A DNA stretch of 64,000 bases, from assembly GCA_949358305.1 (NCBI GenBank), contig OX442314.1:21390001-21454000 (forward strand). The letters are read 5' to 3'. Under the pieces are notes generated by a model. That model made no database searches. It saw only the letters and a list, made by a program, of their open reading frames with translations, and had not been told where the DNA came from. Below are positions 1-64,000 of this stretch, piece after piece. The stretch comes from Strigamia acuminata. Taxonomy: Eukaryota. The translations under genes and the position numbers were made by a program. How positions within the stretch are numbered: position 1 is the stretch's first letter; each line of letters begins with the position of its first letter.

Positions 1-485
1 ATAATAAACACAATCTTTCACAGTTTCAACGCAGCTACAGCAGCATCAGCGACTGCAACTGTAACAGCAGCATAAACTGGCAAATTTCCATTTTTTAAGT
101 AAAATTAAATAAAAATCAAGTTAACAAGTACAGTCAATTTACAAAATCCTATGGGTGTCTGATTTGTTAAACATATGGGCATTTTGAGACAAAAAAACTA
201 ATACAGAGAGATGGATTCTTCTTCTGCCCATACCCCACATCTGGCAGCCATCCAACAAAATGAGTTTTCACTGTAAAATATAAATAAAATGTTAATAAAT
301 GTTATTTGTGTTAGCAAACCACGATTAGCCAATAAAAGCGTTTAAATTAATCATTTGACTGATGAAAAGTTCAAAATTAAAAAACGGGAAGAACATTTGG
401 TGACAAATGATCTCAGCATCCTGAATTCGTGACATCATTTCAGCACTAAAAATATCTATTTATATTCTGAGCTACTTTTTCTGCA

Positions 486-1064
486 ATGGCCAATCTGTAA
501 GTAACCGCTTCTACATCACCTCACATACTAGAGCACATAAAACACTTCAACTTTTGATATATTTTTTTAGAACTTACCAAATGGAATTATTAACCTTTTT
601 ATTTGCAACGTTATTCATTGCCGCTATTTTAATCTTTTACTGCGTCCGAAAATGCACAATTAAAGACAACCCTGGGCAAATTCTGCTAACCAGAGATGAG
701 TGGAATTCAATACCTGATCTACCACCAACCTACACTTCCAATTCTTCATATTTCACACCACCTTTGAACCCAAATCTAGACTTTCAGAATTTAAGTCCGC
801 CGCCACCATCGTACGAATCCGAGGGGGGCGACAATCAGAATCTGCTTGTCAGAGATTCGAATCTTTTTTGGGATTCGAAAGATTCGGATGGGATTCGGAA
901 AGATTCGGATGGGATTCGGAAAGATTCGGGCGGGATTCGGAAAGATTCGGGCGAGATTCGGAAGCCATTGTCAGAGATTCGGTCAAATGTCGCACCCCTC
1001 GTACGAATCACTGGTTTTGCAAAAAGAAATTGTTGAATCCGGAAACCGTACAGCCGAAAACTGA
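486..1064 (+). pseudogene. PY-motif single-TM microprotein, frameshifted by a MITE inserted in its PPSYESL motif
   Basis: Possible exon 486-496 splices (gtaagt..ttag) in frame to 571, with a second ATG at 581. Reads MELLTFLFATLFIAAILIFYCVRKC (TM) ... LPPTY ... PPPPSYES. Removing 820-1001 plus one TSD restores PPPPSYESLVLQKEIVESGNRTAEN*. Confidence 0.8.
820..1001. mobile_element. 182-bp hAT-like MITE
   Basis: 14-bp TIRs CGAGGGGGGCGACA / TGTCGCACCCCTCG (1 mismatch). 8-bp TSD TACGAATC at 812-819 and 1002-1009. Internal ~21-bp GGGATTCGGAAAGATTCGG repeats. Confidence 0.85.
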
Positions 1065-1568
1065 GTTATCGAAAAATATATAAACAGAAAAGAAAAAAAA
1101 AATTTAAAAATCGAATCAAATAACCTTCAAAACAAATTCAATTTCTAAAAAAAACTCTCCAGAGTTGGTCGGATGTGCGCATTTATCAAGGTTAAACTCT
1201 GCCTGCATTGCAAGTCAGCGGTCCCTCGCAATGTTTGTTGAGTCTACAGATTATGACTCACACCTTGTGGAGTGTTCCAGATCCAGTTCAGTTACGAACC
1301 ACTTTTTATAAATAAAAATATTTTGCAAAATTCCGAAAAAATTTCAATCATTTCCCATTTTAACCACGACAGAAAAAAAAACGAGAAAGAAAAAAAGCAC
1401 ATGACATCACCATTTCGTTGGCCTTTGCAACACAACGTCATAAAACGGTTGCGACTGCGCACTATCAAATTAACTCGCGGTCGGGCATCGAAACCGGAGA
1501 AAGGTGAGTGGGAGTTTTTCACAAATTAGCTCCTTCATCTCGTGTTTAATCTCAAACATTTTAGTGCA

Positions 1569-1922
1569 ATGGACAGCCCCTTGCTGACATTCTTAATCAT
1601 CGCCATTGTCATCTTCATTTCTTTTATATTATGCTGTCTACTACGAAGACGGATTAATTACAGTGGTCACATCGTGTCCCCTCCGCCACGACCGGTTCTA
1701 GTGCAACAAGTGCCGCAGAGAGATGTGATCACCCAAGTGCACATCGTAAATGTTTCCAACAACGCATCGGGACCAATGTCGCCTCAAATGATTCCGTCCC
1801 CGAGCGCTCCACCGCTCACCGTATACCACGATCAACCGCCACCGTTCATGAATCTGAATTTTAATGACCAAACTGCACCACCGCCATCTTACACGTCGTT
1901 ATACCCGCACAACAAGCAGTAA
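1569..1922 (+). CDS. Single-TM microprotein with PSAP and PPSY motifs
   Basis: MDSPLLTFLIIAIVIFISFILCCLLRRR ... PSAPP ... PPPSYTSLYP. Upstream intron gtgagt(1504)..ttag(1564); AATAAA just after the stop. Confidence 0.85.
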   Translation: MDSPLLTFLIIAIVIFISFILCCLLRRRINYSGHIVSPPPRPVLVQQVPQRDVITQVHIVNVSNNASGPMSPQMIPSPSAPPLTVYHDQPPPFMNLNFNDQTAPPPSYTSLYPHNKQ

Positions 1923-2656
1923 AGGAAATAAAAGCGGATGTGTTGAGATAAATATTGAGGTCAATTGGGGTGTGGTTTCACCATGTGTTTCATTTACCAG
2001 TACACTGGTGCCATCTGAGAAATATTAAGGGAAAATATCCAATGACTTTGAACTGTCATAAGTTTTGCAAGTTTATGAGAAAATGAATGGGCAGGAAGTG
2101 TTTTGACGGGTTCCTTTAATATTTTCTACACAAATAAAAGTGTTTTCCAATTTAATACTTATTTTTTTAATACATAAAGATACTGATGAAAAAGAAAATG
2201 CTCTCATGTTCACGCGCAATTTGAGTCTTCTCGTGTTACAATGTTATCGTTACGTTATTCTAGCATCGAATCGTTTTCTACTTTATTTTGTATAATATTT
2301 ATACGCGTTTAATACGAATGTGCTTTTATAATTTTTTATATTAGATTTAAAAAAAGATTGGATTTAGTTCAGAATTCCAAGTGTTTGTATTTCAAAGAGA
2401 TTTTCAAAACGAGGAAATAAAATATTGGAATAAATCCTCGGAAGAATAACAAATTGTGAATCATTCCATGAACAAACTCTCTCTTTGTTCACGTTTACGG
2501 AACCACCTGTTTCACGTGACCGAATGTGCCAGCCTCGGTTTGCACCATCACAACACAAATCCCGAGAGGCAACGGTTAAAAATAAACATAGTAGGTGTTT
2601 AATTTTTATTTTAATAATTTTTTTTTTAAATTAACCTTTTTATATTTCATAAGGCG

Positions 2657-2998
2657 ATGAATCCAGGTGAAATCGTGCTCGTCGTGTTTGCTATGGTTTT
2701 CCTGATCTGTGTGTTCGCTTGCGTTTCCACAATCCATTGTATGAAGGCATTACTTCGATTCAAACAACGTAGAAAAAATTTATCGTATCAGATGGTAAAT
2801 TTAGATGTTAATTCTCATCATTTAACATCACCATCAGCACCTCCAAACACAACACAGTTTGTAAACGACCGCACGAATTGCGTAAATCAACAAATGGAAC
2901 CGGAGCCGCCGCCGTCATATTTCGACTTATACCCCGACCAATCGAGACAGGAATGGCGCGACGGATACCACTCGAAAATGGAAACATGGCAGCCGTAA
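2657..2998 (+). CDS. Single-TM microprotein with PSAP and PPSY motifs
   Basis: N-terminal hydrophobic helix with Cys, basic stretch RFKQRRK, then PSAPP and PPPSYFDLYP. Confidence 0.85.
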   Translation: MNPGEIVLVVFAMVFLICVFACVSTIHCMKALLRFKQRRKNLSYQMVNLDVNSHHLTSPSAPPNTTQFVNDRTNCVNQQMEPEPPPSYFDLYPDQSRQEWRDGYHSKMETWQP

Positions 2999-3239
2999 TA
3001 ACCCATCACGTAATGCTTTCTTATTTATTAAAAACACAGGTTTTGTACAAAGAATGTTGATTAAATATATTTTTCTGATAGTTGTGTTTTTTCTACCCTA
3101 TATTCCACATCCTGAACAAAATCTTAAGTGATTAGATATCTATGTATTATCTCATTTCTTGCACCGTGGGAGGTGGTGCAAATTGAATTTCTAAAGACAC
3201 AATTGGAAACTATCGTCTTGTCTTCGTGCTAATGAAAAA

Positions 3240-3721
3240 ATGCTTTCTCGTTGCAGTTGGGTTTTGATATTAAACGGCATTTTATTGCTGCCAATAATTG
3301 GTGAGTACAGCAACCATCAAATAAGCAAAATTTACCATTTGTTATTAACGTGAATTTTTGTGTTTTCACTTTTTCAGTTGCCGAAGACGTCGATCCGAGT
3401 GGTTTGCCAAAGCCCATCGCTATAACTATTTGTTTCGTCGTCGGATTGCTAATAATTCTGACCTTATGGCGGACGGTAGTGCAATGCACGGCTGAAATAA
3501 AAACGTTTCACCAACCAGTCGCTGAGCCCTCAGTTATAAATCAACATATGCTATCTGTAGAAAATTCAACACGAATTCGTCGTGCAAGTCACACCTGCAC
3601 CGCGACATCATCTCCAACAACTTTAAGCGTTAATTTACAGCCTCAACTAATACCAGTACCAAGCTCGTATTCTCAGTTGGTATTTCTCAGTCAACCATCA
3701 GCATTTAACAGCACAAACTAA
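3240..3721 (+). CDS. Type I TM microprotein (signal-peptide exon 3240-3300, exon 3378-3721) with degenerate PY tail
   Basis: MLSRCSWVLILNGILLLPII|VAEDVDPSGLPKPIAITICFVVGLLIILTLW, joined by a phase-1 GT-AG intron. Tail PVPSSYSQL. Confidence 0.75.
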
Positions 3722-4261
3722 ACTAAAACGCTACCAAAAGTAAATTCAGCCGTATTATAATGATGTAGAAACGTCTTAAGAAAGGAAGAATGCATCTTAG
3801 AATTTGTCTTGTTTGTTCAATTGGTAACAACTGATTTTATTAAATTCACAATTCTGGACTTAACAGAACTCGGTTTACAATAAAAAAAAAATAATTTTAG
3901 ACATTTGCTTACATACTGTGTTTTCTTAATTTGTACTTTTTTGTACTTATTTTAACTCACTGTGGTAAGTTTCCGCTTGCTTAGCGTACTGTTGTCAAAA
4001 AAATATTTTATTTTTGTAAATTCAAAGTATGGCAACCAAAAAATTAGAATTTTATAAAATTTTGATACAAAATATACAAAACGGTCAAACATACAAGTCA
4101 TTGCAATGTTAATTTTTCATTTTTAACTGGCAGTTTATTGCAACAGGTACCTAAAAAGCTACCAAGCAAAACATTTCTTCCAAAATTCAGTTGTTTAGGA
4201 AGACGAATGAAAGGGACTCGATGTACAAACGTATGATGCGATAAGTACAAATATCTTTAAC

Positions 4262-4502
4262 CAGAGCTTCTCAAAGTGGTGGTCTGAAGACTGGTGCCGA
4301 TCCCTGAGCAAGAGGCCTTACCGTTGAAACGCAAAGGATATGCTGTATAAGCTTTAGTAGAGTAATCTTAAAATTAGTTGGTACTTTGGGATCAGACCAC
4401 AAACTTGAATATCAAACAATCCGAACTGCATCAGAATATATGTGTACAAATACATATAAATATGATACCGGTCAGCAACCGTACATAGTTTGAGAAGCGC
4501 TC
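4262..4502. mobile_element. hAT/Charlie-like MITE (degenerate)
   Basis: Ends CAGAGCTTCTCAAAGT ... AGTTTGAGAAGCGCTC are imperfect inverted repeats; no clear TSD. Confidence 0.45.
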
Positions 4503-4708
4503 ATGTCTTGGCAACGGTCAAGAATTCCGGCATTATTATCTCGTGACGCATTTACAAATTTTAAAAAATAAACATAAGGTAACAATATCAATTCACTAAC
4601 AAATAATAATTTTTCTTTTATAATTGCTTTGATTGCACACATCAATTGTCAGAAATCACAACCAAAATATTTTTTCTCTCAATACTATTAACATTTGTTT
4701 CATTTTCC

Positions 4709-5071
4709 TCACTGCTTGTTTTGCTGATATAACGAAGAGTAAGATGGCGGCGATACGAGACGTTCGTCATAATTTCCACCAGTGGATGTGTCGGTTGGTC
4801 GTGATGGCGGTGGAGCACTCGGGTATGACGGCACTACCGTTACAGTTGGCATGCTCATCCCAGAAGTGGGCATCATATTTATCGGAATGCCTGTTGCGTA
4901 CGCGTAATGTAGTTGAGAAAGTTGAGGTCCTGGTTGAACCACGCCCGGACGTGGTGTAAGCGAAACAACTTGTCCTCGGTGATTACCCCGTCTTCGCAAG
5001 AAATACCAACATACCAAAGAAATGAAGACGGCAACACCAGCAATTATAAGAAAGAAAAAAATGACTTCCAT
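4709..5071 (-). CDS. Single-TM microprotein with PSAP and PPSY motifs; inverted paralog of the 1569 gene
   Basis: MEVIFFFLIIAGVAVFISLVCWYFLRRR ... YPSAPPP ... PPSYSSLYQQNKQ. Shares LRRR.N..G..VS and the terminal NKQ with the 1569 gene. Confidence 0.85.
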   Translation of the reverse strand: MEVIFFFLIIAGVAVFISLVCWYFLRRRGNHRGQVVSLTPRPGVVQPGPQLSQLHYAYATGIPINMMPTSGMSMPTVTVVPSYPSAPPPSRPTDTSTGGNYDERLVSPPSYSSLYQQNKQ

Positions 5072-6311
5072 AGGGAATTAAAGCACAAATCAGCACGGCA
5101 ACGAACAAACTAACTTCGTGATTCACACTCCAGTCTCAACTTACTGTCCTTGTGGCGGTTTAGCATTTCTGTCATAAGAGCGCGCTAACTGTCCATGAAC
5201 CAAACTCAAAAACAACAGCAACAGGAGCATGCATTCATAAAAAACCTACGTCCATTCCCAAGAATGATGTCCTTGTAGATACGATTGGAATTTCGAAATA
5301 CTGTTCATAAAGGTTCAAATCATCTGATCCCTGATCATGGTTCAATGTTTTTTTATTATTTATGTTCACTCTGATGGACTGCGCGATTAAAATAATTTAT
5401 ACAATCACCAAATGCGTAAATCCCGTCTTTTATCTTTTGGTTAATTCTTTGCTTTCAATTTTGCGAGGAAATCGTTAACGATTACGCAGATATGGCAGAC
5501 CTTCTAGAAGCCCGTCGGATGTCGTAACATTTTATTTTCCCAAGAATTGTTTCTTCAGCCTAGCTCCATTGGCAACAAAATCATTCTGTTCACAATCAGC
5601 AAAACTAGATATCCATTTCTGCCACGAATATTCAGAAATGACATCTTCACAGCATTTTGTAGAAAAAAAAATACATTTGCAGGCAGAAAAAAAGATTTTT
5701 GTGGGAAATAAATTCATTTTGAGCTAAGAAAAATTAATGCTATTTTTAAAGAGTATATTTAATAGTGTATCTTTTTTATTTGATTTAATGAAGATTGTAA
5801 TGACATATTTTGTCTTCTTTACAGCCCAAAACAGGCAGTAAAGTCGGCGGAGCGCGATCACACTCCACTGACAGAGAAAAAGGCATTTTGCAAGAAAGAT
5901 ATCCATTGCACCTAGTAATTCAAAGTTTTCTGCAAGAGCTGCCAAACAATTTTCCTCAACAGCAAATTTGAGAAAAATTACCCAAGAAAAAGAATAAATT
6001 CTAGTATGGCCCAACATCATAACGCCAAAGTGAAGTGAAAGGCGTCAAAAGAGAAAAATACAAACAAATTAGCACAAAAAGAAGTACTTCCTGTTTCTGC
6101 AATTGAGGATAATCGAAATAAAACCATTGGGATCTCCTCAAACAAGCAGCGTTGGCCCGTACCGAATACTAGCATCGACTATGCCGGTTAATAATATCAC
6201 TTTACCGTCTTTGCTAGTACCAATCCGGATGCAAAGTATTGACACACTGGTGGAGGTAAATACAGCTGCTGAGTTTGATGCAAAGAATAAAATCCAGAAT
6301 GTTGAAAAATT

Positions 6312-6485
6312 TGTAAAACACCGGAAAATACTATTAATGTGAATGTTAATACAACACCAATAAATGTACACCGGAGAATAAGTGATGTTCCACCTCCATC
6401 ATATCAAGATCTGTTTCCCCCTTTTCTAATTAATGAATCTAAATCATTTTGTAAACATTGGAGTATTTCTCTACTAAATAATTAA
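6312..6485 (+). pseudogene. PY-tail remnant (..RISDVPPPSYQDLFPP..) with no linked TM exon
   Basis: A family-type PPPSYxxLFP motif sits in a frame closed upstream by a stop; no TM segment found 5' of it. Confidence 0.4.
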
Positions 6486-7891
6486 CTTGCTCATACTATT
6501 GTATCACGATAACTCTCTTTATTACTAGGATTTCATATCAATCTCATTTACCACACCTTCAAACAGTCCAATATTATCTCAAGTGAATAAAAATCTAGAC
6601 ACAAAAATACACTTGAAATTATTTTTATTTAAATTTTTTTTCCAAAAAATTTAAAAATTAGAAATTTAAAAAATTATAGTTTAGAATTTTCGTGGAATTG
6701 TGGATATTTTTAGGCCCCCTGAACCCCTAACGACCGCATTGTGCATGGCTGAACATTTATTCAAGAACTGATTAGACAAAGTGACATTTCATAACAATTT
6801 TCGTAAAATCCAATCAGATATTAACTCACATTCCTTGGAGTATTCCAAACACTCCTAGTACTACGCTTAGACGAAACATAACACCTCTTAATCAAGTAAC
6901 CTTGCACTCTTTGTGCTATTGCCACAAGATTCTAAACTAGTATATTATGCGAAATACTGAGACATCTTGACCCTCAAACTTGAAAACGGATGGAAACGGA
7001 TGGCGCAATCAATCTTCCGCAGAGTGCAACATGACCATCTGGCGACAAAATACCTGGAGAATGAAGATTTTCCCCGAGACTTTCGCATAGAAAAACAGGA
7101 ATCAAAATGACGTCATATTCTCGTTAGGTAATTATCCTGAAAAACGACACAATCGAGGATAAAAATCCCCTTTCTGTACTTGAATTATTACTCTCGTTTC
7201 AACGAGAAAAAAGTCTTAACAACCTGTAATTAAATGTCAAAAGACGGTGGATTTTCAATTTTCCTGAGCATACTGTTGCTGCCAATAACAGATAGGGTTT
7301 ATCAATTAATAAATTAAATACTAAATAATCCTCACAATCCCTTTTTCTTTCTGTTTTAGTTGTCGATTGTTCTGGTAATTCTGAAGGAGTAATCAATATT
7401 GAAATTATAATATTTTCTGTATTTATCTTGTTGAAATTCTTTGGTTGGTCTGTTTAAATCTATGCGATTATTGTAAAAAAATAAATTTCTCACACTTTTC
7501 GATCGCGAACACAACAGCAGCATATGATATGAACTAAACAGAAAAATAATCGTTTGATATCTAATCACATGATAAATCAATAAATCTAAAACTTCCTATC
7601 ACCATTTTAATTCATTACTCCGTATTATTTTATATAACAATAATACGACATTATCAAATGCAGAGAGTCCACTCCTCTCCCATCTAGCGGCAAATAACAA
7701 AATCACCACAACAACTTGGCAATAGCAAGGTCAACAACTTTTTTTCCTATTGCGTCAAGAAAAAAAATTAAAATTTTCCCCGTTTTTTTTGTCTTCTCAG
7801 TACGCAGAATACGTCATATCCGTTTGTGTAAACAAGAAGAGCAGGACAGTATTTTTACCTGTAGTTCCAGCTTCAATGTTCAACTCGTATT

Positions 7892-8716
7892 ATGTTTGAT
7901 CGTGTATTATCCACAAAATGTTACTCCATCGCTGGAGTATGGATTGTTTATGCCAGTCTTTCGCTGCCAACAGTTGGTGAGTTGTTAAAAAAAAATACTT
8001 AAACAACTTTATAGGCGTGGCCTCATAAATATACATCCCGTGTTGATGTGCATCGCACTTAAAATATGAGAAAACAAACCAAACTGTCAGCTTATCAAGT
8101 TAAAATTCATTTTAAATTAAATTTTATCATGAAAACTTGGCAATTTACTAATTCCTAAAAAGAGCACTGACCAAACTTATTTCCGCACTGATGAGATGAC
8201 CTTCAAAAAACCCAGAATGCAATTCTAAGTCAAGCTGAACATTTATTTTTCTCTCATTTAGCTGCTGACAGAGTCTTACCAAGACCCATAATCGGAATAA
8301 TCTGCGTGTTCGTCGCAGCAGTTTTATTATTTGTGTGTTGTTATCCGTTATGCCGCCATCGTCGCCGACTATTATACGAGCAACAGCAACAACAGCTCGC
8401 GTATCAGTATCAGCCGTCAGGAGTCCAAGTGATTAATCAAACTGGGTTGCCAGCACAACCGACTGCACCGATCCATTATCCAACTCAAAGTTACGCGACA
8501 TCTTATCCAGTCGTTCAACAAACGCCGGCTTATCCACCGTATCCGACGAGTCCTCCGTATCCACCGACGAGTCCTCCGTATCCACCTGTAGGAGCTCAAC
8601 CGTACCAACAAACTCAACCACCATATCCCACAGAGACATCTCAGATTTCTTCAAATGTACAACCGCCACCGTACGCGGCATTGTTTCCTGATAAGACAAC
8701 GAACACTAAATACTGA
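7892..8716 (+). CDS. Type I TM protein (exons 7892-7976, 8262-8716) with Q/P/Y-rich tail, PTAP and PPPY; WBP1/VOPP1/Shisa-like architecture
   Basis: Hydrophobic leader MFDRVLSTKCYSIAGVWIVYASLSLPTV, phase-1 intron in frame to AADRVLPRPIIGIICVFVAAVLLFVCCYPLCRHRRR. Tail has PTAP, repeated SPPYP and PPPYAALFP. Confidence 0.85.
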
Positions 8717-9241
8717 GTTTATACAATTGCTGAATATAGCAAACTATTTATGAGTTATTTCACGGTTTTACACAAGTGATTTGAAACCTAAATTATTATT
8801 ATTATTGTTAAAGATGTAAGTGAATTGAAATCTGAGTTGATTAATATCATTGTTGTTATGTACAGGTATTTTTTTTAATTACTAAAAATACCTTCCTGAT
8901 TGTTTGTATTTGATAATTTTTTATACCGTACTTTATTTTTGTTTTGTGTTCATCAACGATAATGTTTATTATGTTAAACAGTTTATTTACTTTGATTAAG
9001 ACATCAAAATGGTATTTGCTTTATTTTGTTATTAAATAAAACTAAACTGATCTTTACTTCCTCAAATTATTTATTTATTTTCCGTTGGTAAACCTGCAAA
9101 TAATATGTTTGGTTCCATTTTATTTTTAATATTTAAATACCACTTCATGTATTGAACCTAAAGTGCGTGCGGCGGTATTAATCAATATATTACATGTTGC
9201 TTCGCAATAAACCTGTTGCTTAGTTATTCCTAAAACAAAAT

Positions 9242-9779
9242 ATGTCTGCTCCAATTTGGCCGTGGATCTTGTTGCTGGTGCTGCTTGTTGGTGGTAAGTT
9301 GTTTAGAATATAAATCACACTACGACAACATTTAAATATTATCAAATTATTTAGTACCAGTAGCTGCCAAATATAAGCCACCTAAACAGACCACGAATAA
9401 AGATGATGATGGTGTTCGGAGACGTAATGCCGGTCGTATTGGCGGCGCCAACGGTGGCCAAAGTGGAGGAAGCGGAGGCGAAACTTCAACAACCGGTATA
9501 ATAGTAGCCGTGGTTTCCCTACTCGTGATGATAGTGCTCGTGGGGTGTTATTGTCGGTATAAAAAATCTAATAATTCAGTTGAAGAGTCTGGTGATGCAG
9601 GCAACAATAAACAGTCACAATATGTCACCAATAGACATCCAAAAAACCAGAACAACCGAAGTCTTTCAGCTTCTGGAGATTCGACAGCTCTCTTTTTCAC
9701 ACCAGCAAGACGATTTTCAACTCGGAGTACCGTTATTGTACCTAAACATACATACAACCGAACCACACCAGTGGGATAG
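9242..9779 (+). CDS. Type I TM microprotein with Gly-rich short ectodomain (exons 9242-9293, 9355-9779); no PPxY
   Basis: Signal peptide MSAPIWPWILLLVLLVG|VPVAA across an in-frame phase-1 intron. Ectodomain GGANGGQSGGSGG, TM GIIVAVVSLLVMIVLVG, then CYCRYKK. Confidence 0.8.
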
Positions 9780-10578
9780 CAATTCATTCAACAATTTCCT
9801 CAATTATATATATATACATCTCCTCAAATTGTTTCATATTTTTATCAAGAAATGTTAATTTAAAAAATATACATTTTTATTCAACCACATTTAGTAGCAT
9901 GCAACCGATGCAACTGTTTCTATATTTGCTAATCCAGCACTTGAACTAACAGCAGAAACAAATAAACAGTGACAGAATACTACTAAATGATATTCTTTTC
10001 AGTTTACTCGACTCAACATGAGCCACCATTTCACTTCAACATGTTCCAAGGGATCATCTTTTAGCCTAATAATTCTAATTATCGTATTTGTTACATCGTT
10101 AATAATTGTTATAGCAATATTGGGAATTACCGAAGCAACTATTATATTCACAGTGATTGGTGTGATAGTGATATTGATAATTGTTATCATCTGTTGCTGC
10201 CAGCGAACTTCGGTAAAGGATCGGGCAGGGTAGAATATTTTCGACTCGGATTCCTTTCGACCGCGTTTTTTTTCGACCGGATTTTTTGCGACCGGATTTT
10301 TCTCGACCGGATTGTTTGCGACCAGGATTGTTTCCGATCAGGATTGTTTGCGACCAGGATTCTTTTCGACCGGTTGGATTGCGACCTGGAATTTTATCGA
10401 CTAGGATTCTTTGCGACCAGGATTTATCTCGACCGGGATTCACTTCGACCAGGATTCCTTTCGACTTGGTCGAAATTTAGGTAGTTTACTTTTATAAATG
10501 GACTTGTAACGTGTCAAATTTATTCATTTTTATATTTTCTTTCATCGGTACATATTTGAACCAAAATTTTGTTTTTAG

Positions 10579-11609
10579 TTTATGGCGAACGAATCTAAGG
10601 TTTGTGGAGAAGGGCTATTTCGGTAATGGCTCGTGATGTATAGCAGCACATAACTGCTCCATTTGGGTAATTTTATCCTTACTTGTTAAATTATTATTGA
10701 AATTTATGTTTACATTTTTTCTTTGTAGCAAGTGTCCGTTAATGATTGGCTAAATTGTACGGCTACTTGCGATTCGAATGGTGAAGTAGTGGGCACAGTT
10801 TTGACCCAACTTCTGCACGGCGTTGGTAATTAGAAAAGGATATCGAGAAAACGATTCGTAAGGAATATATTTCTAGTTAATATTGATTGAAATTAAAATG
10901 TATATTTTTTTTAATTGCAGCCAATTTATAGAACAAATGTTTGCAATCTAAAGACGCTAGAGTCCGATCTGGGTGACAAAATAGAGACAAATTCGTCGAA
11001 AAATTCAGCAGATAATTCAGCTCAAGATGTTCGAAGTGATCAATCGACGGCCGATTCTTGCGATCCAGCCAAACGAACGCCAGAGAAGACATCTGAGTCT
11101 TATAAAGAGACGCGGTCACGGATTACGGAATAGTTTTTATGGATAACGTACCGGTAAAAATCTAGAGACTCGTTTTATTGAATTGGTGGAAGTAAATGAA
11201 TATTTTATGGTACTTTAGTTTATTTACTTCTGTTACCTCTCGAGTATTCTATTACTCCTTAGCGATTTCATGCATTTTAATTGTATTTTTTATTAGATAT
11301 CAAATAATTTAATACCCCAGGACGAAATTACGCGATTAACTCACGCAAATACAATGACCTCATCTGATCTTCGTTCGTTTGAAATTGCATCCATTAATAA
11401 AGTGAGTGGAGATTAAAAATTAATATTATTTTAATCTAATTTTAATCTAATTTTAATCCTAATTTCAGGTGGCTTGGAGTCCAAACTTCGGATCGCATTT
11501 ATTAGTGGCTTCGGGTGAAAATTCAGGATTAATTAGGATCCATCGAATTCATTGATTGCAGCAGACAAAAGTAGAAAAACTACGGGTTAAATTGCAGACG
11601 ATGTTGTAA
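10579..11609 (+). pseudogene. GTF3C2: 3' exons of TFIIIC subunit 2 (WD40), decayed
   Basis: Spliced fragments ..GYFG..SIW|QVSVNDWLNCTATCDSNGEVV..RKRF|PIY..ASINK|VAWSPNFGSHLLVASG..SGLIRIH match my recollection of the GTF3C2 C-terminus (RRFPIY, HKVRFSPN, SGLVRIH). In-frame stops at 10634 and 10831, frameshift near 11518, 5' exons absent. Confidence 0.75.
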
Positions 11610-11805
11610 ATAAAGTGAAATAATTAAAGAAAATGTCTAATTAGCATGATTTTTAATGAAATTTCTTTGAAGGTTTAGAGTTTAACTTCGGATGTTGATA
11701 ATTTTGAAACTCGTCAATCGAATTGCAATGTCATCATTTTTATTAATAAATAAAAAATTCCAAAAAAAATTACTTTGACCAAATATTTTTATTTATTCAC
11801 ACGAA

Positions 11806-13118
11806 TCACATTTCTTCAGTTTCAACAACAACAGGCGCTTCATCATCATCTTCCCTATCAAAATCCCACTTGAATGTTTTCGTTAAATATTTTTTTAAAC
11901 CTTCTACCCTTTTCTACAATTTCGTGCGGTACTTGTTGGTTCCCGTTCAAATTGGAGAAGAAAGAATGCAATGTGTTGACGAGGAAGTTTTCACGACTGA
12001 CAATATCTACAAAGAAATCGCGAGGAATTTCCTGAAGTTGGTGATGAAGTACAAAAATGAATTTTGAATATAAATCTGCGTATTTCGTAAGAGCATTGTC
12101 GCACGAGCACAGCAAGTGGATTAAATGTTTCCATTCTTCAAATGCGTCGTACACCTGTCCTAAAATAAAACAAATAAAAGCCATTTGAAGTTCTCCGAGA
12201 ATGTCTTCAGGATCTGTATACGATTTGAGCATTTGATCTAAAGTATAGGTCAAATCTAAACTGTTTTGTGATTTCACAAAACATTTAAGTTACTTTTTTA
12301 AAATCAAAATTGTCTTTTTTTTCTTCTTACTTTTTTCAGGAAATTTGGAAAAACGAATTTCCGTTCCGGGTTTTTGACACATTTTCGGAAGAAAATCATC
12401 TAGTTTTGGTCTCTTATTTGTTCTTGTTGACGATTCACTCTCATCAGTTATTAAATGGGAAACTGACGAAATTTTTTTGTTTAATGGCTGCACCCGTTCT
12501 AAAACTGTGTCTAAGAGAATAAGTTTTGTATAAAATATTTTACAAAATACGAAATTTTTTTCCTTACCAGTCATGTAGTAGGTCTGGAAAATCCATTTTT
12601 TCCAGTTGTCGTATGGATAAGCGCCTAAATGTTTGTCAAGCTCCCTTAAATTCTCTTTAAGCCTGTCTATTTCTTCATCTGAAGTGACTTCATCTTTGAT
12701 ATCTATATTGAACGATACACAATTCAGGTTACAGACCAATTTAAACGTTAATTAAAATAACCTTCGAGATATTTATCCCATTTTGTAACAACTATTTCTC
12801 CTTTATTGAATTAATGAAAAAATCCAGTTCTGGGTGCCATTTGGTTGTCCCGACTAACTGCACTGAAATAAAGAAAATAAATTGTGGTCATTAGTCATTG
12901 CAAAATCCAAATCCAAATTTTTAACCTCGAAATTACCTGTAATATACAAAATGAATGCCCAGAGGAATCATCTTGACACCTTTGATATCGGTTTCCACAT
13001 TCTAAGTATTGTGATCTATTCCAAATTCAGTTTTTGGTGGTACATCTAAAAATATTAATGTCACACCTTCGCGAAATAAAGTCTTTGCAACATCAGGATC
13101 CATATCTTGTGAAGCCAT
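11806..13118 (-). pseudogene. AAR2: AAR2 (U5 snRNP assembly factor) homolog, intron-containing pseudogene
   Basis: Motifs EFGID..., KGVKMIPLGIHFVYYS, LDKHLGAYPYDNWKKW, LGELQMAFICF and DFFVDIVSRENFL. TAG replaces the conserved Trp at 13002-13004; acceptor lost/deletion near 12265-12285; frameshift at the T-run 11890-11896. Confidence 0.9.
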
Positions 13119-13981
13119 TGTCAATTTTACACAGGTACACGGGTTTTAGCAATGTCGCTCTCTCACTTATGATGTTTGGCCTTGGTCCAAGGTTTGGCAC
13201 GTGATTGGCACTCCTCTCCAATTCTTATCGCGTCACTCGGTCACTCACCCTACATTTAGCCAGTGACTTTGACCCATTTTTCACCCCTTTGTTTTTCAGT
13301 GAAGAAAACACAAAACTTAGGGGGCACAGAAAGGCTTGGGTGCATTGCACAACTCAAAAAACACATCAAACTCAAGTTGTGTGTTCTTACAAGGAATGAC
13401 ATTTACTTTTGTGGCTCAATCAGAGGAAAAAAATGTTTGAAATTAGCAAAAATGCAAGTGCAAAATGGAGAGGTCAGGGGCAAATTGAAAAATCGTCGGT
13501 GCAGACGACAATTAAATTAAATCAAATGAATAAAACCATGCAATATTTAGCCCAATTTAGTCTCAGGAGAGAGCATAATATTTTTCCTCGTTGTTTTATA
13601 ACCGTTTGTAGTAAATTATAGTTTACTAAATTTGAATTTCGAGCTCGTTTTTGAGCTTTTTATTCTGGCGATAGATGGCGACACGGTGAAATAGCTAATT
13701 CTAGTTTAATTAAAATAAAATAAAGTTTTTTGCGAGGAATTGCAAGAATTAGTAAGTCGGAGCACTTTGGATCGAAAACTTTAATGCATTTTGTGGCTAA
13801 ATGGAAGTCGATCCGTACTTAAAAAAAACATGTAATATTTATTCGCTCTGGTGCAGTTATTTTCTTCTGTATAACGGCAAATACAAACGGCAATAAATTA
13901 ATGTATAAGTTTTTGCAAGTAAAATAAGTCTTATTTCATCAAATAATCAGATTTTAACGAAGGTGATATTGTTTTGAAAAC

Positions 13982-14072
13982 AATAATTTGACGCGCTGTC
14001 TTTGAAATTGTTGGAAAACAATGTTTTTTCGCATGTTTTCCAACAATTTCAAAGATAGCGCGTCAAATTATT
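13982..14072. repeat. Hairpin with 39-bp inverted arms (1 mismatch) and 13-nt loop
   Basis: AATAATTTGACGCGCTGTCTTTGAAATTGTTGGAAAACA (13982-14020) against its reverse complement at 14034-14072. Confidence 0.9.
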
Positions 14073-14551
14073 CCGATGGGCGACTTCGCTGCGAAACACG
14101 TGGTCGCTAAGCAACGGAGCGATGGATAATTCTTCGCTAAATTTTAACAGTATTTTACCATTCTATTTTATATTGGTTTAAAAAAAGAAACCATGCATAA
14201 TTTATTGAGCATGAAATGAGATTCACTTTGGTGGTCAAAATGGAAGCAAATAAACTATCGGTGTTTTAATTCGTTTTTAATTTTTAATGCCAAACAGATT
14301 AGCGTAAAATGCTCCAATACATAAATATAAATCAAATAAAAATGACGTTTAGAAGTTTTTTTTTTGTTAGAAACCAATTTGGAAATTCTATTATAGGAAA
14401 TTATGCGGAATGGTGGGGGAAATGTTTGCACCTGTGTGAATCTAATAAAATCACAGAAATTTATGACTCCTAGGACGAATATTCTTCAAAAAAATTAATA
14501 TGAAACATGAAACTTTGACAATTCAATTTGTGGCGCAAGTCGGAGAGTTTA

Positions 14552-14553
<2 letters not shown>

Positions 14554-14609
<56 letters not shown>

Positions 14610-14622
14610 GTGTGTGTGTGTG
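14554..14622. repeat. (GT)n microsatellite
   Basis: Near-perfect GT run. Confidence 0.95.
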
Positions 14623-16481
14623 ACCTGTGTGAAGAGGGGCCGGAAGTGTCTTTACCCTTGAGAGGTGTGATATAAATGGCAGCAGGTGTTCCTCCTCCAA
14701 TATTCAGTAAAGAGACACCAGTCTCCTTTAGGCAAAGTCAACCCGACAGGTGTTTGAAGGGAAATGCAAGAAAAATAAATGGAAAATATAAAAGAAAGAG
14801 AGAAAGAAAGAAAGATACGACGTTCCTCGCTTTACTTGGGGCACATAACCATGAAATTAGCTTTTTTCCTGTGGCATAAAGGTGATGAGACAAATTATAA
14901 AAAGATTTTTTTTTTCTTAAAAGTTTAATTCCACATTACCGGTATGTTTGATAAATGATTTTTTGGTTAAATGCACTGCCATGAATATGTCATGATGTTT
15001 GATTCCAAGGCTTCTCACTTCCTCATAATAACCCAGGCCTTGATGTGACCTGATAAAGAGGTCTTCATTCAGCTGATTTACACCTGTTTCATTTGTTGTT
15101 TTATTTTCATTTTATGGAAGTTGTTGAAAAAGTTTTTGGTGGTAAACTTTATCAAGTTTCTGTTTCAAACATGCATTTCGTGGGATTTAAATTAATTAAA
15201 TTTAATTTAATTTTAATTTAATTTAATTTTAATTTTCTGGAAATATTTTTTTCTTTTAAAATTTGAATTTTGAATAGAAATCAAAAAAGTCACTAATTCA
15301 AGAGACAATATAATAATTTTGTTTTCCAAAACTGGAATAATTGACAAGTCTAAATGACTCGGTAATTGAATTTTCCCTCAAATTTTCCGTCGAATTTTTC
15401 ACTCGCCTTGACCTGCGCGCTCACGTGCGCGCTTGACCTGCACCCACCTGCGCCCCTCGCTTTTAATTTAATTTTTTAACTTTGGTTATTGTTAAGTTAT
15501 GTTAATGTAATGTTGAGTTCATTGTTGAAGAACGTGTTATTGCTATATCATACTGTTACATTGTTGTAAAAGCGTTACCATGACAATTTTGTATTACTCC
15601 TCACTTGCTTGTATTTTACCCACGAGTAAAGACGTGTGTTTTGTTTTCCACTTTAAAAACCTCTCCTTTATTTCAACGTGATGCCCCAGCATAACAGTTA
15701 TTAAAATTTAGCAATATCTTTGGTTTATTTTTTGTATTTTTAATATTGTTTACTATTGGCTGGAATTAGGTTTTGCTTTCGTGTTAATTTCTGAATTTTG
15801 GAGTGTTTTATTACATAACTTGATCAAAACTGCCGGTAAATTTCATATTTATTATTCAGTTTTAAAGATAATGATGTGATGATAATATGCATCTTTCCAA
15901 GTCCCATCGAATCCCCTCCGAATCCCATCCGAATCCCCAGAATCTATCCGAATCCTACGAATCCCATCCGTATAAAAAAAACAAAAACAAGTATTATCCT
16001 GTAATATTCACAGCATCGTATCACAACGTTTATTAGCAATATCAAAAAGAAAAAACAACACATTATATTTTTGATATTGTCGATCTAAACAAACTTAGTT
16101 TATTTAGCAGCTATAGAACATTTTTAATTTTATTATTAGTGGTGCTCTTTATTTATTTAGAAAAATGTAAATGTCAATGGAAAAAAAATATTTTTGTACA
16201 TTATTTTGTAAATTACATCTGCCTTGTGGCAGCACTGTTTTTAGAATATTTTACAGTAGTTTAATTTTATAATAATGAGAAATAAAAGCATTTTCACACG
16301 AATTTAATCGAATCCGATGTTTTTTCATTTGTCGAAAGAAAAAGTAGAAAAATAGGTTTGATTCTGCTTGTTTGCGACTCCAATGATGAAATTAAAGTTT
16401 GAAATTAATTTACACAGTTTTTATTTATTTGTTTGTTTATTAAAAAAAAAAATTGAATTGAAAATAAAGATTTTTGTCCGC

Positions 16482-16667
16482 TTATTGGTACTCTACCCTG
16501 AATCCCGATATAAAAGATAATCCAGTAGGCACGTTCTTCTGATATTTCACGTAATCTTGACCAAAAAAATTTAAAAGAATGAATTCTTCTTCGTGTATCC
16601 GCTCGTTAAAGAAATTCCATGATGCGATAGTGTAACCGATTAAACAGATCGGATTGCACAATACAAT
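16482..16667 (-). pseudogene. ICMT: Isolated last exon of isoprenylcysteine carboxyl methyltransferase
   Basis: After a CAG acceptor: IVLCNPICLIGY..WNFFNERIHEEEFILLNFFGQDYVKYQKNVPTGLSFISG, the ICMT C-terminus. Upstream exons are cut off by the right transposon arm. Confidence 0.85.
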
Positions 16668-17713
16668 CTGCAATTAGAAATAAACTTTTAGTGAGTAAAT
16701 GCTATAAAGAAGGCTGCAAAAGTAGATTATTTGCTTCTAAAAAATGCTTATTCAAGAAACACAATTCCAGCAATTTCCATTAAAAAATATAGTGTTGGAT
16801 TGAACAATACACATTACTCCTGTCATGTATGCAATACGTGTCATCGTCACGTATTGTATACTGACATCGTCAGTTATATAATGCGTGACATTATTTGGGG
16901 TATATAAACCCCCAACCATTGGTGAAGTCGAAAAATGTCCGGTCGAAAAAAATCCTGGTCGAGATGAATCCTGGTCGAAAATTTTCCTGGTCGAAAATTA
17001 TCCTGTTTGAGTCGAAAAAATTCCTAGTCGAAAATTTTCCTGGTCGAAAATTTTCCTGGTCGAAAATAATCCCAGTCGAAAAAAAGCGCACTTTACCTCG
17101 AGTCGAAAAGAATCCCGGTCGCAAAGAATCCGGGTCGAAAATATTCCTCCTCGCCAAGGATCGCGCTCAAGACGAGGCGAGAAGCAGACGTTATCATAAC
17201 GAATCCACAGCAGTAACGGATCTTTCACTAACAGACTTAGACTTAACAGACATTGTGCAACCAGTCGACTCAACCATCTGTGATCAATTTGCCCGTCGAA
17301 ATTACAATGAAGCAAAAAGCTTCACAACTGAAAACAAGAAATAGCAACAAGTTTGTGAAATTTTAACATTTCGAAAAGTTTTTGTAATTAGAAATACAAA
17401 ATTATTATTGTATTTTATTTTTTCTTGAAATAATTTCAAGCTTGTTTGTTAATTGATAAATTTTATTTTTGTCTTATTGAATTTGTGTTTGTTTTTTCAA
17501 TTTTTCATGATGCTTAACACACACGGTAAACATGCTGCCATCTAGTGTCAAATGTCTAAACCACTGAATGATAAATGCAAGCACTCCACGTTGGCTGCCG
17601 CAAAATGGAGTCCAGGACAATCGAGCGATCAAACTAAGGAATCTCGCGAGTTAATCTCTAAGTTTAAATCTAAGGCATTCGGAACTGATTTGTCGTCAAG
17701 AAATCGCAAGAAA

Positions 17714-19237
17714 ATGTTAATCACATACTGCCTTTCGGTTTGCACTGGCATGTTATTGCTGCCAGAAGTGGGTAAGTACACAACGGGAATAAAAGGTGTG
17801 GTCTCAAGCGCGTTCTACAGTAACCATAAAATGTCAACAACCGAAAAAAAAAAAAATCAACATCCAACACTCTGAATTAAAATTAGTTAGTCATTAAATC
17901 TAATTTTAAAATTTAAAAAAAGAAGTTTTTTTTAATACCGGTAAAAGAAAATACTTTGGTTCAAAATGCCTATGGAAAAAGTAAAAGCACCCTACCGGTA
18001 GTTCTCATTTTCTGCTACCAAGAGATTTTTCATACACACATGAGTTTATTGTTAGGACAAGTAAGGACAGTTGATTACAAAGTTCTGGCAGTTAAACGTG
18101 TTTTTTGTTTAAATGTCGTGCGCAAGCCCCCTGCGACTAAAACAGACTAAATTGACCGTCAGTTTTCAAGTTAGATCGAGATCGAGACAAGCAGTTTAAA
18201 TAATGTTAGGAGATTACAGAAGCGACAATGGTCTCACCGAGCACCGCAGGAAAGCCTCACGTTGAACAAACGTGCAGTATGAGATCACGCGGGATCAGGG
18301 GGATCCAATCAGCGATAAGTGTTATAATCTTGTAATATTTAAATTCTTGTTTCAATGAAATAAAATCACTTGTAACATTTCAACATCGTCTTAAATTTAT
18401 TTCCTAACAGTTTAAAATGCTGTTTAGTATAATTAATTTTTGAATGCGCGAACTGCTCATATCTTAAACAACAAATATTGACCAAAACAACAAATTGAGA
18501 AAACAAATTAAATTACCCGTTGAAATCAATCAATAAATTTATTACTCGTATTATTTATTATTATTATTCATTCTTTATCTTTAAAAAAAAGTCCAGATTC
18601 TCCGTATTTTTTCCAAAGAATAATAATCTTTTTTTACACAGATGCCGACGACGATTTTCACGAAACCGCGAAGAAACACATGATCATATTTATTTCTGTC
18701 GGCGTGGCAATATTCGTATTGTACGTATGCTGTACTTTTGGAATGATTTTCTTCTGCCGACGTCGAGCAGGAGGCGGTGGTCAACCAATGATGTGGGGAA
18801 GAGGCCGCCATAACCGCCATAATCGCTACGACCCTGTAGCCATGTCCGTTTTGAGCCAAGCGGCTATGCAACAACAACAAGGTGTACATCCAATGCAACC
18901 GCCCTACGCAGCAAACTACAGCAATGTGCCTATGTATCCACCTTACCAACAGCAACAACAACCCTACGGTTATCAAGGTGTGACTCTTCAACAACCGCCT
19001 GCATATCCTCAATACCAACAACAACAACAACCACCAACAACACCGACAACACAGCCACCTATTAACACTAACAGTGAATTTTCCAAGTCTTCTTACCCAC
19101 CACCAGACCCAACAGCAACAGCAGCAGGACAGATCGCTCCCACTGCTCCATACGCCACCACAGACGATACGCCGCCATTTCCCGTTTATCCAGCACAAAC
19201 TACTCAGTCTGCATCATCGGAGAAAAAATATTCGTGA
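17714..19237 (+). CDS. Type I TM protein (exons 17714-17771, 18642-19237) with Q/P/Y-rich tail, PPAY and PTAP
   Basis: Signal peptide MLITYCLSVCTGMLLLPEV|DA across an in-frame phase-1 intron. TM IIFISVGVAIFVLYVCCTFGMIFF then CRRR; tail has QPPAY and APTAPY. Confidence 0.85.
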
Positions 19238-20322
19238 ATTCGTACTCTTTTGAAGACGACTCTTTTTGCCCGGTGTCTTGATGCCGAATTCCATTTTTTG
19301 CTAATCATGATCCCATACCTGTTATTAATTCTAAAAATCATGCATTGGTTGCATTTATATTTGCTCAGGCAGGAGTTTTTCAGTTTGACTTTGGCATCAA
19401 GATACGGGGTCTGTAGACTTGTATGGAGACCTTATACAAAAAACAACTTATTTGTCAGCCAGTCGTTGTGCCTTTTTGTATATTTATACATGGTGCTAAG
19501 AAAATTTACTAATTTTACAAACATCAATATTTTTTTCCGAAAAGGTTTGGCGTCTGATATTATATAGGCATTTTTAAATTTTTCCGTATTTGTACATCAA
19601 AACTCAGATTTAATCATTACACATAAGAAAATGAGTCTAAATATGCCATTTCATATGTTTGTGGTATGTTGTATTTGTTTTGTGTATTGAGAAAAAAAGT
19701 TTAATGCTTGTAAATTAAAACAAAAATTAATTGTATAAATTTTTAAAAAATTAAAAACTAAGTTGTTGGAAGCCATTTGCTACAAATTAAAAGTTCCGCT
19801 GAGATTAAAGAAGACAATTGTGTTATTAGCTGTATTGTACGTGTACACGTGTGATCTGATTGGTCAGTGATTACTGACCAGTAATATATACAGTATGTAA
19901 CTGTCTAACTTTTAATAAACCACTTGTTAGTGGACCATTGATCTAACCTGTCATTCACTTTATATTCATTCCTAATAATACAACTATAATGTCAATTGGT
20001 AATGATCACCTGACCATTTTGGTATTTATCAGAACACAACCATTTCCCAGAATGCTCTTTGATAGATCAGAATTGCAAAAGGATGACATTTAACAATATT
20101 AGCCTCGTTCTTTCAATGACAACTGGACATTATCAGTTCAGCTTTCTGATATGATAAATTTCTTTCTTTTATTTGTGTAGGATTGAACTTTCAATTATAA
20201 ACATCGCAAAATTTCCTATTCCATCCCACAAAGGTAAGAAGTGAAATGTATTTATAGTTTGCCCTCTAACCTTAAAAAACTTGTTATCATAACACATGAT
20301 ATTTTACATTTCCGTTGTAGTC

Positions 20323-20652
20323 ATGCCGGTTGCAGTTGTATTGTTCATTGGAATGATTCTAGTGAGTATTTATGGAGCCTGCTGTTATTGGAACATCAAC
20401 AGGCAATCGCGTATGGGTACTGTAGGACGTCTTTATGTGCCACCAAATGCGTATGTCAACCCTATCCGAGTTTCAAACTGCCAGACTACATCGATTTCAC
20501 CATCCCCGTCGCTCTCATCTCTACCAGAATACGAAGCGTTGTTTGGTAAATCTCCGAACACACCGGCTCAAATACCAACAACCAATTCGACCAGTGACAT
20601 TCATAGTTCATCTCCACCACCGTGTTATAAACATTTGCAACAAATTGTGTAA
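20323..20652 (+). CDS. Single-TM PY microprotein
   Basis: After acceptor tgtag(20320): MPVAVVLFIGMILVSIYGACCYW ... LPEYEALF ... PPPCYKHL. Alternative start at 20296. Confidence 0.8.
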   Translation: MPVAVVLFIGMILVSIYGACCYWNINRQSRMGTVGRLYVPPNAYVNPIRVSNCQTTSISPSPSLSSLPEYEALFGKSPNTPAQIPTTNSTSDIHSSSPPPCYKHLQQIV

Positions 20653-21007
20653 ATATATTTCGTGCAAATACGTTTGAAAATATGTATAAAGAGGTATAAA
20701 ATTTGACGATTTTTATCTACGTCATCACCAATTCACCAATCTTTCACATCTATCACTGATCGAGTCATGATACATGTATTTTATTTAATCTCTCTTTAGA
20801 CAATCTTTAAACATTAGATTTTGCTTGTGCATCTGCAGGACACTTCACAGACGCTTTCACGCGTGTTTTAATAACATATACCAGAGGTAAGAACCAAGAT
20901 TTTGTTAACTAAAGTCTAGTGATACTGCAAAACTCAATTCTGTTTGTAATTCACGACATGTGCTGCCTATTTTAATTTTAGTTTAATTGTAATTTAATTG
21001 CAGCGCT

Positions 21008-21244
21008 ATGTTGGTCATGGTTGTTCCATTGTTGGCAGTGCTGCTTGGGATGAGTTTCTTTACCTGTGCATTCATCACTCATTTTACTGACGACACTACC
21101 GTGCCTCTAATCGTTTTGCCACCATGTGACGAACTATTAATACTACCTACTTACCAAACGCAATCAATTGCCGTACGAAGTAGTGACAACTTAAGTAAAT
21201 ATTCATCAGTGCAGTCGTACGAAACATTTACCTCGACTGTGTAA
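21008..21244 (+). CDS. Single-TM microprotein with LPxY motif
   Basis: MLVMVVPLLAVLLGMSFFTCAFI ... LPTYQ ... SYETF; preceded by acceptor tgcag. Confidence 0.65.
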   Translation: MLVMVVPLLAVLLGMSFFTCAFITHFTDDTTVPLIVLPPCDELLILPTYQTQSIAVRSSDNLSKYSSVQSYETFTSTV

Positions 21245-21691
21245 ATTATGAAGAATTGTGTCCACCGTATTTTTGTGTTCATTCGCTCATTCGCTCATTC
21301 TGTTTTCAAGTACAACAAAATATGATTAAAATACTGTAAAATCAAAGTAAAATCCCTCCTGTTTAATTAATCACCTGCGTAAGAGATGTTATGACGATCA
21401 ATAACGGAAGCAGAATTATCGTAATTTTTGTTGCCACCGTCAACATGCACAATATTAATAAATCGTAACCTAGGCAATAAGTGCCTCCGTAACAAACAAC
21501 ACTACAACAATATTGTAGCTATCACTACGAATAAGCCTAAAACAGAAACAACGACTTGAAAATGAGTTTGATGCCAGTAAAAGGAAAAACAAGGACAATT
21601 AAAAGACTTGTACTGTACAAAAGTAAATACTCAAAAATACGACGAAATTATTATTAAATTTTCAATATTACATTATTCTACAGCTTTCATA

Positions 21692-21862
21692 ATGGGCGAT
21701 TTGCAATGGGCCATACCGCTTCTCGCCCTCTTTTCAGTTTTCACTGTAATTATATTTATCATTTTCATATCTACACATTTCATAATTTTTTGCCGAGAAA
21801 TGTTATCAAGAAGCATTTCAAGGGCAAACCGACAAGACGACACTGAAAACTACAACATTTAG
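21692..21862 (+). CDS. Short single-TM peptide, no PY motif (possibly a truncated family member)
   Basis: MGDLQWAIPLLALFSVFTVIIFIIFISTHFIIFCR after acceptor ctacag. Confidence 0.5.
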   Translation: MGDLQWAIPLLALFSVFTVIIFIIFISTHFIIFCREMLSRSISRANRQDDTENYNI

Positions 21863-22149
21863 TCAGCTGAAAACAACTTGGCCGAACCAAACTGGCTCAA
21901 GAACAATATCGGCTTTTGTAATTTGCGGTACGACTGTTTATCTGGGTAGTTTTATCAATCCAGATATATTGTATAGCACTAAATGATTGTATATTAAAGC
22001 ACTCGAGTTGTGTGAGCCTCGATCCAGTCTAGCACTTTGGTAATATGAAACTTGAAACGTGAAAAAAGGATGAGAATTCAGTTGACTTTTCTTTTGAGAT
22101 CGATTTTCTTTTCTTTTTTCTAATCACTTACTAGAACACAAAAGGAAAA

Positions 22150-22452
22150 ATGGATAGTATACATTTCCAGGAAGAAATAATCGTCCTTTCTTTCATGGTG
22201 GTTTTGGGTCTGCTAACATTCATGTGTACGTGTTTTATCTGTTGCAAATGGCGATTTGAAATGAGGCAATACGGTGGGCCTAATTCGCTAACGTCGTCAT
22301 CGATCGCAGTTCAATCGGGTGTACCTCGTTATCAAGCTGTAAGTGGAACTAACCAGTCAGGTGAACGAATACCACCTCCACCTGAGTACGAAAGTTTGTT
22401 TCCTCAAGGATTTGTTTTCAAAACAGAGTTCGAGGCGAGCTCAAAATGTTGA
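22150..22452 (+). CDS. Single-TM PY microprotein
   Basis: TM IIVLSFMVVLGLLTFM, then CTCFICCKWR and PPPPEYESLFP. Confidence 0.85.
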   Translation: MDSIHFQEEIIVLSFMVVLGLLTFMCTCFICCKWRFEMRQYGGPNSLTSSSIAVQSGVPRYQAVSGTNQSGERIPPPPEYESLFPQGFVFKTEFEASSKC

Positions 22453-22866
22453 AAATTAAAAATGGCTCATTTTTTTTTATATGGTTTATTTTTGGTTTGT
22501 TGTTAAATAAAAACTGCGGAAATATCGTGCATTCCTACCATTTGTAGCAGCTAGAAGAGTTTATATTCAAATAATTATAAAATTAAAAGCGTTTTCGAGG
22601 TTATTTTTTTTTATTTAAAATAAATAAAAAAAATTAAATGAAAAAGAGGGCAGCAAGCCAACAAACCCTCACTAGAGAGATCTAAAAAATAACTTAATCG
22701 AAATAATCTACTCTATTTACAGTTTATTCACTCAAAAAACCGTTTCAAAAGAATCTAAAGATAATATTAAAAAAAGTAAATAAAAATTCAGAAAATTTTG
22801 TGAGGCAAAAAAAGAAGATCCAAAGACCCTAGCCTCCCTGAAAACTGGCCGAAAGCACACACAGTA

Positions 22867-23163
22867 ATGGAACAACAACAGCTCAAGAACATCTTTGCTG
22901 CCATCTTCTTTTCAATGATGGGTACGATCGTTTTCTTCTTATTTTGCCTCTTTGGATACGTGTGCTGGAGAAACAAGAGACTGAAACGACGAAAAACTAC
23001 ATCTTTCAACGAAAGTTTGCCAACTTACGAACAATTATACGGAACCATGTCCACTCCAAGAGTTGTTACCGTTCTGGGCGCCATTCCAGCCGACTATTTC
23101 AATAGCCAACCGCCACCGTGTTACAACCAACTACGAACAATCAGTGCTAGTCAACTGAAATGA
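22867..23163 (+). CDS. Single-TM PY microprotein
   Basis: TM followed by CWRNKRLKRRK; LPTYEQLY and PPPCYNQL. Confidence 0.85.
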   Translation: MEQQQLKNIFAAIFFSMMGTIVFFLFCLFGYVCWRNKRLKRRKTTSFNESLPTYEQLYGTMSTPRVVTVLGAIPADYFNSQPPPCYNQLRTISASQLK

Positions 23164-23618
23164 AGCCAGATTCGGTTCAAGTCAACGAAGAAAGACAACG
23201 AATGATTGATGTGAGCTCATAATTGATTATTGAATGTAAAAAAAAATTAATTATAATTATTTTATATGTAAAAATTCTTTCATTTTTATTTTTATAATTT
23301 CTATTCACTTTAAACGAGTCATAATTATTGCTTGAAATTTATATGTAAATAAAGTGTCATGTTTTATTTTAGTCACACACGTCAATTTTAATAAATTTAA
23401 ATATATATATATATACACGTTGAAAAAGGAAAAAAATAAACTGATCTATTGTTTTGTTCACGCACATTTCATATCATCACCAATCAAAGTACAGGCCCTT
23501 AAACTTTTATCAACATTTTTCAAATTTGATATGATATTCAACTGTGGTTGAGTTATCAGATGACACTCACTTTCCACTCCTTTTACAGCTGACAAAAGAA
23601 GTGCCACACAAGACAACA

Positions 23619-23801
23619 ATGAGTATTGTACTCATCATTGCAACAACAGTTGCCGTGCTTTTGTTCGGATCAATGAGCGCATTCGCCTGTCTGCTGTTCG
23701 CACAATGGCAAGAGTTTGGCAATCAAATCGAAAATGCGGTGCGAGATGCATTGGAAATGGACTTTGGCGAAGAACTTCTCGCTGGAGATAATGAACGTTA
23801 G
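23619..23801 (+). CDS. Short single-TM peptide with acidic tail, no PY motif
   Basis: MSIVLIIATTVAVLLFGSMSAFACLLF after acceptor ttacag. Confidence 0.55.
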   Translation: MSIVLIIATTVAVLLFGSMSAFACLLFAQWQEFGNQIENAVRDALEMDFGEELLAGDNER

Positions 23802-24950
23802 CCTCAATACTTTTGTGACAAAGAGACCTTGTGTTCGTTTTTCCGTGAGATTAATTTTTACTAATGTTTCCACTAAAACCCTTGCACTATTTCACGAGCG
23901 AAGTTCCAGCTAGAGATGAATCAACTAAGATAAACAACGGGTTATATAACCACACAATTCGACGATATTATTTAATGATTCGTTTGAAAATTAAGTTTAC
24001 AAATTAAAATAAAAGAAAAATGTTGAATTTAGACGTATCAATCGTAATCAATTTGTATATTTGTAACTAAAATTGTATAAAGCTTATTATATTTAGTACT
24101 TACAATTAAAATCGAACTGTTTAATCTTATCAATTTTTCTTTCAAATCTATTTTCTTTAAATTGTTTTTTGTGTTTGTTGTTTACTTTAATTCGTAAAAC
24201 CATATTAACCCTTGCACTTTGCCTTAATTTCTTTAAATGGAGTCCATATTAGTCAACCACCTAGATATGTATTTTTTGCTATAATTACAATCTGATAAGT
24301 ACAGAACGTCACTTCAAAAATACACTTAAAATGTCATTATGATATAATTATTGTTGTATATTTAGTCATCGAAACCTGATTCTAGAAAAATCTAAAAATC
24401 AATTTGTGGGTGCGAGTTACACATCATCTAAATAATGTGCTCGAGTTTTCTGGCTATGATTTCATTTCAAGCAATGTCAACCAGGGGCGCACTGAACACA
24501 CTAAGGTGTCCATTTCAATTGACGAGTTCACCAAAAATAAAAATAAAATAGAATAAATAAATAAATAAAATTGCAAATTTGATCCCTGATAGCGTTTTTC
24601 GTAACTTTTGGAATTATTTTAATAATATACATGGTGGGGTGCCATTTTAAAAATAAGACTCGTGCTATGCATCACACAAATTTCTCGTTAAAATTTCGTG
24701 ACGTATTAATCGCAGATTAACACATTAAACAAACATCAAGCTTTCTCACTGAATATTTATTTACATTTGTGTCATTGCGTGTCAATATTGCGTAACTGCA
24801 ATTTAAAGAATAAAAAATCCGATTAAATTATTGCTAAATGACTATAATTAAGTGTTAACACAAATCTAAACAGGATGTATCACGTAATACGAATACCATT
24901 TTATCATCTCCATAAAACTCTCACCATTTCTAGTAAACCCGACCAGACAA

Positions 24951-25214
24951 ATGGAGCTTATGTTTGTTTTATTTCCATTCGTGGGACTGTTCCTCGTCTT
25001 GGTGATACTTTTGACACTTACGTGCTGCTTACGACTACGAGGTAGAGTTAGGCTTGGCCCTACTCGAGTCATTCCATCTCTACAGAACGTGCCTAGCGAT
25101 GTTTCAATCTATGTTTGTCAGTTACAAGAGCCGTCTTTACAATCATCAAAAGATGCACCACCAGCGTACAATCTACTATTTCCCCCACAAAACATTCTAT
25201 CAACGAAACCCTAA
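24951..25214 (+). CDS. Single-TM PY microprotein ('MELMF' subfamily)
   Basis: TM followed by TCCLRLRGR; PPAYNLLFPP. Confidence 0.85.
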   Translation: MELMFVLFPFVGLFLVLVILLTLTCCLRLRGRVRLGPTRVIPSLQNVPSDVSIYVCQLQEPSLQSSKDAPPAYNLLFPPQNILSTKP

Positions 25215-25329
25215 AGAAAACACCGTCCGAGACGAAATTATTTGTGAGAAATTCGTCCACATCCACAAAAGCCAAATTCCTGGTAAAAGATACATCCACA
25301 TTTACAACATATCTGCGTACACTGTTTCT

Positions 25330-25600
25330 TTATTTATTATCGTTTTACTGACAGTGGCTTGGTATTATGACGGTGTTTATAATGATTTCGTGCACTGCGT
25401 GTTGTTCACGAAAGGATTTGCTTTCTCGTCCAGAGACTCAGGCTCGTCCTTCAACCACACGTGCGTCGAGTGCTTTATCATATTATCAGTCTACATATAC
25501 CACATTCAACAACCTTCTTTCCAAGTAAACATGAATCCACGTCAAGATGCACCTCCTTCTACATCCAATAGACTATATTTCATTACAGCAAAACAATGAG
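25330..25600 (+). pseudogene. Decayed paralog of the 43491 PY microprotein
   Basis: Nucleotide similarity to 43491-43754 (..GTGGCTTGGTATTATGACGG..TGCGTGTTGTTCACGA..CAACCTTCTTTCCAAGTA..); start lost and frameshifted. Boundaries approximate. Confidence 0.7.
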
Positions 25601-26026
25601 TAGAAATTCAACCATAAAATACAGCTCGACGATAAATGAATGTTTTATTTTTCCAGTGATGATATTTTTTTTGTATTATTTTTTGCATTCTTGGCAAATT
25701 TATTTTAATATTTTTTTACTTATAAAGATTTACTACCTAATTATCTTTTGAACTTGTTCCAAAGCAAATTTATTTCAATTCAAACAACAATTTAGTGGAT
25801 TGAACTGTAGTAACCGCTATCTACCTTATCATTAGTAAACTGCAACAACCTACACGTACTAACTACAATATCTGTTTAGATTAGCCTTGTAAGGATCGTT
25901 TAACCTTAACTTTAATCATAACTATTTTTGTTCTAAGAGAAAAAAGTAAGTTATAAATACACCTTTAATATATTTCCAACCAATTGATTAAGGATACCAA
26001 TTTTGGCCAGTCTTTGTTTTGCTACA

Positions 26027-26287
26027 ATGACGGATGAAGTTAAACTATTTGTCACCGTTGTAATTCCAGTAATCGGTGCAATGCTTGCATTTGTGTGTCT
26101 AGGACTATTCATCCGATGTTATTCTTTCGTACGACAAAAAATCAGAACCTCGAATTGTCGCCGGAACTCCAATTTCAATTCAATAACTACGATCAACGTG
26201 TGCCGTCTCCAAAATTCAAACCCACCACCAGCGTATGAACTGGAAGCATCTCCGCCGAGCTATTTTGAACTGTTTCCAGACAAATAG
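26027..26287 (+). CDS. Single-TM PY microprotein ('MTDEV' subfamily) with two PY motifs
   Basis: MTDEVKLFVTVVIPVIGAMLAFVCLGLFIRCY ... PPPAYELEASPPSYFELFPDK. Confidence 0.85.
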   Translation: MTDEVKLFVTVVIPVIGAMLAFVCLGLFIRCYSFVRQKIRTSNCRRNSNFNSITTINVCRLQNSNPPPAYELEASPPSYFELFPDK

Positions 26288-27760
26288 AAGATATGTGATA
26301 TCCGATGTCTTTAAATTTATTTCTGTAATTAATATCTGTATTAATAAAACTGTGTTTGTACAGTACGTCCCTAAATGTTCACCCACTCCCAGAAAGGCTC
26401 GACAGTAAAATTCGGCATACAGACAGAGCGGTTACCTAATGCCTAAGAAAATATCATAAATCCGAAAAACCAATTAGATGAGCAGATAACACAGATACGG
26501 CAGCGTGAGTACGAGTCGGAGGGCGCTGATGTAGAGGATGTTAGCATCCAGCATCTCACCTCAAATCAGAATTCGAAATTCACAGGACTTCTGACCTTTT
26601 AAACGAGTGATTAAATTTCACAAATTTCATCGTTAGCAGATGAGATTGCAGTGTCACAGTGACCTACTCAAATAATGGTTTCGTATTTTGATAATAGTTG
26701 GCATTTATGTGTTGTTCATTCCCCATCTGGTTTGTAAAAAAATATCTTGGTATCCAGTTTTTCAAAACTGGGGCCCTAAAGCGCCCATGCTTTAAGACTA
26801 AAAAGTTCTTGTTTTCCAAACACCACGCAGAAACTACAACATACGATTGATGTAATTAAACAAGCCGTGATTAAACACCTTAGAATTTACGAATGAACTG
26901 AATTACCACACTTTAAGAATGAATAATAATATTTAAAAAAATCATCTTTAAATTATAGTTTTTACTTTATAATTTCAAAACACAAAGCTAGAAGAAAAAT
27001 ACTAGAAGAAAAATGAATGCAGTTTACTTTGTTTTTGAATTAATAACGATACAGCGATTTCGACAAACAAGAAAAACAACAATAATTTTGCATCAAAATT
27101 GAAATAGCGGTAAGTATTCTGTTAGTATGTTGCTTAATTGGCCTGTAGTTTTGATGGTCTCCAAAAGACAGATTGAGAGAGGAGCAGGGGGCCCACGATT
27201 CAAAAGGGACCCTGTTACATGTACAATTATTCAATAAAGCGTTTTTTCCAAAAATGCATTTTCTATAAGAAAATGTACTTTTTCACAATTAGTTTACGTT
27301 TAAAATGTTAGGAAGATGCCATTTATGAATACTCATGTGCCCCTGTCATCACTTGTTATCGATATACACAAATTTAAGTTGATTTTGAAATAAATGAATC
27401 CGGTTTTGATGGGCACATAGAACAACAGTTTACTCGTAAAAAAATACAAGCACACTTGAAACACGAAAAACTCATATTGCCTTTTTTGGCAAACTTAATA
27501 ATTAACCACTTTAAACATAACATAATTTATAACATAACCACTCAAGTCCCCTGAAGCCTAAATCTGTGATCACCCGTGTTTTTAAGTGTTATTCTTAACC
27601 ATTTTTTGTGTGTACTGCACTAAATGTATTCTTGATGTTCGGAAACAACAATTAACGATGCGAACATTGTTAAGGCAAAAATACAGAGGGCACTGTTACT
27701 TGACAGCATCACAAAATAACAAGAGAGTGTCATGAGGATAAGCAAATACAGCAATTTTTA

Positions 27761-29870
27761 TCAGTTTTTGTCTTTGTACTGATTCGATTTTTCAATAAGC
27801 AGTTCAAATGTGCCAAAAATTAATGCTATTAAAATTCCAGCCATGATAAATATGAAAGGTCCAATCATTTGACCGAACGAAACGGGATTGAATGGGTTTG
27901 CTGGACAAACTTCAAATTGAGGAAAATGACGTTTATACTCAACTGACAAGATACCTAATTGCTTCAGTAATAGAATTCTAATTAAAGAAAATCATGAATT
28001 TTAAGAAAAATAAATTTTAAAAAACTTTACTTAGAATTGAAGTAATCCGCAAAAACAAATCCCTTCGAATAAGCAAATGCCACATCATCCTTGTTTACAT
28101 ACTCCTTTGCGACAGCAAAACTGCAATTCCCACGAATCGAATGTCCAACTATCACCAAAGATGATACAAATCCAAATTTCCCGCTATAAGCTGTTTCAAT
28201 CCCTTCCATTTGACTTGCAACTTTCAAGACACTCGTATTGTTATATGGTGGTTCCTAAATTAAAAACAACTATGATATACATTTTTAAACCAATAAATCA
28301 TTACATACATTGAAAATTTCTTCCGGTTTAGTCCCCTTGAAAACCACAGGCAAGAAATTCGATTTCTCAAGCATTTCTCTAAGCGAGGAAAAAGGAACTT
28401 CCAATTCCATTGTTGCAAAGAAAGAAGTCAATACAGACGTATAACTAATCAATATCACCATTGAAAAAACGATGTAGATCCAAAAGAGGAGTTTCATAGA
28501 GATCCAAGTGTAAAGGATTAAATTCCCTAAGTGAAAACAAAAAATATTCCACTAAAATTAAGCAATAATTGTTCACAAACCCATCATTACCTTGTAAAGC
28601 AACGGGCCAAAATAGCTGCATCTCATTAATAAAAACTAGGAAATAATTCGCACATCGTTTCCTGATTGTTACAGCATCTGAGAAAACTTTGACCAGGATA
28701 AATATCAAGCTGATTGCAAATACGCACAGCCACATGTCTTTACTGAACGGCTGCAAATAGAACCCATAATTCCACTTCCGTTGCTCAAATTTTCTGTATA
28801 TAATTTCATTTTTCATTGGATAGAATTGAGGTGAGTAATCCACAACGTCCCGTCTTTTTCTGGACATGGCAACACCAGGAGCAATTTCTGCAGACTACAC
28901 AAATTTAAATATAAATTAATACAATTAATAATGTTTCCATAGTCCAATGGGAAATAAATCACACCCCTCGTGCCAGATCGCCTATCATTCCATTCCAAGT
29001 TCCATTGAAAAAAGCTCCATATTGTGCTTCTTTGTTTCGGATTATTTTGAAGCTAAAATCCTTAATGAGAGCATTGATTTTACCAATATGTACATATTTA
29101 CCTCATATTAAAATGTGCATTAAAAATGTTGAAAATTTGACCATAGTAACCTCCCATTGTCAGTGATGTATTCAGCACAGATAATTTAACACCATGTGGA
29201 AACTTGCAAAAGAGATAAATACTGGTAAATTAAAAATTTATTCTTGTATACAGTCGAGCCTCGTTATAACGAATCACAAGGGACACGAGAAATCGGTTCA
29301 TTACAACTAAAGTTCGTTATATCAAAATTTCTAACATGGTGTTCTATGGCCAACAAACCAAACAAACAATTTTTAACTATTCGTTATAACAAAAGATTAT
29401 ACCTCTTTTATATACCTCGACGACTGTTACCCTGATTGGTCTTTGCAAATACAAACTTTTGATGTAGCTTTGAAAAATTCCCATCTTTTATGTCACAACA
29501 TTGCATGAGTAAAGCCATTAAATTTGACTAATTTTTACAAAACTTACAGACTGGTTATCACAACATAATTGCAAAAAAGAATTTCTCCCCTCAATTTTAT
29601 CGTCAGTAATTCTCAGCCATTTGTATCCTAAATATTGAAATTCAATCTGCAAAGCAAAAATCGATGTTAAATGATCTTGTAAGTAATCTATTAAAAAATT
29701 CGAAAAATGCCAAGTTAAAACTACTTAGCTCTATCAATATCCTATACCTCGCGATTATCATGCTGGTAGATATCTGCTAACACGATTAAAACATTCATAA
29801 AATACAAATTAAATATGTACGAGCAGATTACCCTCGTTTGAAATTAATGTCACACTACTCGTACGACAGT
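27761..29870 (-). CDS. Divergent ionotropic receptor (iGluR/IR family), multi-exon, copy 1; 5' end uncertain
   Basis: Exon peptides WNGMIGDLARG and RKRRDVVDYSPQFY (S1), YLQPFSKDMWLCVF (M1), LQG, ISYTSVLTSFF (SYTANL-like M3), AFAYSKGFVFADYFNSK (S2), and terminal TM IGPFIFIMAGILIALIFGTFE. Confidence 0.85.
29251..29405. mobile_element. Tc1/pogo-like MITE in an IR intron (degenerate)
   Basis: Begins TA-CAGTCGAGCCTCGTTATAACGA with repeated TTCGTTATA; related to the 63220-63388 element. Confidence 0.55.
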
Positions 29871-30767
29871 CCGTTCTGCTGGTTTTATAACTATTGCAAC
29901 ACACTAAAAAAACATAATTCAGCATTCAACATCATTTTCATCCATACTAATATTTTAACTTACAGAAATGAAGTGAGATATTTATGAGAGCAAAATGATT
30001 CATTTTATCAGCAACACCTCTGACACATGAAGTCTTCTGACCAACTCAAAATCACTAATTCGTATGAAAAGCGTATTATATAAAAAAAACTTTTTAAATT
30101 CTCTTCTCACGAAAATAAATTTTAAAAACAAGATTAAATATGAATGCACACGAGCATGAAACTTTAATCTTGTTGTCTCAATTACGTGGCGCGACACGTA
30201 AGTAATATATATAGAAAAACTTTAAGGGACAAGGAATAAAATTCAGCGCACTTACCTGACCTGAGACCTGCAGTTTGTTTGCTGCACAAGTAATTATTGA
30301 CGTAAAATTCTTTTGAAAAATGTTCTATTCTTTTTAAAATGAATATTTTATAACTTCTTGTGATAAGTCGATAACATTGACTGATAACCATAACAACAGT
30401 ATTTAATAGTAATTGACCAGAACCAACAAACCAACCAACCAACCAGCAATGCGGTGACCGTGTCATGGACACTGAGCGCAATGAGAAGCAGATGGCTAGA
30501 TGCCCCTACTGTATGGGGGATGTGCAGACAACACTACGCAGCTTTATATACGGGAATTTTGGAAAATTAAGAAAATTGGGGAAATAATAGAAATTGGGTA
30601 AATAAATATAGTAATAAAAAAAATGAAAAAAAATAATAATGTAATAAAAAGTGGTGATGTTGCGTTTGCGCATATGCAAAGTATGTGCACAAACGACGTC
30701 GCACAGTATCTGTAAACGCGATGTCGCGCTAACGAATACCGCAACCATTGATAAGCGTGACCTCGCT

Positions 30768-31080
30768 GTTTCATAAATGATGCGCTGAAGGCGCTGAAGG
30801 CGCTGAAGCGATTATGACGATTATTCTGCTGAAGCGATTATCATGTGACTTGCGTGGGCCAATCACATGAATAATCGGTTCAGCGTTTCGGCGCTTATTT
30901 ATAATCACTGAAAAAGGAGCTTTTCATGCTTAAAACATAACATAACATAACCGGAAGTCATGTGACAGCAGTATAATCAATTGGACCTGCCACCACCTAG
31001 CATGGTCCTCAATAATACAGCGATTGTGATTATTGGAACAATCACTTCAGCGCCTTCAGCATGTCATTTTTGAAACCCCT
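30768..31080. mobile_element. MITE with GCTGAAG-rich inverted ends; second copy at ~41790-42158
   Basis: GTTTCATAAATGA..GCTGAAGGCGCTGAAG against CTTCAGCGCCTTCAGC..TCATTTTTGAAAC. Confidence 0.6.
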
Positions 31081-31217
31081 TATTGAAATTCTGCTGATAA
31101 AATACCATACTGCTTCAATAATAAACTTTTGTTCTAAAAAAAAACATCAATTAAACTTATGCAATAGTTTCTCAACTTTTGTTTGTTAGACATAATAAAT
31201 TGATGACTATTATGCCT

Positions 31218-32955
31218 AGTTCACACTTGAACCACTTTTCTACAAAACCCGCCCACTTTTAGAAATAGTCTTGTGTTCACACTTGTTCCAGTTTTCTACA
31301 ACTCAGAACAAAATAGCAATACTTCTATAGCTTTAAATTGTAGAAGTGACTTCTAAAACTTGACGTCACAACTCTTAAGTCTCGCCCCCATTCCGTCATG
31401 TGACTGATCGTAGGAAAATCCAAAATATAACGCTATTTTTGGCATCAAAATATAGTAATTTTAAAAGCATTAATAAAAATTAATAAAATACATCAAAATG
31501 TAAAGAGAAAACAAGCTTTCTTTAGAAAAAAAGGATTTCTTTCTAGCACTAATGGTCGTTTTGGTCGTTTTGATAAGAGTGGAAACAAGATCGTGACCTG
31601 TTCCGGCCCCAAAATTATGTACTTTTAATGCAGAACAAAAATTTAAAAATTATGTGAGATTACTAAACTGGCATGTCTTTCTTTTTAAAAAAAATATAAG
31701 TTTCTATCTTCAAGTCATATTGATTACGGTACATCCATTAGAAGCAGCAGCAATAAGGTGTGTTTCATAATTATAAAGCCACCCACAAAAATTGGCTTTC
31801 CAGGAAAACGATTAAAACAATCACAAAACTGTAGAGCAGGTCTTGCTTTTCTTTCCTGTATTTAAAAAATTTGGGACTCATAATCCCTCTGATAGTTGTT
31901 GTTTTTGATGCACTAATGTATGATCTTCTTGTTCATTCACCAGCAGACCCTGATGTGCAATATTTTACTCAGAATCTTAATTTTATGCGGAGATCAATGG
32001 GTTTCAATGTGTTTCAATGCATTGTTTTTACAACAATTGGAATTAAAATTGTACAATTTTTGTAACAGATGACATTTATGTAGGTATAAACTACCCTCCT
32101 GTGTCAATTTTTAATCCTTAAAAATTTTTTATGGATGAAATTTGTGACTGGCTTTATAATTATGCAACATTGCAAAAAGGCAAAAATTTGCTTTTCAATT
32201 ATGACTAGTAGTTATTTGTGTTCAGAATTGTTTTGAAATGAGTAAAAGGTGTAAAATTTGATGAATATTCATGTGCAACAAACAGTTTTGTGATGGTTTT
32301 AATCGTTTTCCTATAAAGGCCATTTTTTGTGGGTAGCTTTATAATTATGAAACGCACCTTATTTGCAATCATTTGTTCGGCACCATTTTGAAGAGGTGCA
32401 TTATTGCATTATTGACTCTAGTAAAAAAACGCGGAAAAAACGTCACTAATTTCTATACTCTGGCCAACTGTAACTTGGGCCTATTTCCCATAGGCTGAGC
32501 CTTTTCAATGGTGTAGTGATACTAAAAACTGTAACTGCTAGTGTTACTGGTAGACATTGCATCCAGACAAAACAACCGATAAAAAATAGATAATTGTTTG
32601 CTTTCCAGAAAAAGCAAGCAATAAACTTAATGAACATGAACGTTGAAAAAACCAGCATAATCTTTATTTTATGACTTGGAGATACATTTTCTGATAAAAT
32701 ACAAACAATATTACATCATTTCAATGATAAAATAAAAATAATAAAACAAATTTAAAACCAAACTGAACTAAGCTATTTTCCCTGGTGGTAGCACACAGAA
32801 CACAGTTAGGAGTAATGAGGCTCATCCGATGGGAAACAGGCCTAAGTTACAGTTGGCCAGAGTATACATAACTAATGAATAAGTGTGAACAGTCACATTC
32901 ACACTTGTAGAAATTAGACTTCACAACTTCTACTAAGTGGTTCAAGTGTGAACTA
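31218..32955. mobile_element. Non-autonomous TIR element (Harbinger-like termini) containing two nested MITEs
   Basis: Outer TIR TAGTTCACACTTGAACCACTT / AAGTGGTTCAAGTGTGAACTA. Nested elements at ~31754-32361 (~80-bp TIR) and 32456-32864 (~45-bp TIR, TA flanks). Confidence 0.7.
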
Positions 32956-33432
32956 CTGAAAGAAACAATCTAATAATTATAAATCTGAAAGAAAACGATT
33001 CGTGCTACAGTGCTATGCTTCACACAAAATTTCTGAAATAAATCCCAAGTAGACCTAAATGCAGGAAATATCGTTGGCGTACTATCGCGCACAAACATAT
33101 TAAACAAACATCACACCTTCCAATTGCCTATCTATTGCCATAGTTTAACGTAAACTCTAAAAAATACAAAAATTTATTTATTTATATTTCTGTCATTACA
33201 CATCACTATTTAATCAATATAAAAAACATCCGACACAAACATCTTTCCGAAAAAGACAATCAACGTCCACAAATGCCAAAGTCCTGCTACCAGATAAGTC
33301 AACAAAATGGGCCAGTTACAGTCAAATCTGAAAAATGACGTCATTGTCATTCATAAATCATATCTACTTAAACTGTTTCTGTTTCTGTTTAGCAGCGTTT
33401 GATTTTGCACAGAAATTTATTCTCACACAAAA

Positions 33433-33705
33433 ATGGATGTAACAATTATATCTATAATATCGTGGCTTTGCTTTATGGTGGGGTTCGCAGTGGTTACGTG
33501 GATCGGGTGTTATTTACGACGACGAAATTCGCCATCACCTCCAATGACTTATACTTATCCTGTGACTTATACTCATCCTCCGCCGACACCGAGCGATCTC
33601 CCAGTGTACGTATGCAGTATTCCTCCAACTGATTTCCAAGTACACACGAATCCACGTTAAGAAGCAACTCCTCCTGCAGACAATGAACAATTTCCGGCAA
33701 CATAA
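33433..33705 (+). pseudogene. PY microprotein paralog of the 43491 gene with a premature stop
   Basis: CAA>TAA at 33658-33660; the downstream PPAY codons read PPAD. Confidence 0.75.
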
Positions 33706-34190
33706 CTCGAAGAAGAAAAAAAAACAATGAATATAAATTCAATCCGAAAAAATTTACAAAAATGTCTATCTACAAATTGCTAAAATGAATGTTTTATATT
33801 TCCATTATGATATTCTGTTGTAATCAAAACCAGTGTTCTTTTTTTTTGTTTAAATCCTTGGCAAACTGCTCCCAACCCTTTTTATTTTATTTATATAAAA
33901 ACCTAATTATCTTTTGAACTTGTTCCAAAACAACTTCTCATTTCAAACAACAGTTTAATAAATTGAACCGCATCTGTCTATCGCTATCTATCTTATCATT
34001 ACCAAACAACAGCAACCTACACGTATCTACGAACTATGTTTGCTCAGAATAGTCTTCAAAGTATCGCTTAACGTGTGATTTAATAATAACTTTTTAGTTT
34101 AAAATAAAAAGGTAAGACACAAACTTACCTTTTTCATCGATTTCCAACCAATTAAGGTTACCAGTTTTTGCCAGAATTTGTGTTTCTGCA

Positions 34191-34412
34191 ATGACGGATG
34201 AAGTTAAACTGTTTGTCACGGTTGCAATTCCAGTAATCGGAAAAGCGGTCGCATTTATGTGTCTAGAACTAATCATCTGGTGTTATTCTTTCGTAGGACA
34301 AAAAATACCTTCGTCTACGTCCACAAAAGCAAAATTTCTGGTAAAAGATACATCAACATTTACAACACATCTGCGTGTACTGTTTTTTTTTTATTTATTA
34401 TCGTTTTACTGA
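34191..34412 (+). pseudogene. Chimeric/truncated MTDEV-type gene at a duplication junction
   Basis: Matches the 44250 gene up to ~34306, then switches to sequence matching ~25250 onward; PY tail lost. Confidence 0.75.
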
Positions 34413-34658
34413 CAGTGGCTTGGTATTATGACGGTGTTTATAATGATTTCGTGCACTGCGTGTTGTTCACGAAAGGATTTGCTTCGTCTAGAGACTCAGG
34501 CTCGTCCCTTCAACCACACGTGCGTCGAGTGCTTTATCATATTATCAGTCTACGTATACCACATTCAACAACCTTCTTTCCAAGTAAACATGAATCCACG
34601 TGCACCTCCTTCTACACATCCAATGGACTATATTTCATTCCAGCAAAACAACGAGTAG
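34395..34658 (+). pseudogene. Decayed 43491-type paralog (duplicate of 25330-25600)
   Basis: Near-identical to 25330-25600; lacks the start and the PY motif. Confidence 0.7.
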
Positions 34659-35061
34659 AAATTCAACCATAAAATACAGCTCGACGATAAATGAATGTTT
34701 TATTTTTCCAGTGATGATATTTTTTTGTATTATTTTTTGCATTCTTGGCAACTTTAGTTAATATTTTTTATTTATAAAGATTTACTACCTAATTATCTTT
34801 TGAACTTGTTCCAAAACAAATTTATTTCAATTCAAACAACAATTTAGTGGATTGAACTGTATTAACCGCTATCTGCCTTATCATTAGCAAACTGCAACAA
34901 CCTACACGTCCTAACTACAATATCTTTTCAGGATCGTTTAACCTTAACTTTAATAATAACTATTTTTGTTCTAAGATAAAAAGGTAAGTTATAAACACAC
35001 CTGTAATATTATTTCCAACCAATTAAGGATACCAATTTTTGCCAGTCTTTGTTTTTCTACA

Positions 35062-35322
35062 ATGACGGATGAAGTTAAACTATTTGTCACGGTTGTAATC
35101 CCAGTAATCGGTGCAATGCTTGCATTTGTGTGTCTAGGACTATTCATCCGGTGTTATTCTTTCGTACGACAAAAAATCAGAACCTCAAATTGTCGCCGGA
35201 ACTCCAATTCCAATTCAATAACTACGATCAACGTGTGCCGTCTCCAAAATTCAAACCCACCACCAGCGTACGAACCGGAAGCACCTCCGCCGAGCTATTT
35301 TGAACTGTTCCCAGACAAATAG
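35062..35322 (+). CDS. Single-TM PY microprotein (MTDEV subfamily)
   Basis: Near-identical to the 26027 gene; tail PPPAYEPEAPPPSYFELFPDK. Confidence 0.85.
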   Translation: MTDEVKLFVTVVIPVIGAMLAFVCLGLFIRCYSFVRQKIRTSNCRRNSNSNSITTINVCRLQNSNPPPAYEPEAPPPSYFELFPDK

Positions 35323-35899
35323 AAGATTTGTGATATCCGATGTCTTTAAATTTATTTCTGTAATTAATATCTGTATTAATAAAACAGTGTTTGTACGTCC
35401 GTAAATGTTCACCCACTCCCAGAAGGGCTCGACAGTAAAATTCGGCATACAGACAGAACAGTTACCTAAAAGAAAATATCATAAATCCGAAAAAATAATA
35501 AGATGTGCAGATAACGCAGATACAGCAGCGTGAGTATGAGTTAGAGGGCGCTGATGTGGAGGATGTTAGCATCCAGCATCTCACCTCTAATCAGAATTCG
35601 AAATTCACAGGACTTCTGACCTTTTAAACGAGAGATTAAATTCCACAAATTTGATCGTCAGCAGTTGAGACTTCACGAATGAACTGAATTACCACACTTT
35701 AATAATGAATAATAATATTTAGAAAAAAAATCATCTTTAAATTATAGTTTTTCCTTTGTAATTTCAAAACACAACGCTAGAAGAAAAATGCACTTCCCAT
35801 ACGAAAATGCACTTTTTCACAATTAGTTTACAGTACTTTTAAAATGTTGGGAAGATGCCATTTATGAATACTCATGTGTCCCTGTCATAACTTGTTATA

Positions 35900-36665
35900 C
35901 AGGGTGGTGCAGAAAGTCTGGTTCACAGTAAATAATTTCCAAACCGTTTTAGATGTTGATTCAGCAAAATGATTGTTAAGGTATTATGTCGGGGGAAATC
36001 CAATTATGACATCCAATTTGACCTCTGAGGTCATCTTCAAGGTCATCCACATTGTAACTCGAGAACCGTGACAGTTAGAGCAAAAAAGTGAATTAGAAAG
36101 TTGTAGAGCATCATCCAATTAGTCTAGAACTGTTCTTAAAAAAATTATTTCTTAGGGAAAAGTTTTGAGAAAAAAAGGTTTGAAATGTTAGTCTACTCAG
36201 CTTTGTAACCTAAAACTATCATGTGGAATGTATTTCCAAAATAAATTATTTCCTTTCTTTTGTATTTCCTCTCTTCCACTTACAAGTATGACCCAATAAA
36301 GTGTCCTAATTGAAGATTAGCTTGGTTGCCTCAATAGTTTTAGGTTACAAAGCTGAGTTATAATGCTGAGTAGGCCAATGTTTCAGACCTTTTTTCTCAA
36401 AACTTTTTCCTAAGAAATAATTTTTTTAAAAACAGTTCTAGACTAATTGGATGATGCTCTACAACTTTCTAATTCACTTTTTTGCTCTAACTGTCACGGT
36501 TCTCGAGTTACAATATGGATGACCTTGAAGATGACCTCAGAAGTCAAATTGGATGTCATAATTGGATTTCCCCCGACATACTACCTTAACAATCATTTTG
36601 CTGAATCAACATCTAGAATAGTTTGGGAATTATTTACTGTGAACCAGACTTTCTGCACCACCCTG
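35900..36665. mobile_element. 766-bp foldback Tc1/mariner-like MITE with ~320-bp inverted arms
   Basis: CAGGGTGGTGCAGAAAGTCTGG ... CCAGACTTTCTGCACCACCCTG with TA on both sides; absent from the paralogous site near 27358. Confidence 0.9.
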
Positions 36666-36900
36666 TATATGCACAAATTTAAGTTGATTTAGAAATAAAT
36701 GAATCCGATTTTGATGGGAGCATAAAACAACAGTTTACTCGTGGAAAAATACAAGCACACGTGAAACGCGAAAAACTCATTGCCTTTTTTAGTAAACTTA
36801 ATAACTAACATAGTTAACCACTTTAAACATAACACAATTTATAACATGACTACTCCAAGTCCACTGAAGCCTAAATTTGACCCTGTGATCTCCCGTGTTT

Positions 36901-39900
36901 TTAAGTGTTATTCTTAGCCATTTTTATCAGATTCGATTTTCCAATAAGCAGTTCAAATGTGCCAAAAATTAATGCTATTAAAATTCCAGCCATGATAAAT
37001 ATGAAAGGTCCAATTATTTGACCGAACGAAACAGAATTGATTGGGTTTGCTGGACAGTCTTCAAAGTCAGGAAAATTATGAGTATACTCAACTGACAAGA
37101 TTCCCAATTGCTTCAATAATAGAATTCTAATTAAAGAAAATCATGAATTTTAAGAAAAATAAATTTAAAAAAAACTTTACTTGGAATTGAAATAATCCGC
37201 AAAAACAAATCCCTTCGAATAAGCAAACGCCACATCATCCTTGTTTACATACTGCTTTGCTACAGCAAAACTGCAATTCCCACGAATCGAATGACCAACT
37301 AACACCAATGTTGATACAAATCCAAATTTCCCGCTGTAAGCTGTTTCAATCCCTTCCAATTGACTTGCAACTTTCAAGACATTCGTATTGTTGTATGGAG
37401 GTTCCTAGATTAAAAACAACTACCGGTATGATGTACATTTTTAAACTAATAAATCATTACATACATTGAAAATTTCTTCTGGTTTAGTCCCCTTGAAAAC
37501 CACAGGCAAGAAATCAGATTTCTCAAGCATTTCTCTAAGCGAGGAAAAAGGAACTTCCAATTCCATTGTTGCAAAAAAAGAAGTCAATACAGACGTATAA
37601 CTAATCAATACTACCATTGAAAAAACGATGTAGATCCAAAAGAGGAATTTCATAGAGCTCCAAAAAAGAATTAAATTCCCTAAGTGAAAACAAAAAAACA
37701 TTCCACTAAAGTTAAGCAATAATTGTTCACAAACCCATCATTACCTTGTAAAGCAACAGGCCAAAAAAGCTGCATCTCATTAATAAAAAGTAGGAAATAA
37801 TTCACACATCGTTTCCTGATTGTTACGGCATCTGAGAAAACTTTGACCAGGATAAATATCAAGCTGATTGCAAATACGCACAGCCACATGTCTTTACTGA
37901 ACGGCTGCAAATAGAACCCATAATTCCACTTCCGTTGCTCAAATTTTCTGTATATAATTTCATTTTTCATTGGATAGAATTGAGGTGAGTAATCCACAAC
38001 GTCCCGTCTTTTTCTGGACATGGCAACACCAGGAGCAATTTCTGCAGACTACACAAATTTAAAAATAAATTAATATAATTAATAAAGTTTCCATAGTCCA
38101 ATCGGAAATAAATCACACCCCTCGTGCCAGATCGCCTATCATTCCATTCCAAGTTCCATTGAAAAAAGCTCCATATTGTGCTTCTTTGTTCCGGATTATT
38201 TTAAAGCTAAAATCCGTAATGAGAGCATTAATTTTACCGATATGTACATACGGTATTTACCTCATATTAAAATATGTATTAAAAATGTTGAAAATTTGAC
38301 CAAAGTAACCTCCCATTGTCAGTGATGTATTCAGCACAGATAATTTAACACCATGTGGAAACTTGCAAAAGAGATAAATACTGGTAAATTAATAATTCAT
38401 TCTTTTATACAGACGAGCCTCGTTATAACGAATCACAAGATACACGAAAAATCGGTTCATTATAACAAAAGTTAGTTATATAAAAAAATTATAACATGGT
38501 TAAAGATTCATTTTTCCCGCCCCTTTTTTCCCGGGAATCGGGAAATTTCAATTCAATTTCCCGGGAATTCCCGGGAAATTTAGGGAAATTGACAAAATAA
38601 TGTTTTTTGCAAAAAAAACACAAAAAAGACAAAATAAACACTAAAAAACACTAATAAAAATTTTAAAAGACACATTTTATTCAAAATAAAGTAGAAATGC
38701 TGTTAATTATTCTCTTCCAGATTTAAAAAATAGGCTTTTAAGAAGCATAGTGCATTCAGGAAAACATCACTCATGGGTTGTTCAACAACAACAATAGAGT
38801 CAATTGATTGGTCGTAATCGTCATCGTCCGCATCTACATTATCCGATTCCAGAGCAAACAAATCATTTTCTTCTTCGTCGTCTAAGCCAACTGCAGAACG
38901 TTCTTCCGTTTCCATTTGGTTATTTCTTTTTTAATAAATAACATCCAAAACCGCTAGATGAATTCCATGATTATAACATAATTGGTGCTGATACTCAGAT
39001 TTCACCATCACCGAAGCTCCATCAGTGGTTGATGCTACTACATCCGAACCTTTAATCTCAAATTCGCATAGTTTAGCATTCAAAAGTTCAACGGTTTTTT
39101 CAGCGGTACAGCTTCCAATTATTCGAACTAATCCTAAGTTTATGTGGCGTTGATTGAAATGAATATTCACATTTAGATACTGTCGATTCCTCAGACTAGT
39201 CCATTCATCTAAAGTAACACTAAACTTCCCATTCCCAGTTGTAAACAACTTAATTTTTTTGATAACCATAGACTTTGCCAATCCATAAAATTCATGAACT
39301 AATTTCATGACATTATGTGGATCTTTTGGCAAGCTGAAATCTCGAGCAGTTAGTGAATGTCGAATAAACTCACTTCTACAAATTCCATGTATTGAAAACC
39401 CATCAACAGCAGCAAGCTTAGCAACAATTTCTGCCAAAGATTGACGTTTTGTATACGATAAAATCGATTGTTGCACTTTAGGTTTTTTCGTAATAATACT
39501 ATTGCTAGTGGCGGCGGAAACCACTTCATCTCTGCGCTTACGTAAATTTATATTATGTTTGCTGTCTAGATGTCGTATTAGGCCACTTGTTGATGATCCT
39601 TTACAAGATAAAACTTTGTTTGGACAGATACGGCATTTTGCTGTATCTCCATTACCTTGTTTTACAAAATGATTCCACACATCAGACATGACGGAAAATA
39701 ACGAATGAGAATAAGACGTGTATGCGACGGGAATGCGAAGCGAAAGCGACGACGACGACGAAGAGAAAGCGACGGGAATGCGAAGCGAAAGTGAAACGAT
39801 TGCGACGGAAATGCGGAGCAAATGCGATACGACGACGAAGAGAATGCGACGAGAATGCGAAGCGAAAGCTAAACGGTTGCGACGACGACGAGAATGCGAG

Positions 39901-40690
39901 GCAAATGCGGCGGGAATGTGTATGTGACTAGATTGCATTAGGTTAGGATGGCGGTATTTATATGCGACTTGTGTATACGTCGCATACACGTTGCATTATG
40001 CAACGTGTATGCGGCGTATATTCATGCGCACCATGTGCACCATCTGCGTCGGGAATTCCCGGAAAATTTATTTTAATTTCCCGGGAAATAACAGGATGAA
40101 CCTTTAAAATTTAAATATGGTGTTCTATGGCCAACATATCAAACAAACAATTTTTAACTATTCGTTATAACAAGAAATTAGTTATATTGCAGTTCATTAT
40201 AACGAGGTTATACCTCTTTTATATACAAGTACCTCGACGACTGTTACCCTAATTGGTCTTTGCAAATACAAACTTTCGGTGTAGCTTTGAATAATTCCCA
40301 TCTTTTATGTCACAACATTGCATGAGAACAGCCATTCAAATTAACTACTTTTTACAAAACTTACAGACTGGTTATCACAACACAATTGTAAAAAAAAATT
40401 TCTCCCCTCAATTTTAGCATCAGTAATTCTCAACCATTTGCATCCTAAATATTGAAATTCAATCTGCAATGCAAAAATCGATGTTAAATGATCTTGTAAG
40501 TAATCTATTAAAAAATTCGAAAATTGCCAAGTTAAAACTACTTAGCTCTAACAACATCCTATACCTCGCGATTACCATGCTGGTAGATATCTACTAACAC
40601 GGTTAAAACATTCATAAAATACAAATTAAATATGTTCGAGCAGATTACCCTTGTTTGAAATTAATGTCACACTACTCCTATCACAGTCAA
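36901..40690 (-). CDS. Divergent ionotropic receptor, copy 2 (hAT insertion in an intron; altered C-terminus); 5' end uncertain
   Basis: Exon-by-exon near-identity to copy 1 with the same S1/M1/M3/S2/M4 motifs. Confidence 0.8.
38501..40106 (-). mobile_element. Internally deleted hAT transposon (zf-BED plus partial DDE transposase)
   Basis: TIR TAAAGATTCAT / ATGAACCTTTA with CCCGGGAA subterminal repeats. ORF shows SDVWNHF..CRIC..HLDSKH (BED), SVTLDEWTS, TTDGASVM and CYNHGIHLAV. Flanks AACATGGT / AATATGGT (the latter offset by 7 nt). Confidence 0.9.
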
Positions 40691-42157
40691 TTCTGCTGGT
40701 TTTATAACCATTGCAACACACTAAAAAATATAATTCAGCATTTTAACATCATTTTCATCCATACACATATTTTAACTTACAGAAATGAAGTAAGATATTT
40801 ATGAGAGCAAGACGATTCATTTTATCAGCAACACCTCTGACACATGAAGTCTTATGACCAACTCAAAATCACTAATTCGTTTGAGAAGCGTATATAAAAA
40901 AATACAGCACAATTTCTAAATTCTCTTCTCACGAAAATAAATTTCAAAAACAAGATTAAACATGAATTATGTGGCGCGACACGTAAGTAATATACAGAAA
41001 AGCTTTAAGGAGCAAGGAATAAAATTCAGCACACTTACTTGACCTGAGACCTGCAGTTTACTGCACAAGTAATTATTAACGTAAAATACTTTTGAAAAAT
41101 GTTATATTCTTTTTAGAATGAACATTTTATACCTTTTTGTGATAACATTGATTGATAACCATGACAACAGTAATTAGTAATTGATCAGAACCAACAGACC
41201 AACCATCCATCGCGGTAAAGAATGGTGCAACATGTAACCATAGTGTAAGACACTATGATGTAACTATTATTCATATGCGCAACATCGCATTAATCAACGA
41301 AACCAGTCAATATATTGACTTACCGGGATGTCAGATGTGTATATAGAGAGACAGAGGTGGTCGTGTGTCCAGTGTCCACATGTCATTAAGTTTGTGCCCT
41401 CAAAAAAAAGAACAGACCAACTAACTGTCCGACTGCAAACAGTGTGCATAACCACGACATCACGTATAAGAATGTCGTGCTTGTTATAGAGTCCCACAGT
41501 GACCATGTCATGGACACCGAGTGAAATGAGAGGCGGATGGCTAGATGCCCATACTGTAGGGAGATGTGCAGACAACACTGCGCATCTTTATGTAGGAAAA
41601 TTTTGAGAATTTTGGAAAATTGGGTAAATAATTAAAGTAATAGCGCGCCTTTTCTGTACTAGACACAAATAGTATGAACTGTATTACCAAAAATTAAAAC
41701 AAAAATTGAACTCATTGTTTAAGCTTATAAATGATCCAAATTATTTGAGCAAACGAGACGGGATTGAATTGCTTTTCTTCCATCTAGATCATAAATGACG
41801 AGTGATTATTGCGCTGAAGTGATTATCACGTGACCTACGCGGTCCAACACATGACACATGAATAATCACTTCAGCGCTTCAGCGCTTATTTATAATCATC
41901 TAAAAAGGAGTTTTCAGTGCTGAAGAATGCTTCAACTAAGGAAAAGAGAGTCGGTTGTAAATTATTAAACAAATAAAAATAAATAATTAATTTAATTTTA
42001 AAAAAATTAACAAAAAAATAAAATATAAATAAAAAATAAATAAATGTCATGTGACATGCAGAATAATCACTTGGACCTGGTGTGGGTTCTCAATAATGCA
42101 GTGATTGTAATTATTGGAACAATCACTTCAGCGCCTTCAGCATGTCATTTTTTAAAC

Positions 42158-42840
42158 AAAGTTACAGAACAAATTTCCAAACAATCTAACAATTAGTTCT
42201 AAGGTTATGTGCATTTTTGTCACAATTTTGGCTGTTACGTAATTATAAGGACAGTTATAAACAAATGGAAATAAGTTTGATTAATATTTGGTAGAACCAC
42301 TTTGGGCCTGAGTTACATTAAATATTCTGTCTGGCATTGTTTTGACCATAATATTTCTTTTTTGGTCAATACATTGGCCACAGCAGTTTTAAAACGTTGT
42401 ATAATTCTTCCAATTTCCTTATAGGATTTTCTAGCACCATGCAGTTTACAGATTTTCCGCATTTGAAGTTCAGTAAGTTCAAAATTGCGTGGCATGATCG
42501 TTAACTAAATTAAACAAACAAACAGTTATTTTTAACTATTAACAACATCAATATGATATCATGGAATGTTCCATCATAAGTTATAAATATCCACAGATAG
42601 AAATTCGGTGTCTAAAGTGAAAAACTATAGACTGTCCTTATACTTATGTAACAGCTAAAATTGTGACTAACTCACAAAAACGCACATAACTTTAGAACTA
42701 ATTGTCAGATTGTTGTGAAATTTATTGGGTAACTTTCTTTTAACCTCCTTTATGAATTTGTAAAATATAAATATTCGTGTCTGATAAAAATTAAATTATT
42801 AAAAAAAAGGTGGCTGTCCTTATAATTTTGTAACAGACTG
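42158..42840 (-). mobile_element. Tc1/Tc3-like deletion derivative
   Basis: Long imperfect inverted repeats (~42158-42255 vs ~42630-42740), terminal ..GTAACAGACTG-TA, and an HTH-like peptide MPRNFELTELQMRKICKLHGARKSYKEIGRII (42313-42495). Confidence 0.6.
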
Positions 42841-43057
42841 TATTGCCATAGTTTAATGTAAACTCTAAAAAATACAAAAATTTATTTATTTATATTTCTG
42901 CCATTACACGTCACTATTTAATCAATATAAAAAATATCCGATTAAATTATTGCAAAATGACGCCGATTTAATATTAAAACAAATCTAAACCTGAGATATC
43001 ACGTGATTAACATTCCCTTTTATCATATCCATAACACTGGTAAACCAGACCAGAGAA

Positions 43058-43285
43058 TTGGAACTTATGTTTGCTTTATTTCCATTCGTGGAAGTGGGAC
43101 TGTTTGGCATCTGCTTGCTGCTCACGAGCCGGAATTATGTTTACCCCTTCGAAAGCCATTCCATATCCACAAGTCACGACCGTGCAAAGCGATGTTTGCC
43201 AGATTCAATCGCCATCTTTACAATCAACGAACGACCCACCACCTGCGTACAATCTGCTATTTCCCCCACAAACACGAAACCCTGA
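43058..43285 (+). pseudogene. Frameshifted paralog of the 24951 (MELMF) gene
   Basis: ATG>TTG at the start; the TM frame and the PPPAYNLLFPP frame differ. Confidence 0.75.
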
Positions 43286-43490
43286 AGAACGCACCTTCCG
43301 ACACAAACATCTTTCCGAGAAAGACACTCCACGTCCACAAATGCCAAAGTCCTGCTACCAGATAAGTCAACACAATGGGCCAGTCAAATCTAAAAAGTGA
43401 CGTCATTCATAAATCATATCTACTTAAACCGTTTCTGTATCATCGGTTAGCAGCGTTTGATTTTGCACAGAAATTTATTCTCACCCAAAA

Positions 43491-43754
43491 ATGGATGTAT
43501 TCATCATAGCTTTACTATCGTGGCTTGGCATTATGGCGGCGTGCGTAGTCATTTCGTGCATCGCGTGTTGTTCAAGACAAAATTCGCCATCACGTCCAGT
43601 GATTTACACTCATCCTGTGAATTATACTCATCGTCCACCCAGCGATGTCCCAGTATACGTATGCCGTATTCCCCAGCCTTCCTTCCAAGTACACACGAAT
43701 CCACGTCAAGACGCAACTCCTCCTGCATACAGTGAACTATTTCCAGCAACATAA
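43491..43754 (+). CDS. Single-TM PY microprotein ('MDV' subfamily, intact)
   Basis: MDVFIIALLSWLGIMAACVVISCIACCSR ... PPAYSELFPAT. Confidence 0.85.
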   Translation: MDVFIIALLSWLGIMAACVVISCIACCSRQNSPSRPVIYTHPVNYTHRPPSDVPVYVCRIPQPSFQVHTNPRQDATPPAYSELFPAT

Positions 43755-44249
43755 CCCGAAGAAGAAAAAAAAAACAATGAATAGAAATTCAATCCGAAAA
43801 AAATTAACAAAAATGTCTACAAATAGATAAAATGAATGTTTTATTCTTCCAATGTGATATTCTGTTGTAATCAAAACCAGTGTTCTATTTTTTTTTTTTT
43901 AAAAAGTCCTTGGCAAACTGCTCCCAACCTTTTTTATTTTATTTATAAAAACCTAATTATCTCCTGAACTTGTTCCAAAACAACTTCTCATTTCAAACAA
44001 CAGTTTAATAGATTGAACTGCAGTATATCTATCTATCTATCGCAATCTACCTTATCATTACCAAACTACAGCAACATCACGTATTTACGAACTATGTTTG
44101 CTCAGAATAGTCTTCAAAGGATCGCTTAACCTTGGATTTAATAATAACTCTTTTAGTTTAAAATAAAAAGGTAAGATACAAACTTAACTTTTTCATCGAT
44201 TTCCAACCAATTAAGGTTACCAGTTTTTGCCAGAATTTGTTTTTCTACA

Positions 44250-44507
44250 ATGACGAATGAAGTTAGACTGTTTGTCACGGTTGCAATTCCAGTAATCGGA
44301 ACAGCGGTTGCATTTATGTGTCTAGGACTAATCATCTGGTGTTATTCTTTCGTACGACAAAAAATGAGGACCCGCAACTACAGCAGGAGTCCAAATTTCA
44401 ATTCTAATTCAACGCTCAACGTGTGCTGTCTCCAAAATTACAACCCACCGCCATACGAACCTGAAGCACCTCCGCCGGACTATTTTGAACTGTTTCCAGA
44501 CAAATAA
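44250..44507 (+). CDS. Single-TM PY microprotein (MTDEV subfamily)
   Basis: MTNEVRLFVTVAIPVIG ... PPPYEPEAPPPDYFELFPDK. Confidence 0.85.
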   Translation: MTNEVRLFVTVAIPVIGTAVAFMCLGLIIWCYSFVRQKMRTRNYSRSPNFNSNSTLNVCCLQNYNPPPYEPEAPPPDYFELFPDK

Positions 44508-46033
44508 GAAGATTTGTGATAACCATCCGTTGCCTTTGATATACTCGTCTCGAAATTTATTTTTGTAATTCATATACTAATATTAAAAACTCGATGATTG
44601 TAAATAATTATTTCTGATTTAGTGTCTGACATGTGATAACGGGCTTAGATCAAAATTCCCACCAGATTGTCAATTGCACCACAAAATGTTTGCGCATTGT
44701 ACGTCATATGTGAGATAAGCGCAATGTGTACACTGTACAGCTTACAAATGTTTGGGTTTACAGACTTAAATGAAATAAATGACTTATTATTGAATGCTCC
44801 TTAACGAAATATTATTATACACACAGCTGAGACTGCAAATTACGTCGTTGTTGCACGAGGTAAACTAGAGAAAATAAAGTGACACGACCCATTGTTGTGT
44901 CATTAATGATTTGTAAGTTTCTGGGATTGGTTGTGCTGCTGTTGCTCGGGAAAGGCCCTCCTCAAACCTCCGTGAATAGATGGAAGAAAAAGTTCTAACT
45001 TCTCGCACCAGATAGCAGTCAAATTCACTAACTTCTTAACAACAGTAAGAAATTTGTTCTGTATAGAGTATTTCTTGTATTTCACTTTAAGCTCCCTCTG
45101 TCCGTACTATCGTGCAACAATAAATAAACCTTCTCACGAGAAAGCTTTGAAAAAGATGAAATAAGTTTTACTGTGTAGCAATTTTTAAGAATAAGAATAC
45201 TACAAGATTTTTAAATTGCGTTTTCTCATTTCAACGACAAAACATGTTTAATTGCCATTTAAAATTCCAATTTTGATAATAAAATGAAGCAAATTTATGA
45301 TTATACTAAATCCAATACATTTTTTTCTTGAATTTCGACCCCAGTCATATAATGTAAACACCTGTGCATGTGTAAAGTGCTGTACGGGGCATGAACCATA
45401 AACGAAAATGATGCATTCCTGAGTTTTATAGTAAATTTTAATACTTCTTGCTTTAGGGAGAAGTTACATGAGCTAAATTTCGTTTGTTTAGGAATTGAAA
45501 TAGATCGAAAGCCATTTATGAGTAATTAAAGTTCAAATTTCATTTAGTCACACACCAACATGTCTACCAGAAAAATAACATATACACACACGGTTTTCCG
45601 GATAACTAAAATTCATTTTTTTACTTATCTGGAAAACTGTGTCCATATAAACGTAGTGATTGTGATAACAACTTAAAGCGCTTTAACCGTTGATTATTCC
45701 AACTCCTGACACATCCACTAGTGTCACCGTGTGAGGTTCAAATCATACGACTAAGCGCAAACACACCAAACTCTTCTGCATCTCGCAGGTTAGTATTATT
45801 TGAATCGAACACTTTCGGTTCGTTATCTCAGACAGCACGAAACATAATCCACCAACAATTTGTTTCTTATCAAACCCGTGCGTAGGTGTCAAGGCAAAAC
45901 ATGGAGCCCACTAACTAAACTGAATACCATTACCATATTATTACCATTTACAGGTCAATATAACATTTGTACGCGTGATAATTATAACTACAGCTATATT
46001 TTACTTTTTACAGAGAGCAACATTAGACACACG

Positions 46034-46306
46034 ATGCATTTTTACTTGCAAGAGGAACAAATCACTTTTTTCGTGATTGTGGCATGTGTACTAGTGCTTG
46101 TCTGCTGTTTGGGAGCAACAATAGTATCCTGTTGTTGTAAGGACTCTAATTCAAATCCTACAGGAGATGTAGCACCTGTTGTCGACACTCGAGAAAATGT
46201 TTTGGTGCGATCGGATTCTCAGGAACCACTCGCAGCTAACGAACACTTAACTGGTGACAGTCCACCGCCATCTTACGATAGTTTATTTCCAACCAAGTTG
46301 CGATGA
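46034..46306 (+). CDS. Single-TM PY microprotein
   Basis: MHFYLQEEQITFFVIVACVLVLVCCLGATIVSCCCK ... PPPSYDSLFP, after acceptor ttacag. Confidence 0.85.
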   Translation: MHFYLQEEQITFFVIVACVLVLVCCLGATIVSCCCKDSNSNPTGDVAPVVDTRENVLVRSDSQEPLAANEHLTGDSPPPSYDSLFPTKLR

Positions 46307-47052
46307 CGTTGGAATATTTATCAGCTGACATTTGTATTGTGATAAGGACATAAGAGAAAAAAAAGAAGTTACTGATAAATAAAATACAAAATTTTAAAAA
46401 TGTAAAAATCTGAACATACATAATACATAAATAATTAAAAGTAAAATGTAAAAGTAAAAAAAATGTCTCTTTTTTATTATAAATTTTCATGCAATACCTG
46501 GTTCAATTTACGATAAAATTTCAAAATTGAGTACTGTATTCCGTATTATTTTTGTGAATGGCCAAATAATAGGTCGGAGATTCGGGAAGATTTGGCAAGA
46601 TTCACAAACATTTGGTACCATTTTTTTTCTCCAAAATTATACATTATTTTTCCAAATATTTTTATAAAACAAAAAAAAAGATTAAAATAATAACAAATGT
46701 GTTTTATTTCCCTTGAACACATGAAAGCCTATCTGGAGCGAGAAAACTCAAGTGAAAAAGATCAGAATCTTTTTGGGATTCAGAAGGTTCTGTTCGGGAG
46801 ATTCAGAAATAATCTCATGCAAATCAGCCCGGGATATTACGCGATATTGCGGGATCATAGCCATTTCTGAGATTCGGGATTCCACAATTATGAAGATTCA
46901 GAGGCATTCAGAGAGATTCAAATTCCCGTGAGAAAGATTCCGGCGATTGTCATACCCTTCGCAAATAAAACGTAACGTGATATCACCTATCATCTCATCT
47001 CTGCTGTTCTTGCAATAAATGACATCTGGAATTTTCTATTTCGATAAAAGAA

Positions 47053-47460
47053 ATGACTAACTTTTCAATATGGTTTATAGCGTGCATCATAGTGGGTTAG
47101 TTTCAAAGGGTGAGTTACAAACTATGACTAAAATACATAGAACAAAATAATTCTTATGATATATTAGAAAATATATATATATATATACCGTATATTAAAA
47201 ATTAGATTCACACTCTCGACCTTTCGGAAAAGTTACTGGACCAGTTGATACTGGTTTCAGGAAGAACAGTTATTTTAATGCTTGGCAAATTGTAAAGAAA
47301 ACTAACAACATGATCCAACCTATGTAAGGTAACTTTTAAGAAATGTAGAAATAAATATAAAGTGGCAAACAATCGATTATTAATAATAATTCCTAACGTT
47401 TTTAAATTTCGTTTCATGCAGAAGAAACTTCCGTATTTACCGATACTACCAACCAGGTAT
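47053..47460 (+). pseudogene. 5' fragment of the MAM-domain gene (duplicate of 58197-58590), truncated
   Basis: Signal-peptide exon, exon 2 and the start of exon 3 match 58197-58592; similarity ends abruptly at ~47460. Confidence 0.7.
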
Positions 47461-48234
47461 GGCAGATAATCCCCTCGCTCAATCTGCACAAATTTTAGAA
47501 AGGTTTTCTTGGAATTGTAAAAATGAAGAGAAAGAAAAGCGAGCATACAATGTCCGGTCAAAGTTTCGGATCCTCAGGACTGTCATCGATGATTAAACTA
47601 CATGGAAAGCGATGCAAAACCAAGCTTGGAAGGGACCTCTAATGGCAAGGTGTCCAGATCGAGCAGAGCACTTTAACAACGCACGCAAAAAACACAAAAA
47701 TGAGAACGCAATCGATAATAGTTTCTTCCTGCTCCCCAGGTGTGTCAAAGGCATAAGAATCACAAAAAACAAAGAGCAACAAAGGAAAGGGTCTCCAAAC
47801 TAAGATGCAAGTAAAGCTGAGTAGACTAACGTTTGGAAATGGCATTTGATGTTGTTTACCTTTTAGACAGGATTCACAAACTCTGATCGAGTTCGGTCCT
47901 CAACTTGAGACATTTAAACCGTTGATCATGTTGCGCAAAGACTTCATTCCACCATCACTTAAATGTCCAAGTCTTAGGTGCCGAAGTTCATTGTTTATGT
48001 CGCTCGAAGAGGTTGCACATTTCAAGGTTCGTCCGCTCTTGCCCGTCGTAACGATGTCCAGTTGATATAACTAGTCGTAGTCATGCAAGGTGGCCAACAT
48101 TAAATCACCATTCTTCCTAATCTCGCATTGTCCTCTACGAAATCAAATGTCCATGCCATTTTTTTCAAGTTGTCTAACTGATAATAAATTTGCATCCAAT
48201 CCAGGTACAAAGTACACTTCTCTGAATTCCACTA

Positions 48235-48606
48235 CCGTATACCCTCGGGTATAAGCCGAGCAATTTATTGCAAAAACCTTGCCACTAATTGGGGGAGTCG
48301 GCTTATATGCGCGTGTCCAAAAAAAAAAAATGTAACGTAGCACTTACGTTACTTTTTTTTTTTTCGTAATATTTTGTATTGACCAACCGTCCAACAATCA
48401 GTCAATTTCAACAATTTTTGACTAAATTGTAGTCAACTTTATCAATTTTCGACTAAATTGTAGTCAATTTCATCAATTTTCGACTAAATTTCACAACATT
48501 TTGACGTACTCGGCTTATACGCGCATACACCATTTATTAGCAAAATGGTGCCTCAGAATGGGGGGTCGGCTTATACACGGGTCGGCTTATACCCGAGGTT
48601 ACACGG
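48235..48606. mobile_element. 372-bp Tc1/pogo-like MITE
   Basis: TIR CCGTATACCCTCGGGTATAAGCCGA / TCGGCTTATACCCGAGGTTACACGG, TA TSD, internal ~32-bp tandem repeat. Confidence 0.85.
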
Positions 48607-48656
48607 TATTTATGGTTTTGCATTAAACACTACAGTTAATTTGACAGTCCCTGTGT

Positions 48657-51600
48657 TGTAATATTGTAATATAATGTGCGGCCACTAGAGGGCGGCATAA
48701 AGGGTTCGAGATTACTTTGAATGTAGGCTGAGTCCGAGAGGACATTCCGATGTTAGTTACGAATGAATAAACATTGCTATCCCAGGTGCTCTTGTGTATT
48801 TATGGGCATTTACAGACATTACATTGGCGACGAGTGAATCGTGGACGTGAGTGGATTGTATTTAGTGTGTGGACAGTGTACAAACAATTGTTTTGAGCCC
48901 GGGATCGTTGTTAGCGAGTGAGTCAGTGGAGCCAAGATGGCGTCGCCCGAGAAAATCGACGTGTCATTAGCAGGTGCGAGTACGGTGAAGCCGGTGTCGG
49001 CAGGATGGATGCAGGCGACGGGAGTTCAGCCATTTGATATGCACGGTGAGATGGCGACCCAAAGTCAACGTTGGACCCGTTGGTTGGGCCGATTGGAGAT
49101 TTTTCTGTCGGCGGCCGGGATTTCCGATGATGGACAGAAAATGGCGATGCTTCTTCACTATGTAGGTGAGGATGTGTACGGTGTTTATGAGGCGATGCCG
49201 ACAAAAGGCACGTCCTATAGTACAACAAAGGACATTTTGACAGCGTATTTCGCGCCGCAGAAAAATGAGGATTTTTGTATGTATTCGTTTCGCGCCAGCA
49301 AACAGGAGGCGTCCGAGACGGTGGATCAATTTTGTGCGCGATTGCGTGGACTTGCTGTGGGATGTGGGTTCACGGACCTAGATAAGGAGCTGAAAGCCCA
49401 AATAATTTTCGCGACGTCGATGTCGAAATTGCGGCGCCAAGCATTGCGTGCGACGAACTGGAAATTAAAAGAGTTACTGGATGCGGCGAGAAGCTATGAG
49501 AGCTCTGAGTGGCAGGCCAAACGAATGGAGGAATCCGGAGGATTTGAGCGGTCGTTGGACGTGAATGCGGTGAGAGGAGCCACTCCGAGGAGGGGAGATC
49601 GAGTACAGAGTGCGTTTAGAAAGGAGGGAGCGGCCCCGAAGCTGTGTTTCAATTGCGGGCGCGCTTGGCCGCATCGCGAGGGAATGCCATGTCCAGCTAA
49701 AACAATTAAGTGTCATGGGTGCGGGAAGTTGGGTCATTTTATTAGGTTTTGCCGAGTAAAGTCAGCCAGTAGCGAGCGGAAGGCGGTCGGAGCAGTGGAC
49801 AAGCCGGTTGGAGCAGTGGAGTGGGATGTGGAACTGGACGAGGAAGGAAACCCCATTTTTGGCATCACGGTTGGATCAATCGGGACTAAGCGGAAGATGC
49901 CACGTATGGAGTTGTTGATGGGCCGCTGTAGGATGAAGGTGATGTTCGGTGTCGATTCTGGGGCTCACGTGAATTTGTTGAGTCGGGAAGTGTTTAAATC
50001 AATTGTGCCGTTGCCAAAATTGAGAATGAGTTCGGCAAGATTAATGCCATATGGACAGACTAATCCTTTACCTTTATTAGGCGTGATGACAACATTTTTA
50101 GAGTATAGTGGGCTGAGGACGATGACGGAAGTGTACGTTGCGGACGTGGACGGTGACTCTTTGTTGAGCTGTGATACGGCGGAGGAGCTGGGATTAGTCA
50201 AGATGGTGCGGACTGTAGAAGAGGGAGGCATGAAGGAGGAAATTGTGGCTAAGTATCCCGAACTGTTTCGTGGAGTAGGTAAATCAAAAAATCACGTGGT
50301 TCATTTACATGTGGACGAAAGCGTGCCACCAGTGGCGCAGCGTTACCGCCCGATACCGTTTAGTTTGAGAGGTCGAGTAGAGCGGGAGTTAGATCGTATG
50401 GTTTCGGAAGGGATTATCGAAAAAGTTACTGAGGAGATGGGTCCGACGCCGTGGGTGTCGCCCATTCATTGCGTCCGAAAACCTAAGGACCCTGACCCTG
50501 ACGCCATCCGAATATGTATTGATGCGCGCGAGTTGAACTTTGCGATCCAGAGAGTGCGACATACGTCGCCGAGGTTAGAAGATTTGACCATACTGGCGGA
50601 AGATGCGACGGTCTTCACGAAGGTCGATATGGCGCACGGGTTCCACCAGTTCGAGTTGGACGTTGTCTCGAGGATTTTGACCACTTTTGCGACACACGTT
50701 GGACTTTATCGATTTTTGCGTTTGTTTTTTGGGCTAAATTGTGCGCCTGAGATTTTTCAGGATTTGGTGCGTCAAATTTTGGAGGGGTTGGCGCAGGTGT
50801 TGAACATCATGGATGACATTTTCGTGGTCGGTAAGAGAACAGCGGACCATGATGTGGCGGTATATGCAGTGTTGGATCGATTGATGGGAGAGGGCTTGAC
50901 ATTGAACGCGCAAAAGTGCGAATTTAGGAAGTCTGAATTAGTGTTTTTTGGACATGTCTTTTCAGCTCGAGGTATTTCGGCCGATCCAAGGAGAATTGAT
51001 GCGATCAGGGCGATGAAGACACCTTCCAGTGTTTCGGACGTTAAGAGTCTTCTGGGAATGGTCGTGTATTGCGGTCGTTTCATCCCGAGGTTGGCAGATT
51101 GGACGAAACCGTTGAGAGAATTGACGAAGAAGTCAAATAAGGAGTTTGAGTGGACCGAGTGGCATCAGAAGGCGTGGGACGGTATTATGACGGAATTAAG
51201 TGATGGAAAGGTCATGGCATATTATAGCCCGAGTGCACGGTTACACTTGACGGTAGACGCCAGCCCGATAGGTTTGGGAGCGATTTTGGCTCAAGAAAAG
51301 GAGAGGGAGGTGGTACGAGTGATCGCGTATGCGAGTCGATCGCTGTCGGATGTTGAAGCCCGTTACTCGCAAATTGAGCGAGAAATGCTGGCTGTGGTCT
51401 GGGCTATGGAGTTTTTTTATTTGTATTTATTTGACAATTTTTTTGTGCTGTTCACAGACCACCAACCATTAGTTAGCATTCTGAAGAACCGGAGGGCGCG
51501 ACCGTCTGTGCGGCTGGAGCGCTTGTGCGTGCGCGTACAACACTATAATTTTGAAGTACGTCATACGAAGGGTAGCACGAATCCAAGTGACTACCTGTCA

Positions 51601-53428
51601 CGGCATCCGTCACCAGGGGCAGGTGAGATTGAAGTAGCAGTAGTCGAGATGCTGGAAGAGCATGTGGATTTTGTCGTCCAGACTCGGATTCCGGCGACAA
51701 TGACGGTGGAGGAAGTTTTGCGCGAAACTGAGTCGGACGAGATATTGAAGAAGGTGCGTGCGGCTTTGGAGAGCATTGGCGAGGAGGCGCGAAAGCGCTG
51801 GGATGATGATCAGCTCCGCCCTTATGCGACGTTAAAAGAAGAGTTGTCCATTTCAAAGAGTGGGATAATTTTGCGGTCGGACCGGATTGTGATTCCCGGA
51901 AAATTACAAGCAAGAGTGGTGGAACTGGCTCATAGGGGACACCAGGGAGTGGTGAAGACCAAGTCGTTGCTTAGGCAAAAGATTTGGTTCCCTGGTATGG
52001 ATAAGCGAGTGGAGGAGAAGATTTCGAGGTGTTTGGCGTGCCAAGCTACGGTTCCGCAGGCGCGGAGGGATCCGCTGTTGATGACGGTGTTGCCAGCGGG
52101 ACCGTGGCAACAGCTGGCGGTTGATTTCGCGGGCCCTTTTCCTGATGGGGCGTTGCTGTTCGTTTTGATCGACGAGTTTTCGAGATTTCCGTTTGTGGAA
52201 ACTGTGGCTTCGACGGCGGCGTCAGTGGTGTGCCCAATTTTGGAGCGACGCTTCCTGGAGCAGGGGTTGCCGTGCTTGATTAAGTCAGATAATGGCCCCC
52301 CTTTCACGTCGCGGGAATTTACACATTTTTTGGCCGATTTTGGAGTGCAGCATCGCAGAGTCACCCCCCTATGGCCAGAAGCCAACGGGGAAGTTGAGCG
52401 ATTTATGCGGACAATAAACAAGACGGTGAGGGCGGCGAAGGTGGAGGGAAGGCCGTGGAAGCGCGAGTTGAGCGAATTTCTTTTGAACTACCGAGCCACT
52501 CCACACAGTACGACTGGGAAATCGCCGGCGGAACTTTTGCACGGGAGAGTGGTGAGAACACGTTTGCCAGCCATTTGGAGAGAAGCAGAGGAGCTGCAAG
52601 TGCGAGAGAGGGACTTGTTGGAAAAGGCTAAAATGAAACGATATGCGGATGAACATCGAAATGTGAGAGACCATGACCTGAAAATTGGGGATCGAGTTTT
52701 GGTAAGACAACCGAAGGTGAACAAATTTTCTGCGCTATTCGACCCCGTGCCGTTGGTGGTTTCCGGTGTAGCAGGGACTCAGGTCACAGCGGTGAGAGGG
52801 CGTCAAGTGTTAGTGCGAAATGCGTCCTGTTTCAAGCGGATTTGGGCGGAGGAGAGTGAGAAGGTTCATGGTGCGGTGGGTGGAGATCGTGTGGTGATGG
52901 GTCGAGGTCGTGGTGAGGAGGAGGAGTTGGAATTGGAGGGTGAGTTTGCGCGACCAGATGAAGATCGAGTGTTGGATGAGCGAGAGGAGGTTCGCGGACC
53001 CGAGATTCGGAGGCAGGATGAGGCGCAGGGATTGAATGAGGACCTGCAGAGAGAGGCCCAGAGACCTGAGGTTCGAGTACGAGAGGAGGTGCAAGAGCCA
53101 GTGGTGCCGATGGTGAGGAAGTCTGGACGGAAGACAGGCCCGCCAGATCGATACGGGGATTGGCAGACGTAATTCAGGAACTACCGGATTTGTTTTATTT
53201 TTGATTTTTTATTGTATGTGTTTTGTTGAATTGTTGTTGTTGTTTTGGAGAAGGGGAGGGGTGTAATATTGTAATATAATGTGCGGCCACTAGAGGGCGG
53301 CATAAAGGGTTCGAGATTACTTTGAATGTAGGCTGAGTCCGAGAGGACATTCCGATGTTAGTTACGAATGAATAAACATTGCTATCCCAGGTGCTCTTGT
53401 GTATTTATGGGCATTTACAGACATTACA
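48657..53428 (+). mobile_element. Full-length Ty3/Gypsy LTR retrotransposon (Mag-like)
   Basis: 167-bp TG..CA LTRs (48657-48823, 53262-53428), identical by eye. TSD TGTGT, PBS TGGCGACGAG (tRNA-Ser-like), PPT GGAGAAGGGGAGGGG. Confidence 0.97.
48937..53172 (+). CDS. Gag-Pol polyprotein (1411 aa)
   Basis: Two zinc knuckles (CFNCG..H..C, CHGCGKLGH..C), protease VDSGA, RT IMDD, RNase H VDAS, and integrase HHCC with DNGP/E, in PR-RT-RH-INT order. Confidence 0.97.
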   Translation: MASPEKIDVSLAGASTVKPVSAGWMQATGVQPFDMHGEMATQSQRWTRWLGRLEIFLSAAGISDDGQKMAMLLHYVGEDVYGVYEAMPTKGTSYSTTKDILTAYFAPQKNEDFCMYSFRASKQEASETVDQFCARLRGLAVGCGFTDLDKELKAQIIFATSMSKLRRQALRATNWKLKELLDAARSYESSEWQAKRMEESGGFERSLDVNAVRGATPRRGDRVQSAFRKEGAAPKLCFNCGRAWPHREGMPCPAKTIKCHGCGKLGHFIRFCRVKSASSERKAVGAVDKPVGAVEWDVELDEEGNPIFGITVGSIGTKRKMPRMELLMGRCRMKVMFGVDSGAHVNLLSREVFKSIVPLPKLRMSSARLMPYGQTNPLPLLGVMTTFLEYSGLRTMTEVYVADVDGDSLLSCDTAEELGLVKMVRTVEEGGMKEEIVAKYPELFRGVGKSKNHVVHLHVDESVPPVAQRYRPIPFSLRGRVERELDRMVSEGIIEKVTEEMGPTPWVSPIHCVRKPKDPDPDAIRICIDARELNFAIQRVRHTSPRLEDLTILAEDATVFTKVDMAHGFHQFELDVVSRILTTFATHVGLYRFLRLFFGLNCAPEIFQDLVRQILEGLAQVLNIMDDIFVVGKRTADHDVAVYAVLDRLMGEGLTLNAQKCEFRKSELVFFGHVFSARGISADPRRIDAIRAMKTPSSVSDVKSLLGMVVYCGRFIPRLADWTKPLRELTKKSNKEFEWTEWHQKAWDGIMTELSDGKVMAYYSPSARLHLTVDASPIGLGAILAQEKEREVVRVIAYASRSLSDVEARYSQIEREMLAVVWAMEFFYLYLFDNFFVLFTDHQPLVSILKNRRARPSVRLERLCVRVQHYNFEVRHTKGSTNPSDYLSRHPSPGAGEIEVAVVEMLEEHVDFVVQTRIPATMTVEEVLRETESDEILKKVRAALESIGEEARKRWDDDQLRPYATLKEELSISKSGIILRSDRIVIPGKLQARVVELAHRGHQGVVKTKSLLRQKIWFPGMDKRVEEKISRCLACQATVPQARRDPLLMTVLPAGPWQQLAVDFAGPFPDGALLFVLIDEFSRFPFVETVASTAASVVCPILERRFLEQGLPCLIKSDNGPPFTSREFTHFLADFGVQHRRVTPLWPEANGEVERFMRTINKTVRAAKVEGRPWKRELSEFLLNYRATPHSTTGKSPAELLHGRVVRTRLPAIWREAEELQVRERDLLEKAKMKRYADEHRNVRDHDLKIGDRVLVRQPKVNKFSALFDPVPLVVSGVAGTQVTAVRGRQVLVRNASCFKRIWAEESEKVHGAVGGDRVVMGRGRGEEEELELEGEFARPDEDRVLDEREEVRGPEIRRQDEAQGLNEDLQREAQRPEVRVREEVQEPVVPMVRKSGRKTGPPDRYGDWQT

Positions 53429-53669
53429 TGTGTGTTCTCCGTAGAGTATTTCACCATTTGCAGTGTTGACCACAATTTTTGGCGCATTTTTCAAATTTCC
53501 CAACTGCCCATGTTGCGACGACATGTGCCGTGACGCTCCAGAGTCCATGATCCAGGGTATATGCTGATACCGAGACGACTGTTGCAATGTACAACTTGTT
53601 GGCAGATTTTTTCGCATTTTTGTCCGCATTTTTCCATGTTTTTACACGCCAGTCCGCTCGTATGTGCAA

Positions 53670-53848
53670 CTGATCATCTGGTGTTATTCTTTCGTACGAC
53701 AAAAAATTAGAACCCAAAACTAAGCAGCAATTCAAATTCCAATTCTAATTCAACGATCAACGTGTACCGTCTCCAAAATTACAACCCACCACCGTACAAA
53801 CCTGAAGCACCTCCGCCTGACTATTTTGAACTGTTTCCAGACAAATAG
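53670..53848 (+). pseudogene. 3' half of an MTDEV/MTNEV-type PY gene
   Basis: Matches 44328-44507 (PPPYKPEAPPPDYFELFPDK). The 5' part is replaced by Copia sequence; internal stop/frameshift. Confidence 0.8.
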
Positions 53849-54134
53849 AAGATTTGTGATAACCATCCGTTGTCTTTGATGTACTCGTCTTGAAATTTAT
53901 TTTTGTAATTCATTTACTAGTATTAAGAACTCGATGATTGTAAATAATTATTTCTGATTTAGTGTTTGACATATGATAACAGGCTAAGATCAAAATTCCC
54001 ACCAGATTGTCAATTGCACCACAAAATGTTTGCACATGTTCGCAATACCTTTTTTTTGCGGAAAAACCAGAAAAACCGAAAAAACCCCGTGATTGTGATA
54101 ACAACTTAAAGCGCTTTAACCGTCGATTATTCCA

Positions 54135-54451
54135 ACTACAGTTCGCGCCCGGTATCTTGAAGCTAAATTCGTACTGCGCATCCCATTCTGCGCAGACGAT
54201 TTTCTAATTCCAGTTGTTATTTAGCAGTATTAAGCCTAAAATAAAGTAAATAAACAACAATAAACTCATCATTAAAAGTAATTTACACCATATGATCAAA
54301 ACAGTGTTGCTTATTTACTTTATTTTAGCATTATTAGGCCTAATAACAGGCTTAATACTGCTAAATAACAACCGGAATTAGAAAATCGTTTGCGCAGAAT
54401 GGGATGTGCAGTACGAATTTAGCAATCAAGGTACCGAGCGCAAACTGTAGT
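54135..54451. mobile_element. Palindromic MITE with ~100-bp inverted arms
   Basis: ACTACAGTTCGCGC..AGTATTAAGCCT against AGGCTTAATACT..GCGCAAACTGTAGT; not present at the paralogous site near 45705. Confidence 0.8.
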
Positions 54452-55424
54452 GCCACCTTATCAGGTTCGACTAAGAGCAAACACACCAAACCCTTCTGCA
54501 TCTCGTAGGTTAGTATTATTTGAATCTAACACTTTCGGTTCGTCATCTCAGACAGCATTAAACATAATCTACCAGCAATTTCTTTCTGGCGACAAATTAT
54601 TTCCCTCCTTTTTTGGCTCACTTACCCCCAAGAATGATTTAATTTGCCCCCGCTCAAAACCCCCCCAATTATACTATGTTACTCCCCTCACTTTAGATCT
54701 CCCTAATAAGTTTGTTCACCCGCAACTAATTTTCCCCCAATTATTATCCAACGTACCCCAAGTTTTTTCCAACGTACCCTAAGTTTTTCCAACATACTCC
54801 AACGTACCCAAACGTTCTCCAAACGAGAATTGGTGAGGTGTTGGTCAGTAGAAAGGAATGAAGAATCCGTTAATGTTATTCTTATCAAACTCGTGCGAAG
54901 GTAAGGTTGCGGTCGAACAGGATACAATCCAACTCAAACCAAGTTCGGATAGAATTGAGTCGAATTCGGATGGTCCCAAATCAATCAGATTTTTTTTGAA
55001 TCGGATTGGATAATCCAAAATTTTATCCATATATTCTGGATAGGATTGGGGGAAAAAATCGAAACTAATCCTTATAATCCGAAAATTTGTTGCTGTAAAT
55101 GAAATACTCCGTAGATTTTTTTTGAGATTTTGGTGTGAATGCCAAAGTGAGGGATTTAAAAGCACTTTATTTTAAAATCTTATGGTTTTTTTATTCACTT
55201 AATTCAACTATTTTTGGTCATTTCTGCGCTTAATTCATCAGTATTTGGTCATTTTTTCACTTAATTCATAAGTTTAAGACGTTTGGACATTTGGCACGCA
55301 ATCCTATCTGCAATCCGCACTTGGTTTAAATTGAATGAGGATAGGATTGGATGGGCAACCATTTTTTTACGGATAGGATTGGATAATTGGTTTATCCATC
55401 GGAAATTTTTTGGATTGGATCTGC

Positions 55425-55565
55425 CGGGCAGAGAGGGGCACTGGGCAGAGAGAGGCGCTGGGCAGAGAGTAACGCCAGATAGAAAGGGGCATCGGGCAGA
55501 GAGGAACGCCAGGTAGAAAGGGGCATCGGGCAGAGAGGGATACCGGGCAGAGAAGGGTGCCAGGC
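55425..55565. repeat. GGGCAGAGAG-type minisatellite
   Basis: Repeated GGGCAGAGAG(G) units at ~18-36 bp spacing. Confidence 0.75.
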
Positions 55566-55696
55566 GCCTCCTACAAAGTCTTCATGAGTGATTAGCTGAA
55601 CTGATAGGCACGTTCCTACACATTGTTGATAGTATGTAAAATCACAGGTCAGGGGGCACCACCCTGGGTGCCATTTTTTCCCTAAAGATGCTTTTT

Positions 55697-56860
55697 TAGG
55701 TCCGAAAATGCATTATTAGGTCCAAAAATGCATTATTAGGTCCAAAAATGCATTACAGAGGGTGAATACTCAAAAATGAAACACTTTAAATGTGGAATTG
55801 CTCGTGATTGGCACACCACATTTCAATTTTGTTTGTTTCATCATTTAATCTGAACATTAGTCTCGATTTACAAGAATGGACATAACTGTCAGTTCAAATA
55901 TGGCGCCATGTCATGGTGCAGAAGTGGATGTTATGGTCAAAATGGTTTCCAAGGAGGGTTACTCACAAAAACCGAAAAACAAATGCTTGAAAGTTGTTCG
56001 AGTGCCATCTAGCAGGTGAAAAGTGTGCAAATGTAGCAACATTTGATGATGCTTACATCTATCTTGACTACTGTAATGGTATTCGGAAAATTTGCTACGT
56101 TGTTCCTGGTAAAAATGTGCCAGAAGAGTGGCTTGTGAAAAGCTGGCCATGTGGCTTCATGGTGATTGGAGGTTAGACTGGCAGAAGACGATTTCCACTT
56201 ATCAGAATGCCAAAAAAAGTGAAAGGTAACTCAGTATACTACCGTGACTTCATACTAAAATCATATTTGGACAAAAGAAATTCCTTTCCTGTATCCAGAA
56301 GAGATGAACAAAGTGACCTCACATCATGACAAAGCTTCCTCACACACTGCCAAGCTCACCACAGTCTACCTTGAAAATCTGAAGGCTACAGTTAAGTTTA
56401 AATATTTTAGTTAAGAGGACATACCCACCAAATCATCAGACATCAGTCCCATGAACCTTTTTAGATTTGGTTTCTTAAAACAGCACCTGTTTCATCGAAA
56501 GACCAACACCATAGAAGGACTATGGAAAGTTGTTTGTGATGGATGGTCAACTCTTACACCTGAGAAATGCAGAGAAGTGTTCCAGTCTTGGAAACAAGAT
56601 GCAGGGCTGTTAGTGTACTCCATGGGAGACACATTGGACAAACTAAGACAATTCGCTGACGTGTATTAAAGGAAATAAATTAAAAATTGCAGTGTTTCAT
56701 ATTTGAGTATTCACCCTCTGTATTAGGTCCAAAAATGCATTATTAGGTCCAAAAATGCATTATTAGGTCCAAAAATGCATTATTAGGTCCAAAAATGCAT
56801 TATTAAGTCCAAAAATGCATTATTAGGTCCAAAAATGCATTATTAGGTCCAAAAATGCAT
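55697..56860. repeat. 20-bp minisatellite (TAGGTCCAAAAATGCATTAT)n split by a Tc1/mariner insertion
   Basis: About 3 units at 55697-55755 and about 7 units at 56721-56860. Confidence 0.9.
55756..56720 (+). mobile_element. Degraded Tc1/mariner transposon (965 bp)
   Basis: TIR CAGAGGGTGAATACTCAAA(A/T)ATGAAACACT with TA TSD. Transposase remnants HHDKASSHTAK and PTKSSDISPM are frameshifted. Confidence 0.85.
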
Positions 56861-57316
56861 TTTTTGATTCGAATTTATTTTTTACAAAAATGCTTACTGT
56901 AACTTCTTTTAAAGGGGGGGTGGGAGTGGGGCGCCAGCATGCCCAAAAAACACAAATACACTACAAGTATACCCTAGGCAGTGCTGGACTGGCCCGGAAG
57001 GCTACCGGGAATTTCCCGGTGGCCCGTGGCAACCCCACCGTAGCCTGACCCTGTGGCCCGACCCATTCAGATTTCCCGGTACTAAATTTGTACACAGTCC
57101 CAAAATAATTTTTTTTAAATTACGACAAGAGGTAAGGGGCTGATTTTTTTTAAGCCCAGGGCGCTGAAAAGTTTTAAGAAGGCCCTGGAGCCCACTAACT
57201 AAACTGAACACCATTACCATATTATTACCATTTCTAGATCAATATAACATTTGTACGTGTGGTAATTATAATTACAGCTATATTTTACTTATTACAGAGA
57301 GCACATTAGACATACG

Positions 57317-57555
57317 ATGCAAGAAAATCAAATCCTTTTTTACGTGATTGTGGCATGTGCAGTGGTGCTTGTCTGCTTTTTGGTAGCAGCAATGGTATTC
57401 TGTTGTTGTAACAACTCTAATTCAAATCCTATAGAAGATGTAGCACCTGTTGTCGACCCTGAAGAAAATGTTTTGATACGATCGGATTGAACCGCTCGCA
57501 GCTAGCGAACACTTAATTGGTTGAGAAACCACCGCCATCTTACGATAATTTAAAA
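57317..57555 (+). pseudogene. Paralog of the 46034 PY gene with a premature stop
   Basis: MQENQILFYVIVACAVVLVCFLVAAMVFCCC..RSD* (stop 57488-57490); the PPPSY codons lie downstream of the stop. Confidence 0.75.
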
Positions 57556-58196
57556 ATGTAAAAATCTGAACATACATAAATAATTAAATGTAAAATGTAA
57601 AAGTAAAAAAATGTCTTTTTTTTATTATAAATTTTCGTGCAATACCTTGTTCAATTTACGGTAAAATTTCAAAATTGAGTTCTGTACTCCGTATTATTGT
57701 ATTTTTGCGAATGGCCGAATAATAGGTGGGAGATTCGGGAAGATTTGGTAAGATTCAGTACCATTTTTTTTCCCAAAATTATACATTTTTTTCCAAATAT
57801 TTTTATAAAACAAAAAAAAGATCAAAATATTAACAAATATATTTTATTTCTCTTGAACACATGAAAGCCTATCTGGAGCGAGAAAATTCAAGTGAAAAAG
57901 ATTCAGAATCTTTTTGGGATTCAGAAGATTCTGTTCAGGAGATTCAGAAATAATCTCATGCAAATCAGCCCGGGATATTACGCGATATTGCGAGATCATA
58001 GCCAAATCTAAGATTCGGGATTCCATAATCATGAAGATTCAGAGGAATTCTGAAAGATTCAAAATTCCCGTGAGAAAGGTTCCGGCGATTGTCATACCCC
58101 GCGCAAATAAAACGTAACATGATATCACCTCTCATCACATCTCTGCTGTCCTTGCAATAAATGACATCTGGAAATTTTCTATTGTCGATAAACGAA

Positions 58197-61102
58197 ATGG
58201 CCAACTTTTCCATATGGTTTATAGCGTGCATCTTAGTGGGTTTTGTTTCAAACGGTGAGTTACAAACTATTACTAAAATACATAGAACAAAATAATTCTT
58301 ATGATGTATTAGAAAATATATATACATTATAAATTAGATTCACACTCTCGATCTTTCGGAAAAGTTACTGCACCAGTTGATACTGGTTTCAGGCAGAGCA
58401 GTTATTTTAATGCTTGGCAAATTGTAAACAAAACTAACAACATGACCCAACCTATGCAAGGTAACTTTTAAAAATGTAGAAATAAATATAAAGTGGAACA
58501 CAATCGATTATTAATAATAATTCCTAACGTTTTTAAATTTCGTTTCACGCAAAAGAGACTTCCATATTTACCACCAATACTACTAACCAGGTACGCAGTG
58601 TTTACTACGTGCTTAAAGATTCCAGCGTTACTATTTCATTTTCGTACGCAATTTACCGAAAAAATTCACATTCCAAGACAAAATTAATACTTCAGCAAGA
58701 ATACGATAACGGAACAGTAAATAAGATATTTGAAAGTCATGAAACAAATGGAAAAATGCAAACAAAATTGATTTGCTGTCCTCATGCTCAAATACCATAC
58801 AGGGTAATTAAAGTTTAAGCTAGTATATAAGGAATTTAATAACAAGAAACAGTATTACACCTTGCGGTTCATTAACTTAAACAAAACATACCATAATTCA
58901 AAATACCGGTATTTCAGTTTGCTTTTTACGCTGAAGTAACAGAAAACGACCAAATTGATTTTGGCGAGATTGAAATGTTAAAAGTTCACGGTAAGAAAAA
59001 AAAAAACATCCTCTTGAAAAACAGAAATAACAGGATTAATTCGAATCAGGTTGTTTCCAAACATCAAGCACAGTCGAATGCAGTTTTGATGACCTTTGCG
59101 ACTGGACAATTGAAACCAAAGGAACAGAGTGGAAAATTGCAGGCAAAAACGATCCGACTGTAACCAAACCTGGTAAATATACATCAATATCAACATTGCA
59201 GTATAACAAATATTTATTTGTTTATAATATCTACATTTCCTCACAGTCAATGATCATAATGACAACTTTCTATCGCTAACTTACAACTCCAGCAATTCCC
59301 AACAACAAATCCAGTTGAGCGAAATCACAACAACAGCAATGTCCAATCATTCGTCCTATTTGCAAATATCATTTGCATATTTTATTCTCTCTTCAACAAC
59401 CTCTACACCCGGATTAAAATTAAAAATTACTCACCAAAACACTCACTGGATATTTGATTCTCGAAAAATGAGAACAGATACCCAGAATTGGAAAAATGAA
59501 ACTATTTGTACAAACGTTGACACCAAGGTCAAATAAGTTCCTAACACTCGTACAATATTACAAAATTTCCATAATAATAATCAAATAACCTAATTTTTAG
59601 AACATCTACACTGGCACCCAAGTTATCTTTCAAGGAGAGGTTCAAGAAGGAACTGCAATTGGTCTTGACAATGTTACAGTTGGAGAATGTCTTAACAGAT
59701 TAAGTCTCAAGTGTTCGTTTGACAATGATGTTTGTGGCTGGAGTATGGCTTCAACAAGTTATGATGCAGCGTGGGAAATAATAAGAGAATCGCCACACAT
59801 CTCACCAAGAAATCAAAGTACCTTAAATTAATATATTTGTTTTGTTGTGTATTTTAGTGTGCATTTTTTCTTCAGACAACCCGTTTCTTCGAATTAGTCC
59901 AAGCAACGAAACAAAACAATTTGCGCGACTTTCAAGTCCTTTATTACTTGCTTCGAATTTTCTTCATTTTATCATGTGGTATTTTGTAAATGATAACCAA
60001 AAAGAAAATAGCACGCTTAAAATTGGATTGTCGTCGTCTTCTGCGCCATTTTCTCTGCTGTGGAGCTACGAGCGACGTGAAAATGTTAATGCACAATGGA
60101 GAGAAATTAATTTAAACATCACAGATATTCGAGAAGATTCCAAAGTTAGCGATAAATTACTTTTTTAAGTTGGCTAACCTGTAATCATTTTTTTTTTACT
60201 TCAAGATTTTAATCAATGCCATGGTTCACCCAGGATCATATCTCGCGATTGACGATATTGATATTCTTTATGAAGGAAACAGGATTAATGATAAACCAAC
60301 AAGTACTAACTAATAAAAAGCAATTCTTCGATCAAACTGCCCACATACCGTATTACCCCGCTTTAAGCTGCATGCCGTCGGATATGGCTTTACCAGGATT
60401 TTGGAATTTCAGTTTATACCGGCAAAGTGAAACATGCCGGTACAAGTGAAAAAGCTGGTGAATAATTACTCTGTATTGTTAGCATTTGAGCCTGAAATCT
60501 GAGTTTTCTTAATTTTCTGAAAATTATTACTAAAAATTTGTATAGATTTAGGCAGATTTCCTACTGTTATGAACGGGCTTTTATCGTTTGTGAACGAAGT
60601 TCATTCTTCCATAAAATGTGACAAAAAACATGTTAATTTTTTTAAATAAATTCGAAAAGTGAACGTTCATGAACTTGGAAAAAATTAGATAAACGCGAAT
60701 GTGAACTTTGTAGGTCATGAACGCGAACTTGAGCGTGTTCATACTTTAGTGAACGAGAAACAACACAGAAAACAGGGTAATAGGAAGAGACATCCAAATA
60801 GCATGATAAAAATCAGGACCCTATAATGAAGCAGTAGGCAAACTTTCAGTTACTACAATTAATGAAAATTCAAATAAATATTTTCAGAAAGGATTGAAGA
60901 TGATGACACTACTTCAAAGAACATACTTTACACAAGTATCGCAGCAGATGACCAAACCGCAACAAAATTAATAAACAAAAGTATCACAGAGACGAGATAT
61001 CGTAAAGTATCTGGCAATGGAGAGAAAACGTTTCACATTTTACAAAAGGATTGTTTAATCCAACTAATAACTGCATTTTTCATTTTGTGCAACCTTAAGT
61101 AG
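58197..61102 (+). CDS. Secreted or GPI-anchored-like multi-MAM-domain protein (multi-exon; possible stop/frameshift near 60311)
   Basis: Signal peptide MANFSIWFIACILVGFVSN. MAM-like motifs ECSFDDLCDW, VIFQG..IGLDNV, CSFDNDVCGW, ARLSSP and LAIDDI across GT-AG exons. Putative last exon with a hydrophobic end (LIQLITAFFILC). Confidence 0.7.
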
Positions 61103-62640
61103 AATATTTGCTTGCATGTAAAGCAGTAAAGCAAATTCAATTAAGATTTTTAATATAAAAACTACTGCAACACAAATATATAAATAAAATAACATCTGAG
61201 TACGAAAAAAACCAATAATAATTGTATTTCACGCCCAATGGAAGTCAATTAGAGAAATTGTTGCCTATATACGGAAAACGGCTCTAAATCAACAGTAAAT
61301 GAAAATTTAGCCAAAAAAATGTGAGGAAAATATTCCCAAGAAAAACCCAGGACCAAAACCAAAGTTAATACCGTACACGCTACAAATAGTACGAGAACAC
61401 AACGACAAGACTTGTGTTTTTAGCACATCTACACAGACATCCAAGTTTTTTCCAAGAAGGGGTTCTTACGAAGCAACTGCGATTGGTATTGGCAATGTTA
61501 CATAAAGAATATCTTCAAATAAATTTGTTCTTTATCGAATCATGTGCGATGTCAATGTATTATGATTTTATCACCAGGTTAGGCAAAATTAGTCACCAAT
61601 CAAGTAGCTAAAAGTCCAATTTGGAGGTGGCAAATTGGTTAACCTCAGATATTTGGCTAAATATTCAATTATAATTTTTAATTGATGCAGTTATGATAAG
61701 TCAAAAAAATCACATTTTGAATTTTGAATAAATTGTACAATGTGTTAGTATTATTTTTACAAAATCAATTTCCAAATTTTGGCATGATGCGGGGAATTTG
61801 ACTTTTCATTCGCCACACCTGTGGCCAGGAGTAGACAAAAATAAAAATAATTCCGGCGCCAGTTTCTTTTTCTCAAGAGCCAGCATATCTATTTTGCAAA
61901 TACGAGCAAAGAAATTCAGACGCCAGGTAAACATTTTCAGGCGTCTTGGCGACCCAACACCCGGTATTTGTCCACCCCTGCCCGTGACCAGCTGACCGCC
62001 TTAAAAATAGGTTGCCCACTTCTTTTTCCCGAAAATCAAAACGATAATAATAGTAGAAATAATAATAATAATACGTACTCACTATTTGCGCAAAATGCAG
62101 TCCTCATCGTGATTCTATAAACAAACAAAAAAAACATAAATTTTCTCTTCTAAAAATTTCAATTCCAGTAATTATTACCACCGATATATTTTTTGTCAGG
62201 TAGTCTGCATAAAACTTACACGTCCTGCGATTAATAAAACTATAATGTGCCTTTGGTTTTTCCCTGTAACCAAACCCCGTTTCAAAGTACATCATTCGTC
62301 ACATCCGCATGTTTTACTACACAGAAGTCATTCATCGCATTGCCAGGTAAGAACCTAATCATTTCTATGTCAATATTAGAGCTACTGTATATTCAAAAAT
62401 TACTCCTCATTTTCAAATTGCTTCGCCAATGTGAACAAACAGTATTCATTGTTTCCGATAATTAAAATGGCCATGTTTATGATTAAAATAAAAATAAAAA
62501 AACAAGATGTGGGAAGCAAATGCAAAATGGGAAGTGGTTTCTCAATACCCCTATTCATTTGACGTTTATTAAAAACATTCCAGGAACCTAAATATTCTTA
62601 TCTATACTTTTTGAAACTCAAATGTTTATTCTAAACCTTT

Positions 62641-63056
62641 ATGGCTCGGTTTTCAATAAATCCACATCTGTTTCTCCTCTCATTTTGCATACGAGGTAAG
62701 TTTCAGTATCAAGTTTTGAATTTTCATTTAAATTTATCATTATTTTTTTTTTTTTTACATTTATTCAAGGTGTTTTAGCATCAAGTGATATCGTTTTGCT
62801 GTATTTACCACCAGTATCAGTATTTGCTTTATTTGGAATTGCTATAGCCTACGTAATATCTCAGATTTATTGCTCATCTTGTTGTAAAAAATCGCAAACT
62901 GATCTCGTGTGTCACGTGAACGCGACTGAAGAAGAATTTCAACTTGGAAACATTAATGAAACGTTATTAATAAACATACCACTCAATGCTAGCGATTCGG
63001 TGCAACCGGGGTACACACCACCACCGTCGTACCAATTTCTATTCCTGAATAAATGA
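62641..63056 (+). CDS. Type I TM PY microprotein (exons 62641-62695, ~62770-63056)
   Basis: Leader MARFSINPHLFLLSFCIR|GVLA across an in-frame phase-1 intron. TM followed by CSSCCKK; tail PPPSYQFLF. Confidence 0.8.
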
Positions 63057-63219
63057 TTGACAGTTAAATTATTACAAAGTCTGTTCGTCATTGCTGTTTC
63101 TCTTGTGCCAAGCAAAATTCAGGTGTAAGAAAATTTTCAAATCGCGAACAAATAGTTAAAAATGTTAAACCCAAATTTTCCGAGTTTGCTATGAGTTCAA
63201 TTGCCGAAATTTAAATATA

Positions 63220-63388
63220 CCGTCGAAACTCTTTATAGCATATCGCGATATAACGAATTATCGTTATAACGAATGCCTAAAAATGGCCGGTTTGGTTGGC
63301 CTTGTTAAAAATTTCGATATAACGAATTCTCGTTAAAATGAATCGATTTTTCGGGTCCCTTGCAATTCGTTATAAAGATTTTCGACTG
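63220..63388. mobile_element. Tc1/pogo-like MITE
   Basis: CCGTCGAAACTCTTTATA / TATAAAGATTTTCGACTG with TA flanks. Confidence 0.75.
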
Positions 63389-64000
63389 TATACTTATAAA
63401 AAAAATCAAACATTAATCTTAACTACACCAAAAAATATTTATCTCTCCTATCGTTCGGCTATGGATACCAAGAAAATTACCAAGCAACAAATAAGTAACG
63501 AAAGAATTAGTTTGGTAAAGAAAATCAATCACTGCAACCAACCACCCATTCAAGTTAATGACGTGACAGGATGGACAACTGTGCACACGAACAGGATATA
63601 ATTGTCACCATTTATTTTTATTTTAGCTGGATTTTTCCCATGTCTACGAAACACATTTCTAAGAATGACTTTTTAGTTCCCGACCCTTTCCACCTTTATT
63701 AAAACCATATCACATTTCTAAATACTGTTACACCAGAACTCAAGGCAGCTTGAGGTAAAGCTAATTGGATATTCTTCACTTTCAACACATGTATGGCTCA
63801 GTTATTTCTGTATTTGTGTTACATTTTGTCACTTTACATTACAGGTAAGTTGATAATGTGGAAATGCAGTTTTGATTTATGTAGTGTTAATGAGTTGAAC
63901 TTTTAATTGACATTAGAAGTTTCGGCGTCAAATGATGTTTGGATTTGGGCGCCAGCAATGGGATATGTGTTTTTTGGTGTAATAGTAGTTTATGCCATTG

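Follow-up and report, generated by a model that had tools for sequence, protein, structure and literature searches.

Commissureless of Drosophila is a short single-pass protein without a signal sequence that has Cys residues near the cytosolic end of its transmembrane (TM) helix and an extended L/PPxY motif, and its regulation of Robo1 requires the Robo1 TM segment (both as given in excerpts of PMC5578492). Formation of the Comm-Robo1-Nedd4 complex depends on the PY motifs of Comm (PMC12101832). Proteins of the STMC6/Shisa-like group (WBP1, WBP1L, VOPP1, CYYR1, TMEM92 and arthropod Shisa5-like proteins) combine a single TM helix, Cys residues at its end and a Pro-rich PY tail; their hallmark in excerpts of PMC5578492 is a signal peptide followed by an ectodomain with six Cys, C*C*CC*CC. 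WBP1L is palmitoylated, binds Nedd4-family ligases, and activates and destabilises ITCH (PMC6991692). Vertebrates have further small TM-PY proteins, among them MLANA/MART-1, TMEM207/TMEM52 and MYCT1. C. elegans PYT-1 and yeast Rcr1/Rcr2 are small, lineage-restricted TM-PY adaptors. PYT-1, reported from nematodes only, removes one receptor guanylyl cyclase but not the paralogue of that cyclase. PYT-1 still works normally in wwp-1 hecw-1 double mutants, and the presence of a PY motif therefore does not have to imply a Nedd4 ligase.

The window analysed here is a 64,000-nucleotide stretch of Strigamia acuminata DNA. We counted 31 loci between positions 486 and 63056, 30 on the plus strand and one (4709-5071) on the minus strand, and the open proteins are 56-217 aa long. 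Sixteen loci are intact and have a single TM helix followed by a [PL]PxY motif, four are intact without a PY motif (L04, L09, L14 and L17), one is open but interrupted by an insertion (L01) and ten are broken. These figures agree with the sequence-only reading, which had described about 30 loci, all but one on the plus strand, encoding roughly 55-220 aa and about a third broken. The loci are:

L01, 486..1036, plus: TM-PY gene, exons 486-496 and 571-1036, open; the last PY motif contains an inserted 181-bp element (820-1000) that has a 9-bp target duplication
L02, 1569..1922, plus: 117 aa, no signal peptide, PSAP and PPSY-xxL; 61-nt 5' intron (1504-1564); orthologue T1IVM2 (75%)
L03, 2657..2998, plus: 113 aa, PSAP and PPSY-xxL
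L04, 3240..3721, plus: 134 aa; signal exon 3240-3300, with the TM exon starting at 3378; lacks a canonical PY
L05, 4709..5071, minus: 120 aa; old L02 paralogue (37%); sole minus-strand member
L06, 6306..6485, plus: broken; PY tail remnant without TM
L07, 7234..7457, plus: broken gene of the signal-exon type; donor GT missing, premature stop
L08, 7892..8716, plus: 179 aa; signal exon 7892-7976, exon from 8262; PTAP and PPPY-xxL; orthologue T1IPZ6 (70% identity, same splice)
L09, 9242..9779, plus: 158 aa; signal exon 9242-9293, exon from 9355; Cys-free ectodomain of 45 aa; lacks PY
L10, 10003..17344, plus: broken; TM part 10003-10223 and tail 17156-17344, separated by a 6.9-kb inverted-repeat element; lacks PY and has a long hydrophobic stretch
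L11, 17714..19237, plus: 217 aa; signal exon 17714-17771, exon from 18642; Q/P/Y-rich tail, PPAY, PTAP
L12, 20296..20652, plus: 118 aa, LPEY and PPCY; old L16 paralogue
L13, 21008..21244, plus: 78 aa, only LPTY; weak member
L14, 21692..21862, plus: 56 aa, no PY
L15, 22150..22452, plus: 100 aa, PPEY-xxLFP
L16, 22867..23163, plus: 98 aa, LPTY and PPCY
L17, 23619..23801, plus: 60 aa, no PY
L18, 24951..25214, plus: 87 aa, PPAY-xxLFP; old L26 paralogue
L19, 25310..25600 (approximate limits), plus: broken L26-type copy
L20, 26027..26287, plus: 86 aa, two PPxY; 97% identity to L24
L21, 33433..33705, plus: broken L26-type copy; premature stop at 33658, with loss of the PY motif
L22, 34191..34305, plus: broken; 5' part of L27-type copy
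L23, 34370..34660 (approximate limits), plus: broken L26-type copy
L24, 35062..35322, plus: 86 aa, two PPxY
L25, 43058..43290, plus: broken L18-type copy; frameshift
L26, 43491..43754, plus: 87 aa, PPAY-xxLFP, no lysine
L27, 44250..44507, plus: 85 aa, two PPxY; 73-74% identity to L20/L24
L28, 46034..46306, plus: 90 aa, Cys-rich TM end, PPSY-xxLFP
L29, 53668..53848, plus: broken; 3' part of L27-type copy
L30, 57317..57552, plus: broken L28-type copy; frameshift, stop
L31, 62641..63056, plus: 113 aa; signal exon 62641-62695, exon from 62770; PPSY-xxL

L01, whose tail is insertion-derived, was left out of the terminal-lysine and motif counts, and L20 and L27 (near-duplicates of L24) and L21 (broken) were left out of 'unique' counts. 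We found 17 plus-strand frames and one minus-strand frame in which [PL]PxY comes after a TM-like 19-mer, 18 in total, compared to about 0.05 over both strands of shuffled DNA (mean 0.02-0.03 and maximum 1 per strand; 2 x 60 local Markov shuffles). Among the 17, L21 (LPVY) is probably a chance match. Using architecture-preserving shuffles, 20 of 231 pairs exceeded z=4 and seven reached z=7. Since only these 20 pairs exceed z=4, there is little similarity outside a few lineages, as had been proposed for all but recent duplicates. Exact-sequence look-up of 10 of the 21 open proteins in a 15-billion-sequence collection gave no match. A word-indexed homologue search with alignment A2 (nine sequences, representing nine lineages) yielded 469 candidates, none of which scored, and the two matches of the A1 profile to solved structures (E=0.43 and 0.91) were taken as chance.

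The array proteins resemble Commissureless in overall plan, and 16 of the 21 open proteins likewise lack a signal exon. A cytosolic [L/P]PxY behind a TM anchor, one trait of Nedd4-family TM adaptors, is present, and the motif is conserved in orthologues. L12 and L16 carry the LPxY and PPCY pair of Commissureless in reversed order. The Commissureless motif is LPSY-acid-acid-x-hydrophobic, whereas the array consensus is PPxY-xx-L-[F/Y]-P, with PxY-xx-L (Leu at +3) in 14 and xxL[F/Y]P in 10 of the 16 intact PY proteins. The lumenal sorting segment of Commissureless is largely missing, and the best array score against its Pfam model, PF15957, was 14.2 bits (L15) compared to a cut-off of 27. Flies have a few Commissureless genes, in contrast to the 31 loci of the array.

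MLANA/MART-1, TMEM207/TMEM52 and MYCT1 are of similar size and are the top language-model neighbours of L28. The best feature matches of L28 were MLANA clusters (0.92 and 0.91), a family call flagged as doubtful by the Atlas output (169 shared features; five of the ten best hits). These neighbours are vertebrate clusters, the best array score against MLANA Pfam PF14991 was 15.8 bits (L08) compared to a cut-off of 27, and we know of no array of MLANA/TMEM207/TMEM52/MYCT1-type genes. PYT-1 and Rcr1/Rcr2 share little beyond the motif, as in the array, but they comprise one or two genes each; against Rcr1/Rcr2 Pfam PF12273 the best array score was 16.3 bits (L01; cut-off 27.8).

The sequence-only reading had also named the WBP1/VOPP1/Shisa layout. 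The clusters nearest to L02 were arthropod Shisa5-like proteins (0.89), which we treat as a lead only. None of the 21 open proteins has a Cys in its ectodomain and no six-Cys pattern was found on the plus strand; the sole six-frame match lies on the reverse strand of L11. Pfam models for WBP-1, Shisa, CYYR1 and VOPP1, the HMM comparison proposed with that reading, gave no match in 20 of the 21 open proteins (L27 was left out, and L20 was covered only through or beside L24), and no open protein scanned reached any Pfam cut-off. Lacking the six-Cys ectodomain, the array proteins do not qualify as STMC6/Shisa-like members. Because this defining ectodomain is absent, the comparison stands as a works-like one only, and the signal-exon genes could be ectodomain-less STMC6/Shisa-like derivatives. 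The TM-PY protein type is already known; the size of the repertoire is the new part, and a repertoire of this size was not found in the literature searched.

Judged from their sequences, the array loci are real genes, because they have canonical splice sites, omega below 1 between intact paralogues and matches in S. maritima. A hydrophobic first exon, assigned as a signal peptide by eye and by orthologue, is present in 5 of the 21 open proteins, and all five genes have a GT-AG phase 1 splice into an open TM exon. A strict donor lies 40-130 nt upstream in 9 of 17 signal-less genes, three of them recent paralogues, compared to a background of 10.7%. Enrichment was seen neither for A at -3 (9/17; background 37%) nor for AATAAA (10/22; background 35%). 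Three uncharacterised S. maritima proteins match the array at 53-75% identity, and the models T1IPZ6 and T1IVM2 have the same introns as the array genes. The three proteins were the only S. maritima homologues in the databases searched, and only the L02/L05 and L08 lineages were matched. The suggestion that the array is lineage-specific holds with a wider boundary, reaching at least the Strigamia lineage, because S. maritima homologues of two lineages are already in UniRef.

The dN/dS comparison among paralogues that had been proposed gave omega values of 0.16-0.45 by counting in intact pairs, not near 1, with omega below 1 in L20/L24, L20/L27, L18/L26 and L12/L16. Maximum-likelihood tests against omega=1 gave p=0.026, 0.037, 0.061, 5e-4, 1e-6 and 9e-5, the last two being saturated. 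The PY tail is also conserved, with PSAP, PPSY and the +3 Leu invariant in all four L02-lineage proteins and PY-xxL retained across lineages of 20-35% identity. When lineages were left out and scored against the family profile, 11 of 12 were outscored by 24-30 of 30 non-centipede outgroup TM-PY proteins, and L03 by 3 of 30. This profile test gave no support for one ancestor of the whole array, but it is a harsh test because the 30 outgroup proteins had been picked in advance as the best among 1.84 billion. Four signal exons have a common 7-mer exactly 7 nt before the donor position, which lends partial support to a single origin.

In 20 of the 21 open proteins the ectodomain spans 0-13 aa. The positive-inside rule holds for 19 of them all told, all 21 have Cys at the cytosolic end of the TM helix (in a loose 18-residue window), and 17 have a single TM helix followed by a PY-bearing Pro-rich tail. 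The common plan described earlier, a single TM helix, a Cys/basic cluster and mostly a PY tail, was thus recovered, but in two gene layouts, since five genes have a signal-peptide exon. Similarly, a tail with PPxYxxL(F/Y)P or LPxY had been ascribed to most members, which fits the 16 intact PY genes and not the four without PY. P[S/T]AP occurs in 5 of 15 tails (0.21 expected). Linkers contain 2 lysines in 673 residues compared to 25 expected, a value as low in none of 2000 shuffles; Arg is also below expectation (17 compared to 31), Lys far more so (p=0.002). This lysine pattern extends across lineages. A Lys within the last four residues was found in 12 of 16 PY genes, in none of the four without PY and in 166 of 701 background frames.

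New copies come from 9-10 kb tandem duplications, which together with the ten broken loci bear out the proposed birth-and-death turnover. The array region is crowded with mobile elements. The TM and juxtamembrane segment is 88-96% identical between orthologues (26/27 and 22/25) and about 45% identical between paralogues (11/25 and 12/25); elsewhere, orthologue identity is 21/28 in the signal peptide and 66/101 and 50/73 in the tails. Coding divergence exceeded that of the flanks in two of six young pairs (L26/L21 and L28/L30), most strongly in the TM helix, and the other four pairs showed no coding excess. CpG hypermutation was rejected as the cause, as the excess persists at non-CpG sites and in transversions. 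Both fast-diverged copies, L21 and L30, are now broken. In L26/L21 the four-fold sites are also raised (5/29, p=0.027), and the excess may therefore come from gene conversion of the flanks. L28/L30 gave omega 3.85 (p=0.043, one of nine tests).

On balance, the sequence patterns suggest that the array encodes Commissureless/MLANA/Rcr-like Nedd4-ESCRT adaptors subject to birth-and-death evolution, in which the TM helix is likely to select the target. These separately spliced small single-pass proteins would bring Nedd4-family ligases to chosen membrane proteins, which would then be sorted to endosomes and destroyed. Their sequences show one TM helix, almost no N-terminus outside and a Cys and basic cluster inside. 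From knowledge of related families, the cytosolic PPxY-xxL would bind WW domains, the five tails with P[S/T]AP would also bind ESCRT-I and the Cys cluster is likely palmitoylated. The TM/juxtamembrane segment would select the partner, given that orthologues keep it fixed and paralogues differ in it, a pattern that fits the earlier proposal of the TM helix as the specificity part. The composition suggests that the lysine-free linker would keep ubiquitin off the adaptor arm, and that the lone lysine at the C-terminus would accept ubiquitin in a controlled way when the adaptor itself is sorted. Copies born by 9-10 kb tandem duplication diverge fast in some cases and die in many. The species' expanded receptor families are no more than candidate targets. 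Given the four intact PY-less genes, a ligase model is unable to cover all members. Tentatively, the array may be a diversifying membrane degradation repertoire, in which each paralogue's helix would recognise a different membrane protein for one common Nedd4-ESCRT route, fast-changing receptors or pathogen membrane proteins would impose episodic positive selection, and the PY-less members would be protective decoys. Such a repertoire would match the expansions of F-box or BTB adaptors, but be built on TM helices.

It is unlikely that the array proteins are instead themselves cargo or ligase tuners, binding a ligase, being ubiquitinated on the terminal lysine, entering multivesicular bodies or exosomes and activating or draining the ligase in particular cells without a separate target. 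The MLANA matches of L28 point this way, as do the terminal Lys and PSAP, the action of WBP1L on ITCH, and MART-1, which binds Nedd4 and Itch and is itself K63-ubiquitinated (excerpts of PMC3364180). However, the MLANA call is the one flagged as doubtful, the lysine-poor linker speaks against a bulk substrate, and cargo would have no need for about 20 different TM helices, each kept at high identity between orthologues. A role as palmitoylated signalling scaffolds, with PY binding non-ligase WW proteins of the Yorkie, Kibra or WWOX type or with YxxL as a tyrosine sorting or phospho-signal, seems more doubtful still. Many proteins use PPxY to bind group I WW domains (excerpts of PMC9882311), PYT-1 is independent of WWP-1/HECW-1 and YxxL is present in 14 of the 16 intact PY proteins, but co-conserved PSAP and the lysine pattern point to a ubiquitin/ESCRT route, and the extended motif resembles that of Comm. 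We consider it very improbable that only two or three old genes (L02, L05 and L08) are functional, the rest being decaying copies and chance frames in a duplication-prone region: the broken loci, the abundant mobile elements and the restriction of homologues to these lineages would fit, but the low omega in the four pairs, the PY-xxL kept across diverged lineages and the lineage-spanning lysine pattern do not. That a single upstream gene uses the loci as alternative terminal exons, each coding for TM and tail, is hardly credible: nearly all lie on one strand after a splice acceptor, but five own a signal-peptide exon, nine more own a nearby donor, acceptor-to-ATG distances differ in phase, L05 is on the opposite strand and the S. 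maritima gene models are separate.

If they are Nedd4-ESCRT adaptors, this row of genes is likely a fast-changing toolkit for removing chosen membrane proteins. Known TM-PY adaptors were discovered singly, and the array bears on the question of how such adaptors choose their targets. With roughly 20 intact variants, pairs of orthologues as well as of paralogues, recent duplicates and members that naturally lack PY, it offers a ready panel for asking whether the TM helix alone encodes target choice. With only three S. maritima homologues in the databases, the array suggests that gene annotation overlooks a class of expanded microprotein families. The combination of an arm devoid of lysine and one lysine at the terminus is a design rule open to testing, and it may be relevant to engineered membrane-protein degraders.

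Six-frame scans and hand annotation of the whole window identified 31 array loci (L01-L31), 30 of them on the + strand, in agreement with the sequence-only reading, which had counted about 30 loci, all but one on +, and had considered about a third of them broken. Ten of the 31 were broken, 16 were intact with a PY motif ([PL]PxY), four were intact without one (L04, L09, L14 and L17), and L01 was open but interrupted. Frames encoding a transmembrane helix (TM) followed by a PY motif numbered 17 on the + strand and one on the - strand, whereas 120 local shuffles averaged 0.02-0.03 such frames on each strand. The array is real. A Cys was found at the inner helix end of all 21 open proteins, and 19 of the 21 obeyed the positive-inside rule; together these features predict a cytosolic tail. 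PxY-xx-L was present in 14 of the 16 intact PY proteins. The shared plan of the sequence-only reading, with a PY tail in most members, was upheld for the helix and Cys; four intact loci lack the PY motif.

Five intact genes have a hydrophobic first exon, in each case spliced in frame to the TM exon by a phase-1 GT-AG intron. A 7-mer placed precisely 7 nt upstream of the donor position was common to four signal exons, including that of the broken L07. Genes without a signal peptide start just after an acceptor, and a strict donor lay 40-130 nt upstream in 9 of 17 such genes compared to 10.7% of random positions. Neither A at -3 nor AATAAA was enriched at array genes. A profile of 14 array proteins found the S. 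maritima protein T1IVM2 among 1923 candidates and, against 1.84 billion proteins, gave 33 matches, of which S. maritima contributed three (T1IVM2, T1IPZ6 and T1IPZ7, all named 'uncharacterized'). Identity between array genes and S. maritima proteins was 70-75%. Spliced L08 aligned end to end with T1IPZ6 (70% identity), and the L02 upstream exon agreed with T1IVM2 only after removal of a 61-nt intron. The consecutive accessions hint that T1IPZ6 and T1IPZ7 are neighbouring genes. Searches with nine other array sequences found no homologue.

The right half of the window consists of 9-10 kb tandem duplications of 69-94% identity. A common ancestor of all loci could not be demonstrated. The dN/dS values (omega) of intact paralogues favoured real genes: omega was 0.16-0.45 by a counting method, and maximum-likelihood tests rejected omega=1 for five of six pairs, with L20/L24/L27 not independent and two pairs saturated. 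Pairs with one broken copy gave 0.8-3.9. Coding divergence exceeded flank divergence in two of six young pairs, L26/L21 (33 of 172 sites at codon positions 1 and 2 changed versus 6.0% in flanks, p=3e-9) and L28/L30 (20 of 148 versus 6.1%, p=7e-4). The excess was greatest in the TM region and persisted without CpG sites. Since the four-fold sites of L28/L30 were equal to the flanks (1/27), its sequence points to possible positive selection, with an omega of 3.85 (uncorrected p=0.043). The four-fold sites of L26/L21 differed from the flanks (5/29), so flank conversion is a possible source of its excess. Between orthologues, the TM region was nearly fixed (26/27 and 22/25 identical), while the signal peptide (21/28) and tails (66/101 and 50/73) were drifting; between paralogues, TM identity was 11/25 and 12/25. 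This pattern, from two orthologue pairs, is as would be expected of a specificity-bearing segment.

Lys was depleted in the linkers between juxtamembrane cluster and last PY motif, with 2 in 673 residues (15 proteins) compared to 25 expected from base composition; non-centipede TM-PY matches had 15 in 861 corresponding residues. Conversely, Lys occurred in the last four residues of 12 of 16 PY proteins, none of the four lacking a PY motif and, as background, 24% of frames; among unique PY proteins the count was 10 of 14 (p=2e-4). The p-values here are post hoc, as the Lys patterns were noticed on sequence inspection. The terminal Lys was kept in both orthologues and absent from T1IPZ7. P[S/T]AP, a motif known to bind TSG101, was present in 5 of 15 tails versus 0.21 expected and was invariant across the L02 lineage.

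Mobile elements and other genes also occupy the window:
820-1000: 181-bp element inside the L01 PY motif, 9-bp target duplication
10224-17155: 6.9-kb element splitting L10, imperfect terminal inverted repeats, 8-bp target duplication
~11354-11555: WD40-like gene end inside the 6.9-kb element, weak match to GTF3C2 (E=0.38)
11809-13124, - strand: AAR2 copy inside the 6.9-kb element, broken (two stops and a frameshift), introns present
27764-29200 and 36904-38400, - strand: ionotropic-receptor-like pair, 94% identical, duplicated with PY genes; Lig_chan E=2e-6, below cut-off
35896-36669, 54135-54451 and 55672-56867: palindromic/inverted-repeat elements; subterminal 20-bp tandem repeats in 55672-56867
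38931-39938, - strand: BED zinc-finger frame, probable hAT-type transposase
48657-53428: Ty3/gypsy-type LTR retrotransposon, single open frame of 1411 aa with RT, RNase H and integrase, 5-bp target duplication
53405-53629: Pol beta-barrel fragment adjoining the Ty3/gypsy-type element
59339-60170: MAM-domain exons in two halves (E ~1e-4 each), lying between L30 and L31 and belonging to an unrelated gene

The L01 frame remains open through its element, giving a new C-terminus; related repeats occur at ~15891-15966 and ~57899-57950. The AAR2 copy best matched Strigamia maritima AAR2 (83% over 124 aa; the other 17 matches, <=64%); with the identities of the array genes, this points to a geophilomorph centipede near S. 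maritima but probably distinct from it. The 6.9-kb element is probably a DNA transposon that captured host genes. The identical LTRs, open frame and target duplication of the Ty3/gypsy-type element indicate recent insertion.

A Pfam scan of the array proteins, proposed in the sequence-only reading for WBP-1/Shisa, gave no family at cut-off, with weak matches to RCR, Comm, Hemotin and MLANA. Language-model neighbours, which serve as leads only, were MLANA, TMEM207, MYCT1 and VOPP1 for L28, while those of L02 were Shisa5-like clusters of arthropods. The array proteins lack the six-Cys ectodomain that Shisa-like proteins carry. Because no Pfam cut-off was reached and this ectodomain is missing, we place the array in none of these adaptor families, yet by analogy it would function like them. 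A full-text literature search, covering few subscription papers, returned no account of such an array and no paper combining 'Strigamia' with 'PPxY'; the main text of the S. maritima genome paper does not mention commissureless or Nedd4 (PMC4244043). Separately, six unnamed TM proteins of 98-121 aa from other sources (P0028, P0035, P0037, P0038, P0041 and P0048) end in PPxY-xx-LFP, the array's extended motif.

The protein type is already known, with precedents in Comm with Robo1 and Nedd4 (PMC12101832; PMC5578492), WBP1L with CXCR4 (PMC6991692), MART-1 (PMC3364180) and PYT-1 (PMC9882311; bioRxiv 10.1101/2025.08.13.670147). As a warning, losing two WW ligases failed to reproduce PYT-1 loss in the latter preprint. 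Ionotropic-receptor, gustatory-receptor and Dscam families are described as expanded in the S. maritima genome paper (PMC4244043). The ionotropic-receptor-like pair of the window forms part of the duplicated units, a neighbourhood that is no evidence of targeting. By analogy, a membrane-adaptor mechanism is likely: each protein would most likely reside in the endosomal or plasma membrane, its helix would bind a partner and PPxY-xx-L would recruit a Nedd4-family ligase, whereupon the partner would be routed into multivesicular bodies.

Follow-up and report, generated by a model that had tools for sequence, protein, structure and literature searches.

A transposable element of 6932 bp (10224-17155) lies between two exact 8-bp target-site duplications (TSDs) in the Strigamia acuminata window, by which we mean the whole 64-kb stretch of DNA analysed here. 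Between two foldback arms it carries a tentatively identified GTF3C2 fragment, an AAR2 copy, a non-coding middle and the 3' part of ICMT, and it interrupts a small predicted membrane-protein gene (Table 1).

Table 1. Features of the element and of the interrupted host gene, in window coordinates.
Feature	Position	Strand	Details
Host ORF, 5' part	10018-10223	+	Cys cluster preceded by two hydrophobic stretches
Left TSD, AAGGATCG	10216-10223	+	sequence; empty-site joint with exactly 8 letters fitting both sides
Left foldback arm	10224-10465	+	~242 bp; terminal motif of ~10 bp with GG at its start, followed by 15 units of 15-16 bp
3' end (five exons) of a WD40 gene, tentative GTF3C2/TFIIIC110	10579-11555	+	5'-truncated, in-frame stops; GT-AG sites
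AAR2 pseudogene, from start to stop, introns kept	11806-13118	-	ATG 13118 to TGA 11806
Putative internal capture junction	13134-13138	.	donor-like AAR2 contigs stop matching; X3 record 20, X4 record 27
Non-coding middle, 2.9 kb	13139-16073	.	nested repeats, 91-bp palindrome, (GT)n; amplified with the element
ICMT 3' UTR, last exon, part of preceding intron	16074-16810	-	last exon 16667-16482; X4 record 29
Subterminal stretch, apparently common to other family members	16811-16926	.	variant joint 16813-16918, loose ends at 16884; putative assignment
Right foldback arm	16927-17155	-	~229 bp; 13 units, ends in CC
Right TSD, AAGGATCG	17156-17163	+	sequence and empty-site joint
Host ORF, 3' part	17164-17344	+	empty allele in X1, X2, X4

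The 6.9-kb element is real. Its TSD is perfect, as the initial annotation had it: the computed chance of an exact 8-mer match at these fixed positions is about 3e-5, and a 9-bp TSD is ruled out since the duplication does not extend past 8 bp. The ends read GGC..GCC, with matches of 18/22, the inverted identity first described, and of 44/54. The terminal 10 bp of the two ends agree at 6 of 10 positions and are not palindromic, unlike the Muta1 motif; a palindromic 10-bp terminal motif is a feature of Muta1, not a rule of the MULE superfamily. Arms of tandem ~20-mers had been claimed, and while the arms stand, their unit measures 15-16 bp (14/14 left spacings, 10/12 right). The arm core matches the window four times where 0.01 matches would be expected, each time inside the two arms, and no additional arm copies were found within the 64 kb; in metagenome contigs and in viral contigs, searches with the arm patterns gave 0 loci each. 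A Pfam scan of 53 reading frames in total returned no transposase family in any of the 44 scanned middle and subterminal frames of at least 35 aa, in agreement with the claim that no transposase is visible. A Pack-type element is one in which non-TE host sequence lies between the TIRs of a single element, on both sides, and this is what we find. This supports reading the locus as a Pack-type TIR transposon that is non-autonomous and captured its cargo at the DNA level, introns being kept; retroposition is ruled out as the cargo source because the introns are retained.

Further evidence comes from four public sequencing runs in three studies (X1 to X4, X1 and X2 being one study that may include the source sample). 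An empty-site joint from 10215 to 17156, which skips 6940 positions and has 8 letters fitting both sides, is present in X1, X2 and X4 (3/4 runs, 2/3 studies), at a depth of 90.7 in X1 and of 200 in X2, against an X2 flank of 395-489. Because these runs contain the exact empty site, the insertion is polymorphic. Contigs break exactly at 10223, 10224 and 17156, and a multicopy X1 contig begins exactly at 10224, the left element end. No contig among the 32 of 1845 pieces listed bridges a filled junction, and we infer the filled allele from the fork positions. Excision restores an open reading frame, as had been proposed: the host ORF is then 128 aa long, against a stop at 71 aa in the filled allele. 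Of the host label "microprotein gene", the small ORF holds but the term is loose, as an in-frame AG acceptor at 10004-10005 lies ahead of the ORF and an upstream exon may be present.

Among the cargo genes, AAR2 had been described as running from start to stop on the minus strand. Its extent, strand and introns are confirmed, but it is a pseudogene with five lesions that had gone unremarked: stops at 13002-13004 and 12811-12813, a lesion at ~12277-12330, and frameshifts at ~12261 and ~11895. For ICMT, the assignment of a minus-strand last exon is borne out by Pfam (PF04140, E 6e-6) and by a 92% match to the Strigamia maritima protein, and the closest proteins to both the AAR2 and the ICMT cargo come from that species. 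Donor-like single-copy contigs and alleles for both genes are present in the sequencing runs, with donor-like AAR2 alleles at 12261, 12580 and 12588 common to X3, X4 and the single-copy fraction of X2.

The third gene, annotated as an intron-containing 3' GTF3C2 on the plus strand, does consist of truncated exons with GT-AG sites, but its name is tentative, resting on sequence likeness of which no search was significant. Two of five PDB queries placed its last exon against residues 856-880 of human GTF3C2 (E 0.38-0.51), at the expected C-terminal position, and three other exon queries returned no GTF3C2 match in the PDB. Two large protein searches gave no hit either, one with 0 among 243 candidates and the other with 0 in a representative library. 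In one of the two PDB queries that reached GTF3C2, PEX7 had a slightly better total score (E 0.047), made up of several weak stretches.

We next asked whether the loaded element is a one-off. Six listed X1 contigs cover 4172 of the 6932 element bases with 0 differences, at a depth of 1391-1570 against 90.7 (15.3-17.3x), or about 15x flank depth. The X2 cargo contigs are identical to the window letter for letter at 9-14x flank depth, and X3 cargo has a depth of 2-6x with 0.7-2.3% divergence. X3 itself is ~2% diverged. Copy number was estimated from contig depth, which is not itself a copy number; on this basis recent amplification into a family of ~10-15 near-identical loaded copies is likely, rather than a one-off. 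The contigs that contain the AAR2 lesions have multicopy depth and do not differ from the window; being common to the amplified copies, the lesions indicate that AAR2 decayed before the spread. The earlier reading left out both this decay and the likely multicopy state of the loaded element.

Depth is evidence of amount, not of individual copies, and the near-identity of the copies would also suit a tandem array, a segmental duplication or an assembly artefact in place of dispersed transposition. We regard any of these as very improbable: the depth step coincides exactly with the TSD-defined ends, the flanks are at single depth, and the empty site is exact. Moreover, a head-to-tail joint at a depth of ~1300 would outrank X1's listed joints (45-561), and none is present among the 15 best-supported of 42 joints. 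Hardly credible at all is the idea that each arm is a small element of its own and that the two flank host DNA by chance, the outcome that the initial annotation had named as fatal to its reading. The right arm is indeed common to many other elements (X1 bin depth 6094 against ~1500), but a single TSD pair encloses all 6932 bp, the cargo was amplified together with the arms, and the exact empty site, an allele without the entire 6932 bp, largely refutes it. Within X3, a depth dip over 12358-13134 hints at an AAR2-deleted subfamily, though it may be a filter effect; if X3 copies held that part, an unbroken X3 donor contig over the dip arose in 0 of 20000 simulations.

The cargo had been taken for one contiguous GTF3C2-AAR2-ICMT segment, which the donor-like contigs do not support. 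In two studies these contigs cease to follow the element a short way upstream of the AAR2 start, a sign of at least two captures: X3 record 20, a single-copy genomic contig (6707 bp, depth 12.5, 4.4% diverged), departs at 13134, and the spliced-looking X4 record 27 departs at 13138. X4 was treated as transcript-like, its pieces ending at or no more than 5 bases from splice sites. The middle region beyond this point has contigs (14181-14542 and 15668-16166) at an X1 depth of ~1400, and no donor-like continuation of it was found among the rows listed. None of its 41 frames matched a Pfam family above cut-off, two weak matches being attributed to chance, and seven Rfam miRNA-family matches to the palindrome (13982-14072), all below gathering score, were taken as chance matches to a hairpin. 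A nested transposon starting at 13139 was rejected, as no inverted partner end was found.

Could a single capture nevertheless account for the cargo, the region upstream of AAR2 having diverged later by insertions in the element or the donor? The GTF3C2-like and AAR2 3' ends lie tail to tail with poly(A) signals ~45 bp apart, like native neighbours, nested repeats of high copy number lie in the middle (depth peaks 15340-15970), and cargo divergence from donor-like contigs is alike across genes (3-6%), all of which speaks for it. We nonetheless consider it unlikely. Record 20 extends 5.9 kb upstream of 13134 with no second match listed, whereas ICMT is 2.9 kb away in the element, and record 27 begins with 60 letters that have no match, at a point where the window shows no AG acceptor. 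The ICMT module is also deeper than other element parts (X1 1570 against ~1400; X3 74 against 27-45), and the S. maritima AAR2 and ICMT accessions are ~2500 serial steps apart, a weak point that assumes that numbering follows gene order. Probably, then, two or more capture events built the cargo. If the donor had acquired an insertion upstream of AAR2 at a later time, this too could look like a break at 13134-13138.

As to the superfamily, the ambiguity between a foldback MULE and Merlin that had been noted persists, GG termini and an 8-bp TSD suiting both. hAT and P elements have 8-bp TSDs with CA-type or TA-type termini, and were rejected on account of the GG termini. The TSD falls within the 8-11 bp of MULEs, and the TIRs, as in MULEs, exceed 100 bp and contain subterminal tandem units; terminal GG with an 8-9-bp TSD is equally what Merlin has. 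We lean towards a MULE, view Merlin (IS1016-related) as a doubtful candidate, and give any other superfamily still less weight. A Merlin assignment, which would leave the mechanism otherwise unchanged, draws on TIRs of 24-462 bp, a range that includes ours, with terminal GG and 8-9-bp TSDs, and on imperfect TIRs and internal tandem repeats, all reported for Merlin in the available part of PMC8101967. That part makes no mention of gene capture for Merlin, however, and no IS1595/IS1016-type DDE transposase (DDE_Tnp_IS1595) appeared in the reading frames scanned with Pfam. For arthropod MULEs, by contrast, long arms built from subterminal units of 9-15 bp are documented together with 8-9-bp TSDs and cargo from host genes (10/12 long-TIR Aedes families).

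In design, the arms most resemble those of Muta1-type foldback MULEs of Aedes aegypti, likewise an arthropod. Muta1 and derivatives such as Muta1NA3 (type-2 foldback MULEs; PMC5225508, PMC5499845) have long TIRs made of a ~10-bp terminal motif and tandem units of 15-16-bp period, with 8-9-bp TSDs (PMC5225508); they insert in genes, and ~20% of derivatives carry host-gene fragments (PMC5225508, PMC5499845). Muta1NA3, however, is 1623 bp long with a 276-bp fragment, and the named multicopy example has 4 copies (PMC5225508, PMC5499845), against 6.9 kb, three genes, a whole AAR2 and ~10-15 copies by depth here. The S. acuminata termini are asymmetric and non-palindromic, and the likeness shown is one of architecture, not of sequence relationship or transposase. 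The Mutator/foldback family Tm1 of Meloidogyne likewise has terminal motifs that are asymmetric, tandem units of 13-15 bp, arms of unequal length, empty sites and captured sequence, in its case a histone hairpin; it differs in its mostly 9-bp TSD, its size (~1-2.6 kb) and its lack of protein-coding cargo (PMC3169594).

Animal Pack-TIRs and Drosophila Ssk-FB4 share intron-containing host DNA between TIRs and repetitive foldback arms; Ssk-FB4 is also polymorphic and, as is likely here, multicopy, and the S. acuminata element fits the FoSTeST model for multicopy cases (available part of PMC8277862). Ssk-FB4 comprises four copies of one intact, expressed gene, whereas the cargo here is ~6.3 kb, multi-gene and decayed. 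According to the same part of that source, 370 Pack-TIRs in 100 reference genomes have a median cargo of 224 bp and only four are multicopy, with no Pack-MULE and none from insect reference genomes among them. Plant Pack-MULEs are non-autonomous too, with long TIRs, 8-11-bp TSDs, often several copies and fragments from distant loci; here the host is an animal, and the size is at their 7-kb upper limit, most being 1-2 kb (PMC6431247). A "tinkering loci" preprint makes no mention of MULE, foldback or terminal inverted repeats. The element is thus of the already known Pack-MULE/Pack-TIR kind, and unusually large and high-copy for an animal.

Taken together, we are fairly confident that this is a transposase-less TIR element holding intron-containing AAR2, ICMT and probably GTF3C2 pieces, likely from at least two captures, and that a transposase provided in trans, most likely an enzyme of the foldback MULE type, likely copied it to ~10-15 sites. 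The arms, TSD, intron-containing cargo and exact empty site are observed directly. Template switching, in the course of either gap repair or replication, would have brought host DNA into an empty foldback element, the tail-to-tail GTF3C2-3'/AAR2 pair perhaps once and ICMT and the middle separately. Following AAR2 decay, a trans-acting transposase may have bound the 16-bp units, by analogy with Muta1, whose transposase binds arm tandem units (PMC5499845), and would then have cut and pasted the whole 6.9 kb, leaving 8-bp TSDs. The present copy, absent from other chromosomes, shortens the ORF it entered.

As a mechanism this is already known, and the cargo, to all appearance dead, is likely a passenger rather than a working gene family. 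A far bolder reading, to which we give little credence, would be an animal Pack-MULE that is still active, gathering genes one after another at several loci and moving 6.9 kb at a time; three essential housekeeping genes would then have 10-15 dead copies in a transposon context, where piRNA/siRNA silencing would cross-target the real AAR2, TFIIIC and ICMT, a maize-type capture conflict in an arthropod. Mobile gene-carrying TIR transposons, common in plants, are seldom met with in surveys of animals (available part of PMC8277862). This one, near the size ceiling, with three genes, likely 10-15 copies and still segregating, would let capture order be read from intermediates, and would test whether large cargo limits transposition and whether, in an arthropod, small RNAs cross-talk with donor genes that are essential. 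In practical terms, it would supply annotation and phylogenomics with many false paralogues of single-copy genes.

The element (10224-17155) lies in a perfect 8-bp target-site duplication: AAGGATCG is present at both 10216-10223 and 17156-17163, with no extension beyond 8. As initially annotated, the 6932 bp between the duplications begin with GGC and end with GCC, and the termini show an inverted identity of 18/22; over a longer stretch we count 44/54. The arms are tandem arrays with a shorter period than the ~20-mers first described (see table); their core gives four matches in the window versus 0.01 expected, none outside the two arms. With the element and one duplication deleted, a host ORF of 128 aa starts at 10018 and encodes two hydrophobic segments followed by a Cys cluster, whereas in the filled allele the reading frame ends after 71 aa, so that excision does restore the frame.

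We compared the window with contigs from four public sequencing runs (X1-X4; three studies, X1 and X2 sharing one), using the best 32 of 1845 pieces and the best 15 of 42 joints. An exact empty site, a joint between 10215 and 17156 at which exactly 8 letters are compatible with either side, was present in three runs (X1, X2 and X4); flank coverage in X3 is poor. The X1 empty-site contig (5474 bp, depth 90.7) has zero differences. In X2, the joint has a depth of 200 versus 395-489 for the flanks, and flank contigs stop at 10223 and begin at 17156, as a mixture of filled and empty alleles in this run would produce. No contig among those best 32 pieces bridges a filled junction, and we therefore infer the filled allele.

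Taking contig depth as an estimate of copy number, six X1 contigs cover 4172 of the 6932 element bases with zero differences at 15.3-17.3 times the flank (depth 1391-1570). The corresponding ratio is 9-14 in X2, and in X3 it is 2-6 relative to that run's own single-copy contig, with 0.7-2.3% divergence. Dispersed rather than head-to-tail copies are favoured, because the first X1 element contig starts exactly at base 10224 and a head-to-tail joint is absent among the best 15 of 42. Over the right arm (16813-17155), depth is about four times that of the cargo, and both loose ends and variant joints occur there; this arm likely belongs to a family with many further members that carry other interiors.

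Features of the element and its surroundings (window positions)
Feature	Position	Strand	Description
Left arm			tandem array, 15 units, 15-16-bp period
Right arm			tandem array, 13 units, 15-16-bp period
AAR2 copy	13118 to 11806	minus	GT-AG introns kept
ICMT last exon	16667-16482		right part of cargo
Palindrome	13982-14072		near-perfect, 39-bp arms, 97%, 13-base loop
Minisatellite family	15891-15973; 869-982		11 bp; in cargo and in neighbouring ORF
Interspersed repeat	17900-18410		high-copy, many variant joints, directly downstream of host gene
Small-ORF cluster	425-19237; 45848-46306		~10 ORFs, single-pass membrane look
ORF pair	28445-28894; 37680-38048	minus	nearly identical
Look-alike pair	25015-25599; 34208-34672		resemble each other
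BED-finger ORF	38931-39995	minus	PF02892, E 7e-9; 11/77-bp tandem repeat ahead
gag-pol-like ORF	48922-53172	plus	unbroken, 1416 aa; GC-rich block; labelled by inspection

The closest relative of the AAR2 exon is Strigamia maritima (82%, among 80 matches listed). The copy runs from start to stop on the minus strand, as initially annotated, and keeps its introns, but its damage had gone unnoticed. Measured against the S. maritima protein, the reading frame is shifted near 12261 and 11895 and interrupted by stop codons at 13002-13004 and 12811-12813, and a lesion at ~12277-12330 has cost the gene several codons and a splice acceptor. These lesions are common to copies of the element. The window is matched without a difference by an X1 contig of depth 1424 that spans the two stops and by an X2 contig of depth 5124 that spans the two frameshifts, so AAR2 was broken prior to the burst. 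Separately, an X1 contig at single-copy depth (103) links intronic positions 12921 and 10525 with 6 letters between, which could reflect rearrangement in one copy or a fortuitous match between AT-rich sequences.

The ICMT exon is as annotated, its closest relative again being S. maritima (92%, among 11 matches listed). With both genes closest to that species, the host is likely a relative of it among the geophilomorph centipedes. To the left, tail to tail with AAR2, is a gene of five plausible exons with its 3' end at 11555. Its assignment to GTF3C2 is only probable, because the last exon aligns with residues 856-880 of 925 of the human protein at E 0.38-0.51, and no match came from queries with three further exons or from two large searches. 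A coding family was recognised in 0 of 41 reading frames of the middle (13139-16073), and, as noted before, no transposase was found in the element's reading frames. The palindrome in the cargo, whose miRNA-family matches in Rfam all fall under the gathering score, may be a MITE or a source of hairpin RNA that was copied along with the element. Very high depth over 15340-15970 marks a nested high-copy repeat. Somatic piRNAs in arthropods are reportedly the subject of 10.1101/185694. Small-RNA conflict is the topic of bioRxiv 10.1101/777037.

The cargo had been read as one contiguous GTF3C2-AAR2-ICMT segment, from which donor-like contigs depart. One X3 contig, record 20, is 6707 bp long at depth 12.5. 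From 12358 to 13134 it follows the window through introns at 4.4% divergence, and its further 5923 letters have no match among those listed; X4 record 27 matches as far as 13138, beyond which 60 letters are unmatched. The element places ICMT only 2.9 kb past this break. Donor-like alternative alleles at 12261, 12580 and 12588 occur in X3, in X4 and in a fraction of X2 whose depth is close to single copy, and those at 16517 and 16533 encode residues found in S. maritima ICMT. X4 looks spliced, although not on record as RNA, because the ends of its pieces fall on splice sites or no more than 5 bases away (12937, 12331, 12505, 16671) and the translated loose end at 16671 gives the residues preceding this exon in 3 of the 4 ICMT homologues listed. 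The ICMT module is slightly deeper than the remaining cargo (1570 versus ~1400 in X1; 74 versus 27-45 in X3), a hint of family members with this module alone. The S. maritima AAR2 and ICMT accessions (T1IJM4, T1IQK6) are ~2500 steps apart, a weak indication that assumes serial order. An insertion on the donor side could also have caused the break after a single capture; X3 is itself ~2% diverged, and contiguity is judged from the best 32 of the 1845 pieces and the best 15 of the 42 joints. On balance, we think it probable that the cargo derives from two or more captures.

Host DNA may have been captured into a foldback element through template switching, and cut-and-paste amplification by a transposase acting in trans would have followed. 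This scheme is based on the model that PMC8277862 gives for multicopy gene-carrying TIR elements, a paper whose main text does not mention Strigamia or centipedes, and on the demonstrated role of Muta1 subterminal units in binding and excision (PMC5499845). Among the designs described in these sources, Aedes Muta1 is the closest: its 145-bp TIR combines a 10-bp terminal motif with nine 12-bp units and 3-4-bp spacers, its TSDs are 8-9 bp, and ~20% of derivatives carry host-gene fragments (PMC5225508). The GG ends and 8-bp TSDs of Merlin fit likewise (PMC8101967), MULE TSDs are given as 8-11 bp (PMC6446971), and Tm1, of the Mutator/foldback family, has asymmetric ends (PMC3169594). Because the nematode Tm1 paper describes foldback arms with several transposase classes (PMC3169594), an autonomous partner is needed to settle the superfamily. 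Pack-MULEs are described as mostly 1-2 kb, with a ceiling of 7 kb (PMC6431247). Gene-carrying TIR elements are already known in animals, and this one is extreme for its size, the number of genes it carries and its copy number; among the matches listed in the literature searches, none described one from a myriapod.

Around the host ORF, the small-ORF cluster has only sub-threshold Pfam matches; a PPxY motif is found in 7/9 and a CC pair in 4/9 of the neighbours checked, and we take these proteins to resemble Shisa-like or WBP1-type adaptors. The BED-finger ORF looks like a hAT transposase fragment, and its region has no arms in common with the element. The nearly identical ORF pair, without a Pfam match, looks like an ionotropic-receptor exon; together with the second look-alike pair, it suggests a local duplication ~9.2 kb apart. 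The gag-pol-like ORF is likely a young Ty3/gypsy LTR retrotransposon.
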